In this document: piece by piece, positions 1 to 64,000 of the stretch
How positions within the stretch are numbered: the first letter of the stretch is position 1
Layout: the number at the start of each line of letters is the position of its first letter
Source: a virus
Length of the DNA stretch: 64,000 nt
IMG/VR virus record: IMGVR_UViG_3300003322_000128
Location: 1-64,000 of that record
Direction: 5' to 3' (one strand)
Notes under the pieces: generated by a model
What the model saw: the letters and a program-made list of their open reading frames with translations, nothing else
Databases searched by the model: none
Told to the model about the DNA's origin: nothing
Program-made: the position numbers and the translations under genes

Positions 1-2
1 AT

Positions 3-116
3 ATCTCAAAGTCTATCATTATCAACAAGGAAAAGACACCGTTTGACAAGTACGCATATAAGGTGTTTAATCAGGACTGTGATTCAGTAATCGATGAAGT
101 TTTGGAGTCTCTGTGA
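3..116 (+). CDS. C-terminal fragment of a Sir2/CobB-family sirtuin (partial)
   Basis: Frame 3 reads ISKSIIINKEKTPFDKYAYKVFNQDCDSVIDEVL*, resembling the sirtuin C-terminal IIN..TP.D motif. Confidence 0.6.
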   Translation: MSKSIIINKEKTPFDKYAYKVFNQDCDSVIDEVLESL

Positions 117-237
117 GAATTTATAAGGTCCATAAGAGTTTGCCATGTTCTATAAGATTTAGCCGTAGACCTTCAGGACATGTTGAAATCTGTATTTTTC
201 GGTATGTCATTACAACAGAGCCTAAGTGAGGTAAGAT

Positions 238-705
238 ATGGTAAAGTATGTCAAGGGTGACGCAACGAAGCCACAGGGTGATGGTAAGAAGATTATCGCT
301 CATGTGTGCAATGATAAGGGTGGCTGGGGAGCTGGATTTGTTCTTGCTTTGAATAAGCTTTCCATGAAGCCACAGAAGTTGTATCGGAATATGTATGAGC
401 GTAGGCGTGATTACTTCCTGCCTCTTGGCGCGACCCAGACTGTTTACTTGTCTGATGACCTGTACGTCTTGAATATGATTGCTCAACATGGTACAGTGAG
501 CAAGTTGAATCCGCAGCCTCTTTGCTATGATGCCCTTGAGATTGCTCTTGAGCAACTTGCTGAGCTTGCAATTGAGCTTGGTGCGACTGTTCATATGCCT
601 CGTATTGGTTGCGGTCTTGCGGGGGGTTCGTGGGATGTGGTAGAATCGATTATCAACCGAACGCTAACGCTGAGGGATGTCGATGTCACAGTCTATGACC
701 TTTGA
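238..705 (+). CDS. Macrodomain ADP-ribosylhydrolase (TARG1/DarG-like)
   Basis: GDAT, IIAHVCNDKGGWGAGF and MPRIGCGLAGGSW motifs. Confidence 0.9.
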   Translation: MVKYVKGDATKPQGDGKKIIAHVCNDKGGWGAGFVLALNKLSMKPQKLYRNMYERRRDYFLPLGATQTVYLSDDLYVLNMIAQHGTVSKLNPQPLCYDALEIALEQLAELAIELGATVHMPRIGCGLAGGSWDVVESIINRTLTLRDVDVTVYDL

Positions 706-919
706 ACAACTTCATTTGTTTGATATTGATATCATTCCGTGGGGTTATTGCTATGATTGCTACACCAAGACGGAGTGGAAGGTTGAGTGGTCTAGGCCAT
801 GGTGCGATGTTTGTAAGAAGCATATAACACCACATAATTGGTCTATGCAAAAGAAGTTTAAGGAGCTTGCCGTAAAGAATAGGTTCCTTAACAAGACTGT
901 TAAAATTGTAGAATGGTAG
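695..919 (+). CDS. hypothetical protein, Cys pairs
   Basis: ORF overlapping the upstream stop; two CxxC. Confidence 0.5.
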   Translation: MTFEQLHLFDIDIIPWGYCYDCYTKTEWKVEWSRPWCDVCKKHITPHNWSMQKKFKELAVKNRFLNKTVKIVEW

Positions 920-922
920 ACA

Positions 923-1117
923 ATGCGAGATTTCGTAAATGGTGACAAGGTGGAAGTACTGTCACCACGTGAGGAAAAGGGTGCCCAGGGAATTGTAACT
1001 GAGGTTACTTCTAAGGGATGCACTGTAAGAATTACTAGTTCTGGCCCTAGTTTTAAGATGACCAAGAAGATTGGTGAAGAAATCGGATATCTTAAGAGAA
1101 ATCTTAGGAGAATTTGA
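923..1117 (+). CDS. small SH3/KOW-like hypothetical protein
   Basis: F..GDKVEV...G.VTEV pattern. Confidence 0.55.
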   Translation: MRDFVNGDKVEVLSPREEKGAQGIVTEVTSKGCTVRITSSGPSFKMTKKIGEEIGYLKRNLRRI

Positions 1118-1174
1118 TTTTGGCGGGGATTCGTCCCCGCAAGCTTTCATTGGTACAACAAAAGGAGATAACCA

Positions 1175-3094
1175 ATGCGACCAAATTCGGCCGTAGCTAC
1201 TCGAATTGGTGACCTTGGTGGAGAAAAGGTTGCCATGTCGTTTGACCAGAACAGTCTTGCTCATATCATGTCTGTTCTGACGGACTTGTATTCTGACCCG
1301 GAGCTTGCTATTGTACGAGAGTACAGCACCAATGCTTGGGATGCACAAGTTCGGGCGGGTGTTACTAGTCCCATTGAAGTTTATACACCAAATTCTCTAA
1401 GCCCTATGTTTAAGGTTAAGGATAATGGTGTTGGAATGAATGCGGATGATATCCGCAAGGTTTATTCTCAGTATGGTGCTTCTACTAAGCGTGATTCTGA
1501 TGAGTTTACAGGAATGCTTGGTCTTGGTTGTAAGGCAGCACTTACTTACACGAATCAGTTCATGGTTAATTCTGTGAAGGATGGAATTCGTACTCAGGTT
1601 GTTGTTTCCCGGACCGAAGATGGTTCTGGTATTATGGAGATTCTTTCTGAGACGGAAACTGATGACAGCAATGGTGTTGAAATCACTGTTCCTGTTAAGA
1701 AGAATAACCTTTTTCACCGCAAGTCTACGGAGTTCTTCAGGTTTTGGCATGAGGGCACTGTCCTTCTTAATGGAGCTGAGCCAGAAAAGATTCAGGGGCG
1801 TAAGCTTACTGATGACCTAATTCTTGTTCCGAACCTTGAGAATGACTTTGTTGTTATGGGTCATGTTGCTTATCCGATTGATAGTGAGCATGCAATTCAT
1901 CGGCGGGACTGGCGTTCCCGTTTTGGTGTTATTGCCAAGGTTCAGATTGGTGATGTAACCTTTACACCATCACGAGAGGCTTTGCAGTATACTATTCGTA
2001 CAGAAAAGACTCTTGATGGGCTGAGGGATAAGTTCGCTCAGAATCTAACTGCGGCGGCGCAGCGCGATATTGACGCCTGTGATAATCACATGGATGCTGC
2101 AAAGGCTTTCTGTGACTGGTCTAAGATTCTTTATGGGCACATTCAGCGTGGACATAAGTTCACTTACATGGATGAGTCTATTCCCACTGAGATTAATATC
2201 AAGGGTGGAATGAATTTCAGACTTCATTATAGTCGCGGTGCTGTTGATGAAGCCCGCTATGAGTCTATTGATTCTCTGACGAATCGTGTGGTAATCTATA
2301 ATTACACGAACGTTGATATCAAGAGTCATAATCGTGAGAAGATTAGGCTGTGGCTTAGTCAGAGTTCCGTTCCTCAAACAAATGTAATTCTTGTTGTGGA
2401 TGAACTTCCTGAGATTTTTGGTAAGTGGGTTAGTGATGAACACACATACGATTGGGAAGATGTAAAGAAGGTTAAGGCTGCTCGACAGACTGTTGAGAGG
2501 ACTGAGCCAACTTATGATGTCTATACTTCTGCGGGATTCCGGTCAATGACACTCAGTACCATTGGTGATGAAAAGGTCAAGGCTATGATTTCTTCAGCTA
2601 AGTTGAAGGAGCTTGACCGAAACTTCATTAGTTGGCTGCGCAAGGAATTTCCAGACATGCACGTTGTGCGACTTGCCAGCAATCGATGGGATAAGTTGCG
2701 GCGGGAACGAAAGAACGTCACCACGGTTCATGAGGTTCTTGTGAAGCACTACAAGAATGTGGTAGACTCTCTTACAGAGGACGACAAGATTTACATGATG
2801 TTGGATTACAACTCAAAGTACATCCTGCCGAATTTGGACGAGTCTGAAGTTCATGACCCCATGCTTGCTAAGATGATTAGGGCTAGCAAGACGCTGGTTG
2901 AATCTGATAATGTTAAGAAGTATCAGGCTGCCAGGACTATGGTGCTGCAATTTGAGTACCTTGATGAAGTTGACCTTGGCGAGATTTATCAGCCATTTGA
3001 AAAGTATCCGCTTCTTAACGCCTTGAATCGTCATGACTACGAAACGTCACGCAATCATGCAATTCAGTATGTGAACATGGTTTACGCGATGTAA
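1175..3094 (+). CDS. rIIA: rIIA-like protein (N-terminal GHKL ATPase)
   Basis: LYSDPELAIVREYSTNAWDA, VKDNGVGM, YGASTK, GMLGLG motifs; followed by an rIIB-like gene. Confidence 0.88.
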   Translation: MRPNSAVATRIGDLGGEKVAMSFDQNSLAHIMSVLTDLYSDPELAIVREYSTNAWDAQVRAGVTSPIEVYTPNSLSPMFKVKDNGVGMNADDIRKVYSQYGASTKRDSDEFTGMLGLGCKAALTYTNQFMVNSVKDGIRTQVVVSRTEDGSGIMEILSETETDDSNGVEITVPVKKNNLFHRKSTEFFRFWHEGTVLLNGAEPEKIQGRKLTDDLILVPNLENDFVVMGHVAYPIDSEHAIHRRDWRSRFGVIAKVQIGDVTFTPSREALQYTIRTEKTLDGLRDKFAQNLTAAAQRDIDACDNHMDAAKAFCDWSKILYGHIQRGHKFTYMDESIPTEINIKGGMNFRLHYSRGAVDEARYESIDSLTNRVVIYNYTNVDIKSHNREKIRLWLSQSSVPQTNVILVVDELPEIFGKWVSDEHTYDWEDVKKVKAARQTVERTEPTYDVYTSAGFRSMTLSTIGDEKVKAMISSAKLKELDRNFISWLRKEFPDMHVVRLASNRWDKLRRERKNVTTVHEVLVKHYKNVVDSLTEDDKIYMMLDYNSKYILPNLDESEVHDPMLAKMIRASKTLVESDNVKKYQAARTMVLQFEYLDEVDLGEIYQPFEKYPLLNALNRHDYETSRNHAIQYVNMVYAM

Positions 3095-3149
3095 TCGCGG
3101 CGGGCTTTATGCCCGCAAGCTTCCTAAGATATCTAATAAGGAGTAATAA

Positions 3150-4109
3150 ATGAGTTTTCCATTTAGCATCTTCCGTTTCTCTGAGTCCGATGAAGTTAAT
3201 CTGACTGCATTCATTGATGGAGAGATGTATTCTTGCACAAGCGGTCATGACAATTATGACCGCATTAAGGAAATGTGCGAAGCGGGCGATGCTTCTGTTG
3301 TTGCCCTGTTCGATGTTTCTGCTGCTGAAGAGCGTTTTCGGCGGCTTTCTGAGCGGGTTTCCATCAGTGGTGGCGTTATCTACTTTGATGGTGAGCCAGT
3401 AAACAATGCTCTAACCGAGCAGGTTGTTCGATTCATTAATGAGGGTGTTGAAGACTTCAATCCTCTGATTCTCTTTTTCGAGAAGGTTCAGACGAATCCA
3501 AATCCTCACAGCCGTGAGCAGCTTTACCGTTGGCTTAACGACAGGTCTTTCACGATTAACCCGGACGGCAACATTCTTGCTTACAAGGGCGTCCGGAAGG
3601 TTGGCGATGCTTATGAGAGCATTCACCACGGTCGTGCTGTTGTAGATGGTGAGGTTCACAATGGTGCCATTCCTAACCCGATTGGCGCGGTTATTGAGAT
3701 GCCTCGCGGAGAAGTTCAGCATGACCCGTCTCGCGGGTGCCATACTGGTCTTCACGCCGGTACGTGGAATTACGCAAGTGGATTTGCTGAGGGTGCAGTT
3801 CTGACTGTCGAGATTAATCCACGGGACGTAGTTTCCGTACCAACGGACTGTCAGGACCAAAAGATGCGCGTTTGCCGGTACACTGTTGTTGAGGTTGTAG
3901 ACCAGGAGCTTCCTGGTGCTCTTCATGGTACGGTTGACACGCCGGATGTTGATGAGTATGATGAAGAGTCTACTGAAGAGGAACTTGGACCAAAGTTTGA
4001 CAACATTCGGAATGTCCAGACGTATCAGCCGGTAGGACATCTGTACACCGTTCCTTATCCTTATGATGAAGATGATGATGACGAGTACGATGCACCCTGG
4101 AATCAGTAA
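3150..4109 (+). CDS. rIIB: rIIB-like protein
   Basis: NPNPHSREQLYRWL, ILAYKGV, CHTGLHAG, INPRDVVSVPTD, KMRVCRY motifs. Confidence 0.88.
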   Translation: MSFPFSIFRFSESDEVNLTAFIDGEMYSCTSGHDNYDRIKEMCEAGDASVVALFDVSAAEERFRRLSERVSISGGVIYFDGEPVNNALTEQVVRFINEGVEDFNPLILFFEKVQTNPNPHSREQLYRWLNDRSFTINPDGNILAYKGVRKVGDAYESIHHGRAVVDGEVHNGAIPNPIGAVIEMPRGEVQHDPSRGCHTGLHAGTWNYASGFAEGAVLTVEINPRDVVSVPTDCQDQKMRVCRYTVVEVVDQELPGALHGTVDTPDVDEYDEESTEEELGPKFDNIRNVQTYQPVGHLYTVPYPYDEDDDDEYDAPWNQ

Positions 4110-4160
4110 TTGATTCCGCCCCCTGAATTGGGGGCAAGCTTTCTAATAAAGGAGAAGGAA

Positions 4161-4343
4161 ATGCTATTCTACATTCAAGAACGTTCGACTGGAAAGCCTT
4201 GCCGACTCGACAGGGATGATAATATTGTTCCATGCGATGACTTTGCCGATATGGTAATCATTCGTGATATGGAATACGCAAGAGGTCTTGTGGCAAACGA
4301 CTACAGGTTTTGTGCAAGGGTATTCTTCGGGCAGATTATCTAA
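4161..4343 (+). CDS. hypothetical protein
   Basis: AAGGAG RBS, ORF. Confidence 0.6.
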   Translation: MLFYIQERSTGKPCRLDRDDNIVPCDDFADMVIIRDMEYARGLVANDYRFCARVFFGQII

Positions 4344-4355
4344 GGAGGTATATTT

Positions 4356-4517
4356 ATGCGAGAATTTGTACGCAAGCTGATGGATAGGGATTGGTACCCT
4401 GAAGACGATGTTCCAGAATTTTCTACGATTGAAGAAGAGGACTTCTGGAAGCCGGGCGGATGGATTGATAATAGGTCACACTGGCAACAGTATGACGAAA
4501 TGCCATGGAATGGATGA
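4356..4517 (+). CDS. small hypothetical protein
   Basis: AAGGAGG RBS, 53-codon ORF. Confidence 0.55.
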   Translation: MREFVRKLMDRDWYPEDDVPEFSTIEEEDFWKPGGWIDNRSHWQQYDEMPWNG

Positions 4518-4520
4518 GTA

Positions 4521-5294
4521 ATGAAGGTTATGGTCCTTGGGGACACACATGGTGAGACTCAGTGGCTGAAGAATATGGTTAATAAGGCCAAGCGAATGGG
4601 TTGTGACCGAATTCTTCAGGTTGGCGATTTTGGTATTTGGACTCACGAAGCAGAGGGTCACCGCTTTCTTGATACTGCAAATGAGGAACTACGACGAAAT
4701 GGTTTGAAGTTGTATTTTCTCGGCGGGAATCATGAAAACTGGGACCACCTCAATTGGTGGGAAAAGAACAACGCGAAGTCTTATCACGGACACGTATATG
4801 TTAGGTCTCACATTCTTTATACCGGGCGAGTTAATCGTTGGGTATGGGGAGAAAAGGGTTCTGAGAAAGTTTTTCAGGTTGTAGGTGGTGCTGTTTCTGT
4901 AGACAAGAATCATCGTACAGTTGGAAAGACTCTGTGGCTTGATGAGGAAATTCCTGAGCGGGTTGTTTATGGACTTGAGAAGGCTAACCGTCCATGTGAT
5001 TATCTGTTCACACACGATGCACCTACCTGTGTTCCGATGAGCAATTTGAAGCCTGACATTGATTCTGCTAGGCATCGTGGATATATGGACCGAATTGGGC
5101 GGGCTACCCGGCCGAACCTTTGGTTCCATGGCCACTATCATAAGTGGATGGAATATTCCTTTATGCACCAGCAGGGCTATTCATTTGTTTATGGGCTTGA
5201 CCGCGATTTCCAATTTTACAGTTATGTGATTTTGGACACAGATTCTGATAGCGTAAAGATGGCAACTGGCAAGGTTATCGAGCACGGGAATTGA
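4521..5294 (+). CDS. calcineurin-like metallophosphoesterase
   Basis: GDTHG, VGDFG, GNHE, THDAP, HGHYH motifs. Confidence 0.9.
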   Translation: MKVMVLGDTHGETQWLKNMVNKAKRMGCDRILQVGDFGIWTHEAEGHRFLDTANEELRRNGLKLYFLGGNHENWDHLNWWEKNNAKSYHGHVYVRSHILYTGRVNRWVWGEKGSEKVFQVVGGAVSVDKNHRTVGKTLWLDEEIPERVVYGLEKANRPCDYLFTHDAPTCVPMSNLKPDIDSARHRGYMDRIGRATRPNLWFHGHYHKWMEYSFMHQQGYSFVYGLDRDFQFYSYVILDTDSDSVKMATGKVIEHGN

Positions 5295-5381
5295 GTCATT
5301 TGCCATTTGAAAATAAACCTTCTATAATTGACTTTATGGAGGTTGAAGCCTCCGAAAGTTTGAAGGAGGTGTAACATTCAA

Positions 5382-5819
5382 ATGGCAAATGATGAAAAGG
5401 CTCCAGAGTCACGTATCCTTTCTAAGGAAGAGCGTGCTGAGGCACTAAAGGCTTCTGATGCTAAGGCTGCAAAGCAGGAGTACAAGCCTTACACGTCAGT
5501 TGACGCCGTTGAACCACATGGTCCACATGGTGTTGAGGAGGCTGCCGCTAAGCGTGCTAAGGATGCTGGTGTGACTGACCCTGCCTTCGTTAATTACGAA
5601 GAGGCTCTAGAGAATTACCAGGCCCGTCCTGACGTTGAGCCACTAAATGAGCGTCGTGCTCGTGAGGGTGGTCGTGATTTCAACGCAGCTTCATTCCGTC
5701 GTGAGGTTGGAGGAACGGACAATGCAGGAGTAACCACTTCTGAGGACGTTTCTACAGATTCTGATGACGACAAGACAGCAAACAAGACTTCCGCTGTTCG
5801 TAAGCCTGCATCTAAGTAA
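5382..5819 (+). CDS. hypothetical acidic protein in its own transcription unit
   Basis: TTGCCA-17-TATAAT upstream, AAGGAGG RBS, terminator downstream. Confidence 0.7.
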   Translation: MANDEKAPESRILSKEERAEALKASDAKAAKQEYKPYTSVDAVEPHGPHGVEEAAAKRAKDAGVTDPAFVNYEEALENYQARPDVEPLNERRAREGGRDFNAASFRREVGGTDNAGVTTSEDVSTDSDDDKTANKTSAVRKPASK

Positions 5820-5837
5820 GTCTAAGAAGTTTGGTGA

Positions 5838-5877
5838 AAACCCGGTGTTGACAAAGCGCCGGGTTTTTGCTTATACT
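5838..5877 (+). terminator. intrinsic terminator with overlapping TTGACA-18-TATACT promoter
   Basis: AAACCCGGTGTT/AGCGCCGGGTTT stem plus T run; TTGACA 5848, TATACT 5872. Confidence 0.7.
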
Positions 5878-5942
5878 AGAAAGCCAGGAGGGAAAATGAA
5901 CTGGTGGTGTAAGAACTGTCATCTATGTGGAAGGCCAAAGGA

Positions 5943-6227
5943 ATGAAGTACCAAGAGGCTGTCAGAGTTTGGGGAGCAAAGAGACTTTCAACAGACAAGA
6001 GGCATGTTAACCCTGATGATGTCATGGTATTCATGGACTTTGATGAAGGATTCGCGTGTTGCGGTGGAACCCAAGAAGGCTGTTATTGTTCTTATGCATA
6101 TGGTCCTTCAGCAAATGTGGTAATTTCTGCCGGGAATTTGAGGGAGACCATCAATGTAGAAGACTTCAACTTTGTTGAAGTTGTAGGAGAAATTGTCAAG
6201 GCTGCCGATGGCATCTTGACAGACTAG
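5943..6227 (+). CDS. hypothetical protein
   Basis: ORF, Cys-rich centre. Confidence 0.55.
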   Translation: MKYQEAVRVWGAKRLSTDKRHVNPDDVMVFMDFDEGFACCGGTQEGCYCSYAYGPSANVVISAGNLRETINVEDFNFVEVVGEIVKAADGILTD

Positions 6228-6240
6228 GGCTTAGGCCCAT

Positions 6241-6315
6241 AACCCGGTAGCTCAGTTGGTTTAGAGCAGCTTCCTTTTAAGTTGCAGGTCGTGGGTTCAA
6301 GTCCCACTCGGGTTA
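6241..6315 (+). tRNA. tRNA-Lys(UUU)
   Basis: Cloverleaf: AACCCGG/TCGGGTT acceptor, CT-TTT-AA loop, GTTCAAGT T arm; two U-U mismatches in the anticodon stem; no CCA. Confidence 0.85.
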
Positions 6316-6385
6316 CTCTTGACACAGACGTGTCAACTTTGTTAAAATACTTGTATGATGCAAATTGAACGAAAGGTAAAGACCT

Positions 6386-6619
6386 ATGCCTAATCTTGGT
6401 TACAAGGCGGCACACCGATTTGTCCGTGAGCAGCGTTCGCTTGGAAACAACGTTCGTTGGGATGGATGGGATATGGTGTTTTGGAAGCCAACGCGCCATG
6501 GCTTCAACAGTGTTAACGGAGCATTTCTTAACGGCCGATGGGGCGTTGAGAGCAGGATTTCCGTTGATACTGACGGTGTGTGGAAGGTCCCTAATAAGAA
6601 TGTCAAGTCTTCTCGATGA
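6386..6619 (+). CDS. hypothetical protein
   Basis: ORF with RBS downstream of a TTGACA promoter. Confidence 0.65.
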   Translation: MPNLGYKAAHRFVREQRSLGNNVRWDGWDMVFWKPTRHGFNSVNGAFLNGRWGVESRISVDTDGVWKVPNKNVKSSR

Positions 6620-6914
6620 ATTTGGACTAGACCCTGACGATTTTGAATGGCAAGACTTGGCCTTGTGTGCTAATATGCCTACATCATTCTTTTACGATAA
6701 ATATGAGACTGATGAAGAAACGGCAAAGGCAACTGACCAAGTCTGCCTTCATTGTCCAGTAATGAAACGGTGTTTCTTTGCAGGTGCAGACGGAGAGCAC
6801 GGTGTTTGGGGCGGGGTTTATTGGAATGGTGCTGGAAATCCAGAAAAGAATAGAAACTCTCACAAAACCCAAGAAATTTGGGATGAGATTCAAAGTGTGG
6901 TGAAAAACACATGA
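6600..6914 (+). CDS. whiB: WhiB-family Fe-S transcription factor
   Basis: WQDLALC...FF...VCLHCPVMKRC...GVWGG: four Cys plus the GVWGG turn. Confidence 0.9.
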   Translation: MSSLLDEFGLDPDDFEWQDLALCANMPTSFFYDKYETDEETAKATDQVCLHCPVMKRCFFAGADGEHGVWGGVYWNGAGNPEKNRNSHKTQEIWDEIQSVVKNT

Positions 6915-7165
6915 CAAAATACACCACTGAGATTCAGAGAATCTTCAAGGGTTTTAAGCCACCTTATCCAAATTTTATTGTAGATATTGTTGAATTCAAT
7001 GATTATCTCTCTTTGAGAGTGTATAAAGACAACATTGAGTCATTTAGTGAGTCGCAGAAAGTAGCACTTGCAGAATATCTCTACAGGGTTAGAGATGCTA
7101 TTAGGTCCGAAGTCAACTGCCACATTGAGGGAGTTACCAATGCACCACCTTCTAGAAGAAACTGA
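6911..7165 (+). CDS. hypothetical protein
   Basis: Start overlaps the upstream stop. Confidence 0.65.
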   Translation: MTKYTTEIQRIFKGFKPPYPNFIVDIVEFNDYLSLRVYKDNIESFSESQKVALAEYLYRVRDAIRSEVNCHIEGVTNAPPSRRN

Positions 7166-7169
7166 CCGA

Positions 7170-7334
7170 ATGACCCGGATTCATATGATTGATGAGAATG
7201 TTCCGGGTTGGCTTATCCAAGAGAACGCATTTTTTTCGCGGGTCGCGTATGACTACCTTGGACACCATTATGAAATTGACGTTCTCAATGATGATTACAT
7301 TGTTGTAGAACAGATTGGATATGAAAGCGATTGA
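7170..7334 (+). CDS. hypothetical protein
   Basis: Closely packed ORF. Confidence 0.5.
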   Translation: MTRIHMIDENVPGWLIQENAFFSRVAYDYLGHHYEIDVLNDDYIVVEQIGYESD

Positions 7335-7570
7335 GCGAAGTAGTATGCTACTGTTGTGGGGAGCAGCGCCATGAACTACGTGCGCACAAATCAAAACTTA
7401 TTGCCGACAAAAAGTATATGTTCTGTTCTAAGTGTAAGGCTGCTGGTCATGAGCCTCGCTATGTTCTGATTCTTGTGGCCAGGGCGGAAGGAACAAATTC
7501 TGTTGCAGAATTTATTAGAGGCGGAAAGTATTGTGGGCAGGCTATTCTTGGGCGCGAGATGATTCCCTGA
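7331..7570 (+). CDS. hypothetical zinc-binding protein
   Basis: CYCC...CSKC. Confidence 0.6.
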   Translation: MSEVVCYCCGEQRHELRAHKSKLIADKKYMFCSKCKAAGHEPRYVLILVARAEGTNSVAEFIRGGKYCGQAILGREMIP

Positions 7571-7601
7571 CAATTGAAAAACGGGCGGGTTTTCCCGTCA
7601 A

Positions 7602-7678
7602 CCCCGGTTAGCTTAACTGGCAAAAGCGGCGTAGTTATAATACGTTGGTTGTGGGTTCGAATCCCGCACTGGGGACCA
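7602..7678 (+). tRNA. tRNA-Ile(UAU)
   Basis: CCCCGGT/ACTGGGG acceptor, loop GT-TAT-AA, GTTCGAAT T arm, encoded CCA. Confidence 0.85.
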
Positions 7679-7728
7679 TAATAAATACGTAATTGGACAT
7701 TTAAGTATTGCCAAGTTATACTTTTAAT

Positions 7729-8157
7729 ATGTCCAGACTAGTGAAATACGCTAGGAGTGTGTCCGAAAAACCGACAGAAGCTATCGAAGCAATTGTTGCT
7801 TTGGCTGTATTTTTGGCGGGGCTTTGGTTCCTTACTCCATATTATAAGCCATCTTCGTCTGTTCAGTCTCAGATTTGGGAAAGCGCACATATTCCTCAAT
7901 ATACTGGTGCTGTACAGATGGTTGTAGCAGGTCTTTTGCTATTTGCTCTGGTCAGAAAAGGTTGGGCAAGAAGGCAAATGATTCGTCGTCAGGCGACATT
8001 TGCCATTTTCATTCTCTATCTCTTCTACGGACTTTCCTCAACTATGATTCTAGGTTTGGGGAGGGTTTCATGGATTGCTACATTTGCACTGGCACTCATT
8101 TCAGGCGTGGCACATCTAAGGTTGAAGTGGGAGGAGGGTAATCATGCCAGAGATTAG
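7729..8157 (+). CDS. 4-TM membrane protein (holin-like?)
   Basis: Four hydrophobic segments; probable leaderless start after TATACT. Confidence 0.65.
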   Translation: MSRLVKYARSVSEKPTEAIEAIVALAVFLAGLWFLTPYYKPSSSVQSQIWESAHIPQYTGAVQMVVAGLLLFALVRKGWARRQMIRRQATFAIFILYLFYGLSSTMILGLGRVSWIATFALALISGVAHLRLKWEEGNHARD

Positions 8158-8443
8158 TCAGGCGTGGCTTGCCCTGCTTGGGGCTTTGCTAGGTGGTTCA
8201 GGACTTAAGTTTATTGAGCATTGGCTTAGCCGTTCAAAGATTCGTGATGATGCTGCCGCGCAAATGAGGACTGAGCTTCGTGAAGAAATTAAGGGGCTTA
8301 GGGAAGAATTGCGCACAGTTGAAGATGAACTTGATAAGTGGCGAGGCAAGTACTATGAACTTATGGACGAATTCATGAAGGCAAAGGGAGACCTTGCCGA
8401 GGCTTTGCGCAATGCACAGAACAAGGCGAATGGACAACCTTGA
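8144..8443 (+). CDS. membrane-anchored coiled-coil protein
   Basis: N-terminal TM followed by heptad-rich helix. Confidence 0.65.
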   Translation: MPEISQAWLALLGALLGGSGLKFIEHWLSRSKIRDDAAAQMRTELREEIKGLREELRTVEDELDKWRGKYYELMDEFMKAKGDLAEALRNAQNKANGQP

Positions 8444-8499
8444 CCAGTGCAAGCGAGCGGAGCGCTATATCTCCGCATCTAAGAAGGGAGGTGTAAGTT

Positions 8500-8775
8500 T
8501 TGGCATATTATCAGATTTCCGGGTTTTACTATGATGATGATACAGACAATGTCTTTATCTATATCACTAAGCCTGTAGAAGTAGGATATGAGCATGCATT
8601 TGATGCACAGCCCGTCGATATTTATGAGGCTCAGATTTTCCTAGATGGTAACTCCACGCTTATTCAGAAGTGGCGTCCACCATCTGTTGATGGTGAGGTT
8701 CCGGGTGGTATCTATGGAAGAGAGGCAGACCCAAGCGGTAACGTAATTCTTCCGCTTGAAGATGCACCTGAGTGA
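8500..8775 (+). CDS. hypothetical protein
   Basis: GGGAGG RBS, TTG start. Confidence 0.6.
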   Translation: MAYYQISGFYYDDDTDNVFIYITKPVEVGYEHAFDAQPVDIYEAQIFLDGNSTLIQKWRPPSVDGEVPGGIYGREADPSGNVILPLEDAPE

Positions 8776-8778
8776 CGC

Positions 8779-8807
8779 TTGACAGACCATAATGGTTTTG
8801 CTAAGAT
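8779..8807 (+). promoter_or_regulatory. sigma70/HrdB-type promoter for the tRNA cluster
   Basis: TTGACA-17-TAAGAT. Confidence 0.7.
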
Positions 8808-8922
8808 AGAACATGCGAGAGGGAGAAAGACCCTCAACGTCTGTCAGTAGGCGGAGGCACTAGACAAGAGCTAGTCGCTTAAGATATACTGAATGGAGAA
8901 GAACCGCCACAAAGGGTTCTAT

Positions 8923-8994
8923 GCCGCCATCGTATAACGGCTAGTACGTTGGGTTCTCAGTCCAGAAGTCGGGGTTCGATTCCCCGTGGCGGTA
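8923..8994 (+). tRNA. tRNA-Glu(CUC)
   Basis: GCCGCCA/TGGCGGT acceptor, TT-CTC-AG loop, GTTCGATT T arm. Confidence 0.9.
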
Positions 8995-8995
8995 C

Positions 8996-9154
8996 ATGGC
9001 TAAGGATAAGTACAAAGTTGGAGATTCTGTCCGTGTTGGTTATGAAGGTAAGCGATATGGTGCTAGAGTCATGAAGATTACCGGCAATAAGGCAAGAGTT
9101 AAGCTTAATGAAGGTCCTCACGCCGGAAAAGAATTTGATGTAAACATTGATTAA
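8996..9154 (+). CDS. small SH3/KOW-like protein between tRNAs
   Basis: MAKDKYKVGDSVRVGYEGKRYGARVMKITGNKARVKL... Confidence 0.6.
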   Translation: MAKDKYKVGDSVRVGYEGKRYGARVMKITGNKARVKLNEGPHAGKEFDVNID

Positions 9155-9171
9155 CCGCCCGTAAGGGCAAT

Positions 9172-9243
9172 GCCCCCATCGTCTATGGGTTAGGATTAGA
9201 GGCTTTCAATCTTTAGGAGCGGGTTCGAGTCCCGCTGGGGGTA
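9172..9243 (+). tRNA. tRNA-Glu(UUC)
   Basis: GCCCCCA/TGGGGGT acceptor, CT-TTC-AA loop, GTTCGAGT T arm. Confidence 0.9.
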
Positions 9244-9319
9244 CTTTGCAAGGTCATGTCTGACGCGCATGTTAAATACTGTCGAATTGGAGCTAGCCCA
9301 ATTGAAAGTGCCTTGTTAT

Positions 9320-9392
9320 TCCGTAGTGGTGTAATGGCTGCACGTCTCCTTGCCAAGGAGAAGGCTTGCGAGTTCGATTCTCGTCTACGGGA
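9320..9392 (+). tRNA. tRNA-Gly(GCC)
   Basis: TCCGTAG/CTACGGG acceptor, TT-GCC-AA loop, GTTCGATT T arm. Confidence 0.85.
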
Positions 9393-9399
9393 CTTTCCG

Positions 9400-9428
9400 G
9401 CCGGATTCATAAAGAGTCCGGCATTTTT
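9400..9428 (+). terminator. intrinsic terminator
   Basis: GCCGGATTC/GAGTCCGGC stem followed by ATTTTT. Confidence 0.7.
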
Positions 9429-9441
9429 ATTGGAGTAAATT

Positions 9442-9645
9442 ATGATGCAGGTCACTCTTTGGAAGAAGGATAACGAACAGAGCGGTGTCTCTCTTTCGTA
9501 TGTTGGTGATGAAGTTGTTCTAGAATTTGACTATACTGGAAAGCCCACAGCTCATTACTTCGATACGAAGGCGGAAGCTATTGGGTTTATTATCAAGCAG
9601 GCTTATGCTCTGCTTTCTCTTGGATATGAGGTTTTTGCGGAATGA
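9442..9645 (+). CDS. hypothetical protein
   Basis: GGAG RBS, ORF. Confidence 0.6.
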   Translation: MMQVTLWKKDNEQSGVSLSYVGDEVVLEFDYTGKPTAHYFDTKAEAIGFIIKQAYALLSLGYEVFAE

Positions 9646-10205
9646 TTGTTAAGGGTTCTAAGGTTAAGATTAAGGACAATTACAGTGGTAACCTTTCCGA
9701 TGTTATTGGAAAGGTCGGAACTGTGATTGATGTTGAGACTCCTAGTGATGAAGCAATTGAGCGGCGTTTCCTTCTTGATATTGAGGGTGGCTATGTTCAT
9801 GAGGCCAGTTACTACCCTGGTGGCAAGAGGTACTACACTGCTAAGGCCATTGTTCATCGTAGTGAGATTGAGGAATACTCTTATGAGATGAAGGATTGCA
9901 AGGGTGTTCTTCTTGAGATTGGTGACAAGGTGGTGTATAGTGGTAACCGCCCCGGAATCATTGAGGGTGAGGTTGTTGACTTCAAGGACACTGAACACTC
10001 ATGGTACAGTGGCACCCGTCAGGTCAATAAGGTTCAACTGAAGATTACTGGCAGTAATCGTCATAGTGATGGTGTTCGATACTTTGACAGTGAGACTTCT
10101 CGTCTTCAGTGGTTTGAGAACACTGACCGAATGATGATTGTCCAGAAGGCTATTAAGCCGGGTGATGTTTTTGATATGCGCAATCTTCGTGTGCTAGACT
10201 GCTGA
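9642..10205 (+). CDS. hypothetical protein with two SH3-like modules
   Basis: KGSKVKI..GKVGTVIDV and LEIGDKVVY..GEVVDF. Confidence 0.65.
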   Translation: MIVKGSKVKIKDNYSGNLSDVIGKVGTVIDVETPSDEAIERRFLLDIEGGYVHEASYYPGGKRYYTAKAIVHRSEIEEYSYEMKDCKGVLLEIGDKVVYSGNRPGIIEGEVVDFKDTEHSWYSGTRQVNKVQLKITGSNRHSDGVRYFDSETSRLQWFENTDRMMIVQKAIKPGDVFDMRNLRVLDC

Positions 10206-10206
10206 T

Positions 10207-10395
10207 ATGAAGAAAAAGCCAAAGCCAATCGGTGGCGGACACTACACAGTATGTCGAGAATGCAGAGGAACAGGCAAACGTCTTCTGACTAAGAAGGCAA
10301 ATAATCGACGTGGGCAGGCCATTGTTGCTGAAGATTGCCCAGATTGCCGGGACGGGACTGGAAGCAGTCGTGGATGGATTGCAGTCCCGCGTTGA
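10207..10395 (+). CDS. small DnaJ-type zinc-finger protein
   Basis: CRECRGTG...CPDCRDGTG. Confidence 0.55.
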   Translation: MKKKPKPIGGGHYTVCRECRGTGKRLLTKKANNRRGQAIVAEDCPDCRDGTGSSRGWIAVPR

Positions 10396-10548
10396 CACTC
10401 CTGGTTGCCTGTGGTAGTATTTAAGTGTGGGTCGAAGAAGAACGGTTATCAAACTAATTATGGGTAAACACATCGTTCTTCGCTTTTATATCCACACATG
10501 ACTTCTAGTATATTTGACATTAGAAGTCAAGCTTGTTATAATTCATCT

Positions 10549-10983
10549 ATGGATACGAAGTATTGCCCAAAGTGCAGGGACACAAAAGCTACAGATGAAT
10601 TTGCAAGGAATAAGGCAAGACCCGACGGACTTGCTGCAAGTTGTAAAAAGTGCAACAGTGATTATAAGAAGTTGCATTATGCGGTAAATAAAGATAAGGT
10701 CGTAGCTAAGGTAAAGGCTAGGAAACAAGAACTTATCGATAAGTGTTGGAAGTACAAAAGTGAGCATGCATGTGCTGATTGTGGATTGGTAGACCCTGTA
10801 GTAATGGAGTTTGACCACATCAGTGACAAAACGATGGGAATTGCCGAGATGGTCCAGCAAGGATATTCTTGGGACAATGTTCTTAAAGAAATCGAAAAAT
10901 GTGAACTTGTTTGTGCCAACTGTCACAGAAGAAGAACCCATACTAGAGCAGGATGGGTTAGAAACATAAACATTGTAGTTTAA
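10549..10983 (+). CDS. HNH endonuclease
   Basis: CPKC..CKKC, CADCG...EFDH...CELVCANCHRRRTH; own TTGACA-17-TATAAT promoter, leaderless start. Confidence 0.85.
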   Translation: MDTKYCPKCRDTKATDEFARNKARPDGLAASCKKCNSDYKKLHYAVNKDKVVAKVKARKQELIDKCWKYKSEHACADCGLVDPVVMEFDHISDKTMGIAEMVQQGYSWDNVLKEIEKCELVCANCHRRRTHTRAGWVRNINIVV

Positions 10984-11054
10984 GCGCTATTAGCTCAACA
11001 GTAGAGCGCCAGTCTTCCAAACTGGATACGCGGGGGCGGCACCCGCATAGCGCT
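10984..11054 (+). tRNA. tRNA-Gly(UCC), non-canonical D and T loops
   Basis: GCGCTAT/ATAGCGC acceptor, CT-TCC-AA loop; T loop GGCGGCA. Confidence 0.75.
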
Positions 11055-11059
11055 CTTTA

Positions 11060-11085
11060 GCCCCGGAAAAGTTCCGGGGCATTTT
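11060..11085 (+). terminator. intrinsic terminator
   Basis: GCCCCGGAA/TTCCGGGGC stem followed by ATTTT. Confidence 0.65.
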
Positions 11086-11100
11086 CATTTAGGAGAAGAA

Positions 11101-11682
11101 ATGGCCACTGGTTATACAAGCAAGCTTCATGATGGCGAGCAGTCATTCAGCGATTTCGTTCTTGATTGTGCTCGGGCTTTTGGTGCATATGTTCATCTTC
11201 GTGACAACCTGAATACAGTAACTCTTCAAATTGAAGACCGCACATCTACATATGCTGGTTATGTTGATAAGTCTCAGACTGCTTATGACAATTTCACTGC
11301 CCTTACCGAAGATGAGCAGCGGCAGCAGTACAACAAGTATGTTGCTGATATGACAAAGTATTACTCTGACCAGAAGGTTAAGGATGCTGAACTTGCTAAG
11401 CGGTATGGCGAAATGCTTGGTAGGGTTATTGCATGGAATGTTCCTAAGGAGCTTAACAACCTTAAGGAATTCATGAAGGAGCAGCTTGAGCGCAGCATTG
11501 AATTTGATTGCAAGACATATAATTTCAATGCGCCTACATTTGAAGAGTGGCTTGATGATAAGGTTAGCTATCTCGAAAGGTCACTCAGAAATGATGTAGA
11601 AAGTCTAGAGAAGGAAAAGAAGAGGATTACAGAAGCACGTGCTTGGCATGAGGCTCTTCTGAAGGCTGCTCAGCAGTTCTGA
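11101..11682 (+). CDS. hypothetical phage protein (helical)
   Basis: AGGAG RBS, 193 aa. Confidence 0.75.
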   Translation: MATGYTSKLHDGEQSFSDFVLDCARAFGAYVHLRDNLNTVTLQIEDRTSTYAGYVDKSQTAYDNFTALTEDEQRQQYNKYVADMTKYYSDQKVKDAELAKRYGEMLGRVIAWNVPKELNNLKEFMKEQLERSIEFDCKTYNFNAPTFEEWLDDKVSYLERSLRNDVESLEKEKKRITEARAWHEALLKAAQQF

Positions 11683-11731
11683 AAAATCCGGGCGGGTTGG
11701 CTTGACTCGCCTAAGCTGCTATAATATACTC

Positions 11732-11929
11732 ATGGAAGAAACAGTTTCATACAGCTTTGCTGTACAAATCTATCGTAATGACGCAGGCACCTACACATAT
11801 GGTGTCTTTCAGGAAATTGAATCTGAAGAAGAGGACGACCTACAGTTGCTAGAAGTTGGTGAAGCTGATACAATCAACGAAGCAGCAGAGATGGTTGGAA
11901 AAAGTTTGAAGACTCTATTTCCTGCGTGA
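11732..11929 (+). CDS. hypothetical acidic protein (leaderless)
   Basis: ATG 6 nt after TGCTATAAT. Confidence 0.6.
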   Translation: MEETVSYSFAVQIYRNDAGTYTYGVFQEIESEEEDDLQLLEVGEADTINEAAEMVGKSLKTLFPA

Positions 11930-11955
11930 TTTTTGACCCTTTCGTAAAGGGTCTT

Positions 11956-12027
11956 TCCCCTATGGTCTAATGGCAGTGACGCGGGTTTTTGGTGCCTGAG
12001 GTGTTAGTTCGAGTCTAGCTGGGGGAG
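11956..12027 (+). tRNA. tRNA-Gln(UUG)
   Basis: TCCCCTA/TGGGGGA acceptor, TT-TTG-GT loop, GTTCGAGT T arm. Confidence 0.88.
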
Positions 12028-12048
12028 CTGTCTAAAAAGGAGAAAATA

Positions 12049-12270
12049 ATGCCTGATTGGGTAGTTACGGTAACAATCATCTACTATCTTGTGGCAGCCA
12101 TTATGATGTTTATGCTCTTGTGTGGTATTGACAAGTATGATGGATTTATACCGAGGTACGGTATGTACCGAGGAGCTACATTGGAAATTGCAGTAAGACT
12201 TCTTATTGCGGCATTTTGGCTTCCATATGCTCTGTTCTTTTACATTCGCGGTCTGATTAGAGGAGACTGA
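12049..12270 (+). CDS. small membrane protein
   Basis: Two TM segments, FWLP motif. Confidence 0.7.
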   Translation: MPDWVVTVTIIYYLVAAIMMFMLLCGIDKYDGFIPRYGMYRGATLEIAVRLLIAAFWLPYALFFYIRGLIRGD

Positions 12271-12271
12271 A

Positions 12272-12469
12272 ATGCTTTGGCTGCTTATCGTTTTTTTGGC
12301 CGGGTTTGCTATTATGATGGCTGCAATGGGTCCATGGATTTACCGAGCATTTAGGGAAAGCATCCATGACGGATTGCTGATTCTACTGTTTGCAATTATT
12401 CTTGGAACGCTCTTTGTTCCTCTGTCTGTTTTTGGCATCATTGCCATGATGTTCCCTAAGAAGGATTAA
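12272..12469 (+). CDS. small membrane protein
   Basis: Two TM segments. Confidence 0.7.
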   Translation: MLWLLIVFLAGFAIMMAAMGPWIYRAFRESIHDGLLILLFAIILGTLFVPLSVFGIIAMMFPKKD

Positions 12470-12470
12470 G

Positions 12471-12734
12471 ATGGAAATTCTGTTCTGGGTTTGGGTTATT
12501 CCTGCCGCTGTATTTGCGATTATCCTTTCACTCATGGTGTTTTGCTTTGCTATGATGAATAGTCAGTCTGGTGACCAAGTTGGAGCATTTCTGACTCTTC
12601 TGCTGATTCCTGTTGTTATTGCTGGTTCATCAATTTGGCCGGTTTCCTTCCCGATTGTTTCTTATCTTGGATATCGAGATGAGAAGCGTATTAAGAAGGT
12701 TAATGCTGAATGGCAGGCTAAGCACGGTCTATGA
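12471..12734 (+). CDS. small membrane protein
   Basis: Two TM segments, IWP motif. Confidence 0.7.
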   Translation: MEILFWVWVIPAAVFAIILSLMVFCFAMMNSQSGDQVGAFLTLLLIPVVIAGSSIWPVSFPIVSYLGYRDEKRIKKVNAEWQAKHGL

Positions 12735-12776
12735 ACAACCCGCCCGGAAACGGGCAAGCTTTGAAGGGAGATTGTT

Positions 12777-13073
12777 ATGGGATGGGTGTTGCTGGTTGTC
12801 GTCTTGGTTGCACTGTGGTACCGTAGCAACTACAAAGGCGCAATAAAAATGTATGAGCATGAGAAAATGCTCAACAAACTAGCCCAAGGTGAAAATTACC
12901 GAAGGCTTGTGGGATTTACTCATAACGGTAGGAAGTATAAGGCCAGGGTTAGGCGCTGGGATGTTGACGAAGCCGGGCCGGATATGGCAGAGTTGTGGTG
13001 TATTGAAGGTTCTAATCCAGACGGATGGACCGAATATTTTTTGTGGAATAAGAAGGACTTGAAGTTCCTATGA
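12777..13073 (+). CDS. membrane-anchored hypothetical protein
   Basis: N-terminal TM. Confidence 0.65.
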   Translation: MGWVLLVVVLVALWYRSNYKGAIKMYEHEKMLNKLAQGENYRRLVGFTHNGRKYKARVRRWDVDEAGPDMAELWCIEGSNPDGWTEYFLWNKKDLKFL

Positions 13074-13267
13074 TATTCTTTATCATTGCATATACAGTGG
13101 TTGGAATGTATGCAACTCTCCTTGCATGGGGTCTTGCGACTATTGATATCCGGAAGCGAGACATTTCTTTGCTTGGGGCAATTCGTTCTATTGCCATAGG
13201 AATTTTCTGGCTTCCTTGTTTGATAATCTGTCTAATTTGGGTTGGATGGGAATATCATACAAAGTAA
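13070..13267 (+). CDS. small membrane protein
   Basis: Two TM segments, FWLP motif. Confidence 0.65.
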   Translation: MIFFIIAYTVVGMYATLLAWGLATIDIRKRDISLLGAIRSIAIGIFWLPCLIICLIWVGWEYHTK

Positions 13268-13311
13268 TAAACTGCCCGAAAGGGCAAGCTTTCATAACAG
13301 GAAGGTTGACA

Positions 13312-13509
13312 ATGGACATCCTTTTTAGCTTCTATATGGTTGGCGCAATTGTAATGCTCTGCTTTGTAATTCTATGTATGTTCCTTGCCGTAATGGGTGG
13401 GGAAATTCCATGGAATTGGTTTGTGCAGGCTGTTCTTATCGCAGCAACTTGGCCAATCATGATTGCATGGGGATTGGCTGCTGTTGTCTGGAATAAGATT
13501 AGGAAGTAA
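13312..13509 (+). CDS. small membrane protein
   Basis: Two TM segments, TWP motif. Confidence 0.65.
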   Translation: MDILFSFYMVGAIVMLCFVILCMFLAVMGGEIPWNWFVQAVLIAATWPIMIAWGLAAVVWNKIRK

Positions 13510-14124
13510 ATGGATTTTAAAACTCTGCATGAATCAATTCCCTATGCAACTGGGGATAAACTTCATGTAATGGAAATGAAGCCTTATCCCAATATTACAT
13601 TGTCAATGCCTGGACGGCATCAAAACGATACTGACCCTAAGGGCGGAGATTTTGTTGTCATGGTTGATGATGTAAATAAGGGTTGGGTGAAGCATCAGTT
13701 TACTCATGGTGACCTTTGGCATGACCTTGAAAAGAAGCTCTGGGCTCATGGTCCGGAGGCTAAGGAATTGATGAGAGATTATGCCAAGGTTGTCCGTGGT
13801 GCAGACCCTGAGTCTACTGGTTGGGATTTTGAGAACGGTCTTATTTCTGAGACGCTAGAGGAGTGGTGGGGGCATACGCTGTTGCCTCAGACATTTTTGT
13901 ACGCTGTTCAGTGCCTAGCTGTGGCTGAACACCGCCGCTATTGGCCTCATGAGTGCAAGGGTGGCGGAAGGTACTTGCCAGCACGCTTCTCAATGGGTAT
14001 CATCGAAGGAAAGTGGTCCGCCGAAGATGCTGAGAAGTTTCAATATCGTGGCAGACAGGGACTTGAGAATCTGATTAAGGAGAAGGGCAGGCCCACTCCG
14101 CTTAAGAAGTTCGCCGAAAGCTAA
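13510..14124 (+). CDS. hypothetical protein
   Basis: 204-aa ORF. Confidence 0.7.
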   Translation: MDFKTLHESIPYATGDKLHVMEMKPYPNITLSMPGRHQNDTDPKGGDFVVMVDDVNKGWVKHQFTHGDLWHDLEKKLWAHGPEAKELMRDYAKVVRGADPESTGWDFENGLISETLEEWWGHTLLPQTFLYAVQCLAVAEHRRYWPHECKGGGRYLPARFSMGIIEGKWSAEDAEKFQYRGRQGLENLIKEKGRPTPLKKFAES

Positions 14125-14172
14125 TTTTGGCGGGTTTACGGGACCTTTCGTAAAGGGCCCGAAGCTGATACA

Positions 14173-14382
14173 ATGAAAGGCATGATGACACAGAATCCAA
14201 AGGCTACTGAGAAAACAGTTACCTTGACACTGAAGATTAAAGCGGATAACATGGCTGAGGTTTACGGCCGGATTGCAGAGATTGTAAAGTCTGCTGAGAA
14301 TTCCGCAGATGTTGTTTCAGTAGATGTAAGGGACGCAACCCCTAAGATTACTATTGGGGCAACGCGTGAAGCAACTTTCTGA
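14173..14382 (+). CDS. hypothetical protein
   Basis: ORF. Confidence 0.55.
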   Translation: MKGMMTQNPKATEKTVTLTLKIKADNMAEVYGRIAEIVKSAENSADVVSVDVRDATPKITIGATREATF

Positions 14383-14623
14383 AGAATTGGCCACCCACTT
14401 CCTTGCTAAAGATTATAAGTGGAAGTTCGATTATGGCTATGCCAATCCCGACGCTGATGACATTGAAAAGGCTCTTCAGAAAGCCGTGCTAATGTTGACA
14501 GAACACGATGACAATACTCAACTTGAGGTTGGGCATCTGCTGTTTAAAAAGCGGACAGGTGTTATTGACGTGTTTGTTCATGCAGGAACAATTGGAGAAA
14601 ATAATGAAGACAGCAACGTTTGA
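14366..14623 (+). CDS. hypothetical protein
   Basis: ORF; start uncertain. Confidence 0.55.
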   Translation: MKQLSEELATHFLAKDYKWKFDYGYANPDADDIEKALQKAVLMLTEHDDNTQLEVGHLLFKKRTGVIDVFVHAGTIGENNEDSNV

Positions 14624-15047
14624 GTATACTGATAAGACCGACGTTGATAGCAGTCTTGCCACGACTGTATATTACAATTCTGGCAATGAGACGATGGCCA
14701 TTGAGTTTCACAATGGCGGGTCTGCAATTTACGGCAGCGTGCCCGAGGGATTTTACAAGGGATTTGTAACCCTTGAAAGCATCGGCGGAACGTACAACAG
14801 TTTCGTTAAGAAGACTTTCCCTAATGTAAGTGATGGGACTGTTTACGATGTAAACTATGTTGACGTCAATTCTAAGAAGCCAACTCATCGCTATATGGTG
14901 AAGGGTTATGTACGCCACTTCGGTACATTTACGGCCGGAAGTGATGAAGAGGCACGTCAGCAGTTCCTTGACAGCCTTCATGATGATGGCTATGATGGTG
15001 CCGACCTTGCGGTAACGGAGGTGTACATTCTTGAGTCAGGTTCATAA
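14604..15047 (+). CDS. KTSC-domain protein
   Basis: VDSS...YYNS...MAIEFHNGG..Y..VP...Y..F...ESIGG.YN pattern. Confidence 0.7.
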   Translation: MKTATFEYTDKTDVDSSLATTVYYNSGNETMAIEFHNGGSAIYGSVPEGFYKGFVTLESIGGTYNSFVKKTFPNVSDGTVYDVNYVDVNSKKPTHRYMVKGYVRHFGTFTAGSDEEARQQFLDSLHDDGYDGADLAVTEVYILESGS

Positions 15048-15342
15048 TGCTCGGTCTATTGCTGAGCTAACGGAACTGATGAACAACAATGATGAACTTG
15101 TTGTTGATTTCAGTAAGTCAGTTGGTTGTGTTTACTGTACTAGGCTGAAGCCTCATTTTGAAAAGGCAGCCGCGAAGTCTGATAAGACTTTTGTGGTTGT
15201 TGACCTTCTTGAGGTTCCTGATGCCATTAATGCATATGGTATTCAGTCAGTCCCTACTGTTCTGCACTTTAAGGTAGGGGAACAGACTGCTGTTATTACT
15301 GGCCGAACATCCGTCACAATCCTCAGGGAGCTTGGCGAATAA
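15031..15342 (+). CDS. thioredoxin-like protein
   Basis: VVDFS...CVYC, YGIQSVPT. Confidence 0.85.
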   Translation: MSQVHNARSIAELTELMNNNDELVVDFSKSVGCVYCTRLKPHFEKAAAKSDKTFVVVDLLEVPDAINAYGIQSVPTVLHFKVGEQTAVITGRTSVTILRELGE

Positions 15343-15400
15343 TTCGGGGCGGGTGTAAAAACCCGCAAGCTTTCAATTTTAAAATTTAAAGGAGAATCAG

Positions 15401-15676
15401 ATGCTTAAGGATTTGGACCTTCCTGCTCTTCCTGAGAATATGCGATGGAATTTTCGGCGGGTTGAGCTTGATTATGTACTTCCAGTACTTTCAATTCAAT
15501 ATCTTAAGAAGCCCCGCTTTGGTAAGGCTAGGTGGGAAGACCTTGATTCAGTTGCTCCTAGCAAGTCATTTGCCAATTACTCAACTGAGAATGCTATCCT
15601 TAAGGCAGCAAAGGTTCTCGTTGAACGAAATGGCCTTGACAAGGAATTCTTCAAGTACTTCGGCACCAAGCCCTAG
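15401..15676 (+). CDS. hypothetical protein (paralog of the next gene)
   Basis: ML.D.DLP.LP...RW N-terminus. Confidence 0.65.
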   Translation: MLKDLDLPALPENMRWNFRRVELDYVLPVLSIQYLKKPRFGKARWEDLDSVAPSKSFANYSTENAILKAAKVLVERNGLDKEFFKYFGTKP

Positions 15677-15688
15677 AGTGGAGACAGA

Positions 15689-15958
15689 ATGCTAAGTGAT
15701 ATTGACCTTCCTAAGCTTCCTCATGGATATCGATGGAGGCTGTGCAATAAGTATAATCCAACACTTTATCTTGAAGCCCACGTTGCATTCGGTCTATACA
15801 ATTTTGTAGATTCTGAACTTCTTGACAAGAGTCTTGAAGATGATGATGAAATTCGAAAGAATATTCTGAGTGCGGCAGAAAAGATAAAGTCTGATATGCA
15901 TGGCTTGCTGTATCCGACAAAGAACAAGAAGTATTATAAGTACGAAGGGACTATTTAA
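15689..15958 (+). CDS. hypothetical protein (paralog of the previous gene)
   Basis: ML.D.DLP.LP...RW N-terminus. Confidence 0.65.
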   Translation: MLSDIDLPKLPHGYRWRLCNKYNPTLYLEAHVAFGLYNFVDSELLDKSLEDDDEIRKNILSAAEKIKSDMHGLLYPTKNKKYYKYEGTI

Positions 15959-16146
15959 TGGGCAACTATGATTTGGTAATTGCTAAGGCTAAGGCTTTTC
16001 GCGGAGAGACCTATGTGGGTCTTTTGAGAGAGATTGCCGATTTTGCAGAGGCTGTCAGTCACCGGGTGATTCTTGGTATAAATATCGAGGCGAATGCGGA
16101 AGATGATGAGTTTCCTCTGACAGCATATGTGATGTATGAAGATTGA
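15958..16146 (+). CDS. hypothetical protein
   Basis: TAATG overlap with the upstream gene. Confidence 0.6.
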   Translation: MGNYDLVIAKAKAFRGETYVGLLREIADFAEAVSHRVILGINIEANAEDDEFPLTAYVMYED

Positions 16147-16153
16147 TACAATT

Positions 16154-16182
16154 GGGCTAGGGAGAAATCCCTGGCCCTTTTT
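16154..16182 (+). terminator. intrinsic terminator
   Basis: GGGCTAGGGA-GAAA-TCCCTGGCCC followed by TTTTT. Confidence 0.75.
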
Positions 16183-16200
16183 GTATTTGAAAGGAAATTA

Positions 16201-16380
16201 ATGAAGACGATTCATTACTACTATGACAAGCTGGGATTTGAGGAAACTCATGAAGGCTCTGCACATAGTTGTATGATGAAGGGATGTGTGCGTGAGCGCA
16301 AGTATTATGCTAGCGTCCCCACAATAGACCCCGGACCGGATGTACCGGACCCGTGGATGTTCAACCGATATGCGGAGTAA
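16201..16380 (+). CDS. hypothetical protein
   Basis: AAGGA RBS, 59-codon ORF. Confidence 0.5.
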   Translation: MKTIHYYYDKLGFEETHEGSAHSCMMKGCVRERKYYASVPTIDPGPDVPDPWMFNRYAE

Positions 16381-16383
16381 AAA

Positions 16384-16878
16384 ATGCATGTAGTACCTAG
16401 ATTTGATGGAGAGTACTTTTTCCTCAGCAACTTTTTTGAGGCTCCCACAATTTTTTCTATGAATGGTGAGGAGGTGTCCATGCCTACAGGAGAGCATGCC
16501 TTCCAGGCCGCCAAGTGTCACGCCATGCTTGACACAGCCAAGAGGAGGGAGTATGTTCTTTCGGTAGCCAACGCACCATCACCCGGTAAGGCAAAGTATC
16601 TTGGTCGTTCTGTCAAGATTGACACCCGTAAGTGGGATGATATCAAGGTCGAATGTATGCGAGAGGTTGTCTGGCAAAAGTTTTATCAGCACACTGACCT
16701 TCGCGGGGAACTATGTATGACTGATGATGCAATGCTTGTGGAAGGAAATGACTGGGGCGATACTTTTTGGGGTCGCGTAGGTGGCAAGGGTTATAATAAG
16801 CTCGGTGTCATTTTGATGGAAGTGCGTGGATTCTGGCTTTGGCAGGGTAGGCGCAATCAATTGGAGATGGGTTCATGA
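16384..16878 (+). CDS. NADAR (YbiA-like) family protein
   Basis: FLSNF, TGEHAFQAAK, AKYLGR, KF.QH, LVEGN.WGDTFWG, NKLG.ILMEVR. Confidence 0.9.
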   Translation: MHVVPRFDGEYFFLSNFFEAPTIFSMNGEEVSMPTGEHAFQAAKCHAMLDTAKRREYVLSVANAPSPGKAKYLGRSVKIDTRKWDDIKVECMREVVWQKFYQHTDLRGELCMTDDAMLVEGNDWGDTFWGRVGGKGYNKLGVILMEVRGFWLWQGRRNQLEMGS

Positions 16879-17069
16879 GTGACTTAAAGTTTTCAAGAGG
16901 GCAATTCGTTCAGCTTGGTGATATTTCAATGATGAGAGGTAGAATCATTGAAGCAAAGCCGGGCAGGAAGAGAAATAAGTACAAGGTAAGAATGATTTAT
17001 CAAACTGGTCCTATTAGAACATACTGGGAAAGTCAATTGAAGTTGTGTAAGGAACAGAGATGGCTTTGA
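16875..17069 (+). CDS. small SH3-like protein
   Basis: KFSRGQFVQL..G.II....YKV. Confidence 0.55.
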   Translation: MSDLKFSRGQFVQLGDISMMRGRIIEAKPGRKRNKYKVRMIYQTGPIRTYWESQLKLCKEQRWL

Positions 17070-17181
17070 GGTATCGTAAGGCACAGCGTCTTATTGCATC
17101 CCGCCGTTATTCGCGGCGGGTCCGTAATAGATGGCGTAAGTACGGTTGTTCTTGTAACAACCACAACATGAGAGGTGATAA

Positions 17182-17349
17182 ATGAGTAATCGACAGCCTA
17201 ACTTCAAGAATAATGAATGGGTCGAGTATAATGGTAGGCAAGGACAGATTACAAAGGTCTGGACTACTGACCCTAGGGCACCAAAGTACACTGTTAAGTT
17301 TTCTGATGGGAATCGCATTCTTAGTGAAGGACAGCTAAAGCGAGCATGA
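17182..17349 (+). CDS. small SH3-like protein
   Basis: GAGG RBS; FKNNEWVEY.GRQGQITKV...YTVKF. Confidence 0.55.
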   Translation: MSNRQPNFKNNEWVEYNGRQGQITKVWTTDPRAPKYTVKFSDGNRILSEGQLKRA

Positions 17350-17534
17350 AGTATAACGTAATTGTACAGACGGATGGAAAGCACGATACATACAAGGTAT
17401 ATTCTCACAGACTTGAGAATTACTGTCTTGTTCTGAATTTCGGCAGGCTTGAGAAATCAAAGGCTCCGGAAGAGATTGCTATTCCTGTTTTTACGTTTGA
17501 TTTGTTCTACACTGAAGATATTGATGAAGCCTAA
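17346..17534 (+). CDS. hypothetical protein
   Basis: ATGA overlap. Confidence 0.55.
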   Translation: MKYNVIVQTDGKHDTYKVYSHRLENYCLVLNFGRLEKSKAPEEIAIPVFTFDLFYTEDIDEA

Positions 17535-17679
17535 GTACAAAAAGGGCCAGATTGTAACAGGTCCAGGTAACATTTCTGCAACAATTATTAACATTCTGTC
17601 AGATGCGGCGGGATTTAAGTATATCGTAAAGCCAGATGGCAAAAATCCTGTCATCTGGAGAGAGCACGATATCAAATAG
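17524..17679 (+). CDS. small SH3-like protein
   Basis: PKYKKGQIV...ATIINI...YIVK. Confidence 0.55.
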   Translation: MKPKYKKGQIVTGPGNISATIINILSDAAGFKYIVKPDGKNPVIWREHDIK

Positions 17680-17783
17680 TTACCAAGAGAGGGGTTGACA
17701 GCTCCTCTCAAGCTAGTTAGAATAGAAAAAGAATAAAACAACTTATAGCAAAGATATAGAATCAAAGAGAATAGATAATAATT

Positions 17784-17972
17784 ATGACTATTTCGCTAGT
17801 GGTTCTCTTCGGCATCGCCCTTGTGGTGTGTATTCTGAAGGACAATATGGGTAAGCTCCACGCGTTCATCGCTGTGATGTTCGGGCTTTACCTTGGTTCT
17901 ACTGGAGTTGGACCTTCTCTCAAGGAGGGGACTGAGAATTTCCTCCATTGGCTGAGTCAGATTCAATTCTGA
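17784..17972 (+). CDS. small membrane protein
   Basis: Two TM segments, FGLYLGSTG; TTGACA-17-TAGAAT promoter at 17695. Confidence 0.65.
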   Translation: MTISLVVLFGIALVVCILKDNMGKLHAFIAVMFGLYLGSTGVGPSLKEGTENFLHWLSQIQF

Positions 17973-18027
17973 TTTGGCGGGGTTTCGTAAAGAGACCCCA
18001 AGCTTTGTCTACATAAGGAGAGATATA

Positions 18028-18681
18028 ATGCGCGAGTACCCTAAGATTGATAATCTGTACAAGCGTAATCCTGAGAAGAAGTCAGAGCTTCTTGTCGGTA
18101 CATATACCCGGCCGGAATTTTCTCTGATTGATGCTTGGGATGTTACGGAGAAGGTTGACGGTACAAACGTTCAGCTGAAGTTCCACAGGGTTTTTAACGG
18201 CTCGTTTGATATTAATGGGCGTACCGAGCGCGCGCAGTTTACCATTGGCCAGGAGAATTTTCTTGAGGAGCTTGGTGACAGCATTCGCGGTAAGGTTCTT
18301 CACACCATTAATGCATTCAACCTTGATACGCTGACCATCTATGGTGAGCTATATGGCCCAAGGATTCAGTCTGGTGGGAATTATTCTACTGAGCTTGGAT
18401 TCCGGGCATTTGACATGATGGTGAATGACAAGGTATGGTTGGCACCTGAGGATGTTCGTAAGAACGCCGAGTACTTTGGTGTTGAGCAGGTTCCTAACCT
18501 GGGGACAATGACTACTGAGAGTATCTTTCTGATGGTTGCCGGGGGATTTAAGTCCACCTTTGCAATCAATGAAGATTATGATGCAGAAGGTGTTATTGCA
18601 AAGCCGCCGTGGAATCTGTATGACCAGCGTGGAGAGCGGGTTATGTTTAAGCTCAAGACGTGCGATTTGAAGCATCTGTAA
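18028..18681 (+). CDS. RNA ligase (Rnl2-like nucleotidyltransferase domain)
   Basis: Motifs TEKVDGTN, YGELYG, FRAFD, EGVIAKP, FKLK. Confidence 0.88.
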   Translation: MREYPKIDNLYKRNPEKKSELLVGTYTRPEFSLIDAWDVTEKVDGTNVQLKFHRVFNGSFDINGRTERAQFTIGQENFLEELGDSIRGKVLHTINAFNLDTLTIYGELYGPRIQSGGNYSTELGFRAFDMMVNDKVWLAPEDVRKNAEYFGVEQVPNLGTMTTESIFLMVAGGFKSTFAINEDYDAEGVIAKPPWNLYDQRGERVMFKLKTCDLKHL

Positions 18682-18738
18682 AGATGCGGCCAGATGAAAA
18701 TCTGGCCAAGCTTTTTCCCCTTTCGTAAAGGACATATA

Positions 18739-19506
18739 ATGACAAGAATTCTTATTGGTTCTCAGGCAATGAAGTTCTGGTTTGGGGAGCATTTCCCAAG
18801 AACGCCTAGCGATACAGATTGCTTTTCGGATGAATTTATTCCAAATGTTGAGTCATTCTGGCATCCGAAGCTTTCTGAATATGAATGGAAGTTTGGGATT
18901 GTTGCTTCCATTGAAGAGCTATACACCATCAAAGTTTCCCATGCTTTTTGGTTTCATGGTGACCGCAAGTGGTGGAAGCATATGTACGATGTGAAGTTCC
19001 TTCAGGACAAGGGGTACGACCATCTTGTTCCTGAGCTGTATGATATTCTGTATAGTATTTGGGTTGAGCGTCATGGAAAGAAGAAGGCGTTTCTTAACGT
19101 ACCCGCCGATGAATTTTTCAATCCAAATGTGGACCGGATTTATGAGCATGACAGCATTCATCAGTCTATTGCCTATTATGATGAACCGCTATTCAGCAGA
19201 ATTTTGCGGGACGGGCATGAAGTTATGGTAGATGAATCAAAGTTCTGGTCTCTCTCACAAGAGGATAGGTTCAAGCTTGTCCGTGAAGAGGTGTACGCAA
19301 CGGCTCTAGAACGAATTCTCATCCCCAGCAATTATGTGAAGAGTCCTAGAGGCGCCTACAATTGGGCAATGCGGAAGACAATTACTGACTTCTCAAAGGG
19401 TTGGTTTCCCAAGTTCATCGTGCTACACTGGAATGAGCTGTACCGGCCGGATGTTGATTACTTGAAGATTCATCTGAATAATAAGGATAAGTTGATAACG
19501 CTATGA
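18739..19506 (+). CDS. phage protein with a nucleotidyltransferase-like N-terminus
   Basis: LIGS.A...R.PSDTD; LYTIKVSHAFW; YEHDSIH. Confidence 0.55.
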   Translation: MTRILIGSQAMKFWFGEHFPRTPSDTDCFSDEFIPNVESFWHPKLSEYEWKFGIVASIEELYTIKVSHAFWFHGDRKWWKHMYDVKFLQDKGYDHLVPELYDILYSIWVERHGKKKAFLNVPADEFFNPNVDRIYEHDSIHQSIAYYDEPLFSRILRDGHEVMVDESKFWSLSQEDRFKLVREEVYATALERILIPSNYVKSPRGAYNWAMRKTITDFSKGWFPKFIVLHWNELYRPDVDYLKIHLNNKDKLITL

Positions 19507-19838
19507 ATGATTTTGTAACTGAATTTGAACAGTATCTTGCCAAGAATTGGGAGTTTAAGTTCAGGTATGGTACCTTCCATGGAACCTTTGGATTTTATCA
19601 GGTTCTTTGGTCCGGTGATGCTATTGAGCTGAATACCCTATATGGTAAGGCTAAGGTTGTTGAGCGTTCTACTGACTATGCAGATGGTCAGGAAGAACGA
19701 ACCATGGTTGTTAAGATTGGTGACCGATTCGTAAAGAAGGTTGGTTACTACGACTCATGGGACAGTTCAGATTGGGATGGCTCTATTACTGAGGTAAAGC
19801 CTGTAGACAGGATTGTCACGGTTTATGAGCCAGTCTGA
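19503..19838 (+). CDS. hypothetical protein (paralog family A)
   Basis: KIGDRFVKK.G.YDSWD...WDG...EV.P. Confidence 0.7.
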   Translation: MNDFVTEFEQYLAKNWEFKFRYGTFHGTFGFYQVLWSGDAIELNTLYGKAKVVERSTDYADGQEERTMVVKIGDRFVKKVGYYDSWDSSDWDGSITEVKPVDRIVTVYEPV

Positions 19839-19881
19839 TATCCCGCCCCGAAAGGGGCAAGCTTTCTGATTGGAGAATAAC

Positions 19882-20196
19882 ATGACTAAGTTCAGTGCTG
19901 CTCAGGTTGAGGCGGCTATTGAGGAAGAGTTTGACGGTTATCCCGAAGAATTCTATGGTGAGGTTGGCACGGATGGCTACGAATTGACCATGCTTGATGG
20001 TGCAGTGGCTTATGGTGTTGCCCGTGAAGGTGGTTATGAAGGCGGCGGGGATTACATGGATGTAGTCTTTCGAATTGGACAACAGTTTTTCCGTAAGCAG
20101 GGAACACACAACTCTTGGGATGCTAGCTATTGGGATGGCACTCTCGAAGAGGTTGAGCCTTATCAAGAGACTGTTACAAAGTACCGGGCGGTTTAA
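19882..20196 (+). CDS. hypothetical protein (paralog family A)
   Basis: RIGQQFFRK.GTHNSWD..YWDGTLEEVEP. Confidence 0.7.
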   Translation: MTKFSAAQVEAAIEEEFDGYPEEFYGEVGTDGYELTMLDGAVAYGVAREGGYEGGGDYMDVVFRIGQQFFRKQGTHNSWDASYWDGTLEEVEPYQETVTKYRAV

Positions 20197-20495
20197 TGTA
20201 TACTAAGAATCAAATTCAAGATGCAATTCTTGAAGACTATGATGGCGATTGGTCAGAGTTCCTTTACATGGTGAATGACAGTCATGATGAAGAGGCAGAG
20301 CTTCCGTCACTTGGTGTAAAGGCAATTGGTGTTGAAAATGGCGGAGAAAAGTATCTCTGGGAAGTTTTCAAGGTTGGTGACCAGTATTTCCGCATGAACG
20401 GCACTCATGATTCTTATGAGGGTTCTATGTGGGATGGAGAGCTTGAAGAGGTTGAGCCCTTCAAGAAGACTGTGGTAGACTATCGTTCTAAGTGA
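20196..20495 (+). CDS. hypothetical protein (paralog family A)
   Basis: KVGDQYFRM.GTHDSYE..MWDGELEEVEP. Confidence 0.7.
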   Translation: MYTKNQIQDAILEDYDGDWSEFLYMVNDSHDEEAELPSLGVKAIGVENGGEKYLWEVFKVGDQYFRMNGTHDSYEGSMWDGELEEVEPFKKTVVDYRSK

Positions 20496-20531
20496 CGGTG
20501 CTGCGGGGCAACCCGCAAGCTTGGAGGTATT

Positions 20532-20726
20532 ATGAAGTTCAAGTATAGAATTTGGGTTACAGAGCGTGAGCGCGGTTGGGGTGAATCTTGCTGGACTGAA
20601 GACTTTGATACACCAGAAGAGGCCCAGGAAAGAATTAACAAAATTAATGAACGTAATAAGCCTGGTCCTGTTCCAGATTACTATATTCAGGCAGACAATG
20701 AAATTCGCGCTGTTCGAGTAGCTTGA
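20532..20726 (+). CDS. hypothetical protein
   Basis: GGAGG RBS; ERERGWG. Confidence 0.7.
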   Translation: MKFKYRIWVTERERGWGESCWTEDFDTPEEAQERINKINERNKPGPVPDYYIQADNEIRAVRVA

Positions 20727-20758
20727 CATCTGATATGAAGGGTTGGTAATATCTGACC

Positions 20759-20935
20759 ATGAGATATGAAGTTCGAGAAGATGTAGACCGATACAACAAG
20801 CCTACGGGACAGTGGGCTATTTGGGATACACATGAAGGCAAGGCGACAGCCCGGTTTAGTGAAAAGGCCAGGGCTGAAGAGATTGTCGATAAGTACTATG
20901 CCGCACAATTCGCGGCTGAATCTGCTGCGGAGTAA
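20759..20935 (+). CDS. hypothetical protein (leaderless)
   Basis: ATG just after a TTGACA...TAATAT promoter. Confidence 0.5.
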   Translation: MRYEVREDVDRYNKPTGQWAIWDTHEGKATARFSEKARAEEIVDKYYAAQFAAESAAE

Positions 20936-20937
20936 AC

Positions 20938-21324
20938 GTGTCTGTTGAGTTTAACACCTTTTGTGCTGTTGGGGATAAGGAAATTCCTGCTAAGCTTTTC
21001 TATAGCAGTGATGACCCTGCTGTACTTGAATTCACATTCTATAATACTGGTAAGACCACAACATCCGCCCGGTGGATTTTTGCCCGGGATTTGATTCATG
21101 ATGCATTCAATTCAGAATGCGGAGAATCAGGGATTGGTGATATCAGGGTAGAAGCAGACAATGAATCCGTTTTGTTCTGGATTACCTCAAATGACGGAGA
21201 TGCTTTGGCTACATTTGAGCGGGCGGTCATTGATGAGTTTATGGAATGTGTATATGATGAAGTTCCCGAAGGAGAAGACCACTACGAAATCCCGGATGAA
21301 TTTCCTGAGGAATGGCTAGTGTAA
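20938..21324 (+). CDS. ssgA: SsgA-like protein (SALP, sporulation cell-division family)
   Basis: IPAKLFY..DDP.V...F....W.FARDL...GIGDIRV...DGDAL.....I.EF....YD.VP.GE. Confidence 0.85.
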   Translation: MSVEFNTFCAVGDKEIPAKLFYSSDDPAVLEFTFYNTGKTTTSARWIFARDLIHDAFNSECGESGIGDIRVEADNESVLFWITSNDGDALATFERAVIDEFMECVYDEVPEGEDHYEIPDEFPEEWLV

Positions 21325-21610
21325 AACTCTTGAGGTACAATAGACTCAGGAGGCAATATGGAAGGTGAGCTAATTTCCGTGGACCAGGTATGGTTTGGAA
21401 TTCGAGAACCAGAATGGTGGCCGGAAGACGAAGAAGATTTTGAAGAAAGACTTTTTGTGCCAAAAAAGGTGACCTTTCGTAAAGAGCTAAAAATTCGGCG
21501 CAAAAATTAGACCTTTCGTAAAGGGCCTATTTGCCCCATTCAGGGGCAAGCTTGAATGTATATATGAACACGCATGCGTGATACCATACTTCGGTTGAGG
21601 AATCAAGAGG

Positions 21611-21705
21611 TTGACATCTTCCCTCTGCTCCCGTAGTGTCTGACCCATCGAAGCAACCCGCCCAAAAAATTGGGGGTTGACAGCAAGAGACAAGACAGCT
21701 AAAGT
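21611..21705 (+). promoter_or_regulatory. tandem sigma70-type promoters
   Basis: TTGACA-17-TAGTGT (21611) and TTGACA-17-TAAAGT (21677). Confidence 0.65.
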
Positions 21706-21734
21706 AGGACTCAAGAAACCAACAGGAGGTCAAA

Positions 21735-22088
21735 ATGAAGGTGTCCGTTCGATTCAACAAGAGCACGGTTAAGAAGACCTCTCGCTCTAAGGTTGGCGGG
21801 ATTGTTGTCAAGCGTCTCGGCAAGGTTCGTGACACCCACGTTGCCGGAACTGTTGTGCTTAAGAAGGTGCATTTTGGCCGGACTCTCCTTGGTGAGGTGA
21901 TTGAGGAGACCGACAACATCTTGACCCCCCGTGCTGAGGATGGTATGTTTTCTCGTGCGGTGAAGAACTGGAATCGTGCTCGGTTCATCGGCTCTCTTGG
22001 TGGATACTACAACACCAGGACTGGTGAGCGTGTGATGGATGCCGAGTATGTTTACATGGCTGGTTCTGACATTTACTACACTGACTGA
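21735..22088 (+). CDS. basic hypothetical protein
   Basis: AGGAGG RBS. Confidence 0.75.
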   Translation: MKVSVRFNKSTVKKTSRSKVGGIVVKRLGKVRDTHVAGTVVLKKVHFGRTLLGEVIEETDNILTPRAEDGMFSRAVKNWNRARFIGSLGGYYNTRTGERVMDAEYVYMAGSDIYYTD

Positions 22089-22102
22089 AAAGGAATAGTT
22101 AA

Positions 22103-22684
22103 ATGGCTACGGAGCGTGAATACCTTATTAGCATCGGTCTCGCTAAGGAAGGACGCGGGCGGTTTTCTTCTGAAGCTAAGGCTGCTTTGGAAAAGGCTAA
22201 GTCTGAGGGTATGGTTTTTGACCTGACCCCGGCTGAAATTGCTAAGCTGGAAAGGCAGAATAGGACAAAGAGGGTCAAGGAAGTTTCTCCTAAGCCTGTG
22301 AGTGTCCGTCGCCCCACTCAGGATGAATACGACGTCAAGGCTGTTCGTGCATGGGGTGAGCAGACTGGGGCTATCGAAAAGGGAAAGCGCGGTAAGCTTT
22401 CTACAGCTCTTATCAACGCCTACCTTGCATCTAACAAGGTTGAAAAGAAGGTGGCCGTTAAGAAGTCTGCTGTAAAGAGGTCTATTGTCAGGTCTGAGAC
22501 GGTTGGTTATACTTTTGCCAAGCGTAAGGATACTGACCCGGCATTCATTTCGGAGCCGCTGGTTGCCGTGATGACTTGCGGGAAGTGCTCTCGTGGGGTA
22601 TCCTACTGTGGATGCCAGGATGGTCCGGTTGCCCCAAGTTATCTTGGTGGTCAGCCTCTGATGTTGACCCGCCCGGTTAAGTAG
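22103..22684 (+). CDS. lsr2: Lsr2-like DNA-binding protein with C-terminal Cys cluster
   Basis: VRAWGEQTG....KRGKLS..LINAY plus an N-terminal GRGRFS module. Confidence 0.75.
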   Translation: MATEREYLISIGLAKEGRGRFSSEAKAALEKAKSEGMVFDLTPAEIAKLERQNRTKRVKEVSPKPVSVRRPTQDEYDVKAVRAWGEQTGAIEKGKRGKLSTALINAYLASNKVEKKVAVKKSAVKRSIVRSETVGYTFAKRKDTDPAFISEPLVAVMTCGKCSRGVSYCGCQDGPVAPSYLGGQPLMLTRPVK

Positions 22685-22730
22685 GGTAACGTTGTTGGGG
22701 AGGATAAACCTCCCCAACTGAGAGGAAAAA

Positions 22731-23057
22731 ATGTACGGAGACAATTCATATCGGCCGGATTATCCTGGTGCTAGGCTGACGAATCACCAGCACCGTGGAA
22801 ATAGGCGCGATAATGCTGCGATTAACAAGCTTCTTGACTCCATTACCAATGTGGATAGCAATGTCATTCAGTTGGCTAATGCTATGGTAAATACTGCTAG
22901 TCCAGGAGTTCGCGGTAGGCTTATGGATTTGGCAATTGCCATTATCTTTGCCGAAGCAGATGCATACGTTTATCAGAATGATGATTCTGATGGACCGAAG
23001 AACGCCATGGTTTTGGTTGACACTATGAACCAGTTTGGCATCCAACTGAAGCCTTGA
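22731..23057 (+). CDS. hypothetical protein
   Basis: GAGG RBS. Confidence 0.65.
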   Translation: MYGDNSYRPDYPGARLTNHQHRGNRRDNAAINKLLDSITNVDSNVIQLANAMVNTASPGVRGRLMDLAIAIIFAEADAYVYQNDDSDGPKNAMVLVDTMNQFGIQLKP

Positions 23058-23120
23058 CAGGCACCGAAGCACCTGCTAGTCTTTAATCAATCAAGCAAGA
23101 CAAACCGAGGAGAAAAAATC

Positions 23121-24134
23121 ATGGTTGCTGCTGTTGAGACCTACAAGGATATGGCTGCATTTGCTTCCCTCCGTGAGGAAGCTTGGCATGGACTTGGTAC
23201 GGTGTTTGACAAGCCGGTCACCACGTCTGAGATGTTGGACCTTGCTCACCTTTCTAACTGGAATCTTCGTATGGTTCCACTGGACATCGATGGTGAGTAT
23301 TCTGACCGTATCGAGTACAAGATTCTTCGCGACAATCCGTTCATGAAGCGCGTTGACCGTCTTGGAATTGTTGGGCGGCGCTATAAGCTTTTCCCGAACG
23401 AAGAGCTTTTCGCCTTCGGTGACAATCTGACCAATCAGAGGCGCCGGTGGGAAACGGCTGGTAGCCTTGATGGTGGCCGAACGGTATTTGCAACTCTTGC
23501 CGATACGGAAGACATTGTTCTTGACCCGAATGGCGCAGGAGATATCATTAAGAAGTATCTTCTTCTGAAGTCTTCTCACGATGGTTCTGGCAAGATTGTT
23601 GCCAAGCGTATCAACACCCGTGTTGTTTGCAAGAATACTCTGAACATTGGTCTGAAGGAGAATGGCGCGGAATTCAGCATTCGTCACACTCAGAAGCTGG
23701 AAGGCCGTCTTGCTGAGGCTAAGTTGGCTCTAGGGTTTGCTGAGGATTACGATGAAGAGTTTGAGGCTGCCATGCAGACTCTTTACGCCAAGGATATGAC
23801 CATGGTGGAATTCGAGCGGATTGTTCTGGCCGAATTCCCTGAGCCGGATGCCGAAAAGGCTGGGGCTTACACTCGGTGGGAAAACAAGATTGATACTATT
23901 CTGGATGTCTGGGGAGACTCTACCAAGTCTGTCACTGACCTTCCGAATAACGCCTACCGTGGTCTTCAGGTTCTGACTGAGCACAACCAGTGGTTCCGTA
24001 ACCTGCGAAATGAAGAGGGAACGGATACTCCGAATCTGGAGAACTTCCATGCTGCTGGAATGGGTATGGAGGCAAAGACGAATGAGTTCCGGACCCGGGT
24101 CTTCGGCCGGATGATGGAATTCGCAACTGCCTAA
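23121..24134 (+). CDS. DUF932-family phage/plasmid protein
   Basis: AWHGLG, ETAGSL.GG, SHDGSG, RVVCKNTL, RHT; TTGACA-17-TAGTCT promoter. Confidence 0.85.
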   Translation: MVAAVETYKDMAAFASLREEAWHGLGTVFDKPVTTSEMLDLAHLSNWNLRMVPLDIDGEYSDRIEYKILRDNPFMKRVDRLGIVGRRYKLFPNEELFAFGDNLTNQRRRWETAGSLDGGRTVFATLADTEDIVLDPNGAGDIIKKYLLLKSSHDGSGKIVAKRINTRVVCKNTLNIGLKENGAEFSIRHTQKLEGRLAEAKLALGFAEDYDEEFEAAMQTLYAKDMTMVEFERIVLAEFPEPDAEKAGAYTRWENKIDTILDVWGDSTKSVTDLPNNAYRGLQVLTEHNQWFRNLRNEEGTDTPNLENFHAAGMGMEAKTNEFRTRVFGRMMEFATA

Positions 24135-24210
24135 TCTGTGAATAGAGGGGCTATCTCATAAACGGGATAGCCCCTCAAGCTTTTGTATTGTATAATGAGG
24201 AGATAAAGCG

Positions 24211-24375
24211 ATGGCAGAGTTTCTGCTTTCTGTAGTTGGGAGTGCAGTAATTGCCGGGGTTATTGAGGCAATTGCATTCATGACTGGCCATGACCCGAAT
24301 TACTTCGTTGTCTGGCTTTTTGTATTCCTTGCATGGTGGGGTATCTTCCTGATTGATGCAGACCTTGACTTTTAG
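24211..24375 (+). CDS. small membrane protein
   Basis: GAGGAG RBS, two TM segments. Confidence 0.6.
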   Translation: MAEFLLSVVGSAVIAGVIEAIAFMTGHDPNYFVVWLFVFLAWWGIFLIDADLDF

Positions 24376-24414
24376 GAATACATGGGGAAGTAATTCCCCA
24401 AGCTTGAAGGAGGA

Positions 24415-24753
24415 ATGAAATTGAAACTGCCAATGTTCACCAAAGCTTTGGAGACAAAGGTAATCGAAGAAAGGGTATTCGTTGACCTAGAGCATCTAGT
24501 TCAGCTATTGTTTGATATCTCGAATGAAACATCTATTGCAGCAACTAAGAACAGGGACCCGGCATTGGGTGCCATGACTCTTGGTGTGACGACCATCGGA
24601 CAGGCTCTAGATGGGGCTCTGACAGCCCACAAGGAAGCCAACGGACTTACGGAGCAACCGAAGCCTTGTGGAGTCTCACGGCCACACCCTAGCCATTTGA
24701 GGATGCTGGACCGTAAGAGGGTTCGTTGTCCTGGTGTTGACCAGCCTGATTAA
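24415..24753 (+). CDS. hypothetical protein
   Basis: AAGGAGG RBS. Confidence 0.65.
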   Translation: MKLKLPMFTKALETKVIEERVFVDLEHLVQLLFDISNETSIAATKNRDPALGAMTLGVTTIGQALDGALTAHKEANGLTEQPKPCGVSRPHPSHLRMLDRKRVRCPGVDQPD

Positions 24754-24915
24754 ACATGCTACACTAGATACATTCGTTAGGTTGAATAACCAACGCCTTT
24801 CTTTCAAATAGATTCCGGTACTCCTATCAGTCTAATCAGGCAAGGAGCTAAGCAACAAGTCGGCTGTTGTGCCGGAATCTCTTCATATCAGCAAACATAA
24901 ACAAGGAGGATTAAC

Positions 24916-25041
24916 ATGCCTACGGTTTACGATTACGATGACGAGACTGGTGACTTCAAGGTCATTGATGAGCCAGAGCAGCGTACTTTTGTTGATTCTA
25001 GCTTTGATTTTGACCCTTATAGTTACATTGAGAACAAGTAA
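24916..25041 (+). CDS. small acidic protein
   Basis: AAGGAGG RBS, 41 codons. Confidence 0.55.
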   Translation: MPTVYDYDDETGDFKVIDEPEQRTFVDSSFDFDPYSYIENK

Positions 25042-25052
25042 AAGGAAATACA

Positions 25053-25277
25053 TTGGCTATTGTTAAGGTAAGCACCACTCAGCGGAATGCGTCTGTTGTT
25101 AATGTTCAGGCTTGTGTGTTTGGTGTAGAGTCTGAAATTCTTCAAGCAACTGACCCTAAGAATATCATTATTGAATTGATGGGTGCTCCGGAAAAGATTG
25201 CTCAAATTGTTGGCCGAACGGGTTCCCGAATTGTGGCACAGGTTGACCGTATGCCACGGGACATGAACGCAGAGTAA
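25053..25277 (+). CDS. hypothetical protein
   Basis: AAGGA RBS, TTG start. Confidence 0.55.
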   Translation: MAIVKVSTTQRNASVVNVQACVFGVESEILQATDPKNIIIELMGAPEKIAQIVGRTGSRIVAQVDRMPRDMNAE

Positions 25278-25354
25278 TCTTCTGGTGGGGCTTGACAGCC
25301 TCACCAAGCTTAGGTAGGGTTCTCTCAAGAAGCCCGGAAGAAAGGCAAGGAAAA

Positions 25355-26020
25355 ATGGCTGACCCTAACTCACTTGATGGAGTGTTCGAGAGCTGGAAGG
25401 GAATCTGCTGGATTTGCGATAAGCGAGTCAAGCGAACTGTAGCCAGTCGGGACCACATCATTCCAAAGTCTCATGGTGGACCTAACCATGCGGCCAACTA
25501 CGCTCTTGCTCACAAGATTTGCAATGAGCGGCGGGGTAATGATACACACCTTCCTAGTGTTACTGAGGCACTTCGCATTCTGAACATTTGCCAGAATGAC
25601 ATTTGTGGCCGGTGTGGAATTGAAAAGCAGAACTGTGGTATGATTCTGTTGGTTCAGAAGGGAACATCCCGCTGGATTTTGACAGCAGTGTGCCTGATGT
25701 GTAAGCTTATGGACCAGACAGCTTCGGATGAAGAGCGATTTTCATCTATTCCATTTCAAAAGAAGAGGATTGAGAGAGTTTCTATGGATGACATGTCTGT
25801 TGTTGACACCCTGACTCCTGCTCAGCTTGAAGAGGGCGACTATGTTCTTTTCCGGGCCGGAAAGAAGGAGCACATGGGAGTCGTATCCAGTCTTCCCACC
25901 GATAATGGGACTTTCTTTTCTGTGGAAATTCATGATGATGAGCGTGACGAGAAGGTTGTTTACAATCTGAGTGTTGACGCTGAAATTAGCCTTCTGATGT
26001 ATACTCAGATGGCTGTTTGA
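25355..26020 (+). CDS. HNH endonuclease with C-terminal extension
   Basis: CWIC...RDHIIPKSHGG....NYALAHKICNERRGN. Confidence 0.8.
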   Translation: MADPNSLDGVFESWKGICWICDKRVKRTVASRDHIIPKSHGGPNHAANYALAHKICNERRGNDTHLPSVTEALRILNICQNDICGRCGIEKQNCGMILLVQKGTSRWILTAVCLMCKLMDQTASDEERFSSIPFQKKRIERVSMDDMSVVDTLTPAQLEEGDYVLFRAGKKEHMGVVSSLPTDNGTFFSVEIHDDERDEKVVYNLSVDAEISLLMYTQMAV

Positions 26021-26247
26021 TAAATTGGGCCGGGTTGCAAATCAACCCGGCCCAAGCTTATTTAAGGAGATGCAATGCGAATCATTGAATGGCTTTTCAA
26101 GCTGGTAATTTACACCACCTGTGGTGTTCTTGGCGGCGTGGTAGGTTTCTGGGGTTCAGTGTGGATTGTGTCACACATGTGACCACATCACGGGGTTGAC
26201 GTTCAACCCCAAGCTTGTTAGACTTGCACCAACGAATGGAGGTAAAG

Positions 26248-26667
26248 ATGGAATCCACTAATGGAATGAAGCTTATTTTTACACGGCATGCAGAGGAGCA
26301 GATTCAGGCTAAGGGATTCGACAAGGATTTGATTGTCTCTGAATTCCCGAATGTGACCGAAGACAAGATTTCTCCGAATAAGAAGTTTGAGGGGCAGTTC
26401 CGAGTAGTTGTGGGAGATGTCTGCCTTGTCGGTGCTCCAATGTACGGCATGTTTAGGGTGTTTACTTTGTATGAGGATGGTGTGATGACACCCCCTCGCC
26501 CTGACCAACTCAATACTATTGAGGGCCAGCGGTATGCTCACCTGTATGAGAAGATGCAGCGTGAGAAGAATCGTACGGCAAACAATGGGAATATGAAGCG
26601 GAAGAATGAATACTGGCCGCGAGTTCATGAGCGTCGTAGTGAGATTGGTCACAGGCTCATAAAGTAA
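26248..26667 (+). CDS. DUF4258/RelE-like fold protein, possible ribonuclease
   Basis: LIFTRHAEEQIQAKGF; TTGACG-17-TAGACT promoter. Confidence 0.5.
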   Translation: MESTNGMKLIFTRHAEEQIQAKGFDKDLIVSEFPNVTEDKISPNKKFEGQFRVVVGDVCLVGAPMYGMFRVFTLYEDGVMTPPRPDQLNTIEGQRYAHLYEKMQREKNRTANNGNMKRKNEYWPRVHERRSEIGHRLIK

Positions 26668-26745
26668 TTGTAAGTATGGTACCCTAGTGAAATCCGTTAC
26701 CCCAGAAATGGGGTAACGCGCACTAAACTTAGGAGATATTTTAAT

Positions 26746-27213
26746 ATGTATAAGAAGACTGCGGTAGTCGGAAGTCTGATTGCCTCAACACTGGTAATGG
26801 CTGTTCCGGGAAATGCGGAAGCCGCCACAATTCAGAGTAAGGCAGTAACCGTTGCAAAGGGCAAGATTGGTTCCCCATATAAGTGGGGTGCTAAGGGCCC
26901 AAGCAAGTTCGATTGCTCAGGTCTGACATGGTATTCCTTCAAGCAGGCTGGTAAGAATTGGAAGTATAAGCCTACTAACGGAATGCGAAAGTATCAGACA
27001 AAGGATATTACAGTCAATGAACGTAAGCCTGGTGACCTTATCTTTTTCAGGCGCAAGGGTTCATCTGATTGGAGCCATGTTGGAATCTACGTTGGTAGTG
27101 GATACATGGTGAATGCGGTAAATGGTAACACGTATAAGGGTGTTCGCAAGGGTAAGGTAAAGGATGGCTATTGGAACAAGTATTACGTCATCGATTACCG
27201 CCGCGTAAAGTAA
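26746..27213 (+). CDS. secreted NlpC/P60 peptidoglycan peptidase
   Basis: Signal peptide (AEA); GSPYKWGA.GP..FDCSGL, PGDLIFF, HVGIY. Confidence 0.92.
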   Translation: MYKKTAVVGSLIASTLVMAVPGNAEAATIQSKAVTVAKGKIGSPYKWGAKGPSKFDCSGLTWYSFKQAGKNWKYKPTNGMRKYQTKDITVNERKPGDLIFFRRKGSSDWSHVGIYVGSGYMVNAVNGNTYKGVRKGKVKDGYWNKYYVIDYRRVK

Positions 27214-27265
27214 GACCTCAAAATCAGAAATACGCGGGGTGTTTTCCCTTGACACCCCGCAAGCT

Positions 27266-27445
27266 ATGAACAACCTAATTATTGCAGGAATCGCATCCTT
27301 TGTCATGGCATTTGTTTGCCTGATGGCTTCTACAATTCTAGAGGGGTTCGAAATGTTTGCTGCCGGATTTTTTGCGGCGGCTGTGTATTGGATACTTGCA
27401 GGCATGTTGCCCGATGGTGTTGACAGCCCCGAAGCAAGCGAGTAG
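27266..27445 (+). CDS. small membrane protein
   Basis: Two TM segments; ATG abuts AAGCT; no RBS. Confidence 0.5.
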   Translation: MNNLIIAGIASFVMAFVCLMASTILEGFEMFAAGFFAAAVYWILAGMLPDGVDSPEASE

Positions 27446-27481
27446 GGTAGTAACCAGAAAGCTTCAATTTGAGGAGAAAAA

Positions 27482-27724
27482 ATGTATCACAAGATTGCCG
27501 CTAGGAAGTCACTCGCTGCACTGGCTAACTTCTTTATCTGTGCGGTAAATGCCTCACTTGCATGGGTTTCCTACAATGCAGGAAGCTCATTGTATGGAGT
27601 GAACATCATTTTCAGCATCTTCAGCGCAATTCTTGCCCTTGGTAACTTTTTCGGTTACCTTGATGCCAAGGATAGGGCGAATGCCGAAGACATGTACAAT
27701 GAGGTTTACGGACGTCGTCGTTAG
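27482..27724 (+). CDS. membrane protein
   Basis: GAGGAG RBS, two TM segments. Confidence 0.65.
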   Translation: MYHKIAARKSLAALANFFICAVNASLAWVSYNAGSSLYGVNIIFSIFSAILALGNFFGYLDAKDRANAEDMYNEVYGRRR

Positions 27725-27768
27725 CAATACCGGCCCGAAAGGGCCAAGCTTTCTGAATAGGAGAAGAA

Positions 27769-27996
27769 ATGCCTAAGGAAACTGTCAAGTACGAAGTCGA
27801 GCGGATTCCTAATGGAATGTACCGCAGTTCTATCACTCGTAAGCTAGATGGTGAGTGGAAGGAAATGCATCGCGAGATTACCCACACAATGTGGGGCGGA
27901 AAGTCTCATTGTAAGCGCTGGATTAAGAAGTGGGCTAACGGAAACTACCGGCAGCACAGCTATATGAACCTTGTGACTGTTGACCGTAAGTGGTAA
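27769..27996 (+). CDS. hypothetical protein
   Basis: AGGAG RBS. Confidence 0.65.
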   Translation: MPKETVKYEVERIPNGMYRSSITRKLDGEWKEMHREITHTMWGGKSHCKRWIKKWANGNYRQHSYMNLVTVDRKW

Positions 27997-28053
27997 ACTG
28001 GCAACATCGCCCCAGAGATGGGGCAAGCTTTCATAGAGACCAAGGAGAATGAA

Positions 28054-28272
28054 ATGTTTATTAATGACCCAAGCATTTTTCTCAAGGACGCTGAAGATGA
28101 AACTTACGTTGGAGTTGATAGGCAGTCTGGTGGATATCCTTACAGGGCTACTACCCTTAAGGAAGTGGAATTCTTTCCAACAGTGGAAGAGGCTGAAGAG
28201 TACGCTAACCACTGGCCTGGTAGATTCACCATTCATCGCCTTACCTCAATGAATTCAGAGCGGGTCAAGTAA
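28054..28272 (+). CDS. hypothetical protein
   Basis: AAGGAG RBS. Confidence 0.65.
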   Translation: MFINDPSIFLKDAEDETYVGVDRQSGGYPYRATTLKEVEFFPTVEEAEEYANHWPGRFTIHRLTSMNSERVK

Positions 28273-28343
28273 AAATCCGCCCGGCTATGTCGGGCAAGCT
28301 TTCCTTCTAGATGATAATTGGATATCAATACTAGGAGGACAAA

Positions 28344-28496
28344 ATGAAGATATGGGTTATTACGACAGAGTGCGCTTGTGGATGGTACTCTGGAGAAGAA
28401 ATCGCTGGAGCCTACAGCACTGAAGAAAAGGCTAAGGAAGCCTTGAAGGAATTCAACGGAGAATTCTATTACATCAGTGAACTGGAGGTAAAGTGA
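28344..28496 (+). CDS. small protein (STEEKAK paralog pair)
   Basis: AGGAGG RBS. Confidence 0.55.
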   Translation: MKIWVITTECACGWYSGEEIAGAYSTEEKAKEALKEFNGEFYYISELEVK

Positions 28497-28639
28497 AGGT
28501 TTGGCTGGTAAGTGAAGGTAATTGCAACTGCTGCATGTATGTTGCGGCTGTCTTTTCAACAGAAGAGAAGGCTAAGGCTTACGAAACTGACAGCGAATTC
28601 GTAGAAATTAACTTTCACATTGTAGATGAAGGGGAATAA
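28493..28639 (+). CDS. small protein (STEEKAK paralog pair)
   Basis: GTGA overlap, GGAGG RBS. Confidence 0.5.
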   Translation: MKVWLVSEGNCNCCMYVAAVFSTEEKAKAYETDSEFVEINFHIVDEGE

Positions 28640-28640
28640 A

Positions 28641-29222
28641 ATGGCTAGGTTCTTTACCAGCGATACGCATTTTGGCCATCAGCGTATTATAGAGCTGTGC
28701 AATCGCCCATTCAGTTCTGTTGAGGAAATGAATGAGGCTATGATTGAGCGGTGGAATGCAGTTGTGCGACCGACTGATACCGTTTACCATATGGGTGATG
28801 TTGCCATGGGTAGAATTGCAGAATCTCTGCCACTTGTTGGCAGGCTGAATGGTCGTAAGAAGCTGGTTCCTGGTAATCATGACCGGATTTTCTCTGGAGA
28901 AAAGGCAAAGCAGCGAGAGCGTTTTACTCCAGAGTATGAGAAGGTGTTTCAGGAGATTCTTCCTGAGCAGGTTGCTCTGAATCTGGATGGTCGTTGGGAT
29001 GGCGTCTTTCCTATTCTGTGCCATTTCCCATACAGTGGTGATTCTCATGGGGAAGACCGTTATGCTGATAAGCGCCCCATTGATGTCGGCACCCCGCTGA
29101 TTCACGGTCATGTTCATGATTCATGGCAGTTTAACGGCCGGATGTTTAATGTAGGTGTTGATGTAAACAACTTCACTCCTGTTCATGAAGATGTGGTCAG
29201 GGATTGGATTAAGGCTCTGTAA
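28641..29222 (+). CDS. metallophosphoesterase
   Basis: SDTHFGH, MGDV, GNHD, CHFP, HGHVH, NVGVD. Confidence 0.9.
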   Translation: MARFFTSDTHFGHQRIIELCNRPFSSVEEMNEAMIERWNAVVRPTDTVYHMGDVAMGRIAESLPLVGRLNGRKKLVPGNHDRIFSGEKAKQRERFTPEYEKVFQEILPEQVALNLDGRWDGVFPILCHFPYSGDSHGEDRYADKRPIDVGTPLIHGHVHDSWQFNGRMFNVGVDVNNFTPVHEDVVRDWIKAL

Positions 29223-29270
29223 TATGATGGGGTGGAAACACCCCATCAAGCTTTCAACAAAGGAGACGAA

Positions 29271-29567
29271 ATGTTTTACGACTGGTCATTGCTGGACCTG
29301 ATTCCACTGCCATTGTTTATTTTGGCCGTCCGGGCGCTGATTTTCAAGCGGGTTGCCGGACAAACATCGAATAAGGAATGCGAAGGATACATGGCCCTGC
29401 ATAGCCTGGTTTATCTTGTGATAGACATTATTCGTCATTGGAATGGTCACGCTGTGCTTGATTCAGCATTCTTGGCTTATTGGGCATATTCGTGGTGGAA
29501 TTCTGGTGGTGGAGACTCTGTTAAGAACTTCATTCGGAGTTTTGGATTGAAGCCCGCAGTGAATTGA
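29271..29567 (+). CDS. membrane protein
   Basis: AGGAG RBS, hydrophobic segments. Confidence 0.6.
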   Translation: MFYDWSLLDLIPLPLFILAVRALIFKRVAGQTSNKECEGYMALHSLVYLVIDIIRHWNGHAVLDSAFLAYWAYSWWNSGGGDSVKNFIRSFGLKPAVN

Positions 29568-29647
29568 AATACCGCCCGATGAAAATCGGGCAAGCTTGCT
29601 ACAACACACAGTACAAAGATTGGCTGTGTTGCTTTCTAGGAGGATAG

Positions 29648-29830
29648 ATGAACGTGGCTAGGGAGTTGCGCCGGAAGGAACATTCTAGGCCCGGACACAA
29701 GCTGAGGGACACTACGGATGAGGTGACTAGGAAGAACGTTGACACCGTAACCCGCCGCTTTCATCGCTGTTCGTGTGGTTGGTTCGGATGGTTGACAGCC
29801 GAGACGGAAGCAACTAAGGTCAAGCCATGA
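29648..29830 (+). CDS. hypothetical protein
   Basis: AGGAGG RBS; CSCGW. Confidence 0.55.
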   Translation: MNVARELRRKEHSRPGHKLRDTTDEVTRKNVDTVTRRFHRCSCGWFGWLTAETEATKVKP

Positions 29831-30135
29831 AGATTTGGCTTGATGACGAGAGAGACCCGCAAGGTCGGGTGGATAACCCAAAGTCGTGGTTTTGGGTCAA
29901 GAACAGCTATGATGCAATTGAGCTTCTTGACGACATTCGTCGCAAGGGTAATTCAATTGATGTCATGTCCTTTGACCATGACTTGGGTGGTGACGACACA
30001 TCCCGCCGTGTGGTATTGTGGATGTGCGAAAATGATTTCTGGCCGGATGAGTGTCGAGTGCACAGCATGAACAATGTTGGCCGTGAATGGTTGACCGGAA
30101 TGATTGACAGATATGGACCGGGAGTTTCCAAGTGA
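29827..30135 (+). CDS. cyclic-phosphate-processing receiver-domain protein
   Basis: KIWLDDER.P...W.WVKN...SFDHDLG...HSMN.VG. Confidence 0.75.
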   Translation: MKIWLDDERDPQGRVDNPKSWFWVKNSYDAIELLDDIRRKGNSIDVMSFDHDLGGDDTSRRVVLWMCENDFWPDECRVHSMNNVGREWLTGMIDRYGPGVSK

Positions 30136-30332
30136 GACCTGATGATAGTTATGAGCGCCTGATTTCTGACCCAACCCTGTTTGAGGGTGCTTTGGGTCAT
30201 GCTATTGACAATGAAGGCTTGACACATGGTGAGGCTCTTGCTATGCTGCTGCTTGTCAGAGGAGACCGTGCGTGGAATAATAATCCTGGTGTATTCGCTG
30301 GAATGGAGCCGATTGATGATTCAGCACTTTAA
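30132..30332 (+). CDS. hypothetical protein
   Basis: GTGA overlap. Confidence 0.5.
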   Translation: MRPDDSYERLISDPTLFEGALGHAIDNEGLTHGEALAMLLLVRGDRAWNNNPGVFAGMEPIDDSAL

Positions 30333-30684
30333 GCAAATCTGCAAGTGTGGTATCGTTGATTTCGAATGCAAGTGTTCCGCCCCAAATAAGCGGATTGACA
30401 CGCTTATGACGTGCTCTCATGAGTGGTGGGAAGACATCATCACTGAGCTTGATGAGCAGTATGATATTGCCGCTTATTGGGATAAGCGTCACAGGTATCT
30501 GGAAATTGACCTTCCGGCTTCCCGGCACAGCCTTGAGGTTTCGCTGACCAATGTTTATGGTTTCGTTATCTCACTGGTGATTACCAACGAAACCGGCGGG
30601 GTCATGAAGGACATAACCATATTTTCTTGCGTCAATCGAAAGAACCTTGCCACCGACATTCACAGCGTGTACAATAGCTACTGA
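30316..30684 (+). CDS. hypothetical protein
   Basis: GGAG RBS. Confidence 0.55.
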   Translation: MIQHFKQICKCGIVDFECKCSAPNKRIDTLMTCSHEWWEDIITELDEQYDIAAYWDKRHRYLEIDLPASRHSLEVSLTNVYGFVISLVITNETGGVMKDITIFSCVNRKNLATDIHSVYNSY

Positions 30685-30693
30685 AGAGGGATT

Positions 30694-30885
30694 ATGACAC
30701 ACGATACAGAATTCCCATCTAATTGGGATATGATGACCAGTGCTGAAAGGACTGCTTGGTTAGCTAAGTGGTTCGATGCTAACGTAAGTAAGCATCAGAA
30801 CATTGGGAACATGAAGCGTGCAAAGGCAGAACGTGAATGGAGGGCTTACCGCACTAAGAACGGTAGGGGTAAGCGCAGGAAGTAG
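30694..30885 (+). CDS. hypothetical protein
   Basis: GAGGGG RBS. Confidence 0.6.
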   Translation: MTHDTEFPSNWDMMTSAERTAWLAKWFDANVSKHQNIGNMKRAKAEREWRAYRTKNGRGKRRK

Positions 30886-31049
30886 TGCCAAGTTGTCCAA
30901 GATGCAGGAAAAGCGATAAGGTACAAAAATCAAAGTCTAGGTCCATTTTAATCAAATTCATCTGTAAGAGATGCAATCACGAATTTGAGGCGCCTTGATT
31001 TTGCGGGGGTGGGCTTTCCACCCCCAAGCTTGTCTACATAGGAGAAAAA

Positions 31050-31241
31050 ATGATTTCCCGTAATGGATGTATTGCTTTTGCATGTGGAGCTTTTCTACTT
31101 GCCTTCGTGAATTTTATCGCGGGATTGGGTGCTGTTGTTACTCATGACCCGTTGTGGCTTGTGGGAGTAAAGTTTGCAAGTGCAGCGATTTGGTTTGCAT
31201 GTTGTGCGGTGTGGGTTGTTGGAGCCATTACCCGCGAGTAA
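31050..31241 (+). CDS. small membrane protein
   Basis: AGGAG RBS, two TM segments. Confidence 0.65.
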   Translation: MISRNGCIAFACGAFLLAFVNFIAGLGAVVTHDPLWLVGVKFASAAIWFACCAVWVVGAITRE

Positions 31242-31302
31242 CCTATTGACAGGCAGATGAAAGTCTGCCAAGCTAGCACTACCAACAGCAAGGAGGTAGG
31301 AG

Positions 31303-31743
31303 ATGCTGAACCAATATATTTGCCTAAATTGTTACAATGGCAATTGCGACGAGTGTGCTGATAAGCACAAGGTTTTCCCTGATTGTCAGCATGAATGTAA
31401 CAGGCAGAAGGAAGAGGCTCGGAAGATGAACGTCCACAAGCTTGACGTAGTTGCCGAGAATGGTGTACCGTTCCGAGTGGTGGTGCTGGTTGACGGGAAG
31501 TCTGAGAATTTCAACACGGCTTCCTTGAGCAATAAGAGTCTGGTAGAGTTCTATGACAGGCGCTATGACTTCACCCCTGATGGTCAGTTTACCGGTCATC
31601 GTATCTACCTTGACACTGCTCTTGAAGCCTCTGTGTACACCATGAGCTTTGACCAGCCTTCTTGGCAGATGGACTCTCGTACTTCCCGAACGGTTCGCGA
31701 TTGGTTGCACTTCCTGGTTGACAGGGAATCGGTTCGGGTGTAA
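31303..31743 (+). CDS. hypothetical protein
   Basis: AAGGAGG RBS. Confidence 0.65.
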   Translation: MLNQYICLNCYNGNCDECADKHKVFPDCQHECNRQKEEARKMNVHKLDVVAENGVPFRVVVLVDGKSENFNTASLSNKSLVEFYDRRYDFTPDGQFTGHRIYLDTALEASVYTMSFDQPSWQMDSRTSRTVRDWLHFLVDRESVRV

Positions 31744-31848
31744 GGTAGTAACACGTAAAACGGTGGGGCAAGGTGAGATAAGTTCCCCAAACTCCACCAA
31801 GCTTTCTAAACTGCCGATGACCCCGGAATGAAAATTCCGGGCGAGGAC

Positions 31849-31924
31849 AGCCCCAATAGCATAATCCCGGCGAATGCGCCTTTAGAATAGTAGGAGATAG
31901 CAGGTTCAAATCCTGCTGGGGTTG
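31849..31924 (+). tRNA. tRNA-like RNA with aberrant anticodon arm (identity undetermined)
   Basis: AGCCCCA/TGGGGTT acceptor, GCAT/ATGC D stem, GCAGG-TTCAAAT-CCTGC T arm; anticodon stem only 3 bp. Confidence 0.6.
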
Positions 31925-31925
31925 C

Positions 31926-32187
31926 TAGGACAAATCTTCTGTTAGATTGTGTCCTAAGTAAAATGACCGGCTAGCTCGTGTGCAGGAACGCTAAGGGTGC
32001 TTTCGCGGGGATTCAGTTAGAATCCCACCGAACGTTTAAAGGTCCTGTTCCTGTACTAGGCGAGGGTTAATGGGCTTAGTAGGAAATCCCCGAAAAGTCA
32101 CTGATAACAATTACCGGGTAGCCCAGTTAAATAGCGAGGTGGAGACGAAAGTCGTAGAAGCCAATGACCTATTTAACTGGGCTTTTT
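31926..32187 (+). ncRNA. candidate structured ncRNA ending in a long terminator-like hairpin
   Basis: ORF-free; several helices including AGCCCAGTTAAATAG/CTATTTAACTGGGCT followed by TTTT. Confidence 0.5.
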
Positions 32188-32221
32188 GTTTGACCAAAAT
32201 CGTCTGAAGGAGACAGTAAAC

Positions 32222-32410
32222 ATGATGATTCCCGCTCCCCGTGTTGCTGAGCCTACCGTATTGAAGTGCCGTGAGGATGGCTGTGAAGGCACTTATGAGC
32301 CGTACCGAGATGGTTCGCTGTCCTGTTACTGCGGCAGCCGCTCTAACCTCACTGTGGACGATGTAGAGATTCTGAACATGACCATTGTGTATGAGCGTAG
32401 CGACTGCTAA
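32222..32410 (+). CDS. hypothetical Cys-containing protein
   Basis: AAGGAG RBS. Confidence 0.6.
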   Translation: MMIPAPRVAEPTVLKCREDGCEGTYEPYRDGSLSCYCGSRSNLTVDDVEILNMTIVYERSDC

Positions 32411-32476
32411 GATTTATGCTGGGGATGAAAATCTCCAGCAAGCTTGCAACATCGACATTCTAATTAAGGAAACAAA

Positions 32477-32689
32477 ATGGTGTTTTTCGTTCTGCTCCTG
32501 GTTCTCGGTTCGGCTTGGGTTATTTCTGCCTGGTCTTTCATGCTGTTCGTTGGTATGGTTCATCATGACATTCTTCCGGCCGTGATTCCCATTTCGTATC
32601 AGACTTCTCTTCAGATTACTGGTGTGATGCTTGCGTTCACCTTTGGCTTTGCTCTTCTTTCTGGAATTCTTCGAGAGGCTGCAAAGTAG
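32477..32689 (+). CDS. small membrane protein
   Basis: Two TM segments. Confidence 0.65.
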   Translation: MVFFVLLLVLGSAWVISAWSFMLFVGMVHHDILPAVIPISYQTSLQITGVMLAFTFGFALLSGILREAAK

Positions 32690-32746
32690 TAATCCGGCCG
32701 GATTTATTCCGGCCAAGCTTTCAACAACAAATGTGAGGTAAATTAA

Positions 32747-33121
32747 ATGCTATTCAGTGATGCACAGAGCCTCAATGAGGGCGACGAGATGTTCGTTACC
32801 GATGGTGTTGGTCGTGCTACTCATCAGGTGGTTACCAAGCTGAGTGGCCCATACTACAATGGATTCTCAAGCCACGGTGTCCTTGTTGTCAGGGATGAGA
32901 GCAACCAGGTTCGGGTCTACAACCTTGGTGACCTAGTGATAAAGCCTGCTGTGCCTGTTGAGGGACAAACGTGGGTTCGTAAGACTGATGGTAAGAGCCG
33001 ATATGTTGCTGGTGTGACAGACAATTTTGTCATCGTAAAGCAGAGTGCCGGGGCTTCTAATGCCAGGGCATATGTGGTTGAGATGAGCCTGTTTCTGACT
33101 ACGTATCGTAAGTACAGTTAG
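32747..33121 (+). CDS. hypothetical protein
   Basis: GAGG RBS. Confidence 0.65.
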   Translation: MLFSDAQSLNEGDEMFVTDGVGRATHQVVTKLSGPYYNGFSSHGVLVVRDESNQVRVYNLGDLVIKPAVPVEGQTWVRKTDGKSRYVAGVTDNFVIVKQSAGASNARAYVVEMSLFLTTYRKYS

Positions 33122-33128
33122 GATTGTC

Positions 33129-33602
33129 ATGATTGGCTGTGTTGAGGATGCCGAATTCATTGCAGAATGGGATTTTCGGCATCCTCTTCCAGATGGGTGG
33201 AGTTTTGCCGGTGAAGGCGCAACACGTGTTGCAGTGATAAGCCCGGATGGAATTGTCTATAAGGTAGAGCTTAGTCCAGATGGTTCTAATTCAAACGAAT
33301 ATATGAACATTCAGAGGATTAAAAAGCTGCCTCCCATTAAGGGATGGGAAATTGCGGATGCCTCCCTTTACATTCTAGATAACTTCAAATCAGTCATTGC
33401 TATGGAATACATTGAAGGCAGTGATGATATTGAATGCGGTTCGTATCTTGGACCAGAGTTTAAATGCACATGTAAAATGAAGCCTTGTGTGGCTTATGTG
33501 TGGGAGGTCACCGCTAGACTGTGGGGTGTGTGGGACCTTACAAGTGATAACATCAGAGTGCAGCCTGATGGTACTCGGATTGTCATCGATGCAGTGTCTT
33601 GA
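33129..33602 (+). CDS. minimal protein-kinase-like protein
   Basis: GEGATR, VYKV, N.NEY, IAMEYIEG, DLTSDNI, VID. Confidence 0.65.
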   Translation: MIGCVEDAEFIAEWDFRHPLPDGWSFAGEGATRVAVISPDGIVYKVELSPDGSNSNEYMNIQRIKKLPPIKGWEIADASLYILDNFKSVIAMEYIEGSDDIECGSYLGPEFKCTCKMKPCVAYVWEVTARLWGVWDLTSDNIRVQPDGTRIVIDAVS

Positions 33603-33669
33603 CTGACCAGCCCAGTCTTGATAGACTGGGCAAGCTTCAGAAGGAACCATATCCTTTAAGGAAGAGAGT

Positions 33670-33909
33670 ATGGGAACGAAGATTCGGCACGTGACGGTAA
33701 TGATTGGTAAGGTTGAGTCCGTACCATTGACCCGTTTTGCCAAGCGAATTTGTCCGGCATGCAAGACTGAGCGTTTCATTACTCAGCGCAGTAAGTTTCT
33801 CAAGCACAATAATGGCGAAAAGGAATGCCGTGCTGTTGGCCTGACAATTGACCAGTACAATAAGCTTAACGAAGAGCTGATTGCAGCTCGTAAGGCAACT
33901 TTCAAGTAA
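33670..33909 (+). CDS. hypothetical zinc-binding protein
   Basis: CPAC..H..C. Confidence 0.55.
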   Translation: MGTKIRHVTVMIGKVESVPLTRFAKRICPACKTERFITQRSKFLKHNNGEKECRAVGLTIDQYNKLNEELIAARKATFK

Positions 33910-33919
33910 GGATATGCAT

Positions 33920-34066
33920 ATGGCTAAGGTTGTTCGTCGTCAGCAGACCCGCAAGATTCAGACTCCTCGGAGTAAGAAGACTCGGGACTATCGCAACGGC
34001 AATGACTTTTCCAATTTCAAGGGTCCTAGGTATTCTCGTAAGGATAAGTATCCTGTAGCGTACTGA
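33920..34066 (+). CDS. small basic protein
   Basis: AAGGA RBS. Confidence 0.5.
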   Translation: MAKVVRRQQTRKIQTPRSKKTRDYRNGNDFSNFKGPRYSRKDKYPVAY

Positions 34067-34345
34067 CTAATTCGCCCGGCTGTGATAACATGGCCGGGTA
34101 AGCTTCCAACAAACAATGGAGAATAAAAATGAGTGAGTTTGACAAGAGTGTGGATGAGCTTTTCGACACTGCTGCTCGATGGAGTAAGGGAATTGTAGTA
34201 GCGTCTGTCGTTCTGGCCCTGGGGGTCCTGAGCGTTGTTCTTTGGGCCATTATTTCTCTGGTCCTTCACTTCACGTGAAATTTCGGCGGGTTGAAAAATC
34301 CGCCAAGCTTTAGCACCATCGTAAGGAGAGAAATGTATTGTCGCT

Positions 34346-34750
34346 GTGGTAGACCTTACCCCTGCTTTGAACATCAGTGAAGGAACCAAAGTGAAGCTGT
34401 TCAAGACAAAGGAAATTCCCTCCGCTCGTAAGCCTGATTATGATTTCATCAGTAAGGCTGAGAAGGAATTCCGAATTGATGATGAGGGTTTCAATGAGAG
34501 GTTTGATGAAGCTCTCATTAATGATTACAAGGCCCGGAAGAATGCATCAAACTGGACTACAGAGGAACGGCTGAGGGAAGTCGAGAGGCTTTCTTCTCAG
34601 CTGACATCTTTCAGGTGGAAGATGGTTGCTGTCAATCAGACTGTCCGAATTGAAAGTCAGTTGCGTGATGAACGCCATGGCCCTGGCTTTGATGCAGCAT
34701 GCAAGGCACTGCGTAGTCGAATGATGTTGCCCCGAAGCATCAACAGATAA
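34346..34750 (+). CDS. hypothetical protein
   Basis: ORF; start uncertain. Confidence 0.6.
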   Translation: MVDLTPALNISEGTKVKLFKTKEIPSARKPDYDFISKAEKEFRIDDEGFNERFDEALINDYKARKNASNWTTEERLREVERLSSQLTSFRWKMVAVNQTVRIESQLRDERHGPGFDAACKALRSRMMLPRSINR

Positions 34751-34821
34751 AATTGCGGCGGGTTAGAAATAACCCGCCAAGCTGCAACACCAAAATAAAT
34801 AATAAACCGTTAGGAATAAAA

Positions 34822-35196
34822 ATGAACCGTCGTATTACGGCTGCTGTTGTCTCTGCTGTTGCTGTCTCTGTGGTGGCTACGGGTTGTTCTGCCTCTGCTG
34901 GTCACTCTGTCAGCCGCGCGGGAATTGTGGTGGACCGCGATATTGAAGGGCATGGCTATGAACTGGAGACTAAGAACAGTTCTGGCAAGCACGAGTTTAG
35001 TGTGAGCGCCAAGGTTTATCACGATTGTCAGAAGCGCGAGTACTACCCCTCTTGCATTAAGAGCAGCAAGAAGGACAGCGATAACCGCAAGAGCTACAAG
35101 AAGTCCAAGAAGAAGCGCTCTTGGTCTTGGACTAAGAAGAACAAGTCTAAGAAGTCTTCTAAGGGATTTAGCTTTAAGCGGAGTAAGAGGCGCTAA
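34822..35196 (+). CDS. lipoprotein with Lys/Ser-rich basic tail
   Basis: Signal peptide with lipobox VATGC. Confidence 0.7.
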   Translation: MNRRITAAVVSAVAVSVVATGCSASAGHSVSRAGIVVDRDIEGHGYELETKNSSGKHEFSVSAKVYHDCQKREYYPSCIKSSKKDSDNRKSYKKSKKKRSWSWTKKNKSKKSSKGFSFKRSKRR

Positions 35197-35527
35197 GTAA
35201 AACCCGGGCGAAAGAAATTTCGCCCAAGCTTGCAATTTTGCCAAAAATTATGACCATCGTAACAGCAAATTCTGTGGCAGTTTTTTGGACCATCGTAAAG
35301 GGGTTCCCGGCGAGTCGGGAATGTCGGACATGCCCCGCTTCGCGGGGCTTAGCCCGTGTTTGTACCAATTTGATAGTGTTTGTACAAATATGTACCAGAA
35401 TGTCCGATTTGCCCAAGGCTAGTCGGCAAGGTGGGAAACTTTACCAAACCGTGACCAAAAAACCTTCCGTGACGTGCTATCGCGCGATAGGATGGCGCTA
35501 CGCGCCACCCAAACAGGAGGTACCAAA

Positions 35528-35782
35528 ATGGCCAGGATTACGAACAACAAGCACGTTATGCACTGGAGCGGCGAGACTGTCACCATTACCCGTCGGTTTC
35601 TCAAGTCGGGCGCCGTGCGCGTTCGTGTTGTTGTGGCTGAATCATTCAATGGTACGGAGCGTTTGAACGAATACCGCGATTACGTTGACATGCACAAGGG
35701 TGATGCTGTATATGCTCGACACATCAAAAAGTTTGAGCGTGCAATTGAGTCAGCCGCTCGCGAAGCTTGGAACGCTCGTTAG
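35528..35782 (+). CDS. hypothetical protein
   Basis: AGGAGG RBS; terminator 35795-35822. Confidence 0.7.
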   Translation: MARITNNKHVMHWSGETVTITRRFLKSGAVRVRVVVAESFNGTERLNEYRDYVDMHKGDAVYARHIKKFERAIESAAREAWNAR

Positions 35783-35849
35783 GCATACCTAACCAGGGAG
35801 CCGGACAACCGGCTCCCTTTTCTATGCCTGCTAAAAGGTTGAATTCTGT

Positions 35850-36134
35850 ACATCCACAGCTGTGGATAAACCTGTGGATAACTTCGCTACTCTCTGCAAT
35901 GTTACTTTACAGTATGTGAGAAAAGCTCTGTACGCCCTTCTAAGAGCCTCCCAGGGATGCCAATAGGCGACCACCCCAGGACACCCGCGAAAGGCCGTTA
36001 GACGCGATTTTCACGTTGTGTAGTATCTGATGGAGTGTCAGAGAACCAACGAAAGCGCAGGTCAGACACTGTTTTTCAATCTGACAGCGTGTCAGGTTAC
36101 CGGCCAGTGGTCACAGACTGCTGACTGTGGATAA
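35850..36134. promoter_or_regulatory. DnaA-box cluster
   Basis: TGTGGATAA at 35861, 35873 and 36126; imperfect opposite-strand ACATCCACA at 35850. Confidence 0.7.
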
Positions 36135-36347
36135 CTTTCTTTACCTAAACGTTACGAAGACACGCCGACATAGGGGTTGACAATCTTTAAAAAATTTGCA
36201 TAGGGGGAAAAGCCGGCCACTTAGGTAAAATTTTGGTAAAGAAAATCAGAAATGGTTGACACAGACTGAGAGTGCCTGTATTTCGCGCACACTCACACAC
36301 TCGCCGCATGTTGGGAGCGGCTAGGTTACTCGCGAGTTAACTAACGA

Positions 36348-36363
36348 TGTGACGCACGTCACA
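36348..36363. promoter_or_regulatory. CRP-type site
   Basis: Perfect TGTGA-N6-TCACA. Confidence 0.55.
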
Positions 36364-36469
36364 CAAATAGCATGGGAAAGGTTAGGCATGCTAAACATGG
36401 CCTCTGACCTGCGAAAACTCACAAAACCGCAGGTCAGAGCATAGGCTAGTGTTTACCTCAGAACGAACG

Positions 36470-36536
36470 GCCCGGAGGAAAGCCCCGCAAGGGGCGAGTA
36501 CAAAGGAAGTCGCGGTTACTTGAGAACTAAATAGCG
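36470..36536 (+). promoter_or_regulatory. rRNA-operon-leader-like antitermination element (boxB hairpin plus boxA)
   Basis: GCCCGGAGGAAAGCCCC-GCAA-GGGGCGAGTACAAAGGAAG...GTTACTTGAGAACTAAATAGCG; matches my recollection of Streptomyces rrn leaders. Confidence 0.7.
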
Positions 36537-36539
36537 GGA

Positions 36540-36870
36540 TTCAGAAACACATTACGCACAAGGAAACTCGCGGGTCACTGCCTAGAGGTCTAGCTAGGAA
36601 ATCACCCCTTACATTCTGCGAGTTGAATTGACATTCTCGGCACTTTGCCAGGATTAGCGAACGGGCGGTTCTTCCCTTTCCGATATGCCAGGAAATATCG
36701 ACCGTCGAATATAGTGCGATTCCTTTTGGGATAGCGGTAGATATCCAATGCCACTAAAGGGATTCAAGTAGCGAAATCCAGCGGGTGTTTTGTTTGTCAG
36801 TCGAAAGTGCGCCGTGTCCCGATTATCTAGGGACTGTGGCTTTAGACGCTTACCCTTTCGAGCGTCTAGT
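36540..36870 (+). ncRNA. candidate large structured leader or ncRNA
   Basis: No credible + strand ORF; nested helices (see findings). Confidence 0.55.
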
Positions 36871-37306
36871 GTCCACAAAGGAATTAGGGAAGAAAGTGAG
36901 TCATCATGACGACTGCCGCTCCTGCCAAGAAGACTGCCGCCCCGCGCAAGCGGGCGACTAAGAAGGCTGTCAGCACTCCTCAGACGGCCGAACAGACGAC
37001 GACTGTGTCTGTTGTTGACCCGGACGTCTACGTGCCCCCTACGGGGCTTGCAGAGGGTTTCCAGAGTGATGGGTCCGGCCCGCTGTTGGATGACCGTCTG
37101 ACTCCGCGTGCGCTGGAGAACCTGACAGAGCTTGCCACGGACGGAAACACGAACACGGCCCGAAAGTACTGGATTGCCGTGCTGGCAAAGTACGGCGTCA
37201 CGGTTCCTTTTGTGCCGGTTGACGAAAGCGAGTAAAACCGCCGCGCAAAACAACTGAATAGCAATTCCCAAACAAACAACCCCCTAATTCCTCTGCGGAC
37301 ACTAGA
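36865..37306. repeat. 25-bp inverted repeats (23/25 match) flanking one gene
   Basis: TCTAGTGTCCACAAAGGAATTAGGG (36865-36889) and CCCTAATTCCTCTGCGGACACTAGA (37282-37306). Confidence 0.85.
36906..37235 (+). CDS. hypothetical protein with histone-like AKKTAAPRK N-terminus
   Basis: First ORF of the putative early block. Confidence 0.7.
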   Translation: MTTAAPAKKTAAPRKRATKKAVSTPQTAEQTTTVSVVDPDVYVPPTGLAEGFQSDGSGPLLDDRLTPRALENLTELATDGNTNTARKYWIAVLAKYGVTVPFVPVDESE

Positions 37307-37322
37307 AACCGGAGGAAAAGTA

Positions 37323-37724
37323 ATGGACGCAATGACCGCAAAGGTTGCTCTCCGCATTCTCAAGAAATTGAAGCAGCGTGAGGCGGAATACTGGGAGGCT
37401 CGCCGCTATTGGTATGAAAGCGGTGATGGACGTCCGTCCGATTGGCGAGTTGACCCGGAAACGGGTCGGCACTGGAATGCAGGCGGTAAGGGTTGGACCT
37501 ATCCGGAATGCATTCATGGCACTTCCCGTTGGACGGATTATGACAACATTTGTGGCGGGTGTGAGGATGGATATTCCATCTATCAACTCGCCATTTGGGA
37601 GGCCCAAGAAAAGGTCGCTCAATTCAAGGAACGTGCCGAATGGGTTGGGGCAATGCCTAGTTCCTTTAGGCACACGGAAATGTATCATGACGTGCTCGAT
37701 TGGGTTTTCGAGACCGTCCGGTAA
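37323..37724 (+). CDS. hypothetical protein
   Basis: GGAGG RBS; CIHG...DYDNICGGCEDG. Confidence 0.75.
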   Translation: MDAMTAKVALRILKKLKQREAEYWEARRYWYESGDGRPSDWRVDPETGRHWNAGGKGWTYPECIHGTSRWTDYDNICGGCEDGYSIYQLAIWEAQEKVAQFKERAEWVGAMPSSFRHTEMYHDVLDWVFETVR

Positions 37725-37798
37725 TTCCAAGCTGTAGGGATTTGGGGGCGTTATCCGAAAGGATGACGTTCCCCATGTCCACACAGAGGGGAAACGCA

Positions 37799-38272
37799 AT
37801 GCAGCACTACAACCCGACCAAACCGCTTACGTTGGACAACTATGCTATTCAGGTTGACTATTACCTGAATGGTGAAAGCGGCGAAAAGTGCGCGCGGTTC
37901 GGTTCGGCAAAGGAATTTGCCGAATGGATGGACTCATTCGACTACAGTTCGGGTGACATTACTGGCTGGACTGGCGACAGTGCGACCATGCAGGCGGTAA
38001 ACAGTTACCGCAATGACAGGCCATACCGCGCAATTCCGGAGTTCATCACGGAATTCAACACGAACGATGGTAGTTCGGAAATCGTTGGGGCAGACCAATT
38101 CCACAATTTGCGTCGCATGTTTACCCGCGACCGCGATAACTACCGCGTTTACCGGCATTACGCCGATGACGCAAAGGTCTACTCGGTAATGTACGTCGGA
38201 AAGGGGGATGCCCGACTTTCTTCCTACGTCTGGCATGTTCCTTTTGGAGCGGATGAAATTCCGATTTCCTGA
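37799..38272 (+). CDS. hypothetical protein
   Basis: GAGGGG RBS. Confidence 0.7.
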   Translation: MQHYNPTKPLTLDNYAIQVDYYLNGESGEKCARFGSAKEFAEWMDSFDYSSGDITGWTGDSATMQAVNSYRNDRPYRAIPEFITEFNTNDGSSEIVGADQFHNLRRMFTRDRDNYRVYRHYADDAKVYSVMYVGKGDARLSSYVWHVPFGADEIPIS

Positions 38273-38396
38273 AAAGGAACGTGCGAGAATGAAAGGGGGT
38301 GGTTTCCTTGCGACGTAGGCGCAAGCGCAAATTACCCGGGTAAAAACCCAAGCTAATTGATTTGGCCCCGGGCATTCTTCGGAATGTTCGGGGAGC

Positions 38397-38834
38397 ATGT
38401 CCATTAGAAGGGTGAAGCAAATGGTGGATGAGTGGCATTACTATTCTGACCAATTCGATGCCCGCGAGACTGGGGAGCATGGTTGGCGGAAATCAAATGT
38501 GAAGCCACGGGAAAGCATCCTGCGTAGGGATTCAACACACCGCGCGGGAAGTCGTTGCGGAAAGCTGTGCGTTGACGGGCTGTGGCCTATTCCTAGGGAA
38601 TTGACGAGTGTCAAGCCTCCCCAGGGTCCGGGCCCATTCGGATTCACTTCCAATGAATTCGCGTGTGCTTGGTATGTGACGCAAAACGGCCGGATTTTCA
38701 AGCTCATTCGCCACCACGGGAACAATCACAATCTCGTGGTGGAAATTGCTTGGCAGATTCATCAGCCGTATTCATGGATTCCGAATTACCCCCGGACGCA
38801 AGTTTGGGATTGGGTCGGAGTTCAGAGCATCTAG
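38397..38834 (+). CDS. hypothetical protein
   Basis: ORF; start may be downstream. Confidence 0.55.
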   Translation: MSIRRVKQMVDEWHYYSDQFDARETGEHGWRKSNVKPRESILRRDSTHRAGSRCGKLCVDGLWPIPRELTSVKPPQGPGPFGFTSNEFACAWYVTQNGRIFKLIRHHGNNHNLVVEIAWQIHQPYSWIPNYPRTQVWDWVGVQSI

Positions 38835-38922
38835 TGACATTTAGTGTGTCAGGGGACGCACAAGCCTTTCCGGTTGTGCTTTCCCCTAATGCATTGAAAG
38901 TCAATGCATGAAAGGGGTCAAA

Positions 38923-39102
38923 ATGCGTACCTGCACCGTGAACGGCCGGACGGGCATCATCACTGCACAGAACGGTAAGAGTGGCGTTCCCGCCACTCAG
39001 GTTTTCGTTCTGTTCGATGACAACCGTCCGACCGAATCGGATGCTGCATGGTTCGACGTGTCCGCCGTTCTGCCCACGGGCATGGTGACTGTCACGTTCT
39101 GA
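38923..39102 (+). CDS. small SH3-like protein
   Basis: AAAGGGG RBS. Confidence 0.6.
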   Translation: MRTCTVNGRTGIITAQNGKSGVPATQVFVLFDDNRPTESDAAWFDVSAVLPTGMVTVTF

Positions 39103-39205
39103 GTGTCTGGGGACCGTTCTAAGCGACTCGGAACGGTCCCCCGGCCCGGTTGTCCAACCAAGCCACGAACGGCCGTTAGAACGGCACAGAGAGGTTTTTT
39201 GTACC

Positions 39206-39430
39206 ATGGCACGTACCAAGTGGGAAATCCTGACTGCCCGACTCGAAAAGGCACGGCAGGAAGTTGCCGAACTGGAAAGCATTATGCGGGGGATGGAAAA
39301 CACCCCGGATAACGTTGCATGCTCCGGTTGCGGTGAACAGTTCCGAGTGAATGCCGATTTCGCGCGGCATTTCAAGATTCCGAATGAGCAATTGCTCAAC
39401 ACGGGATATTGCCCCAACAATCCGCGATAG
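39206..39430 (+). CDS. hypothetical zinc-finger protein
   Basis: CSGC...F.RHF...CP. Confidence 0.65.
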   Translation: MARTKWEILTARLEKARQEVAELESIMRGMENTPDNVACSGCGEQFRVNADFARHFKIPNEQLLNTGYCPNNPR

Positions 39431-39439
39431 GGGCGAGAA

Positions 39440-39685
39440 ATGGAAAACGCGGAAAACTGCAAGGATTGTCGGACTCCTATCACCTTTGCTTATCGCGAAT
39501 GGTGGGATGAGAACGACGACAATACATGTCCCAAGGGTGGAACGCATTTCCCGTATTTCAAGACGGAACTTGCGCCTACTCCGGTTTTTTCGACTTCCGG
39601 GCCGATAGCGAAGAATCGCGAAAAGCGTTTCGTTCCGCTCCGGGCCCAAAGGGCACAAAGAAGGGGTTTGGTTACTGACGCTTAG
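39440..39685 (+). CDS. hypothetical Cys-containing protein
   Basis: CKDC...CP..G.H.P. Confidence 0.6.
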   Translation: MENAENCKDCRTPITFAYREWWDENDDNTCPKGGTHFPYFKTELAPTPVFSTSGPIAKNREKRFVPLRAQRAQRRGLVTDA

Positions 39686-39761
39686 TTGTCTTGGGATTGC
39701 CATTCTTTCGGGAATGGCATTGCCCAAAATGTCTAAGGGTTAGGCATTAGAAGGGGCTGCA

Positions 39762-40094
39762 ATGCTTATTCAGATTCTCGACATTCTCTCTCGCCAGATG
39801 CGGGGTCAGTCACTTACGACTGGTCTTGAAACGGCGCGAGAAATTGAGGCCCTGGTTAGGGAGACTTCCCCTAAGTCTCCCGTTCGTTCGAATCACTCGG
39901 ACGAGATTCCGCTTTCGGTCGATATGATTCGCGCGACTGCATGGGCCGAGCGGGCTTTCAATTCCGATGATTTGACGAATTACAAGATTCGTGCAATCAA
40001 GGAAATCCGCACGAATTGGAATTTGGGCCTTAAGCAGGCTAAGGACATTGCCGATAACGTTTACGGTTCGGCGCCTAAGTCCTATTGGGACTAG
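39762..40094 (+). CDS. protein with a ribosomal bL12 (L7/L12) C-terminal-like domain
   Basis: KIRAIKEIRTNWNLGLKQAKDIAD. Confidence 0.7.
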   Translation: MLIQILDILSRQMRGQSLTTGLETAREIEALVRETSPKSPVRSNHSDEIPLSVDMIRATAWAERAFNSDDLTNYKIRAIKEIRTNWNLGLKQAKDIADNVYGSAPKSYWD

Positions 40095-40186
40095 CTCTCT
40101 GCGCTTTATGGTGGTGGCCATTTCGGGCGGGTTTTGAAATGGCCATTCGCCAAATGCGTTAAGGGTTAACGCAGGAAAGGGAATCA

Positions 40187-40549
40187 ATGCGTACGGAAAT
40201 GGTTCACCTCACCAATGCGTTTGTCCGTTACTGCGCTTCCGCTCGGAAGCTTGGTTACGACACTACGGGTTGGGGGCTTACGGTCGGTTCTAAGACCCAA
40301 GGGAACCCCTACAAGGTTGGGGTGAAGGGTGAATGCGGTAAGAGTCTTCCTGGCATGGGAGATGGAGATATCGGCCGGACCCGTGGCGAGGCTTACGACA
40401 GGTTGGTTACCGCCGCGAACGTGCTTGACGACGTGTGCAAGCATCTTTACGGATGTTCCGGAGACGGCTATGCGAGTGAAATGCCGCATGACACTTTCGT
40501 TCGGGAATCTCTGCACGTTTCCGGATTTCATCAGTACTGCAATAACTGA
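40187..40549 (+). CDS. hypothetical protein
   Basis: GAAAGG RBS. Confidence 0.65.
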   Translation: MRTEMVHLTNAFVRYCASARKLGYDTTGWGLTVGSKTQGNPYKVGVKGECGKSLPGMGDGDIGRTRGEAYDRLVTAANVLDDVCKHLYGCSGDGYASEMPHDTFVRESLHVSGFHQYCNN

Positions 40550-40568
40550 ATAGAAAGGAAAAGACATC

Positions 40569-40760
40569 ATGCGAATTCAGCCGCGCCAAAGTGTTCAGAC
40601 TACTTGGAATCGAGCTATCAACGATTCGTTTTTCCGGTTTGAGCATTACGTTATTCCGGGCAAGGAATCCGCCACTTACGTTTATCGGCGGGTTTTCGAT
40701 TCGTGGACTCCCGATGGACGTTGGGAGCTGGAAAAGCTCATTCGGCTCTATGCTGAATAG
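40569..40760 (+). CDS. hypothetical protein
   Basis: GAAAGGA RBS. Confidence 0.6.
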   Translation: MRIQPRQSVQTTWNRAINDSFFRFEHYVIPGKESATYVYRRVFDSWTPDGRWELEKLIRLYAE

Positions 40761-40974
40761 CTGAATGTCCGGGGCACAATGTGTCCCGTGGCATTGTCTA
40801 TTCAGAGTGAGTAGGCAGGAAAGGGCATCATGCGGAAGATTCTTGGTGACATTGCGCTTACGGTCGTTGTCTTTGTGGGCGTTACTGTTGTCTGGAATTG
40901 GCTTTTCTGAGTAGCTGAATGCGGCGGGTATGCCTTTATGGATATCCGTTCGCATTGTCTACTTAGGAGGAGCA

Positions 40975-41130
40975 ATGCGGGAAGTTGCCAGTATCTATCT
41001 TTCCAGCAATGGAAAGGAATTCCTGATTTATGACAGAAACGAGCAATTGGTTTCTGTCAAGGCAATTAGCGACCTTGCCGATTTGGGAGAGACGGTTGTC
41101 AATACTGTCTCGGAAGCTATTGAGGAGTAG
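40975..41130 (+). CDS. hypothetical protein
   Basis: AGGAGG RBS. Confidence 0.55.
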   Translation: MREVASIYLSSNGKEFLIYDRNEQLVSVKAISDLADLGETVVNTVSEAIEE

Positions 41131-41132
41131 AA

Positions 41133-41471
41133 ATGCCCTACGGAACGATTTCGCCGGAAGTCAAGAATTTCGTCGAAATGCGTGCAAGGCAGGGGAACGT
41201 TTTCGGGCGCTTCGAACTTGAGCCGCAAACGTGTGAATTTCCCGATGACTGCGAAAAGGCGGAAAACTGCATCTGCTTTGTTCCGGGCCTTTCGCGAATC
41301 TCCATTATCGTCGAAGGTGCCCTAGACGAAGAATTCGAAATCCGGGGTGGCGGCTTTGAGGTCAACATTGCCGACTGGATTTCAGAATTCATGTTCTGTG
41401 AGAACGTCGGCAATTACTGGATTATGGTTTCCGACAGTGAGGGAAACCTGACTTACTCGGTAGAGGGGTGA
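41133..41471 (+). CDS. hypothetical protein
   Basis: GAGGAG RBS. Confidence 0.65.
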   Translation: MPYGTISPEVKNFVEMRARQGNVFGRFELEPQTCEFPDDCEKAENCICFVPGLSRISIIVEGALDEEFEIRGGGFEVNIADWISEFMFCENVGNYWIMVSDSEGNLTYSVEG

Positions 41472-41477
41472 CCAGCA

Positions 41478-41837
41478 ATGGCATGGGTTGAATTCACGCC
41501 GGGTGTTCCGGACATTGTCCGCGAATACCAAAGCAAGGTTGAGGACACAGAAAATGGAATCACCCTTTATGAAAACATCGGGTTGATTTCGGCAATTCGA
41601 AAGTCCGGGGACCGCTACTGGATTTACGAAACGGATTTCCGGGAAATGCTGGAAATTGACGTCACGGAATTGCAGCCGGGTGATGTTATCTGGCATTGCT
41701 TGGATGACGGCCCGGTTAAGAGTCACGAACCGTATTCGTCATATCCGACTGAGGAATTGGTTTCTTTTCGGTCTGGCACAGCTGAACGGTTCGGCAAGCC
41801 GCAAAAGTTGGGTGTTTTGAGGGGTGGGCAGTTTTAG
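41478..41837 (+). CDS. hypothetical protein
   Basis: GAGGGG RBS. Confidence 0.65.
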   Translation: MAWVEFTPGVPDIVREYQSKVEDTENGITLYENIGLISAIRKSGDRYWIYETDFREMLEIDVTELQPGDVIWHCLDDGPVKSHEPYSSYPTEELVSFRSGTAERFGKPQKLGVLRGGQF

Positions 41838-41937
41838 GCAGTAGATTGGTACATAGCTTGCTACAAAAAGGGGCTGTGTGCCTTTCTAGGGCCCCGGACA
41901 ATCGAGCCGGGGTCATTGCCTAGGGGAGGTCCTGAAA

Positions 41938-42294
41938 ATGGCTTACAGCGCAACTGAGTGCAAGGGTGACGGCATGGGGGACTACGGGCGTCCCTGCAAC
42001 GGATACGCGCGTACCGAATCGCCGTGTGCGGTATGCCTGCTGGCACACAAGCTCTATTCCACTGAAGAGAATTCGGCCGGGTTTGTTGAGGTAGAAGAGA
42101 CAGATAACTTCCCCATTACAGTAATTGCCTATAGAGGAATAAACACAGTAACAGTGAAGGGTATTCGCTGTGACTCAATCAGTACTCAGGTAGACAAGCG
42201 GGGCAATGCCCATCTGTCCTTTGAGTTCTACGAGAATGCAAACCGAATCGGTTACATTCCTTGCGTCGATTGGTACGAGACGGTATGCGAGTAA
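41938..42294 (+). CDS. hypothetical protein
   Basis: GGAGG RBS. Confidence 0.6.
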   Translation: MAYSATECKGDGMGDYGRPCNGYARTESPCAVCLLAHKLYSTEENSAGFVEVEETDNFPITVIAYRGINTVTVKGIRCDSISTQVDKRGNAHLSFEFYENANRIGYIPCVDWYETVCE

Positions 42295-42683
42295 AGGTAT
42301 GCAGGAAGTGTGCCCATGACATACCCCATCCTTTGGCACATTGGCATGTGTGGTGCCGTTACTGCCATAGGGTAAGGGTATTCAGGGGACCTAGCTGTAA
42401 GGTCTGTTACAGGAAGGCTAGGGCCCTTGTAGCAGACCTGTTCAAATAGGAACTACCCACTATCTTTTGGAAAGCACTAACTAAAAGTTAGTGTAAATGT
42501 AGGGTATTTGTGCGGCTATCTAGGCGCAATTAAGCCGCATTTCTGCCTGAATTCGGGCAAAAACAAGGGAAAAAGCATGTATTCGCTTGCATTTCTTGCA
42601 ATTACGGCCCTTTTCCTGATTGCCGCCTACTTTGCCGGGGTATTGCCGGGCGGTATTCAGTAGATACAGAAAGGTAAATACAC

Positions 42684-42971
42684 ATGCCTATTGCTATTCA
42701 GTATATGGATAGGCCCAATTCTCCTAATGGTGCATACTATGGGGGGTATTGTGTGAATGATGGTAGCAATACCGTATTCATAGAAACCCGGGCTGCAAAT
42801 AATCTCTTGCCTGTATATGCATGGCTAGGTAATGGAGATAGGGCTATTGGCAGGGAGGTCTATAAGACAGCTCTAGTTATGCCTAGCGTTACTCTCAATG
42901 CCAAGCAGTACAATACCTTGGTATGTTCTATTCCTACTCATGAGCAGAGGGCATATAGCAAAGGAGATTGA
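42684..42971 (+). CDS. hypothetical protein
   Basis: GAAAGG RBS. Confidence 0.55.
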   Translation: MPIAIQYMDRPNSPNGAYYGGYCVNDGSNTVFIETRAANNLLPVYAWLGNGDRAIGREVYKTALVMPSVTLNAKQYNTLVCSIPTHEQRAYSKGD

Positions 42972-43373
42972 GACAGAAATTCCCCCGAATTCTCCTGAAA
43001 TCAATAGGGGAAAGGCAATTGCAGCTAGTTCTATAACTGTAGTTGTGGGAAGTGGCTTTTCTGCCTTGGTCATCATTGCAGTCTCGTTTATCCTGGTCAC
43101 AATTCTTTGTGTCCTATGGGGCGTAGGGATTGCTATTTCGGCAGTATAGGAATTCTTTAGTGGGACCCCCGAGATAATTTCAAATGGGTCCCCCGAATTC
43201 TTTTTGAATTCAATATGCATTTGCTTTTATGGGCGCACTAATTGCAAGTGCGAATTCTATTTGCCGGCCTATATCATACATCTACAAAATTTTTTAACAT
43301 TTTGAATCTGGAAATTAGGTTACTTTGAGTTGATTGTAGCTAACTGAGAGTAATGGTCTGTAAACATAGAAAA

Positions 43374-43401
43374 TCCCCACACCCTTTTTGGGTGTGGGGA
43401 A
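43374..43401. terminator. hairpin or terminator at the convergence of the + and - blocks
   Basis: TCCCCACACCC-TTTTT-GGGTGTGGGGA. Confidence 0.6.
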
Positions 43402-43670
43402 GTCTTTCATGAATAAATCTGTGCATGCTTCTTACACATCATTCTCAAAACGCCTCTGAAGAAAACTTTTTGAAATGGTTTATTTTGACATCTTGCCATG
43501 AAGCATTTGTTGTCGTTTCCTGACCTGTCTTCTCTCTTTGGTCCGCTATGTCCCATAGTATTCCTTACTATGTTTTTTACATAGGAGGAGTGTTCTTCCT
43601 CTTACTTTTGTCTTATAAACCCGGCCGGATTTCTTACATAGGAAACACTTGCCAGTTAACTTCTCTTCGC

Positions 43671-43877
43671 TCATTCTTCCTCCATAGAAAATGCGGGATT
43701 AGGGGTAAAGGTCAATCCCTTCTCATGCATATCCGCCAATTGTGTAGCCTTAACAGGGTCATGTACAGACAACAAAGCAAGGTTGATATCATACAGTCTC
43801 ATAAGCATAATCAAGAGTACTGTTTGAAAATTTTCCGGGTCAAAAGCGAAGCCCGGCTGGATTTCTTCCTCACTCAT
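43671..43877 (-). CDS. hypothetical protein
   Basis: ORF in the minus-strand block. Confidence 0.6.
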   Translation of the reverse strand: MSEEEIQPGFAFDPENFQTVLLIMLMRLYDINLALLSVHDPVKATQLADMHEKGLTFTPNPAFSMEEE

Positions 43878-44033
43878 TGAATAAACAACAACTTATCATT
43901 ACGGTCTAGAACACACTTCAAATGCCCCACGAAAATATAGTTGGCGCCCTCTACTGTATTGGCACCAATCTTCTTTGCATACTTAATAATGTCCTTCTTG
44001 TTCTTACAACGAAGAAGGAGCTTTGCATTTGGT

Positions 44034-44249
44034 TCACTCACTGTATTCCTTCAATCTTTCAATCAAATCATGTAGAGCTTGATTTGCCAGGGCTGTGGCG
44101 GATGTAAGAGGTGGATACATTACCTTGTCTGACATATGAAGCCCGGCGTTTGCCTCGCTTTGTATTTGCAGATACTTTGTAACCTTCTCAAACACGCCCT
44201 CAACCTTTTCTAGCTCTCTAATCAAATCTTCGTTTTTCAAATTCTTCAC
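44034..44249 (-). CDS. hypothetical protein
   Basis: ORF in the minus-strand block. Confidence 0.55.
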   Translation of the reverse strand: MKNLKNEDLIRELEKVEGVFEKVTKYLQIQSEANAGLHMSDKVMYPPLTSATALANQALHDLIERLKEYSE

Positions 44250-44871
44250 CTATATATCTTGTATATGCTGGAGGAATGGCTTCGTTGATTTCTTTTGTAA
44301 TCATCCAGTCAATTCCCATAGCTGCCCTCTTTGCCGCGATAGGAGCATTTCCTCCGCCTGTTACCTGAACGAACATATCATCAGTCAATGGCCGTCCAAA
44401 ATGATGCTTTCGTTTATCGAATGTATATACGAGTGCTGTGTGCTTTGGATGGTCTGGTTGTTTCAGAGACCAATTAGTCTCAAATAGTCTATGCCTGTAG
44501 ACTCTAAGCCCCTTGAACATCCCGCCGCAAAGCATCACCGGCTGCTCCAATGGAGCAGTATCTACATTCTCAATAACGTAAGGCAATCCAGAGTCCTGTA
44601 GCATTTCCCTCACAGGTTTAATTAGGTCTGGATATTCCTTGCCTGTTCGTTTTTGCAAGTCGCTGTATTTTTGGCAGGGAGGCGATGCGTGTACAAGGTC
44701 GAATCGACCAGACATCATCATACGCCAACCTACAGAAAGAGCGTCACCCAATACGAAATTGAAAGGGTAACGCACTTGAAAACGATTGTCAACACCGACA
44801 ACCTCAAATCCAGCTTGGTGATAGCCCATTGCACTACCACCAGCTCCGCTAAACAAATCCAATACTCTCAC
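44218..44871 (-). CDS. DNA cytosine-5 methyltransferase
   Basis: LDLFSGAGG, HASPPCQ, VIENV, R.HRLFE, EAIPPAY. Confidence 0.88.
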   Translation of the reverse strand: MRVLDLFSGAGGSAMGYHQAGFEVVGVDNRFQVRYPFNFVLGDALSVGWRMMMSGRFDLVHASPPCQKYSDLQKRTGKEYPDLIKPVREMLQDSGLPYVIENVDTAPLEQPVMLCGGMFKGLRVYRHRLFETNWSLKQPDHPKHTALVYTFDKRKHHFGRPLTDDMFVQVTGGGNAPIAAKRAAMGIDWMITKEINEAIPPAYTRYIGEEFEKRRFD

Positions 44872-45110
44872 GAATCAATTTTATCAGATTCTGCGGGCTT
44901 TGTCTCTGTCCATTCGAAGAAATTCTTTACATAAATCACTAGATAAACTACACATACTATAATAAACGGATATTGCTTAGTAAAGTATGCGTAAAGAATC
45001 CATAGGATTTGGTAAAGCGCTCCGATGGCCCATCCCCATCTGTTCTTCTTGCCAGCGATGTAGACACCAATGATGCCTACAGCCGCCAAAATCCAGCTAA
45101 AAAGTTCCAT
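44868..45110 (-). CDS. PnuC-like membrane protein
   Basis: Three TM segments; G....G.K.RWGW.IG...QILW...A..T.QY. Confidence 0.6.
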   Translation of the reverse strand: MELFSWILAAVGIIGVYIAGKKNRWGWAIGALYQILWILYAYFTKQYPFIIVCVVYLVIYVKNFFEWTETKPAESDKIDS

Positions 45111-45304
45111 CAGCTAAGCTGCTTCACTACATGCTCAGCTACTGAAATAATTGTTCCTTGAGTGTCCTCACTCTGGTAAATCTTTACAAGAGCGTTACCC
45201 CTCATATAATTTGAGGCAGCAAGGAATTCCCTTATTTCAGAAAGAGTGACTTCTCCATTGCGACCAACGTTCATTTCTACTTTCGTCTTTACAATGCTTG
45301 ACAT
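45110..45304 (-). CDS. hypothetical protein
   Basis: Overlapping start and stop codons. Confidence 0.55.
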   Translation of the reverse strand: MSSIVKTKVEMNVGRNGEVTLSEIREFLAASNYMRGNALVKIYQSEDTQGTIISVAEHVVKQLS

Positions 45305-46071
45305 TACTTGTCCTTAATAGTTTCCATACATACAGGGAAGTGTTCGTGTGTCAACTCCCACACTCCCTTGGCGTAATCCTGAATTTCCTTCTGAGCATCA
45401 TGCTCAAGTCTCTGGTGAAGGAAATGAGTTAGAGCGCCAAGAGAGCAAGTCCAGCGCCAACGGACATAAAGTCCATAAGCGGGGAGAAATAGTCTTGCTT
45501 GCTCAGCACAAACACCATTAGCCATGGCGGAGTCATAAAGGTCAACGCTCTTACGGACAAGCTCTGTAAGCTCGTCTGACCAGAAGTTTCCGTACTCCTC
45601 AGCAAAATCGTCCCTAACATCAAGTGAATAGTCGTTGTATCGCCAAGCACCCCACTCAACATCATCAAGTGACTTGAGAGGTTCGCTTGAACCCTGCTTC
45701 TTGTTCTCTGGAGCAGAGCGCCACTCATTTGGTGCAGGAACATAAAATTCTGGGATTTCAGTTACATAACGACGACTCGACTCATTCCAACCATTCTGGT
45801 CCTCAAGATGAGTGGACGCTACTGCGTACTTCCACCACTGTCTTGCAACGAAGAGTGGTGCATAAACCTCAAAAGTGAGAGCGGAATGACGGAACACTGA
45901 GGAGTGCTCTTCACGTTGAAGAAAGGCGAGAAGTCGTGCCTCTCTATCTCCAAACTCTGCTGACTCCTTGGCAAAGGAAACTTTTGCTGAGTTCACTGGG
46001 TCCAAATCGTCACCCATGTGCTTAATGTATCTTACATAGCCCTTGTCAAGGACTTCAATCTTATCTATCAT
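45304..46071 (-). CDS. thyX: flavin-dependent thymidylate synthase
   Basis: HSSVFRH, PLFVARQW, NESSRRY, EQARLFLP, AQKEI. Confidence 0.92.
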   Translation of the reverse strand: MIDKIEVLDKGYVRYIKHMGDDLDPVNSAKVSFAKESAEFGDREARLLAFLQREEHSSVFRHSALTFEVYAPLFVARQWWKYAVASTHLEDQNGWNESSRRYVTEIPEFYVPAPNEWRSAPENKKQGSSEPLKSLDDVEWGAWRYNDYSLDVRDDFAEEYGNFWSDELTELVRKSVDLYDSAMANGVCAEQARLFLPAYGLYVRWRWTCSLGALTHFLHQRLEHDAQKEIQDYAKGVWELTHEHFPVCMETIKDK

Positions 46072-46282
46072 ATGTATTTCCCAAAACGTGTCTCATAAGT
46101 GCTTCGTGCTTGTTTGTCATTTCGTACTTTCGGCGGGCTTCGTCATAACCCGCCATAATTGCATTAGCGAACCAGCCATGCATCATGTCTTCATCAATTT
46201 GCAGATTGCCATCTTCAACAACCTTCATAAATTCTTCTGCCCAAGCAAGCGCGTCGGTGTTTGATGTATCGAAGTGAGTCAT
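46061..46282 (-). CDS. hypothetical protein
   Basis: DALAWAEEF...GWFANAIMAG. Confidence 0.65.
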   Translation of the reverse strand: MTHFDTSNTDALAWAEEFMKVVEDGNLQIDEDMMHGWFANAIMAGYDEARRKYEMTNKHEALMRHVLGNTYDR

Positions 46283-46460
46283 TGAATCTTATTCAAGTCA
46301 TTCTGAAGTTTCTTGATTTTATTCTCAGCGCGCTTGGCACCAACTTCATTGCCCTCACGCTTATGCTGCTCAAGAATAGCCTTCTGATGATTAATCAGAT
46401 TCGTCAGCCTCAGTGCCTCTAGCATCGAGCCCATTTACAACCTCCTCAAACTTCTTAGAG

Positions 46461-46718
46461 TCATTGACCTTTTCCTGAGTGACGTAGAAAGCTCCATCGT
46501 CGTCCTGTTCGAATGGAATTCCGTCTGCGCCAATAACGACGTTTCCCACTTTGTCTCCTTTTCATAACAATCCAGCCCTTTTCTTGACATTGCCAGCAGG
46601 GTTGGAATACGTAGTTATCCATGTCCAGAACAGACTTTCGAATCTGACAAACTGGACATGCGTAATCATGTTGTGCAAACAGGCCATCGGTTAGAATCTT
46701 TGGCTTATGCATCTTCAT
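46461..46718 (-). CDS. hypothetical zinc-binding protein
   Basis: CPVC...CWQC. Confidence 0.55.
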   Translation of the reverse strand: MKMHKPKILTDGLFAQHDYACPVCQIRKSVLDMDNYVFQPCWQCQEKGWIVMKRRQSGKRRYWRRRNSIRTGRRWSFLRHSGKGQ

Positions 46719-46937
46719 TGCTACTTCCTTTCTCGGAAGAGCCTTACAATTTCCTTATTGATTTTCTCAATTGCTTCGCGTGCCCTGCGCATACCAAGTT
46801 CATCGCCTGAATTTCTTGCGGCCTCATACTTGGTTGCCTGGACTACCTTATCTTGCTTGAGATTTTGAAGTGTTTTCTTTCTGGACATAAAAATGCCGCT
46901 GTGAATACAGCGGCGGGTCTCCTTTTCTATTCACAAG

Positions 46938-47010
46938 AGCCTAGTGTGAGAATCGAACTCACGACCTCTTCCGTACCAAGGAAGCGTTCTTCCACTGCAA
47001 CTAACTAGGC
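46938..47010 (-). tRNA. tRNA-Thr(GGU)
   Basis: GCCTAGT/ACTAGGC acceptor, TT-GGT-AC loop, GTTCGATT T arm. Confidence 0.88.
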
Positions 47011-47061
47011 AAGTATAAGCTTGCCGGTATCAAGAAAGGAGAATAAAAAGATACCGACCAG

Positions 47062-47133
47062 AGCCAAATAACGGATTCGAACCGTTTTCTCATCTTTACG
47101 AGAGATGCGTTTTTCCTATTAAACTAAGCTGGC
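47062..47133 (-). tRNA. tRNA-Thr(CGU)
   Basis: GCCAGCT/ATTTGGC acceptor, CT-CGT-AA loop, GTTCGAAT T arm. Confidence 0.85.
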
Positions 47134-47138
47134 AAGAG

Positions 47139-47210
47139 AGCCGCCTGGGGATTCCGAGACCCCGACCTGTGCTTTACAAGAGCACTGCTCTGCCTCTGAG
47201 CTAAGGCGGC
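47139..47210 (-). tRNA. tRNA-Thr(UGU), atypical T arm
   Basis: GCCGCCT/AGGCGGC acceptor, CT-TGT-AA loop; T arm GGGGT-CTCGGAA-TCCCC. Confidence 0.8.
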
Positions 47211-47329
47211 AACGCCAGTATATCACATAGCTTCCCCTCAGGGCAAGATTTCTGTCGCATTCAGTCCTCTTGGTAACATACTGGTAAGTTGGTTCCGTTA
47301 ACAACGACCAACGGTTTCCGAAATGTCTC

Positions 47330-47403
47330 GTGCGCCCCTAGAGACTTAAACTCCAGACTACCAGCGTATCAGGCATGGCGTGCAATCGTAACACTAGAGC
47401 GCA
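47330..47403 (-). tRNA. tRNA-Ile(GAU)-like, atypical
   Basis: TGCGCTC/GGGCGCA acceptor, bulged anticodon stem with CT-GAT-AC loop, TTTAAGT T loop. Confidence 0.55.
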
Positions 47404-47491
47404 TGCGGTCAGTTTCTATTTCAACTATTTCATCAATCTGACCAAGCTTGGGATGCTTTGTTCGAAGCCCCATCCCTAGGCCAGTTACTAC

Positions 47492-47520
47492 ATCTTAGCA
47501 TAACGGATTATGCGTGTCAA
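47492..47520 (-). promoter_or_regulatory. promoter for the minus-strand tRNA cluster
   Basis: TTGACA-17-TAAGAT on the - strand. Confidence 0.7.
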
Positions 47521-47523
47521 GAA

Positions 47524-48177
47524 TCAGTAGCCGCAACGTGGGGCTGTAACCCAGTTGCCTGCTCCCCTTCCATTATTCCACAACTTCCAGAATGCCGCAT
47601 CCTGTTGTGCAGGTGAGTAATTCATGGCCTTTCCTGAAAGTCCGGTCACTGTGTGCCAAGTGGCATCCATGAACTGATAAGCTCCTGATGCTCCAGAGCT
47701 AGGGTTTAGCGCTCTGTAGTTTCCACCTGACTCATACTTCCGGATACACGCGGCAATTCCTCCTGGGGCCGCGTAATTATTCTTTGGTTGAGTTGCCCTA
47801 TGCTTATATACTCGTGGCTTAGAATTTAGCTGACGCTGCTTCCTGGCCTTTTCAGCAGCAGCCGCTAGGGCTGCCTTTCGGGCTGCTTCTTCACGAGCCT
47901 TCTTTTCTTCGGCCCGCTTCTTTGCTTCTGCAATATCCCTTAGGCGCTTCTCTTCAATTGCCTTCTGGTTATTGCGTTTATCAATTGCCATTTGTTCAAC
48001 TTCTGAAACAAGTGGCTGCCGCGTTTCACTTCGTGATGTCCTATGGTCATCTTCTCTGCTATCCGACTGGCTGTCGGCTGCTACGACAGGTCTTTCTGTA
48101 TTACTCTCCACAACTACAAAAGATGTAGTTCCTCCGACTGCAAGGATTGTGGCTAGTGTTGCGATTGTTCTCTTCAT
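47524..48177 (-). CDS. secreted Rpf-like lytic transglycosylase
   Basis: Signal peptide, coiled coil; CIRKYESGGNY...GAYQF..TW...QQD. Confidence 0.85.
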   Translation of the reverse strand: MKRTIATLATILAVGGTTSFVVVESNTERPVVAADSQSDSREDDHRTSRSETRQPLVSEVEQMAIDKRNNQKAIEEKRLRDIAEAKKRAEEKKAREEAARKAALAAAAEKARKQRQLNSKPRVYKHRATQPKNNYAAPGGIAACIRKYESGGNYRALNPSSGASGAYQFMDATWHTVTGLSGKAMNYSPAQQDAAFWKLWNNGRGAGNWVTAPRCGY

Positions 48178-48341
48178 GAGACCTCCTTTGTCAGCAACGA
48201 TTCATCTAATGTATCAGAACTGTAACAGCAATGCAAGTACGATATTGGAAAAATTGCCGGGGTTTACTACTTGACAGACAAAGGAAGGTGTTGGTAGAGT
48301 ATTAATTATACTAGAAACAAAGGAAAGAAGAGTATCTACAA

Positions 48342-49346
48342 TTGAAAATAAGTTTTTATACAGTTAGAGGAGATATTAGAGAAGATAATGGATTCGGTTA
48401 CGCTGGTAATAGCATTCGTAACAGCCTTCAGAATCTTGGTCATGATGTCTCCCTTTTTGATGACCAAGCAGACGTTCAACTGAGCTTTTGTCATCCAACA
48501 TATTACGAGCCCAACCATCAGTATCAGATTGGTTACTCTCCATGGGAGTCCTCAGCCTTGCCAGAAGGATGGCTTGAAGGATTTAATTCTATGGATGAGG
48601 TATGGACTACATCTCGTAAGTGTCAAGAATGGTTTCATGATGCTGGCGTAGAGAAGCCTATTTATGTTTATGAACATGGTGTAGACTCTATTTGGACTCC
48701 TAAGCATCGAAAGCCTCAGCAGAAGATTAGATTTCTTCATATTGGCGAACCCGCCCCAAGAAAGGGTGGACAGCTTGCTTTTGAGGCATTTATTGAAGCC
48801 TTTGGAGCAAGACAGGATGTTCATTTGACTATCAAGGCTAATGGTCATAATACAACCAGAGCATACGTTCCCGGCCAAATTCGGCGGGGTGGTCCAAGGA
48901 ACATTCTTGGATTGCCACATCAAGTTTATAGAAATGTTACATTGATTGAAGACTCCCTGTCTCTTGAAGAACTTGTTGCACTGTACCATAGCCATGATGT
49001 GTTGGTCTACCCATCCTGGGGAGAAGGTTTCGGACTCATTCCATTGCAAGCTTTGGCTACAGGAATGCCAACGATTTGTACAGCCGAATGGGCTTCTTAC
49101 GATAGATTTCTTGGTAATCTCGCCCTTGATTCGCATGAAGTCTCATCGCCATGGCCAGATATTCATCCTGGCATGATGTCAGAACCAGATAGACATCATC
49201 TAGTTGAGCTATACAGATATTCATATGAAAACTTTGACGCCTTGTCAAGGACTCATTTTGATAACGCTGAGGATGTTCATAGCCAATATAATTGGAATGA
49301 ACTTACTAAAAATGCATTTACATATTTGGAGAATAAGATTAAGTGA
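48342..49346 (+). CDS. glycosyltransferase (GT-B, GT4-like)
   Basis: PWES, RKGG, YPSWGEGFGLIPLQALATGMP. Confidence 0.9.
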   Translation: MKISFYTVRGDIREDNGFGYAGNSIRNSLQNLGHDVSLFDDQADVQLSFCHPTYYEPNHQYQIGYSPWESSALPEGWLEGFNSMDEVWTTSRKCQEWFHDAGVEKPIYVYEHGVDSIWTPKHRKPQQKIRFLHIGEPAPRKGGQLAFEAFIEAFGARQDVHLTIKANGHNTTRAYVPGQIRRGGPRNILGLPHQVYRNVTLIEDSLSLEELVALYHSHDVLVYPSWGEGFGLIPLQALATGMPTICTAEWASYDRFLGNLALDSHEVSSPWPDIHPGMMSEPDRHHLVELYRYSYENFDALSRTHFDNAEDVHSQYNWNELTKNAFTYLENKIK

Positions 49347-50338
49347 AAATTTCATTTCACACTGTAAAAGACAATCTGGATACAACACGTGGATACGGTA
49401 ATGCTGGAATGCATGTTGTCAAGTCATTGCAATCTCTAGGTCATGAAGTTCCTTTTGACGACCCTACAGCTCCTGTTCAGATTTCCTTCTGCCCGCCGCA
49501 TTGGTACAACTTCCATGAGGGGCAGTACAAGATTGGATATACTCCTTGGGAATCTACTGAATTGCCTAGTGGTTGGGCTGAAATCATGAATGAATGTGAT
49601 GAGGTATGGGCTACATCACAGTGGGTTGCCGATGTTTATAAAAATGCTGGAGTGACAAAGCCAATCTACGTTTATCACCATGGCCTTGACCACAAGTGGA
49701 AGCCAAAGAAGCGTGAGAGAGGAGACGTAGTCAAGTTTCTTCATATGGGTGAGCCTGCTTTGCGCAAGGGTGGTCAGATGACTGTTGATGCATTTCGGGC
49801 GGTCTTTGGAGATAGAACAGATGTTCATCTGACAATCAAGGCTTATCATCAGCATTTTTTGCGGGTCTGGCATAACGGTAAGGTAATTGAACCGGATGAT
49901 GCATACAATAATGTAACAGTAATCAAGGATTCTATTCCTGAGAATGAATTGTTGCAACTGTATTACGACCACGACGTTCTTGTTTATCCTTCATATGGTG
50001 AAGGCTTTGGTCTTATTCCATTGCAAGCACTTGGAACTGGAATGCCCGTGATTTGTACAGATGAATGGGCACCATACAGAAATTACACACAAATGCTATC
50101 AATTGGCGGCCGGTGGGATAGAAGTATTTGGGCTCTTCACCCTGGTGATGTTTTCTATCCTGACTACGAATGGTTGAAGTCTAAGATGGAACGTCTTGTT
50201 GACGACGAACCAAACCTACTGGATAAGATGTTCAAGTACTATTTTGACCAGGCTGACCACATCCATAAGCAATTTGATTGGGATTTCCAAACTGAATATG
50301 CCTTCCGTCATATTGTTGAGAAGTTTACAGAAACGTGA
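49343..50338 (+). CDS. glycosyltransferase (GT-B), paralog of the previous gene
   Basis: PWES, RKGG, YPSYGEGFGLIPLQALGTGMP. Confidence 0.9.
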   Translation: MKISFHTVKDNLDTTRGYGNAGMHVVKSLQSLGHEVPFDDPTAPVQISFCPPHWYNFHEGQYKIGYTPWESTELPSGWAEIMNECDEVWATSQWVADVYKNAGVTKPIYVYHHGLDHKWKPKKRERGDVVKFLHMGEPALRKGGQMTVDAFRAVFGDRTDVHLTIKAYHQHFLRVWHNGKVIEPDDAYNNVTVIKDSIPENELLQLYYDHDVLVYPSYGEGFGLIPLQALGTGMPVICTDEWAPYRNYTQMLSIGGRWDRSIWALHPGDVFYPDYEWLKSKMERLVDDEPNLLDKMFKYYFDQADHIHKQFDWDFQTEYAFRHIVEKFTET

Positions 50339-50448
50339 CCTAAAAACTCCTGAAACACCCCTGTCTTCTAAAGATGGGGGTGTTATCATAGAAGAACCAC
50401 AACATATTGTATATAGGCCCGGAAGGGTCAGAAGGAGTTTTGTTTTTT

Positions 50449-52395
50449 ATGGATTTCATCGACGCTTCGGGCCGGATTACCGACCCTTATCGTAACTTTA
50501 TTCACTTGTCTCGCTACTCAAGATGGCTAGAAGACAAGGAACGCAGAGAGACTTGGGTTGAGACAGTTGACCGTTATGTCAGTTTTATGCTTGACCATCT
50601 GAACAAGAACAATGGATATACACCACCTGAGCATGATGTTCAGCTTGTTCGCACTTTTATTCTTGAGCACATGGCACTTCCATCAATGCGTGCTCTTATG
50701 ACAGCAGGACCCGCCCTTGAGCGCAATAACATTGCAGGATATAACTGCTCCTATGTAGTTTTGGATAATCCAACAGCATTCGATGAGATTCTTTACATTC
50801 TTATGAATGGAACAGGTGTTGGGTTCTCTTGCGAAGAGCGATATGTCTCTCAGCTTCCTGTTATTCCTCAACTTCATGATTCAGAAAATACGATTGTAGT
50901 TGAGGATTCCAAGGAAGGATGGGCAAATGCTTACAAGGAGCTTGTTGCAGGTCTTTACAACGGAGTCATTCAGGGTTGGGATGTTAGCAAGGTTCGACCA
51001 GCAGGCGCAAGACTTATGACTTTTGGTGGTCGCGCTTCCGGTCCAGCACCACTTGTTGAGCTATTTGAGTTCACTATTGACACGTTTCTTCGTGCTCAGG
51101 GTCGTAAGCTGACTGACCTTGAAGCGCATGACATCGTGTGTGAAATTGCAAGCGTTGTAGTTGTTGGTGGCGTTCGGCGCTCCGCTCTTATTTCTCTGGG
51201 AGACCTAGATTCCTCTGGGCACCGTACAGCAAAGTCAGGTGCATGGTGGGAGAAGGACGGACAGCGCGCTCTTGCTAATAACTCAGCAGTATTCGATGAG
51301 AAGCCTTCCCGTGAGCGTTTTGATGAAGAATGGCAGTCATTGATTGATTCTGGTTCTGGTGAGCGTGGTATTTTCAGCCGGGTTGCTTCTCAGAAGCAGG
51401 CATCAAAGTTTGGTCGTAGGAGTCCAGATATTGAATATGGAACGAATCCATGCTCGGAAATTATTCTTCGTCCTAATCAGTTCTGTAACCTGACAACAGT
51501 TGTTGTTTCTGGCGACGACGATTATCTGATTTTGTCAAAGAAGGTTGAAGCCGCAACCATTCTTGGAACATGGCAATCAACTTTGACAAACTTTAAGTAT
51601 CTTCGTCCAATCTGGAAGCAGAACACTGAAGAGGAAAGACTTCTTGGAGTTTCAATGACAGGCCCGTTCGGTAACAAGTTGCTGAATGGCTCTCTTGGAA
51701 TGAGGAAGACAGAAGAGGTTCTTTATGCTCTCCGCGCACATGCTGTAAAGGTTAACAAGATTGTTGCTGAGCAGATTGGAATTCCTCAGGCGTCGGCGGT
51801 TACGTGTGTAAAGCCAGAGGGAACATCTTCACAATTGACCCTTACTTCATCTGGATTGCATGCTTGGCATAAGGAGAAGTACATTCGTACAGTAAGAATG
51901 GACCGAAAGGACCCACTTGCCCAGTATATGATGGACGCGGGCTTCCCATGGGAGCCTGATGTTATGAATCCAGAGAATACCGCAGTGTTCTCATTCCCTA
52001 TTGCAGCTCCAGAGGGCGCATTGACAAGGAATGACCTTACTGCGATTGAGCACCTTGAGCTTTGGATGACATATCAGAGAATGTGGTGTGAGCACAAGCC
52101 TTCGGTTACTATTTATGTGAAGCCTGAAGAGTGGGAGGAGGTTGGAAATTGGGTTTATGACAATTTTGATGAAGTTTCTGGAATCTCATTCCTTCCTCAT
52201 TCAGAGCACACATACCAGCAGGCTCCATATCAGGATATTACTGATGCCGAATATGATGAGTGGATTGCTAGAATGCCTAAGGATGTTGATTGGGATATGC
52301 TTTCTTCTTATGAGTTGGAAGACACAACTACTGGAACGCAGGAGCTTGCTTGCGTTGCGGGTTCTTGTGAAGTCGTAGATACTGTTACTAGTTAA
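50449..52395 (+). CDS. nrdJ: class II (B12-dependent) ribonucleotide reductase
   Basis: PSMR, YNCSY, GTGVG, GGVRRSA, TNPCSEI, FCNL, VKPEGT, EHKPS, C-terminal CVAGSC. Confidence 0.9.
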   Translation: MDFIDASGRITDPYRNFIHLSRYSRWLEDKERRETWVETVDRYVSFMLDHLNKNNGYTPPEHDVQLVRTFILEHMALPSMRALMTAGPALERNNIAGYNCSYVVLDNPTAFDEILYILMNGTGVGFSCEERYVSQLPVIPQLHDSENTIVVEDSKEGWANAYKELVAGLYNGVIQGWDVSKVRPAGARLMTFGGRASGPAPLVELFEFTIDTFLRAQGRKLTDLEAHDIVCEIASVVVVGGVRRSALISLGDLDSSGHRTAKSGAWWEKDGQRALANNSAVFDEKPSRERFDEEWQSLIDSGSGERGIFSRVASQKQASKFGRRSPDIEYGTNPCSEIILRPNQFCNLTTVVVSGDDDYLILSKKVEAATILGTWQSTLTNFKYLRPIWKQNTEEERLLGVSMTGPFGNKLLNGSLGMRKTEEVLYALRAHAVKVNKIVAEQIGIPQASAVTCVKPEGTSSQLTLTSSGLHAWHKEKYIRTVRMDRKDPLAQYMMDAGFPWEPDVMNPENTAVFSFPIAAPEGALTRNDLTAIEHLELWMTYQRMWCEHKPSVTIYVKPEEWEEVGNWVYDNFDEVSGISFLPHSEHTYQQAPYQDITDAEYDEWIARMPKDVDWDMLSSYELEDTTTGTQELACVAGSCEVVDTVTS

Positions 52396-52407
52396 GAATA
52401 CTCTTAG

Positions 52408-52435
52408 AACCCCGCCTTTTTGGCGGGGTTTCTTT
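52408..52435 (+). terminator. intrinsic terminator
   Basis: AACCCCGCC/GGCGGGGTT stem followed by TCTTT. Confidence 0.75.
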
Positions 52436-52488
52436 GTATTCACACATCTTTCAATGTATAATATGTAAAGGAGGTGAAGAAATAAGAT

Positions 52489-53373
52489 ATGGCAACACCA
52501 ATGACATCCTCACAGATTGTAGCTCAGCTAAAGAAGTGGGGAATTAAGTACAAGGAAGTAAAGTCATGGGAGACCCACAACCGTAATTCCAAGGGAGCTT
52601 GGGGCGGTATGAATGGTTTCATTTGGCACCACACCGGAGCTGATGTTTCGGCGGCTAATGCAGCATCATATGCTGGTTCTACTCTTTATAATGGGCTAAG
52701 TACATTGCCAGGACCGCTTTGCCACTTTGGTCTAGCGCCTGATGGAACAGTTTATCTAGTAGGTTGGGGTAGAGCAAACCATGCTGGTGGTGGAGACCCA
52801 GTAGTTTTGAATCATGTCATTAATGAAGATTATTCCGGTCAGCTAAAGCCAACTAAGGGTAATGCTGATGGTACAGATGGTAATGCTCACTTTTATGGTG
52901 TAGAAATTATGTATTCAGGAAGCCATAAGATGACTGATGCTCAGTATCAGGCAGCTCTAAAGCTTTCTGCTGCTATTCTCGATTTCCACAAGTGGACAGA
53001 GAAGTCTGTAATTGGTCATGGAGAGTGGTCTAACGATAAGTGGGACCCAGGTTATGCTTCTGGAAAGATTATGGATATGTCTGCTGTACGTAAGGATGTT
53101 CTAGCGACATTGAAGGCTGGACCTAATACAACACCAGCAAAGCCAAGTACCCCTTCAACGGGAGGTGGAACTGTGACAACACCAGCAAAGGATGCAACGT
53201 ATAAGTCAGTATGGGACCTTGATGTGGCTACTCCACCAAAGGGGCACGAGACTACTGAGAATCCAAAGTGGGCGCCAATGAGTCTTCTTAAGGGAATTTA
53301 TGAAAATCTGGATGTTCTTTCAAAGAAGGTCGATGAACTTTCTAAGAAGATTGACGCTCTAGAATCAAAGTGA
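52489..53373 (+). CDS. endolysin, N-acetylmuramoyl-L-alanine amidase (Amidase_2)
   Basis: WHHTG, LPGPLCH, GRANHAG, GVEI, GHGEW..K.DPG. Confidence 0.9.
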   Translation: MATPMTSSQIVAQLKKWGIKYKEVKSWETHNRNSKGAWGGMNGFIWHHTGADVSAANAASYAGSTLYNGLSTLPGPLCHFGLAPDGTVYLVGWGRANHAGGGDPVVLNHVINEDYSGQLKPTKGNADGTDGNAHFYGVEIMYSGSHKMTDAQYQAALKLSAAILDFHKWTEKSVIGHGEWSNDKWDPGYASGKIMDMSAVRKDVLATLKAGPNTTPAKPSTPSTGGGTVTTPAKDATYKSVWDLDVATPPKGHETTENPKWAPMSLLKGIYENLDVLSKKVDELSKKIDALESK

Positions 53374-53385
53374 TATAATCTAAGT

Positions 53386-53484
53386 ACAGCCTATGGAAAT
53401 GAGTCCGGGTTGTCTATGGCGCTAAGTGCAGCGCTACTTAGGTGGTTATACTTACCGACATACCCCGTCTTTGGACGGGGTTTT
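53386..53484 (+). ncRNA. candidate small RNA of about 100 nt
   Basis: Bounded by TTGACG-17-TATAAT and terminator 53462-53484. Confidence 0.5.
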
Positions 53485-53520
53485 GTCGTTTAATCTCCAT
53501 AGTGATATACTTTAATTACA

Positions 53521-55239
53521 ATGACTTATGTATATAGTGTATTGAGAGACGGACCTATTGGATTGTGGTCTTTTGATTCTCTACCACTTAATGATTCTAC
53601 TGGATATGGTAACAATGCCACTTATTCAGGTACTCCACAAACAACCCGCCCAATTGTGGCGGGCGGTGTTGCTGCTCAGTATCTAAGCTCAGACGACACA
53701 GTAAATTATCCAGTGTCCTCAATTATGATTGCTGGTCGAGAGTCCAGGGCATTTTCTCTGGAGGCGTGGATTAAGCCTCAAAGCGGTACAGCAGCAATCT
53801 TGGCAAGAGACAATAGCGGACTCTTCCTTGACGGATTGACCCTTAGATTCTCGATGGACTTTTCTTCACTGGTTAGTGTTATTTATGAACACTTGCAGGC
53901 TGGTGAAATCTATCATGTTGTAGCTGTCTATGATGGCAAGTCAATGGTTTTGTATGTTAACGGGGAAACTGTTGCCAGTTCTGATATTGACGACTCAGAG
54001 ATTTTGGCCGGGATTTCAGATACAACCACCAATCTTAAGACTACAATGACAACAACTATGGTTATGGATACTCCAGCAGTATATAACTATGGACTAGATT
54101 ACGTTCGTGTAAGCAGACATTACAACACTGGAATAAAGTACCCGCAAGTTGTCAATCTTTCAGCGAATAATTCTGGCAAGTATTATCTGTTCTCAGATGC
54201 ATACAGTTCGGTATATGACACAGTTTCATTTGGTGAAACTGATGACTGGAATTCAGGAATTTTCGCGGGTAATGTAACGTCAGTAGACGATGAGCTTGTC
54301 AATCTATTTGATGAAACAACAGGAGAGTGGCTTACTGGAACATGGACATACCAATATTCTGTAGCAGGAGACGAAGGTTCCGGTATTACACTCAATGGCT
54401 CAAGAATCACATGGGACTCGCTTGACACAATCACTGTAGAAACATCAACAGACAATGTAACGTGGACTCCAGTAACAAATGGCAGTTCAATTGTTGGAAC
54501 TCAGAGTCTGTCTTCTGGATGGGCTATTGCTGTCAGAGTAACTATTCCAACAACAACTGACCATCAATCCACTGTTAGCAACCTGAAGGTTGTATTTTAC
54601 ACAGACAAGCATATTAAGGGTTCCGACGAGTCTCTTGTTGCTTCATTTAATGCACCACTGACAGTCACATTGGCAGATATGGCATATCCACCAGCAAGTT
54701 TCAATGATAACGCCGGGGTTTTGTTGCCAGCATCCAATGGGATTTCAATTCCAGCAGACACAGACTTTGACCCTTATTCTGTAGTGGAGATGACTGTTAA
54801 ATTCGATACCAGCACAGCGAGTAAGACGGTCCTTGCCCTAGGTTCTGCTTCAATTACATCAAATGGTTCGGGCCAGTGGGTTTCTACAGGACTCACCGCT
54901 TTGTACGTTGATGGAGTATCGGTTTCATCACCATTTTCTATTGCTGCGGGAAAGTGGCACCATGTGTTGGCTGTATTTCCGGCAACAACAGATATTGTTT
55001 ATATTGGAAATAGTTCAGCAGGTTCTGCGGGCTACCCAATGAGGGTCGGATATGTTGCCTTGTATCCAGACACTATCACATCAGGCACAGCAACTGCAAT
55101 TTATGATGCTTGGGTTGGGGTAGCAGCAGTTCAGATGGAAGATGAGAATACATCGAACATTTCTGAGCATATTTTTTCAGATACTTCGTCACCATTCAGG
55201 GGATATTCATTCGATTGGTCTATTACGGGCGCCGGATAA
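53521..55239 (+). CDS. LamG/concanavalin-domain virion protein
   Basis: FSLEAWIKP, YHVVAVYDG...LYVNG; Ser/Thr-rich. Confidence 0.75.
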   Translation: MTYVYSVLRDGPIGLWSFDSLPLNDSTGYGNNATYSGTPQTTRPIVAGGVAAQYLSSDDTVNYPVSSIMIAGRESRAFSLEAWIKPQSGTAAILARDNSGLFLDGLTLRFSMDFSSLVSVIYEHLQAGEIYHVVAVYDGKSMVLYVNGETVASSDIDDSEILAGISDTTTNLKTTMTTTMVMDTPAVYNYGLDYVRVSRHYNTGIKYPQVVNLSANNSGKYYLFSDAYSSVYDTVSFGETDDWNSGIFAGNVTSVDDELVNLFDETTGEWLTGTWTYQYSVAGDEGSGITLNGSRITWDSLDTITVETSTDNVTWTPVTNGSSIVGTQSLSSGWAIAVRVTIPTTTDHQSTVSNLKVVFYTDKHIKGSDESLVASFNAPLTVTLADMAYPPASFNDNAGVLLPASNGISIPADTDFDPYSVVEMTVKFDTSTASKTVLALGSASITSNGSGQWVSTGLTALYVDGVSVSSPFSIAAGKWHHVLAVFPATTDIVYIGNSSAGSAGYPMRVGYVALYPDTITSGTATAIYDAWVGVAAVQMEDENTSNISEHIFSDTSSPFRGYSFDWSITGAG

Positions 55240-55334
55240 CCAACTTATGGACAAAACTTGCCTCTAAAGCTGAATTTTGACGCAAAACTTGCCTAAATTT
55301 GCTCATAGGCAAGGATAAAGGTATAATTTCTGAT

Positions 55335-55652
55335 ATGAAGACTACACGAAAGCAAATTGTAGAAGAGGTCCCCTGGGGTGTTTATGTCTGGGAAATGCCT
55401 GATGGTCGCTGGATTGGCGACGATGAAGGCAATTTCTTGAGTATTGCATCCATGAAGGGTGATAAGAAGCGAATGCAGCAGCTAAAGGACTCTGTTCGCT
55501 CATATGGTGTTACCGAGGGTAAGCCATTCTTCCTTTCTGGTCACAGAAAGGTCTCAGATGAAGAGTTCGAAAATCAGAAGCGACGCATGGAATTCGGTTT
55601 GATTCCAGATGAGCTTGATATTGCAGCGTTTAGAGAGGGTCAGGTTAGCTAA
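55335..55652 (+). CDS. hypothetical protein upstream of the portal gene
   Basis: GVYVW.MPDG..IGDDEGNFL. Confidence 0.7.
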   Translation: MKTTRKQIVEEVPWGVYVWEMPDGRWIGDDEGNFLSIASMKGDKKRMQQLKDSVRSYGVTEGKPFFLSGHRKVSDEEFENQKRRMEFGLIPDELDIAAFREGQVS

Positions 55653-57235
55653 TGGCAAATAAGGTTGTATCAGCAGAGGAAGAGTCAAGGGAAATTGAGG
55701 TTAAGGTAGGCTCAATCGTAGAATATTCGGCATCTTCTTCTGAAATTGATGTATTCTCAAAGTCAGCAGATGAAGTCCGTAAGATGGATGGAATCACTCC
55801 TGCCCTTAAGAGGAAGACGACTCGTGAAATCCAGAAGTTCCAACGTGGAACTGGTGGAGCAAAGACCAAGCGTGAAGAGCGAGACGAGATTACGGGGTAC
55901 AACCTATTTGAAGTAGTTATGCCACCCTATAATCTTGATTATCTAGCAGCTCTATACGAGAAGTCTTCTCCACATGCGGCAGCTGTTAAGGCTAAGGTCA
56001 AGAATATCGCCGGGTTGGGTTATCAGTTTGTAGAATCAGAGGCAACGAAGGAACTTCTAGACAGAGCAGAAGGAAATGAGTCTAAGCTTTCTCAGCTACG
56101 TAGGAGACTGTCCCGTGGTCGTATCCAGCTCAACGAGTGGCTTGACTCATGTAATGAAGAGGATGAATTCGATGAGACTCTAGGGAAGCTGTGGACAGAT
56201 TATGAAACCACCGGAAACGCTTACCTTGAGATTGGTAGAAAGAACACTGGAGAAATCGGATATCTTGGACATATTCCTGCAACTACATTGAGAATCCGTA
56301 AGCAGCGTGATGGATTTGTTCAGATTATCTCAAATCGGGCGGTTTTCTTTAGGAACTTTGGTGACAAGGAAACAACCGACCCAATTGGTCATGACCCACG
56401 TCCTAATGAGATTATCCACTTCAAGAAGTACACTCCTACACATGGATATTACGGTGTTCCTGATATCATTTCTGCAATGACGGCGGTTACTGGTAATGAG
56501 TTCTCCGCTCGATTTAATCTTGATTATTTTGAGAACAAGGCAGTTCCTCGTTATGTTATCGTTATCAAGGGTGGCAACCTTTCTGCTCGTTCAGAGCAGC
56601 AGATTCTAGAATTCTTCCAGGCTTCTTTGAAGGGTAAGAATCACAGGACTCTGTATGTTCCACTTCCAGCAGATGAGGAAGGCAAGAAGGTTTCGTTCGA
56701 AATGAAGCCTGTTGAAACTGGAACGCAGGATTCTTCGTTCAATAATTACCGAAAGGGCAATCTGAACGAAATTCTGATGGCTCATGGAGTCCCTATCTCA
56801 AAGGTGTCTCTTGGTGAGGGAGTTTCTTTGGCGGCGGCTAGAGATGCAGACAAGACGTTCAAGGAACAAGTATGTAGGCCAGACCAGAGAATTCTTGAAA
56901 AGAAGTTGAACAAGATTGTCAAGGAACTCACACAAGTATTTGTGTTGAAGTTGAATGAGCTTTCTTTGACTGATGAAGATACTCAGTCAAAGATTGATGA
57001 GCGTTACCTACGTCTTGGTACCTATTTGCCAAATGAGGTTCGTGCTCGTAAGGGTATGCCTGGCATTAAGGGCGGAGACAAGCCTGTAGAACTTAAGCCA
57101 CAGCAGGCGGCAGAGCAAAAGACTCAGGCTTCCGGTAATAGAAAGAGGGACCAGGAGCGTCAGGGTAATTCGACAGATTCCGCTTCCTCAAATAACACAA
57201 GAAATCCGCAAGGGGAAGGAAGACAGACCGCCTAA
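55652..57235 (+). CDS. portal protein
   Basis: TGNAYLE, EIIHFK, YYGVPD, YFENKAVP, NEVRA..G; position before protease and capsid genes. Confidence 0.9.
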   Translation: MANKVVSAEEESREIEVKVGSIVEYSASSSEIDVFSKSADEVRKMDGITPALKRKTTREIQKFQRGTGGAKTKREERDEITGYNLFEVVMPPYNLDYLAALYEKSSPHAAAVKAKVKNIAGLGYQFVESEATKELLDRAEGNESKLSQLRRRLSRGRIQLNEWLDSCNEEDEFDETLGKLWTDYETTGNAYLEIGRKNTGEIGYLGHIPATTLRIRKQRDGFVQIISNRAVFFRNFGDKETTDPIGHDPRPNEIIHFKKYTPTHGYYGVPDIISAMTAVTGNEFSARFNLDYFENKAVPRYVIVIKGGNLSARSEQQILEFFQASLKGKNHRTLYVPLPADEEGKKVSFEMKPVETGTQDSSFNNYRKGNLNEILMAHGVPISKVSLGEGVSLAAARDADKTFKEQVCRPDQRILEKKLNKIVKELTQVFVLKLNELSLTDEDTQSKIDERYLRLGTYLPNEVRARKGMPGIKGGDKPVELKPQQAAEQKTQASGNRKRDQERQGNSTDSASSNNTRNPQGEGRQTA

Positions 57236-57240
57236 TTTAA

Positions 57241-57675
57241 ATGGTTAAGATTCTAAGAAGGGCTTGGGAGAGCCTAGCCACAGCTTTGGCTAGGCCAATC
57301 AATAAAGTAGCCGCAGTAGTTTTGTCAGTTTATACATTTCTCTGGGGGTTCTGGATTGCCAACCCCTTCTGGGATGTTTTTGGAAATGCACATGTATATG
57401 ATTGGCTATCTAGTGTAGCCCCAGAAGAATATTGGGGTAGTATGGCAATGGCTGTTGGCGCAATCATGACTTATGGGGTAATTCGCGGCTCCAGAAAATC
57501 CTTGACGATTGGAGCATTTGTCGGTTTTATTCATTGGCTAATCATTGCCATGGGATATTTTGCGGGTGACTGGAGAAATACCGGTGGAATTACATCAAGC
57601 GCAATGGCACTTTATTGTGCAGCTATCTATCTAAACATCAGATACCTTCATTTTAAAGAAACACATCCCGAATAA
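57241..57675 (+). CDS. 4-TM membrane protein
   Basis: Four hydrophobic segments. Confidence 0.7.
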   Translation: MVKILRRAWESLATALARPINKVAAVVLSVYTFLWGFWIANPFWDVFGNAHVYDWLSSVAPEEYWGSMAMAVGAIMTYGVIRGSRKSLTIGAFVGFIHWLIIAMGYFAGDWRNTGGITSSAMALYCAAIYLNIRYLHFKETHPE

Positions 57676-57711
57676 TTTGCCTTTTTAAAAGGCGGCTGAT
57701 AATATACAACT

Positions 57712-59025
57712 ATGGAGATTAAGAAGGCTCAGTGGGCTTCAGATGGCGAAAGTATTCGTCTGACGATGCCACTTTCTAAGGTTGATAAGGAGAACCGCCT
57801 AGTTTCAGGGTGGGCCTCTCTTGACAACGCTGATAGCCAAGGAGATGTAGTTCTCAAGGAGGCCAACCAGCGTGCATTCAGCCGTTTCCGTGGAAACATC
57901 CGAGAGATGCATCAGCCAATTGCTGTTGGTCGCATGGTTGATTTCAAGGAAGACTCCTACTTCGACCAGGAGACGCAGAAGTTCTATAATGGAATTTTTG
58001 TTACAGTATATGTTTCCAAGGGTGCGCAGGATACTTGGGAGAAGGTTCTAGACGGAACGCTCCAGGGATTTTCTATCGGCGGTGCGATTAAGGATGCTGA
58101 GACTCAGTGGGTAAAGGAAGCAAATGCAGCCATCCGCTTTGTTAAGGACTATGACCTAGTTGAACTAAGCTTGGTAGATTCTCCAGCTAACCAGCTTGCA
58201 AATATCTTCTCTATTACAAAGTCATCTGATGGTGAGGTTGTAATGAAGGGAATTGTAGCAGATACTCATTCAGAGAATGTCTACTACTGTGAGCAGGATG
58301 GTATTGCTAAGACTTCCACTGATGAGTCAGCAGAATGCGGTAACTGCGGTTCCGCAATGCAAAACATTGGATGGTTTGAGTACGGCAGCGATGAAGAGAA
58401 GGCGGAAAAGGTTTCGTCACTAGTTGCTGCACGTAATTCTTCTAACACGAGCGGTTCAGAGGAACCAATCGCTAAGCAGGATACTGCACAAAACGAAGGA
58501 GGTGTAATCGTGGCAGAAGAGAACAAGAATTCTGAGACTGAGGTTCCGGCCGGTTCTACTTCAACTGAGGTTAACGAAGTTGCAGAAGAAGGAAAGGCTG
58601 AGACTGAAGTTGAGTCAAGCACAGAGACAGTAGCAGAAGAGGCAAAGAAGGAAGAGGAGACCGCCGACAATTCGGAGGTTGCTCCAGAGCCAGACATTGC
58701 AAAGATGTTTGGTGACCTACAGACTGCTATTTCGTCTGGCCTTGAGAAGAATGCAAAGGCGGCTGAGGAAGCAATTGCTAAGGCAGCAGAAGCATTCGAG
58801 ACCAAGGTAGGAGAACTTGTAGAGAAGCACGAAGAGCTTGTAAATAAGTTTGAGTCTCTAAAGACTGACATCGGTGGCGTTGAAAAGCGTCTTGAGGGTG
58901 TAGAGTCTGAGACTGCTATGAAGAAGTCCGGAGACCTAGGCGGGTCAACGGAGGATACCCTAAAGAAGAGTAAGGGTTCAACGTGGGGCGGGCGCTTCCT
59001 CGGCCTTTCCGACCTACAAAACTAA
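57712..59025 (+). CDS. capsid maturation protease fused to a scaffold-like tail
   Basis: VSGWAS..DSQGD, REMHQ, GFSIGG, ELSLVDSPAN; acidic coiled-coil C-terminus. Confidence 0.88.
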   Translation: MEIKKAQWASDGESIRLTMPLSKVDKENRLVSGWASLDNADSQGDVVLKEANQRAFSRFRGNIREMHQPIAVGRMVDFKEDSYFDQETQKFYNGIFVTVYVSKGAQDTWEKVLDGTLQGFSIGGAIKDAETQWVKEANAAIRFVKDYDLVELSLVDSPANQLANIFSITKSSDGEVVMKGIVADTHSENVYYCEQDGIAKTSTDESAECGNCGSAMQNIGWFEYGSDEEKAEKVSSLVAARNSSNTSGSEEPIAKQDTAQNEGGVIVAEENKNSETEVPAGSTSTEVNEVAEEGKAETEVESSTETVAEEAKKEEETADNSEVAPEPDIAKMFGDLQTAISSGLEKNAKAAEEAIAKAAEAFETKVGELVEKHEELVNKFESLKTDIGGVEKRLEGVESETAMKKSGDLGGSTEDTLKKSKGSTWGGRFLGLSDLQN

Positions 59026-59056
59026 TTTCTAGGAAATATGGAGGTGACACAAACAG

Positions 59057-60055
59057 ATGAGTAATACAGAACTACTAGAGAAGGTTATCCGTACTACCGA
59101 GGTTGGTTCCGGTGGTGGTGGTCTTCTTAACGCAGAGCAGGCAGACCGTTTCATTGATTACATGTGGGATGCAACTGTACTTGGTTCACAGGTACGTACA
59201 ATCCGCATGCGTGCAACGGAGCAGGACATCGACAAGATTGGTGTTGGAGAGCGTCTAATGCGTGTTGCAACTGAGGCTGTTGACGACGGTGTCAACGCTG
59301 GTGCGACATTCACCAAGATTTCTCTAACTACAAAGAAGTTGCGTCTTGACTGGGAGCTTTCAACCGAGTCTCTTGAGGACAACATTGAAGGTGACGCTCT
59401 TGAGGACCACATTGCGCGCCTTATGGCAACGCAGGCGGGTAACGACATTGAGGATGTTGCTATTAACGGTAACACCGCTCTTACTTCAGACCCGCTGATG
59501 AAGGCATTTGACGGTTGGCGTAAGCTAGCCCTTGCAGGTGGACACGTTGTTGACCACGCTGGACAGCCACTTAACCGTGCTGCTGCCAACAAGGCTCTTA
59601 AGGCAATGCCACGTAAGTACATGCAGCGACGTAACGGTCTTAAGTTCTTCACCGGTTCAAACCTAATTCAGGATTACCTATACGGTCTAACACAGACTGC
59701 TTCTGGCCTAATCAGCCTTGAGCAGGTTGCGCAGAACGTAACCCAGAACGGTGTTCGTACTGAGGGTCCTGCTGGATTTACCAGTCAGGCAATCTTCGGT
59801 GTTCCAGTTCAGGAGGTTCCACTATTCCTTGAGACAGTGGATGGTGACTACTCAGGTGCTACAGGTGACCATGGTGACCTATGGCTAACATTCCCACAGA
59901 ACATGCTTTGGGGTGTAAAGCGTGAGATTCAGGTTTACCGTGAGTTCAAGCCAAAGAAGGACACAATCGAGTACACAATGTACTGCCGTGTTGGTACACA
60001 GATTGAGAATGCAGACGCTTTCGTTGTTGTAAAGAACGTTAAGGTCTCAGCCTAA
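59057..60055 (+). CDS. major capsid protein (HK97 fold)
   Basis: GGLLNAEQADRFI, LSTESLEDNIEG, AINGN; position; terminator 60070-60094. Confidence 0.9.
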   Translation: MSNTELLEKVIRTTEVGSGGGGLLNAEQADRFIDYMWDATVLGSQVRTIRMRATEQDIDKIGVGERLMRVATEAVDDGVNAGATFTKISLTTKKLRLDWELSTESLEDNIEGDALEDHIARLMATQAGNDIEDVAINGNTALTSDPLMKAFDGWRKLALAGGHVVDHAGQPLNRAAANKALKAMPRKYMQRRNGLKFFTGSNLIQDYLYGLTQTASGLISLEQVAQNVTQNGVRTEGPAGFTSQAIFGVPVQEVPLFLETVDGDYSGATGDHGDLWLTFPQNMLWGVKREIQVYREFKPKKDTIEYTMYCRVGTQIENADAFVVVKNVKVSA

Positions 60056-60147
60056 AATTCTGTTTGACGAACCCCGCCCAAAAGGGCGGGGTTTCGTGTT
60101 TTACACAAGCTTCTGCTATAATGAAATCAACATGGAGGATATGATTA

Positions 60148-60537
60148 ATGAGTTTTGAGACACTAAAGAAGGAAGACCTTCTGAAGATTGCCGATGATTA
60201 CGGCGTAGAAACAAAGCCAACCGACACTAAGGCGGTCATTATTGCTGCGCTTGCTGAGGATGGCGTTAATTGGGAAGATGTTGCTAAGATGGACAAGACT
60301 GTTGCAGAACAGGATGCTGTTCTAAAGGAAGAGGCTGCTGAAAAGAAGTCTAATGGACCTAAGCAGCTTCTTAAGATGCTTCGTGCGAATGGAACATACG
60401 AAATTCGCGGGATTAAGTTCACCAAGGAACACCCATTTGCTCTTGTACCAGAAGATGATGCTGAGTATATCGTAGAAAGCGATGCTCAGGGATTCCGTTA
60501 CGCAACTCCAAAGGAGGCTGCGGAATATTATGGCTGA
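60148..60537 (+). CDS. hypothetical head-associated protein
   Basis: N-terminal HeH-like LKKEDLLKIA..YG. Confidence 0.65.
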   Translation: MSFETLKKEDLLKIADDYGVETKPTDTKAVIIAALAEDGVNWEDVAKMDKTVAEQDAVLKEEAAEKKSNGPKQLLKMLRANGTYEIRGIKFTKEHPFALVPEDDAEYIVESDAQGFRYATPKEAAEYYG

Positions 60538-60916
60538 TATTGTCTTCCCAGGAATGGCAGCGGGGGGTCCTATTGGACAGGACTATCTTCCTGCCAATTA
60601 TGACCTTGTGCTGTATAAGGGAGACTATCTACCATTTACAGTAACTCTTAAGGACAGCCAGGGTAATGCGATTGACCTAACGGGTCATACAGCAAAGTGC
60701 AGTCTAAGGACGTCCTTTGATGCAGTAGAATCTTTTGACGCAGATTGCACAATTACTCCGTCAGAGGGAACAATTGATATTGTATTTCCATCATCGTTGA
60801 CATCAACTTTGACAGCAAGTTCCTACATTTGGGATTTTCAGGTAACTGATGAAGATGGAAATAACAGAACGTATTTTGCTGGTGACGTCACAGTATACTC
60901 AGAGGTAACAAGGTGA
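60530..60916 (+). CDS. virion structural protein (BppU-like N-terminal domain)
   Basis: L.KGD...F.V.LKD..G.AIDLTG...YIWDFQV. Confidence 0.65.
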
Positions 60917-61467
60917 CAACCCCATCAGGGCCAATTAATATTGAAATTGTGCAGGCGGAGTCCCCAATGGTATCTATTACCAGGACTCCGCCACCTGGTG
61001 TTTCTGTTTCAGGTTCTGGGCCAAGAGGTCCGCAGGGAATTCAGGGACCTACAGGGGCTACCGGAGCGACAGGGCCCAAAGGAGATAAAGGCGACACTGG
61101 TAATACTGGTGCAACAGGAGCCACGGGCGCAACTGGTCCTGCCGGAAATAATGGTACAGATGGTGCACAATGGTTGAATGGAACAGTAAATCCAACAAGT
61201 GGCCAGGGTGTTGTTGGAGACTGGTTTATTAATACAACAAGTCAGGATGTATTTAAGAAGACTAATTCAACCACATGGACATTGCAAGTCAATATTAAGG
61301 GTGCCACTGGTGCTACTGGAAGTACAGGTGCGCAAGGTGTCAAGGGCGATACTGGAGCAGCCGGACCAAATAATTTGGTTATTGTTACGGCTGGAACTGC
61401 ACTACCAACCGACCCAACAGAACTAGCTGCTCTTGAAGGCAAGTTGTGGGTGGAGTACACGCCATGA
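60913..61467 (+). CDS. collagen-repeat virion protein
   Basis: Gly-X-Y repeats. Confidence 0.8.
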
Positions 61468-62246
61468 CAGGAGTTCTACTTGGTGAGTGGGGATTTCTCG
61501 ATAATCTGAATGATACATCTGGTCATGGTCATACAGCTACTGTAAATTACACTCCAACGTATGTAAATGGACCTCATGCTGGTTCACGGGGGATTACATT
61601 TTCGGCAGACGGACAGACTATTACTTATGGCCGAACAGGTCTAGAACCAGTCGCATCAGACGGGGGTGTTTGTATGATGGCTTGGGTTAAACTTTCGGCA
61701 TCATCAACCGGATATCTTGGAGTTATCCATAAGCACAGAGACCCAAGCTCATTGTCTACTAGAGCAGGCTGTGACATGATTGGGAACAAGTTCAGACCAT
61801 TTGCGAGATGGCGTGACCAGCTAGCTTTTGCAGATGGAATTGGCCCGGATTTGAACGATAACACTTGGCATCATCTTGCTGTAGTAGATGCAGATGACAG
61901 ATATGAATGGTATGTCGATGGAACAAGTGTTCAGTCTGCAAGTAGAACGGGAACGGGAAGTGTAACTTGGGAGCCTTATCCATGGTTTAGTGGTTTTACT
62001 GCGGACATGCATTCAAGCTCTCTGCTTTCAATTTCTGGAGTGAGGATTTTTTCCGGGTCACTGACAACAACTGAAGTAAATACATGGAAGAACACTGCTA
62101 TTACATCTGCTCAGCCGGGAAATATTATTGTGGGCGGTATTAAGAAGCCGGTTTCTTCAAAGTCTGCCATTGTCGGCGGGGTTAAGAAGTCAGTTTCAGG
62201 TGCATATGTTATTGTAGGTGGAGTAAAGAAGCCTGCAAACCTATAA
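61464..62246 (+). CDS. LamG-domain virion protein
   Basis: [19 protein letters not shown]...WYVDG. Confidence 0.7.
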
Positions 62247-62290
62247 CTCAATTTTAGGTTTTATATATTCAAATGTGATATACTGACGAC

Positions 62291-63211
62291 ATGGAAATCT
62301 ATAGAAATGAACTAGCAAATATTGACCTGAAGGTGCCTGTCACTGCGGTCAGTGGAACCTTTGAGGTAGCTGCCTATGAAGGTAACACACTGCTGTACAC
62401 GTTCGCAACTGTATCACAGATTTCTGGTGGCTATAGAGTCGTGCTTCCATTCAGCCTTGTTCAGTCAGATAAGACTATCCAGATTAGATGGAAGTTCAAT
62501 TATGTTGAAAATTCTGTAACCAAGACATACAACTACACTACTGTTGTTGATGTTGTGACTCCGTATGTGACTTTGGATGAAATTAAGGAAGCTATTCCTG
62601 AAGTTTTGACCATGTTCGATACCACTGACAAGATGGACCTTGAGCTGAAGAGGCTTGAGAGAAGGATTCGCGGCATTATTGATAATTATACCGGGCAGTC
62701 ATTTGGCAGGTATGTTGGAACACGTGAGGTGATTGGTTCTGGTGATGAAGAGCTTAAGCTTTCTGATAGGCTGGTTTCTCTAGAAAACATTGCTGGAGCG
62801 AATATTATTTACTCAAGTGACGGCATTTCTTCTCCTGGCCTTTACACTTCTAGAGGAGACGGATGGTACATTGGATTTTCCGCCCCAACTCCTACAGGTG
62901 ATTATGTGTTTGAGAATGTTATCAGAGACCCGGACAGTGTTTATTCGCGCGGGTTTAGGGATAATTTTGTCTATACAATTACTGGAGTATGGGGATGGGA
63001 CGATGTTCCTGCCGAAGTTAAAGAAGCAGCCCTGTCACTTTGTGAAGATGAATTGTGTCCACAAGCAGAATATAGAGACAGATACTTGAAGAGCATTTCT
63101 GGAGATGGCTGGAGATACGAGTACAATCCAAATGCTTACTATGGAACAGGAAGTGTGATTGTAGACCAGCTTCTTGAGCCTTTCCGACGTAGCACTATGG
63201 TTGTGATTTAA
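62291..63211 (+). CDS. head-to-tail adaptor
   Basis: PYVTLDE, IDNYTGQSF, GVWGW..VP..VKEAA, TG..IVDQLL. Confidence 0.7.
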   Translation: MEIYRNELANIDLKVPVTAVSGTFEVAAYEGNTLLYTFATVSQISGGYRVVLPFSLVQSDKTIQIRWKFNYVENSVTKTYNYTTVVDVVTPYVTLDEIKEAIPEVLTMFDTTDKMDLELKRLERRIRGIIDNYTGQSFGRYVGTREVIGSGDEELKLSDRLVSLENIAGANIIYSSDGISSPGLYTSRGDGWYIGFSAPTPTGDYVFENVIRDPDSVYSRGFRDNFVYTITGVWGWDDVPAEVKEAALSLCEDELCPQAEYRDRYLKSISGDGWRYEYNPNAYYGTGSVIVDQLLEPFRRSTMVVI

Positions 63212-63700
63212 TTGATTAGATGTCTAGCAAGTGCGAAGTTCAGTATGCTGGCAGACATTGTGAAGCCTGATGCTGCACCAGATGATTCTTCATCATCAAC
63301 AGGTCATTGGGAATGGGTTCAGGACCCTGATTCCTGGGCTTTCATTCAGGTTTGGGTAACAGATGACCCAAATACCCCGGATGTGGAAGGTCATGTTGTC
63401 ACAGTTAAGTGTCGTGCTAAGGCTGCAATGACCGGAAGCATCCGAGCAGCAGAACAGTTTGGCTCAGAGTATTTGAATGAGGAGTGGGTTAAGCTCGAAC
63501 TACCATTTAATGCCGATATTACTCTGAGAGACAGAGTAGCCAATATCAGGACTCTCAAGGGACAGACTCTTTGGTCTGAAGAGGAATCTGATGGCAATCC
63601 ACCAACTACATTCGATGTATTCAGGGTTTCTCCTGAAATCGACGGGTTTGGAATGCTTATTGGCAAAATTGCTCTAGTCAAGAGGGCGGTTGTTCAATAA
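63212..63700 (+). CDS. head-to-tail stopper-like protein
   Basis: Position after the adaptor; I..RDRV.NI. Confidence 0.6.
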   Translation: MIRCLASAKFSMLADIVKPDAAPDDSSSSTGHWEWVQDPDSWAFIQVWVTDDPNTPDVEGHVVTVKCRAKAAMTGSIRAAEQFGSEYLNEEWVKLELPFNADITLRDRVANIRTLKGQTLWSEEESDGNPPTTFDVFRVSPEIDGFGMLIGKIALVKRAVVQ

Positions 63701-64000
63701 TGGCTAAAAAGTACATTGGTTTCAATGTTGACATTGCTGAGTCAGCCGCCCTCACCGGATTTTTGCAAGAGCTTTCTATGGGTATTAAGACATCTAGACA
63801 TATTGGTCCAGTCCTTAAGTATACCCATGTGATTATGTCACAAGCATTTACTGATTATATGTCAGTAGTTGGTCCAGCGCAGCCTTCAAGGTTCCATCAT
63901 GTCTATGAATGGGGGCAGATTGGAGACCCTACAGCTAAATTGTGGGACGATAAGCTTTTGGGAAGCGGTGCTACAAGGACAGCGACATTTTCTTGGCGGG
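63700..64000 (+). CDS. virion morphogenesis protein (partial)
   Basis: TAATG overlap; HHVYEWG; runs off the window. Confidence 0.55.
   Translation, partial: MAKKYIGFNVDIAESAALTGFLQELSMGIKTSRHIGPVLKYTHVIMSQAFTDYMSVVGPAQPSRFHHVYEWGQIGDPTAKLWDDKLLGSGATRTATFSWR

Follow-up and report, generated by a model that had tools for sequence, protein, structure and literature searches.

Intercistronic hairpins abutting AAGCU(U) in a Loccivirinae-like Streptomyces phage: a lineage-specific sense-strand RNA signal and candidate processing and stability mark

In selective RNA processing and stabilisation, intercistronic hairpins lie beside RNase E cuts, as in pap, puf and malEFG-REP; to our knowledge, each of these RNase E/hairpin cases involves one site, without a set sequence or register. 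Tuerk et al. reportedly described C(UUCG)G hairpins in intercistronic regions of phage T4 in 1988. Lambda-type nut sites have a conserved loop bound by N and occur once per operon in a promoter-proximal position. Finally, for the stem-loop of the T4-type PeSLs (promoter-early stem-loops), termination has been demonstrated (PMC2839356, PMC4122927).

Here, we analysed a window of 64,000 nucleotides from a Stanwilliamsviridae (Loccivirinae-like) Streptomyces phage in a root metagenome. In this phage, as in its subfamily, roughly 40 small genes have a stable RNA hairpin with an abutting AAGCU(U) 3' of the stop codon. On the + strand, 36 such hairpin+AAGCT(T/G/A) elements were found between 1.1 and 35.2 kb, 30 of them with AAGCTT and 6 with AAGCTG or AAGCTA; the initial annotation had the same number of variants and 29 copies of AAGCTT. 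Two further elements (47017, 47444) lie on the minus strand in a region with leftward transcription, and both fold as that annotation had described. The elements are as follows.

1123..1146, +, element GCGGGGA-UUCG-UCCCCGC + AAGCUU, 5' of rIIA (hairpin scan)
3100..3122, +, element between rIIA and rIIB; Faust ortholog has AAGCTA
4118..4141, +, element 3' of rIIB; Samisti12 has a hairpin, U-rich tail and promoter there
10500..10534, +, element on a sigma-70-type promoter: TTGACA in the loop, N17, TATAAT 2 nt past AAGCTT
11690..11718, +, AAGCTG element overlapping a promoter, 5' of tRNA-Gln
12742..12761, +, element GCCCG-GAAA-CGGGC + AAGCUU
13273..13291, +, short-stem element, GAAA loop
14139..14167, +, AAGCTG element with CUUUCGUAAAG mini-hairpin; the Faust ortholog has a different stem
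15349..15372, +, element; Samisti12 has a hairpin, UUUUG tail and promoter 3' of the orthologous gene
17687..17715, +, AAGCTA element overlapping promoter TTGACA-N17-TAGAAT
17979..18005, +, element 5' of the RNA ligase gene; stem shorter and loop UUCG in the Faust ortholog
18688..18713, +, element GGCCAGAU-GAAA-AUCUGGCC + AAGCUU; compensatory changes in the Faust stem
19845..19864, +, element with the same sequence in Faust
20503..20522, +, element; SD (GGAGG) immediately 3' of AAGCUU
21533..21553, +, element; ortholog family of five with three unrelated stems, AAGCTT fixed
24145..24182, +, element with 13-bp stem; 4/13 pairs covary across 4 phages, 0 broken (RNAalifold)
24384..24405, +, element; SD begins 2 nt 3' of AAGCUU
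25284..25311, +, element on promoter TTGACA(loop)-N17-TAGGGT; Francob ortholog
26027..26059, +, element, 11-bp stem
26192..26216, +, element overlapping promoter TTGACG-N17-TAGACT
27234..27266, +, AAGCTA element; orthologs in Faust, Sham and TunaTartare
27732..27751, +, element GGCCC-GAAA-GGGCC + AAGCUU
28009..28030, +, element with GAGA loop
28279..28301, +, element with one G.U pair
29226..29253, +, element 3' of the phosphoesterase gene; upstream flank alone kept in 5 relatives
29574..29597, +, element; downstream flank (GCUACAACACACAG...) alone kept
31005..31031, +, element, 9-bp stem
31252..31275, +, AAGCTA element, TTGACA immediately 5' of the stem; Sham and TunaTartare orthologs with covarying stems
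31762..31804, +, longer imperfect hairpin + AAGCUU, immediately 5' of a tRNA-like module
32418..32445, +, element, GAAA loop, one G.U pair
32696..32720, +, element
33610..33637, +, element
34074..34105, +, element, 11-bp stem, three G.U pairs
34285..34310, +, element, GAAA loop
34757..34784, +, AAGCTG element, GAAA loop
35206..35231, +, element, GAAA loop, last in the arm
47017..47058, -, element between tRNA-Thr genes: 9-bp stem, 18-nt loop, AAGCUU
47444..47476, -, element GGGAUG...CAUCCC + AAGCUU

In a scan of the + strand from 1 to 36 kb, 35 AAGCT sites directly adjoined a GC-rich hairpin. One match (AAGCTC at 27583) lies within a coding region and is a false positive, and weaker or longer stems at 13286 and 31799 also fold; with these added, the count is 36. 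The 35 sites are among 79 AAGCT copies in 1-36 kb, of which about 2 are expected to adjoin a hairpin by chance, hairpin ends occupying 1055 of the 36,000 positions (~3%). Moreover, AAGCT is by far the commonest 5-mer 3' of hairpin ends in 1-36 kb, and AAGCTT is present in 59 copies in the window compared with 22.8 +/- 5.0 in shuffles. AAGCT begins at offset 0 from the stem end, next to a closing G-C pair; -1 and -2 are seen only if the leading A's are able to pair, and offsets from +1 upwards do not depart from background. We conclude that hairpin+AAGCT is a genuine structure-plus-sequence signal, and the claim that such elements exist is borne out.

The hairpins are GC-rich with a median dG of -12.2 kcal/mol (range -8.8 to -24.4). 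As proposed in the initial annotation, loops are often GNRA or UUCG; GAAA (11/35 elements) and UUCG dominate. The distance from stop codon to stem is 6-7 nt in 20 of the 35 elements, and the next start codon follows AAGCUU closely, mostly at 15-45 nt, after an A-rich leader. The tail 3' of the stem reads AAGCUU(U/G)(C), and only 3 elements reach a threshold of 5 T in 8 positions there. GCUU has a predicted unpaired probability of 0.36-0.45, i.e. it is only moderately accessible, which weighs against a single-stranded cut site.

Among 122 unique elements from six genomes, the non-Watson-Crick positions are 28 G.U, 1 A.C and 1 other, in agreement with the earlier claim that stem imperfections are mostly sense-strand G-U pairs. 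In 19 ortholog families, stems are altered by compensatory changes or complete replacement while AAGCT is constant. The adjacency of AAGCT to the stem, the conservation of which had been suggested as a check, is kept in six related phages. Because of this adjacency, the covariation, the G.U asymmetry, the GNRA/UUCG loops and the transcription-wise orientation, the sequences indicate that the elements are selected as folded sense-strand RNA. In a structure selected as DNA, such as attC, G.T and A.C both count as mismatches; an integron attC-like single-strand DNA recombination site was rejected because the G.U excess points to sense RNA.

The element is a lineage-specific signal. In Loccivirinae, Faust has 57 copies and Comrade 41, and four more Loccivirinae are also positive. 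It was looked for and not found in Samisti12, which belongs to the sister subfamily and has the same host as Comrade, S. griseus, and hairpin+AAGCT was not enriched in five Streptomyces chromosomes (21 matches compared with 40 control matches). Thus, a phage factor or a mere habit of the lineage fits better than a host-enzyme requirement. Rfam at the gathering score gave only tRNA matches in the window and no family for the element, and Pfam searches of lineage-specific proteins gave no RNase and no RNA-binding candidate. The element had been called undescribed, and we found no description of it in the literature searched.

A sigma-70-type promoter is present in only 5 of the 35 elements, and the other 30 lack one before the next start codon; thus, most elements must allow transcription through. 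Similarly, translated transcripts must cross the elements at 20503-20522 and 24384-24405, where the SD abuts AAGCUU. Ordinary hairpin and U-tract terminators are present in the same genome at 9400, 11060, 16154 and 35795 and all through the virion genes. From 48 to 98 kb of the contig, where virion and replication genes lie, A-tract/hairpin/U-tract terminators are used together with only two AAGCT elements; the initial annotation had noted U-tract terminators and no elements in the virion genes. The elements have the GC hairpin of a canonical intrinsic terminator; we rejected this assignment because they lack the 7-9 nt U-tract and mostly do not end transcription units, judging by the promoters. 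A Lambda-type nut site (boxA/boxB) was also rejected because the loops vary and ~36 sites are spread along the arm.

Our most likely reading, which we hold tentatively, is that the elements are intercistronic processing and stability marks. In the small-gene arm, they would signal in the sense transcript where each gene cassette ends on its 3' side, with a few sigma-70-type promoters driving transcription through most of them. The hairpin would lie as near the stop codon as a terminating ribosome permits (6-7 nt) and would thus stay folded on translated mRNA, and the single-stranded AAGCU(U) abutting the closing G-C pair would be the recognition or cut site of an endoribonuclease. This enzyme could most simply be host RNase E, with a cut at AAG|CUU, or just as well a phage factor specific to the lineage. 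After the cut, the upstream cistron would keep a 3' hairpin that blocks 3' exonucleases, giving a cistron-specific half-life. The initial annotation had proposed a structure-plus-sequence signal with an endonucleolytic cut: the sequences support a signal selected in sense RNA, while we infer the cut, the enzyme and the stabilising effect. Mycobacterial RNase E cuts single-stranded RNA with an RN|CNU preference, in which positions besides C matter little, and its cuts are enriched in intergenic regions (PMC10641625). AAG|CUU fits RN|CNU, as would ~1/16 of random hexamers; given this degeneracy and the minor role of the other positions, RNase E alone leaves the six-letter invariant without explanation.

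The main rival, which we consider doubtful, is that the elements are conditional or leaky terminators or attenuators, which either need a factor such as NusA, NusG or a phage protein to stop or pause RNA polymerase or are bypassed through a phage antiterminator; genes along the arm would then be expressed in a temporal or graded manner. The GC hairpin just past the stop codon is in a terminator-like position, in Samisti12 some orthologous or analogous sites carry a hairpin with a U-rich tail and then a promoter, and tail-less terminators were reportedly found in phage phiC31 by Ingham in 1995. Moreover, the five elements fused to promoters resemble terminator/promoter composites of T4 (PMC2839356). 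However, the elements lack a U-tract, which mycobacterial RNA polymerase requires (PMC3993855); with no promoter before the next gene at 30 elements, efficient termination would silence most of the arm; and a second class needs a reason where genuine U-tract terminators coexist. That AAGCTT is itself a -10-like promoter box for a phage-modified polymerase is barely credible: orientation tracks transcription and the ortholog family at 31252 has TTGACA 18 nt 5' of AAGCTN, but in the clear promoters AAGCTN falls within the spacer, with TTGACA in the loop on one side and an ordinary TAnnnT on the other, a DNA box need not abut a hairpin whose length varies, the SD adjoins AAGCTT in two conserved cases, and the lineage-specific proteins tested include no sigma factor or polymerase. 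The promoter with a CAAGCT -10 element offered earlier as an alternative is therefore disfavoured.

It is rather improbable that the elements are recombination motifs at cassette boundaries like the T4-type PeSLs, in which the GC hairpin and AAGCTT provide short homology for gene swaps and the RNA fold is secondary to a role in termination or attenuation. Of 88 element junctions, 18 retain synteny, compared with 74 of 136 other junctions, an imperfect control because viable breakpoints must be intergenic and non-element junctions are mostly overlapping gene pairs; breaks are thus enriched at elements, and the test of gene gain and loss put forward in the initial annotation is positive. Similarly, an SprT gene indel between Sham and TunaTartare is flanked by two elements, the element at 29574..29597 occupies the same slot as the SprT-cassette boundary of these phages, and element pairs often share one flank only (115 upstream, 83 downstream, 39 both). 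However, six common bases with a variable stem are a poor substrate for homologous recombination, the SprT junction falls 5' of the hairpin and outside AAGCTT, and the G.U asymmetry reflects RNA selection. A translation-level insulator is very unlikely; here, a hairpin at the entry channel of the terminating ribosome and an unstructured AAGCU-led leader would uncouple cistrons or form a standby site for re-initiation. The tight stop-to-stem spacing is that of recoding stimulators, and the short A-rich leaders would fit, but the invariant AAGCU is left unexplained and elements also occur beside tRNAs and on promoters, with no ribosome terminating upstream (11690, 47017).

Should the elements be processing or stability marks, they would reveal how the dosage of dozens of small accessory genes is set in a 130-kb phage that has few promoters, and would provide a compact, portable 'cistron terminator' (~25 nt, 6-7 nt past the stop) for Streptomyces operon design. 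A bolder version, which we regard as unlikely, is that 'closing G-C pair + AAGCU' serves as a universal cistron-boundary code for a phage protein specific to Loccivirinae, which would cut or cap ~40-57 sites per genome and so convert a single long transcript, or a few, into gene-sized mRNAs and tRNA precursors that are each stabilised. By analogy, this would be virus-encoded mRNA punctuation with a logic like that of histone stem-loop or Cas6-type processing, and any phage factor that reads the element would be a new nuclease or RNA-binding protein that recognises both sequence and structure. The elements delimit units of gene gain and loss in these phages; moreover, a hairpin+AAGCT 6-7 nt 3' of a stop codon backs a small-ORF call in annotation.

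Like the canonical terminators of Samisti12 and of the phage's own virion genes, the elements have a GC-rich hairpin with a UUCG/GNRA loop just past the stop codon; by contrast, AAGCU(U) replaces the U-tract and most must be read through. With the T4 C(UUCG)G hairpins they share extra-stable tetraloop hairpins recurring between genes of a large phage, but there the loop is conserved, whereas here loops vary and the 3' flank is conserved. T4-type PeSLs likewise separate small variable genes, mostly orphans, in a large lytic phage (PMC2839356, PMC4122927), with the same layout of stop, GC stem-loop with G.U pairs, SD and start codon; in both, the stem-loop may fall between -35 and -10 and lies at indel boundaries. 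We did not assign the elements to the PeSLs, every one of which has a sigma-70 promoter, compared with 5/35 here; moreover, PeSLs lack an invariant hexamer adjoining the stem. In pap/puf/malEFG-REP-type processing, a stable intercistronic hairpin is likewise followed by a single-stranded site; the elements differ in their 40-57 copies per genome, six-letter invariant and zero spacing.

AAGCTT is 2.6-fold over-represented in the window, with 59 copies compared to 22.8 in shuffles, and none of 100 shuffles reached 59. On the + strand of the first 36 kb, 35 of the 79 AAGCT copies lie immediately next to a GC-rich hairpin, while ~2 such cases are expected because hairpin ends make up only ~3% of positions; moreover, AAGCT is the top 5-mer following hairpin ends in this region. 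An AAGCT match at 27583 was rejected as false and lies within a coding region. With two weaker or longer stems (13286, 31799) added, we count 36 elements on the + strand, i.e. 30 with AAGCTT and six with AAGCTG or AAGCTA, as well as two on the - strand at 47017 and 47444, in a region whose genes and tRNA-Thr are read leftward. Thus, the counts, examples and coordinates of the initial annotation are correct, as is its claim that orientation follows transcription.

The window (G+C ~45%) comprises the first 64 kb of a virus contig of 98.8 kb that came from a root metagenome, and the phage is listed in eight sequencing runs of DNA or unknown type, mostly from one root-metagenome study. The closest relatives are the Streptomyces phages Faust, Sham, TunaTartare, Blueeyedbeauty, Annadreamy, Gilson and Comrade (nucleotide identity ~71-75%), which the records place in the Stanwilliamsviridae, subfamily Loccivirinae. 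The first 35.7 kb are collinear with the right 'small-gene arm' of Faust and contain rIIA, rIIB, tRNAs and genes for an RNA ligase, an Lsr2-like protein and a phosphoesterase together with many orphans; 35.7-47.5 kb is the equivalent of the terminal-repeat region, and the virion genes start at 48 kb. The terminal-repeat region is devoid of + strand AAGCU elements and contains many other hairpins (32 classed as 'other' in 36-48 kb). Rfam matched a tRNA at 10984-11054 (+; 55.5 bits) that is absent from the ARAGORN list, and a tRNA-like sequence at 31850-31923 (+), just 3' of the element at 31762-31804, scored marginally (31.7 bits, gathering score 29).

The layout described in the initial annotation was borne out: the order at the elements is a stop codon, a short A/U-rich spacer, the stem, a variable loop, AAGCU, U, a leader, a Shine-Dalgarno sequence (SD) and a start codon. 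The stems are 5-13 bp long (median dG -12.2 kcal/mol) and are closed by G (94%) and C (88-93%); GAAA is the most frequent loop, at about 30% of elements, followed by UUCG, in agreement with the tetraloops noted earlier. U follows AAGCU in 70-80% and precedes a weakly conserved (U/G)(C), and most leaders are 9-50 nt long. The register of AAGCT is fixed, with an offset from the stem of 0, or of -1/-2 if the first A's are able to pair with U's on the 5' side, and with nothing above background at +1 or more. The distance from stop codon to stem is 6 nt in 13 elements, 7 nt in seven and 3-10 nt in 27 of 35, the outliers being small ORFs overlooked by a crude gene caller. Counted from the first base in the P site, a structure that begins ~13 nt further on lies at the ribosome's mRNA entry channel; therefore, the hairpins are placed as near to the stop codon as possible if the terminating ribosome is not to unfold them.

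A second recurrent sense-strand motif, (C)CUUUCGUAAAG(G), forms a mini-hairpin with the stem CCUUU/AAAGG and the loop CGU. Its seven copies (1.15 expected), two of which are inside hairpin+AAGCT elements, are listed below; the motif is also present in Faust.

Copies of the (C)CUUUCGUAAAG(G) mini-hairpin in the window
11939 (+), mini-hairpin
14145 (+), mini-hairpin
17982 (+), mini-hairpin
18720 (+), mini-hairpin
21474 (+), mini-hairpin
21513 (+), mini-hairpin
47094 (-), mini-hairpin

Among 122 unique elements from six genomes, the internal non-Watson-Crick positions comprise 28 G.U, one A.C and one other, whereas the ratio is 72 : 23 : 135 for hairpin-like sites of the same DNA that lack AAGCT. 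In 19 ortholog families, defined by both flanks, AAGCT is kept while the stems are altered by compensatory substitutions or replaced outright, e.g. GGGCC-gaaa-GGCCC versus GCCGGGU-uuucau-AACCGGC; at the position of element 21533, the orthologs have three unrelated stems, all followed by AAGCT. For the family of element 24145, RNAalifold gave 13 pairs, of which four have double changes and none is broken. Finally, the sense strand is the only strand on which the GNRA and UUCG loops are stable. We conclude that the element folds as sense-strand RNA; the proposal that stem imperfections reflect RNA-level selection holds, and the AAGCT adjacency is conserved in related phages.

Faust has 57 elements on the + strand and three on the - strand, Comrade 41 and 12, and the contig of the window 38 and three, while in Sham, TunaTartare, Blueeyedbeauty and Francob the homologous stretch carries 1.3-1.5 per kb. 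The elements are concentrated in the small-gene arm, and only two are in the virion and replication modules of this contig. By contrast, Samisti12, which belongs to the Boydwoodruffvirinae of the same family and shares its host strain with Comrade, is at background level (three on +, five on -). Its GC hairpins with UUCG and CGAA loops end in U-rich tails, and a TTGACA...TAnnnT promoter frequently comes next. Samisti12 has such a U-tailed hairpin and promoter in place of the window's hairpin+AAGCUU at two orthologous junctions, one behind rIIB and the other behind the ORF at 15031-15342 (the position of Faust's thioredoxin gene); at three others no hairpin was detected in Samisti12. In five complete Streptomyces chromosomes, GCCC-loop-GGGC+AAGCT, a single stem class, was not enriched (21 matches versus 40 for the reversed control). 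Together, the presence in Loccivirinae, the background level in Samisti12 and the lack of enrichment in host chromosomes indicate that the signal is specific to one phage subfamily.

The initial annotation also asked whether gene gain and loss coincide with the elements. Scoring junction-by-relative comparisons with a tblastx homolog for at least one flank, we found the two flanks still side by side at 18 of 88 element junctions versus 74 of 136 non-element junctions, noting that the comparisons are non-independent and most non-element junctions are overlapping gene pairs. Moreover, the gene for an SprT-like protease, which Sham, Faust and Blueeyedbeauty have and TunaTartare lacks, is an indel between Sham and TunaTartare bounded by two elements (compared stretches L002 8409-8992 versus L003 8444-8526), and the lost unit is exactly one hairpin-AAGCTT-leader-ORF-stop. 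Based on the loss of synteny and this indel, the elements delimit cassettes.

Terminators of the A-tract/hairpin/U-tract type coexist with the AAGCU class in the arm, where true U-tract terminators were found at four sites only, suggesting a handful of transcription units with many elements in each. As claimed previously, the virion genes use ordinary U-tract terminators, and no other class was seen there.

A-tract/hairpin/U-tract terminators (arm: window coordinates; virion and replication modules: contig coordinates)
9400-9422, 11060-11080, 16154-16177 and 35795-35818, arm; follow tRNAs or close gene blocks
52408, 53462, 60070, 65817, 82689 and 88848, virion and replication modules

A 14-bp hairpin at 5832-5880 with TTGACA in the loop, followed by UUUUUGC and TATACT, is a terminator/promoter composite of the Samisti12 type with a U-tract in place of the AAGCU of other elements. 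At 22694-22718 and 26695-26718 (+), two strong intergenic hairpins (dG -19.5 and -17.3 kcal/mol, z about -4) lack both AAGCU and a U-tract. At 27420-27464 (+), a TTGACA-N17-TAGGGT promoter without a hairpin has AAGCTT 10 nt past the -10 box, near the likely transcript 5' end.

Five elements (10500, 11690, 17687, 25284, 26192) are superimposed on good sigma-70-type promoters with TTGACA in the loop or 3' arm, AAGCTN inside the 17-nt spacer and TAnnnT 2-6 nt later, an arrangement that is also conserved in the element family named by Faust coordinate 30499. In the other 30 elements, no sigma-70-type promoter precedes the next start codon. Moreover, in elements 20503-20522 and 24384-24405 and their orthologs, the SD starts 0-2 nt past AAGCUU. 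Therefore, translated mRNA must cross the elements; this rules out that they terminate efficiently and unconditionally, and likewise that AAGCTT is the -10 box for this mRNA. The alternative raised in the initial annotation that CAAGCT serves as a promoter -10 element is disfavoured by the same SD spacing and by its place in the spacer ahead of an ordinary TAnnnT, and a promoter box is scarcely credible.

Any mechanism has to explain the selection on sense RNA, the zero-spacing unit, the position just outside the terminating ribosome, the obligatory read-through and the ordinary terminators alongside. We tentatively favour, at slightly less than an even chance, an intercistronic processing and stability mark, in which an endonuclease would cut in AAGCUU and the upstream cistron would keep a protective 3' hairpin. 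The main rival, conditional termination or attenuation, is unlikely; it is suggested by the terminator-like position of the elements and by what Samisti12 has at matching sites, namely hairpins with a U-tract, and it is opposed by the lack of downstream promoters and by the missing U-tract, which mycobacterial polymerase needs (PMC3993855). Recombination motifs at the cassette boundaries are improbable, and a translational insulator behind the stop codon is highly improbable. On grounds of geometry or sequence, we set aside RNase III substrates, for which the stems are too short, and RNase P or Z mini-helices, since RCCA and a 12-bp stack are both absent. Self-cleaving ribozymes, which would call for more conserved bases, base-pairing between AAGCUU and the 3' end of 16S rRNA, and kissing of the AAGCUU palindrome, which the G/A variants at position 6 break, were dropped on the same grounds.

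As to the favoured processing mark, mycobacterial RNase E prefers RN|CNU in vivo and in vitro and cuts preferentially between genes, and flanking bases matter little (PMC10641625). AAG|CUU fits this pattern, but only weakly, the pattern being degenerate. Because this fit is weak and the motif is unused by host genomes and sister phages, a phage-encoded reader is a serious possibility. Faust has 59 ORFs in common with Comrade that are absent from Samisti12; in ten of these, Pfam detected no endoribonuclease, sigma factor or RNA-binding domain, and the matches were RNA ligase, C5-methylase-like N-terminus, DEDD exonuclease, dNMP kinase, nucleotidase, ThyX and transglycosylase. In the terminal-repeat region, the first 80 residues of a 217-aa ORF at 44221-44871 (-) have a match to the N-terminal region of C5 cytosine DNA methylases (PF00145, E 5e-9); this ORF is common to Faust and Comrade and was not found in Samisti12 by tblastn. 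AAGCTT includes AGCT, an AluI-type site.

In support of the initial view that the element is undescribed, we found no description in the literature searched, including genome announcements of this phage family, and no matching Rfam family, only tRNAs being matched in the window. Single cases are known in which an intercistronic hairpin stabilises the segment upstream of an RNase E cut, and intercistronic C(UUCG)G hairpins of T4 have the tetraloop theme in common with the elements. The closest described system is the promoter-early stem-loops (PeSLs) of T4-type phages, which delimit cassettes (PMC2839356) and have the genomic niche, stop/stem-loop/SD layout, G.U pairs, promoter overlap and indel boundaries in common with the elements; however, all PeSLs are promoters, and an invariant flank is found in none of them. 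In total, we conclude that this is a real, strongly selected and lineage-specific RNA punctuation element, which is akin to intercistronic hairpins and PeSL-like boundaries and differs from PeSLs, RNase E hairpins and T4 C(UUCG)G hairpins in having a fixed hexamer in a fixed register at 40-57 sites.

Follow-up and report, generated by a model that had tools for sequence, protein, structure and literature searches.

A copy of the Streptomyces rRNA-operon leader at the head of a phage operon as a candidate antitermination signal for host factors

The N/nut system of lambda is the textbook example of how a phage captures the Nus factors of its host, and it needs a phage protein: boxA stands before boxB, boxA is sub-optimal, and N protein bound to boxB is required. 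The layout of the rRNA-operon (rrn) leader works in E. coli without any phage protein, and the rrn-type complexes of E. coli act mainly against Rho. The put element of HK022 is a cis-acting RNA that also brings about antitermination without a phage protein, its two stem-loops acting on RNA polymerase with no Nus factors. The early operon of T7, which host polymerase transcribes, has RNase III hairpins between its cistrons. Nucleation of the rrn antitermination complex via NusB-S10 and NusG requires boxA and nothing more than boxA, and this complex blocks Rho (PMC13753749). BoxA is active outside rrn operons too (PMC5725501), as in the suhB 5' UTR of E. coli and Salmonella and in CRISPR arrays, where it controls or protects the transcription of RNA that is not covered by ribosomes (PMC5725501, PMC13753749). 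For actinobacteria, the CL2 motif has been taken as boxA (PMC10218544), and specific binding of boxC by M. tuberculosis NusA through its KH domains is stated in a passage of PMC2724277 that cites Arnvig 2004 and Beuth 2005. Phage DNA is known to be silenced by Rho (PMC3526286).

In a window of 64,000 nt (the whole stretch of DNA that was analysed, positions 1 to 64,000 of IMG/VR record IMGVR_UViG_3300003322_000128), we examined an element that has the same order of parts as the actinobacterial rrn leader, such as the nut-like site of M. tuberculosis, and likewise stands shortly after a putative promoter. It is 81% identical to the Streptomyces rrn leader over 67-77 nt, with GNRA hairpin, boxA and boxC kept. 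The host leader precedes rRNA and forms the 16S leader-trailer helix, whereas the phage copy precedes a non-coding RNA and protein-coding genes, lacks the helix-forming part and has no trailer complement. As with lambda nutL/nutR and N, a phage boxA RNA signal is predicted here to recruit Nus factors for a long early operon; in lambda nut, however, boxA lies upstream of boxB, whereas the phage element follows the order of rrn leaders, hairpin first and boxA second. Pfam and PHROGs brought up no N-like gene and no informative match for ten downstream ORFs, although these ORFans could still include an N-like gene. The suhB and CRISPR signals share with the element a boxA in an untranslated leader outside rrn, but they are chromosomal and consist of boxA alone, whereas the phage has the whole hairpin-boxA-boxC unit copied from the host. 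HK022 put has no likeness to rrn leaders, the very likeness that defines the phage element, and the T7 cistron hairpins resemble the gene-1 helix and intergenic hairpins described below, but T7 has no copy of a host rrn leader. A full-text literature search found no report of rrn-leader copies in phages, and promoters or rRNA are not mentioned in the genome announcements for the phage group. Antitermination by boxA of the rrn/nut type is known; direct mimicry of the host leader by a phage appears, from sequence comparison, to be new.

Homology, selection, covariation, genomic placement and recurrence in unrelated phages are the observed part of the case. We consider it probable, at roughly 0.6, that the phage carries in this element a working copy of the antitermination part of the Streptomyces rrn leader, on which host factors would be loaded in cis. 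The positions of the features are listed in Table 1.

Table 1. Positions of the leader element and of the features around it in the 64,000-nt window
Feature	Position	Strand	Remarks
Terminator-like intrinsic hairpin	35795-35818	+	10-bp stem, T-rich tail; closes upstream gene block
Perfect 12-bp inverted repeat CTCTGACCTGCG / CGCAGGTCAGAG	36402-36439	.	14-nt spacer; covers the -35 position; also in Wakanda
-10-like hexamer TAGTGT	36447-36452	+	In relatives TAGAGT, TACAGT or TAGTGT at the same relative position; no good -35
Copy of host rrn leader	36460-36536	+	81% identity to leaders; 59.6 bits with the host-only covariance model
BoxB-like hairpin GCCCC-GCAA-GGGGC	36482-36495	+	GNRA loop; position conserved, arm sequences differ and co-vary (phages and hosts)
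BoxA-like 13-mer GGUUACUUGAGAA	36514-36526	+	Host CGUUCCUUGAGAA; 11/13 bases identical
BoxC-like stretch GAACUAAAUAGCG	36524-36536	+	Part of core TTGAGAACT-N-AA-N-AG-(T)G
Conserved structured non-coding RNA, about 257 nt	36555-36811	+	Closing helix 36555-36559/36807-36811; no Rfam match
Long helix inside the structured RNA, plus inner hairpins	36627-36658/36771-36801	+	
Two more conserved hairpins	36816-36877	+	Before the gene 1 ribosome-binding site
Left arm of 25-nt long-range helix	36865-36889	+	Helix loops out gene 1
Right arm of 25-nt long-range helix	37282-37306	+	92% complementary
First ORF of putative operon (gene 1)	36906-37235	+	109 aa, no known family
Rest of putative operon	37323-43100	+	About 15 small ORFs, nearly all without family
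Strong bidirectional terminator-like hairpin	43374-43400	.	11-bp stem; next strong one after 36.9 kb

The window comes from a 98.8-kb viral record with a completeness of about 77%, assembled from a root metagenome. It has a G+C content of 43-53% and many tRNA genes, and the phages with which it aligned, at 77-92% identity, are Streptomyces siphoviruses that are lytic and about 130 kb in size, namely Faust, TunaTartare, Sham, Kenrey, Gilson, and Annadreamy (Stanwilliamsviridae, Loccivirinae; SEA-PHAGES cluster BE type). The Faust record terminates in a 772-bp direct terminal repeat, and the equivalent lies inside the window at about 42.5-43.3 kb, indicating that the contig passes through the conventional (physical) genome ends. 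The leader element lies about 6 kb before the right terminus and is oriented toward it. Terminal repeats of about 11 kb have been reported for BE1 relatives (PMC5764925). A real rrn operon or host contamination was considered and rejected: 16S was found downstream in 0 of 35 viral loci, and phage genomes align with the window on either side of the element. Rfam models run over the whole window detected tRNAs only, and no rRNA gene is present in it, so that the statement of the preliminary description that no rRNA gene follows was correct as regards rRNA; what comes next, however, is a conserved structured non-coding RNA of about 257 nt.

The preliminary description, made from the letters of the window, had likened positions 36470-36536 to a Streptomyces rrn leader. 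The quoted letters were present exactly as claimed, and the TAGTGT said to lie upstream was found 17 nt 5' of 36470. A search pattern was composed from the phage letters only (GAGTACAAAGGAAG N5-15 TTGAGAACT), for which about 0.2 matches are expected by chance in 596 Gb. At least 120 genomes were matched; among the matches listed, all were Streptomyces, most of them at contig ends, and the 16S 27F site was located 160-208 nt downstream in all 46 loci that were long enough. The consensus of these host loci agreed nearly letter for letter with the leader given in the preliminary description. BLAST of positions 36460-36540 against five complete Streptomyces genomes gave 6-7 matches in each, at 81% identity and with E-values down to 8e-12. 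In the two genomes checked with a 16S model, a 16S gene lay 188-196 nt downstream of the end of every match (7/7 and 6/6), with no match away from 16S genes; the BLAST check proposed beforehand, in which hits upstream of 16S genes were to support the claim, thus came out in its favour in 13 of 13 cases.

A covariance model was built from 19 host leaders alone, with the phage copies left out. It gave the window element 59.6 bits (E ~5e-12), and AT-rich chance matches to the search pattern received no score. The full leader type was present in 7 of 151 genomes sampled evenly across the class, all seven being 6-10 Mb in size, a distribution that makes the full leader type, and with it the phage copy, specific to the host lineage. 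At the level of sequence, these comparisons confirmed the phage element as a true homologue of the host rrn leader, comprising hairpin, boxA and boxC.

The phage copy has retained the purine block of the leader together with the boxB-like GNRA hairpin, AGUACAAAGGAAG and boxA/boxC; TTGAGAAC is likewise a stretch of the element. The hairpin lies between the CCGGAGGAAA and AGUACAAAGG blocks, at a conserved position, and is present in every host and phage version; CCGGAGGAAA is kept on its 5' side and GAGUACAAAGGAAG after it, followed by a short spacer and then boxA. Preservation of the GNRA hairpin, as had been claimed, was evident from the comparison of GCCCC-GCAA-GGGGC in the phage with GCCC-GAGA-GGGU in the host. 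The boxC-like GAACUAAAUAG overlaps boxA and agrees with the host boxC core. Homology to the host ends right after ...AGCG, where the host 16S processing-stem sequence begins. The host leader runs on into a stretch whose pairing partner is the spacer downstream of 16S, and boxA/boxC lie inside the leader-trailer helix, whereas this 16S-pairing continuation is absent from the phage copy.

No trailer complementary to the phage boxA was found above shuffled background, the best duplex (-20.3 kcal/mol) being weaker than those of 9 of 10 shuffled leaders. Helix formation is therefore ruled out as an explanation for the conservation of the near-invariant core, and this conservation without a partner points to recognition as single-stranded RNA, presumably by factor binding. 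Minimum free energy folding of the whole element was no better than that of shuffles (z = -0.25), and the local hairpin alone was supported. A core that needs no pairing partner would also suit a decoy, an abundant boxA/boxC RNA that would titrate NusB, S10 and NusA off the host rrn operons and so aid the shutdown of host ribosome synthesis; in E. coli, boxA RNA competes for Nus factors in a transcription-dependent manner (Friedman et al. 1990, as cited in a passage of PMC2724277). Such a role is very unlikely, however, given that the element is a single copy per genome, with no further copy in the window or in the 98.8-kb record, that it is always in sense orientation at the 5' end of a long operon, as is required of a cis signal but not of a decoy, and that the phages rely on host ribosomes and carry many tRNAs.

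In eleven relatives, the element was found at the same place, within a gene-free gap of 0.9-1.8 kb. It is conserved throughout the subfamily Loccivirinae with compensatory changes in the hairpin, and it is retained in Faustvirus, Gilsonvirus, and Annadreamyvirus although the flanks have been replaced or cannot be aligned. The variants of the hairpin arms were GCCCC/GGGGC, GGCCC/GGGCC, GGGGG/CCCCC, and GGCGGG/CCCGCU. In a model-guided alignment of 28 phage copies, which is thus fitted to the model, 96% of the hairpin cells were paired and 11 cells were doubly changed versus 3.2 in shuffles (0/500 reached 11), and the covariation score was 0.245 versus at most 0.054 in slid controls. Across phage groups, constraint was strongest on the core TTGAGAACT-N-AA-N-AG-(T)G, with a conservation of at least 90% in all phage copies; CAAAGG and GCCCGGAGGAA came next. 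In copies of the Faust, Sham and Blueeyedbeauty type, the 5' half of boxA, which in E. coli defines NusB/NusE recognition, was diverged, and these copies scored only 22-40 bits with the host-only model. The Wakanda core had two substitutions (TTGTTAAC) and gave no covariance-model match, which suggests either that the full signal is dispensable in some lineages or that the back half is the part that matters. The retention of the element between changed flanks and the compensatory changes in its hairpin indicate that it is under selection in the phages. In Beuffert (L133), an annotated CDS of 64 aa (gene 259, 1382-1576) overlaps the leader element and is probably a spurious gene call.

The element was also detected in R4-like phages of about 51 kb (Arquatrovirinae, Likavirus), including Lannister, Zemlya, Goby, Danzina, Lika, Sujidade, and others. 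Their copies are on the minus strand, 630-707 nt from the right end, directly after a perfect TTGACA-17-TAGAGT promoter; the first gene follows after 90-120 nt, in a leftward operon with an Ocr-like anti-restriction gene among its members. A scan of IMG/VR revealed at least eight further groups of viral contigs that carry the element with no 16S downstream (L135; L137/L142/L154/L161; L150/L157; Immanuel3 and FlowerPower-type 46-kb phages; L141/L159, L148, L151, L165, L169). The element is the only thing that L142 has in common with cultured phages, and the L142 version matches 70 Streptomyces phage records. In the R4-like phages and several of the uncultured viral groups, its place is invariably the start of an operon, after a -10-like box. 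Host DNA does get picked up by phages and the element is not long, as would be expected of a neutral remnant of accidentally captured host sequence, but such a remnant is hardly credible here: compensatory changes accompany the conservation of the element over the entire subfamily, it is precisely bounded and constantly placed, and it has been retained or independently acquired in unrelated phage groups.

Upstream of the element, the terminator-like hairpin at the end of the preceding gene block makes the module an independent transcription unit. The preliminary description inferred that the phage disguises its early operon, with a transcript that appears to begin with the leader copy just downstream of the TAGTGT box, as an rRNA operon and so gains antitermination without an N-like protein. 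That view stands insofar as a true rrn-leader homologue, which is under selection, lies behind a -10-like box and heads a long, promoter-poor operon, and the likeness to an rRNA operon extends beyond what was described there, to the structured RNA and the long-range helix downstream; the start at TAGTGT does not have the same standing, as a consensus sigma-70 scan of 35600-37300 returned no promoter. The inverted repeat over the -35 position may act as an operator, or else form a U-less terminator hairpin. A third near-copy of the 12-bp repeat, CGCAGGTCAGAC, is located at 36056-36067, 350 nt upstream. An exact 13-nt direct repeat, CTGTGGATAACTT, occurs at 35872-35884 and 36125-36137, within the conserved stretch without genes that precedes the promoter, and carries the DnaA-box-like TTATCCACA on the other strand.

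At least three unrelated types of promoter region were found upstream of the element among the relatives: Gilson, Kenrey, Forrest, Faust, and Beuffert have a host-like CTGATAGAGTCGGAGACGCA type, of which Blueeyedbeauty and Annadreamy show a TACAGT variant; Sham and TunaTartare share a GGATAGTTC type; and the window phage and Wakanda have the inverted repeat with TAGTGT. The window sequence TAGTGTTT was also considered as a variant of the host rrn promoter and was rejected, as BLAST of 36200-36469 against more than 120 host loci gave 0 matches. In the Gilson-type relatives, 33 nt of the host proximal promoter (-10/+1 region) are present at 94% identity (E 5.6e-8), as would be seen if the leader had been captured with the strong rrn promoter and kept only as part of a promoter module (initial transcribed region, growth-rate control) with no role in elongation. 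We regard this as quite unlikely, since the window phage, Wakanda, Sham and Likavirus keep the leader although their promoter does not come from the host, conservation is highest in the distal boxA/boxC, 60-75 nt past the -10, and the hairpin covariation argues for a function at the RNA level. Promoter carry-over, decoy and neutral remnant fit less well than antitermination because of the placement, the single copy and the covariation.

Behind boxA, about 370 nt contain no credible ORF. In the alignment of 11 phages, this region folded into a multibranched structure of 69 pairs, 28 of which were changed on both sides; 95.2% of the cells were paired versus 32-42% in slid controls, and 0 of 500 shuffles reached the observed values. 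Rfam 15 gave no match in 35700-37100, either at the gathering thresholds or at E <= 1. The 25-nt helix encloses exactly the first ORF, was found in all 10 relatives that were tested, and shows covariation in Gilson, Kenrey, and Forrest; by analogy, it resembles the processing stalks of rRNA. In public RNA-seq data (2 runs of one plant-metagenome study), contigs on 36000-38000 were found only at 36496-36638, 36655-36804, and 36516-36814; with about 99% identity, a depth of about 2 and possible DNA carry-over, they establish neither transcription nor RNA ends.

The putative operon comprises about 16 small ORFs in about 6.5 kb and runs toward the genome terminus, and no plus-strand consensus promoter was found from 36.9 to 43.1 kb. 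Its 110-aa ORF at 39762-40091 (+) showed a sub-threshold similarity to the L7/L12 C-terminal domain (24.3 bits versus a cut-off of 25.9). In the BE1 phage Riptide, genes 258 and 259, which have a similar gene number, are annotated as L7/L12 C-terminal domain (PMC12509530). The hairpin at 43374-43400 is likely the end of the transcription unit. It separates the rightward operon from a leftward block with three tRNA genes (46938-47210).

The closest rival to antitermination is the production of RNA itself, in which the rrn complex would serve mainly as a chaperone and processing scaffold, the RNA of about 257 nt would be folded and cut out like 16S, and the mRNA would be matured at the gene-1 helix. 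A covariation-supported structured RNA stands directly behind boxA, gene 1 is looped out by a 25-bp helix that is conserved and co-varies, the host leader likewise precedes a structured RNA flanked by the leader-trailer helix, and the rrn complex has been described as an RNA chaperone (PMC8632103, PMC10250234). In Likavirus, however, only 90-120 nt separate boxA from the first gene and there is no large RNA, so that this cannot be the general role of the element; the proposal moreover overlaps with antitermination and does not exclude it. As a replacement for antitermination, we judge it unlikely. A more far-reaching possibility, which we entertain tentatively, is a complete pseudo-rRNA operon: the rrn complex would make, fold and release a stable phage RNA of about 260-350 nt as it does 16S, rRNA-style helices would excise the downstream cistrons, one of which would be L7/L12-C-terminal-like, and the RNA itself would act on host translation or ribosome biogenesis. 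Placing an rrn-leader copy behind the first promoter would then be a general actinobacteriophage strategy that is so far undescribed.

For the antitermination reading, we infer a start site, factor binding, antitermination, and early timing, the last from the host-type promoter boxes and the Likavirus context and from nothing else. Host RNA polymerase would initiate a few bases past the -10-like box, at about 36459, and the nascent RNA would present the boxB-like hairpin and then single-stranded boxA/boxC. BoxA would be bound by NusB-NusE(S10) and the boxC stretch by NusA; joined by NusG and perhaps by S4 and a SuhB-like factor, they would convert the polymerase into a termination-resistant complex of the rrn type. 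This complex would cross the untranslated structured RNA of about 370 nt and then the operon of about 6.5 kb with its hairpin-separated small genes, a region in which Rho termination would be expected without it. A phage N-like protein would not be needed. Such a cargo, a long untranslated structured RNA and 6.5 kb without a plus-strand consensus promoter, suits an antitermination mechanism. Points against this reading are the poor -35, the lack of host likeness in the promoter region of the window, the diverged 5' half of boxA in several relatives and the altered core of Wakanda, along with the mainly Rho-directed action of rrn-type complexes in E. coli.

The result that lambda obtains with N/nut thus appears, as far as the sequences tell, to be gained here by copying the host rRNA leader, with no phage protein required, and likewise in unrelated Streptomyces phages and possibly in other actinophages. 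If confirmed, this would be a protein-independent and host-specific antitermination strategy. The element could then be a natural tool for studying the actinobacterial rrn antitermination complex, which has received little attention, and for learning which half of boxA/boxC matters; its sequence could mark the first operons of actinophages and help to predict hosts, and it could be a compact part for Rho-resistant expression in Streptomyces engineering.

Some Immanuel3-type Streptomyces phages of 45-46 kb have two tandem leader-like elements about 400 nt apart near the genome end (L163:12149-12212 and 12554-12625; also L155 and L151), and in the Immanuel3 record its 1.4-kb end is present twice. 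Exact matches to the boxA/boxC core, 20-23 nt long and with a weak E-value of 0.4, were found near the genome ends of Mycobacterium phage Estes (NC_053514.1, 82309-82328) and Nocardia phage P3.1 (MW582532.1, 2991-3013).

Follow-up and report, generated by a model that had tools for sequence, protein, structure and literature searches.

The window analysed here is a 64,000-nucleotide stretch (positions 1 to 64,000) of IMG/VR record IMGVR_UViG_3300003322_000128, a 98.8-kb virus record that is about 77% complete, and the virus is a Streptomyces siphovirus of the Loccivirinae (Stanwilliamsviridae). The preceding genes end at a terminator-like hairpin (35795-35818), followed by an ORF-free gap of 1 kb (35920-36905), which holds the structured RNA described below; a 109-codon gene, gene 1, begins at 36906. 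An earlier reading of the DNA, made from the sequence only, had found no credible sense ORF over the RNA. This agrees with the 11 related phage records, all of which have a gap of 1.0-1.8 kb without an annotated gene at the same place and no annotated CDS over 35920-36905, and with the aligned copies, which are full of 1-2 nt indels. The operon of small co-directional orphan genes ends at a strong bidirectional terminator (43374-43400) and includes one terminator-like site, at 38979; a terminator scan found no such site between the structured RNA and gene 1. The features of the locus are as follows.

36177-36182, + strand: second TTGACA, putative promoter element
36256-36284, + strand: putative promoter, TTGACA-17 nt-TATTTC
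36447-36452, + strand: TAGTGT, putative -10-like element of rrn type
36482-36495, + strand: boxB-like hairpin GCCCC-GCAA-GGGGC with a GNRA loop; aligns with hairpins of the Streptomyces rrn and gntR-DTE leaders
36519-36538, + strand: boxA/boxC-like element CTTGAGAACTAAATAGCGGG, predicted loading site for host Nus factors
36542-36554, + strand: unpaired CAGAAACACATTA between the box elements and P1, near-invariant in the alignment
36555-36811, + strand: P1-closed domain of 257 nt; P1 pairs CGCAC (36555-36559) with GTGCG (36807-36811)
36565-36624, + strand: H1, a three-tier hairpin (tiers 36565-71/36618-24, 36572-75/36604-07 and 36581-85/36594-98)
36627-36801, + strand: core, an irregular long stem P2-P3-P4 topped by the branches P5 and P6, from covariation counts
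36627-33/36795-801, 36636-48/36781-92 and 36651-58/36771-79, + strand: P2, P3 and P4
36665-70/36700-05, + strand: P5
36719-26/36756-63, + strand: P6, with an inner stem (36729-33/36742-46) and the conserved loop GCGGTAGA
36816-36834, + strand: P7, hairpin GTCCC/GGGAC (36816-20/36830-34), from alignment and covariation
36843-36868, + strand: P8, hairpin TAGACGCT/AGCGTCTA (36843-50/36861-68), from the alignment
36862-36890, + strand: 5' arm of the bracketing helix; overlaps both P8 (3' arm) and the Shine-Dalgarno region AGGGAAGAAAG (36886-36896), the latter in part
36906-37235, + strand: gene 1, 109 aa, inside the bracketing helix
37281-37306, + strand: 3' arm of the bracketing helix, just past the gene 1 stop codon (RNAduplex, BLAST)

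A cluster of DnaA-box consensus words (35853-35885 and 36126-36136; TTATCCACA / TGTGGATAA) is conserved in all related phages, and relatives carry additional iteron-like repeats upstream (GACCATCGTAAAG; GTTGAACGTTCAAC; GATTGTAGCAATACAA); the cluster may mark an origin or a promoter region under DnaA control. In TunaTartare (L005:452-877) and Forrest (L006:391-816) an endonuclease VII/HNH gene lies directly upstream of the DnaA-box region, and the iteron-like repeats are replaced. The conserved non-coding block at 35900-36095 has about 70% identity to a stretch in the 18-kb Streptomyces phages Forthebois and RickRoss, which in Forthebois sits under a 'DNA polymerase' annotation. Positions 36401-36438 hold a perfect 12-bp hairpin (CTCTGACCTGCG...CGCAGGTCAGAG), which could be an operator or a 5'-leader RNA element; the word CTGACCTGCG recurs (also at 36057-36067) and is kept in Wakanda, Moab and BillNye, twice in the last. 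Within the same operon as gene 1, a 110-aa ORF (39762-40094, +) has a near-threshold match to the C-terminal domain of ribosomal protein L7/L12 (24.3 bits with a cut-off of 25.9, E 4e-5). ARAGORN reported nothing at the structured RNA and three tRNA-Thr genes at 46937-47210 (-), with anticodons GGT, CGT and TGT; the Sham record (L003:3822-4218) names the corresponding tRNAs tRNA-Gly(ggt), tRNA-Arg(cgt) and tRNA-Cys(tgt), the anticodon apparently having been taken for the codon.

The fold was derived from an alignment of 15 copies, 13 of them distinct, with a mean identity of 65%. Aligned were the window, Kenrey, Sham, TunaTartare, Forrest, Gilson, MeganTheeKilla, Faust, Blueeyedbeauty, Annadreamy, Beuffert, Wakanda, Ankus, Byblos and one IMG/VR contig. 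RNAalifold returned nested long-range helices, from which a set of 57 base pairs was curated; standard pairing occurs in 95.6% of their cells over the 13 distinct sequences. Both sides have changed in 27 of the 57 pairs, compared with 9.4 +/- 2.1 in shuffled alignments (0 of 500 reach 27) and 4-7 when each partner is displaced by 1-3 columns. The covariation score of 0.315 compares with 0.159 for shuffled and 0.04-0.075 for slid partners. As the structure came from the same alignment, the identical RNAalifold pipeline was run on control regions of the same phages. It yielded 30 compensated pairs at the structured RNA and 16 on its reverse complement; among the controls, there were none in gene 1 and one each in gene 2 and the upstream non-coding region of DnaA boxes and promoters. 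The cells contain 79 G-U and 8 A-C combinations, and pairing falls to 85.7% on the opposite strand; the large excess of G-U over A-C indicates an RNA, not a DNA site, and places the fold on the + strand, in the same sense as the flanking genes.

The minimum free energy (MFE) z-scores are at chance level (-1.16 for the + strand, -0.74 for the - strand, -0.52 for the P1-closed domain), so that stability alone is no evidence and the support for the fold is purely comparative. In the seven closer relatives conservation stands at 55-81% for the domain, 42-65% for gene 1 and 37-63% for gene 2; in Wakanda all three lie at 38-48%. The large structured RNA proposed from the sequence was thus borne out by covariation: judged from the alignment, an RNA of about 330 bases is conserved and genuinely folded, on the + strand. 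To our knowledge, structured RNAs of at least 250 nt with comparable covariation are rare, and almost all known ones have proved functionally important.

An alternative holds that the inverted repeats act in the DNA, as cruciforms or protein sites of a replication origin beside the DnaA boxes. DnaA-box words are indeed clustered 400-1000 bp upstream, where relatives also possess iteron-like repeats, but the ratio of G-U to A-C cells, the poorer pairing of the other strand and the roughly halved number of compensated pairs on the reverse complement all point away from DNA. Nested long-range helices with multi-branch junctions are unlike DNA sites, and the upstream DnaA/promoter region itself has its single compensated pair. 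A role in the DNA is accordingly regarded as extremely improbable.

P1, which closes the domain, is 5-7 bp long, occurs in at least 7 sequence versions with 5 of 6 pairs changed on both sides, and is recovered by the single-sequence MFE fold. All words quoted in the sequence-only reading are present at their places, and five of its six pairings are real or partly real. The hairpin AACTCGC/GCGAGTT around GGGT/ACCC and CCTAG/CTAGG (36565-36624) was confirmed as H1, whose shape is shared by 9 distinct versions folded singly and whose 3' internal loop contains a conserved ACATT. The pairing ATTCCTTT/AAAGGGAT (36719-26/36756-63) covaries, being replaced elsewhere by GGATAT/ATATCC, ACCCG/CGGGT or TTCCTTT/AAAGGAA. 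The hairpin TAGACGCT/AGCGTCTA likewise stood: it is invariant in 11 phages, has other, still paired sequences in Ankus and Wakanda, and keeps its pairing with a differing sequence in Comrade and Moab. GTCCC/GGGAC stood too, being compensated (GGGGAA..TTCCCC in Annadreamy), but its GCCGTG/CTGTGGC extension is uncompensated in relatives. CGATAT/ATATCG stood in part: it can form in the window, but relatives have another 3-bp hairpin there, and ATATCG is a conserved unpaired/P5 segment in them. The long-range pair of GCACTTT (36640) with AAAGTGC (36804) fell, as its 5' word does not change, its 3' word does so freely, and each covaries with another partner. The true covarying partners are CGCAC (36555-59) with GTGCG (36807-11), and GGCACTTTGC with GCGGGTGTTTTG, GGCACTTTGC being part of the long irregular stem.

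The covariance model of the core (model R1) scores 124.5 bits on the window. Beuffert has a quite different P2-P4 sequence, and its single-sequence fold yields the same shape. Long unpaired stretches are near-invariant, namely CAGAAACACATTA, TTAGCGAA, TCTCTCCCT, ATATCGA and AGTAGCGAAAT; for CAGAAACACATTA, neither RNAalifold nor the alignment offered a covarying partner. ACATT occurs twice at conserved unpaired sites, before P1 (36549-36553) and in the 3' internal loop of H1 (36611-36615). The lambda nutR spacer required for NusA action is CACAUU (PMC2724277), and the likeness of ACATT to it may be coincidence. Two further pairings were set aside: a conserved pyrimidine stretch (36671-36680) would pair perfectly with the Shine-Dalgarno of gene 1 in the window, which relatives do not keep, and an RNAalifold alternative joining the P8 loop to the Shine-Dalgarno region has no covariation.

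Upstream of the domain, the TTGACA boxes are kept in 11 of 12 aligned phages, and TAGAGT/TAGTGT segments are similar to host rrn leader contigs. The putative early promoter of the sequence-only reading is thus favoured by the conservation of its boxes, but a strict sigma-70 consensus scan found no promoter site in the region, and the timing 'early' is unsupported. The stem of the boxB-like hairpin varies in sequence among relatives with its pairing kept. Within the boxA/boxC-like element, GAACTAAATAG resembles what we take to be the NusA-binding boxC 11-mer of mycobacteria; boxC of M. tuberculosis is a specific NusA site (PMC2724277). The boxA element matches actinobacterial rrn leaders: among the loci listed for the related 16-mer TTTGAGAACTCAAYAG, 77 of 80 belong to Actinomycetota, in S. 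phytohabitans and M. rhizamassiliense the 16-mer precedes 16S by about 160 nt, and positions 36472-36541 are 73% identical to a Streptomyces rrn leader over 70 nt. RNA-seq contigs of true rrn leaders also match the phage boxB region. By these similarities, the leader at 36470-36543 is taken as a genuine copy of the boxB-boxA-boxC module of the actinobacterial host. The picture of an RNA in the position of rRNA also fits, in that a covarying helix closes the domain beside the box elements, as the leader-trailer helix does for 16S; an Rfam search found no rRNA genes in the window, and protein genes follow the leader.

The best host match to the phage leader, in S. panaciradicis (80% over 74 nt, E = 2e-9), falls outside any rrn operon and precedes, by 60 nt, a gntR-DTE RNA (Rfam RF02989, 101.8 bits, locus L254). 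At this one, integrative element-like locus the RNA is divergent from a GntR/UTRA regulator, and a DUF6284 gene comes after the RNA. In the phage, the genes upstream are co-directional, and the one upstream ORF scanned (35238-35666) gave no Pfam hit. The gntR-DTE RNA occurs in 3 of 41 Streptomyces genomes sampled, and 4 of 4 gntR-DTE loci (L254:1501-1782, L260, L262, L263) are preceded at 55-63 nt by a boxB-like hairpin and TTGAGAACTGAACAG, with the leader motif TTGAGAAYT.AA.AG. The ends of the gntR-DTE consensus look complementary (CGGGUG/CACCCG). The phage domain has no match to the RF02989 model at the gathering score or at E <= 10, the L254 locus (101.8 bits) serving as positive control. 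One rrn-like leader thus heads two unrelated structured RNAs, in phages and at patchy chromosomal loci. The link gives the orphan Rfam motif gntR-DTE its first context and suggests a cassette common to phages and chromosomal elements.

Downstream of the domain, the bracketing helix of 26-28 bp (RNAduplex dG about -40 kcal/mol; BLAST finds the inverted repeat too) is present in 18 of 18 phages tested, with very different sequences in Kenrey, Wakanda, Comrade, Moab and Ankus. Comparison of these sequences shows that the helix covaries and that it and P8, which have a strand in common, are mutually exclusive. The gene-1 product has a basic, Lys/Arg-rich N-terminal half that is disordered over its first ~60 residues, and a conserved C-terminal helical hairpin; the structure model (pLDDT 63) contains a two-helix hairpin only. 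Homology searches placed the protein in no known family and detected no homology to anything named. About 10 metagenomic homologues of gene 1 were found, and a related-locus search seeded with gene 1 gave nothing.

This arrangement would suit a sensor or operator of gene 1, in which binding of a ligand or protein to the domain shifts the equilibrium between P8 and the bracketing helix and thereby controls translation, or cleavage by an RNase, at the gene-1 ribosome-binding site; the binder would possibly be the basic gene-1 product itself, by analogy with lambda N on its own leader. In every phage P8 and the bracketing helix have a strand in common, and the helix overlies some of the Shine-Dalgarno region. 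Conserved sequences at the junctions, as seen here, are typical of RNAs that bind a ligand or protein, and the disordered Lys/Arg-rich half of the gene-1 product is in keeping with the idea. Comrade and Moab, however, lack the domain and keep the P8/bracket switch, which is therefore independent of the domain; P7 stands between the domain and P8, and no known riboswitch class matches in Rfam. Control of gene 1 through the domain is judged improbable.

The domain is single-copy in the genome and was found in about 21 phage records and one UViG. The IMG/VR pattern scans added one new homologue (L015) and three phages already known. A metagenome pattern scan matched 106 stretches, and the flanking motifs stood in none of the 80 matches listed, which were taken as chance matches. 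A search with model R1 found no copy in the loci of Moab, Comrade, BillNye, Circinus and DekoNeimoidia. All five retain gene 1 with its bracketing helix, as well as the DnaA boxes, and have different leaders that are without boxA; TTGACA promoter words are present among them only in Moab, Comrade and DekoNeimoidia. Two other ORF-free leaders, some 400 and 770 nt long and lacking both boxA and the domain, occupy the same slot (Moab L125:2690-3122, Comrade L127:2500-2917, BillNye L128:2260-3025) and end in a P8-like hairpin and the same bracketing helix of gene 1. On this comparison, the leader slot is best described as an exchangeable cassette.

Neither a sequence search nor model R1 found a host copy of the domain, the latter in 5 Streptomyces/Actinacidiphila genomes without a positive control and therefore weakly. 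Searched against Rfam, the window gave gathering-score matches to tRNAs elsewhere only, and the RNA fits no described family; no covariance model of GOLLD, ROOL, HEARO, riboswitches, tmRNA, 6S or RNase P matched. Two Rfam matches in 35850-36950, of E about 5, were attributed to chance. No paper on this RNA was found in the literature, and no RNase III or NusB gene in the 98.8-kb record, a weak negative at 77% completeness. As a new RNA family the element can be used to annotate Loccivirinae genomes, in which the 1-1.8 kb gap is now blank or mis-called. An example is Annadreamy gene 251 (L011:1698-2087), whose annotated GTG start lies inside the structured RNA, just 5' of P8 at GTGGCTTTAGACGC, so that the CDS crosses P8; the ATG at L011:1767 is the start kept in all relatives. 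Beuffert gene 259 (L012:1311-1505) also falls within the leader.

Contigs near-identical to the locus were found in a plant metatranscriptome (one study, two samples). One of 299 nt covers 36516-36814 with 4 differences, and others cover 36496-36638 and 36655-36804; none from the same study lies upstream of the leader or on gene 1. Their depth is 2-2.5, and contig ends do not equal transcript ends. The contigs give a weak hint that the part from boxA to P1 is the stable or most abundant RNA of the locus. Runs X2 and X7 were rejected as expression evidence, being probably DNA of related phages. The free, stable ncRNA proposed in the sequence-only reading therefore has these low-depth contigs of one study in its favour, but no terminator follows the RNA, which makes it the 5' portion of the downstream genes' transcript.

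Excision could still release boxA/boxC and the P1-closed domain as a stable RNA of about 300 nt acting in trans, where it could, for instance, sequester Nus factors of the host or some other RNA-binding protein as the phage takes over, or be a scaffold; an rrn-type leader would then be present because a long untranslated RNA, like rRNA, needs protection from Rho. The contigs match this extent, boxA/C and the domain always co-occur and are absent together, and the leaders are interchangeable in the slot with gene 1 constant. The invariant unpaired segments and the apical loop GCGGTAGA suggest a binding partner, and gntR-DTE, behind the same leader, is classed by Rfam as an sRNA. Against these points, stable fragments of an mRNA leader would produce similar low-depth contigs, the 5' end of the long contig lies 39 nt upstream of P1, P1 of 5-7 bp is alone too short for RNase III, and a terminator after the domain is absent. 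On balance a trans-acting product is considered rather unlikely.

A wider form of the idea is that Streptomyces mobile elements, namely these phages and the carriers of gntR-DTE, express trans-acting 'mini-rRNAs' of their own from a captured rRNA-operon leader cassette. Such RNAs would be stable and highly folded, made under Nus antitermination, excised at leader-trailer-like helices, and active on the host in trans, for example through titration of its Nus factors or of proteins for ribosome assembly. They would form a new class of effector RNA, with the 257-nt domain as one member. This extension is doubtful.

Preferred tentatively and by a small margin, at a probability of roughly 0.45, is a reading in which the domain acts in cis, as the folded leader of a transcription unit that resembles an rRNA operon and is Nus-antiterminated and processed. 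Host RNA polymerase would initiate at the putative host-type promoters and transcribe the boxB hairpin and boxA/boxC, which by sequence are copied from a Streptomyces rrn-type leader. By analogy with the established mechanism of rrn, T7 and lambda, these elements would load host NusB, NusE, NusA and NusG, and the modified polymerase would resist termination, above all by Rho, across the untranslated RNA and the genes behind it. The P1-closed domain, with its three-tier hairpin and capped irregular stem known from covariation, would fold while tethered to the modified polymerase. Once gene 1 is transcribed, the exclusive choice between P8 and the bracketing helix may serve processing, or act as a translation switch at the gene-1 ribosome-binding site, or both. 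The domain itself would protect and organise the antiterminated unit in cis.

The cis-acting leader is favoured by the + strand fold, the host-like leader, the continuity into gene 1 without a terminator, the covarying bracketing helix, and the stronger conservation of the domain than of gene 1 or gene 2 in the seven closer relatives. The boxA of T7, the box and helix layout of rrn, and the position of the gntR-DTE leader at operon heads point the same way. Weighing against it, the phages without the domain keep gene 1 and the bracketing helix, so that gene 1 does not need the domain; the presence of boxA follows the domain and not the genes, which better fits a self-contained RNA 'payload'; the RNA-seq contigs fall on the boxA-to-P1 part alone; and the long invariant unpaired stretches suggest a specific partner, which a mere protective leader would not need.

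Among known systems, GOLLD, ROOL and HEARO are likewise phage-borne RNAs with complex, covarying folds; the RNA described here differs in being much smaller and limited to one phage subfamily. The gntR-DTE RNA, filed by Rfam as an sRNA, is also a structured RNA behind the same leader at an operon head; it is patchy in its distribution and adjoins a regulator, as in a mobile element, whereas the phage domain is about twice as long and of another architecture.

Lambda N is a small basic protein, and the phage gene-1 product is likewise small and basic; its role as an N analogue is unsupported. As in the T7 early operon (host promoters A1-A3, boxA, RNase III sites), in which boxA stands behind the early host promoters (PMC3709561), the phage boxA stands behind promoters of the host-polymerase type. 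Long double-stranded elements surround the first genes in the phage, as in T7 and in the lambda nutL-N leader. Unlike in T7 and lambda, the phage boxB/A/C elements are near-copies of the host's own leader and not a phage-specific nut site, and a closed multi-helix domain of 257 nt is interposed.

The closest likeness in layout is to rrn operons, in which boxB/A/C are combined with leader-trailer helices (PMC10250234). Like the phage locus, the rrn leader consists of promoters, boxB, boxA/boxC and then a long-range helix closing a folded untranslated RNA; the phage and Streptomyces leaders are 73-80% identical over 70-74 nt, and the second long helix of the phage encloses gene 1 as the 23S helix encloses its unit. 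The differences are that the phage RNA is without similarity to rRNA or any host sequence, that its P1 is much shorter than the rRNA leader-trailer helices, and that the next unit is a protein gene. A testable idea follows, that actinomycete phages and other mobile elements borrow the machinery that transcribes, folds and processes rRNA and apply it to RNAs and early genes of their own. In its order of leader, closing helix and then another helix-enclosed unit, the layout of the locus mimics the host rRNA operon.
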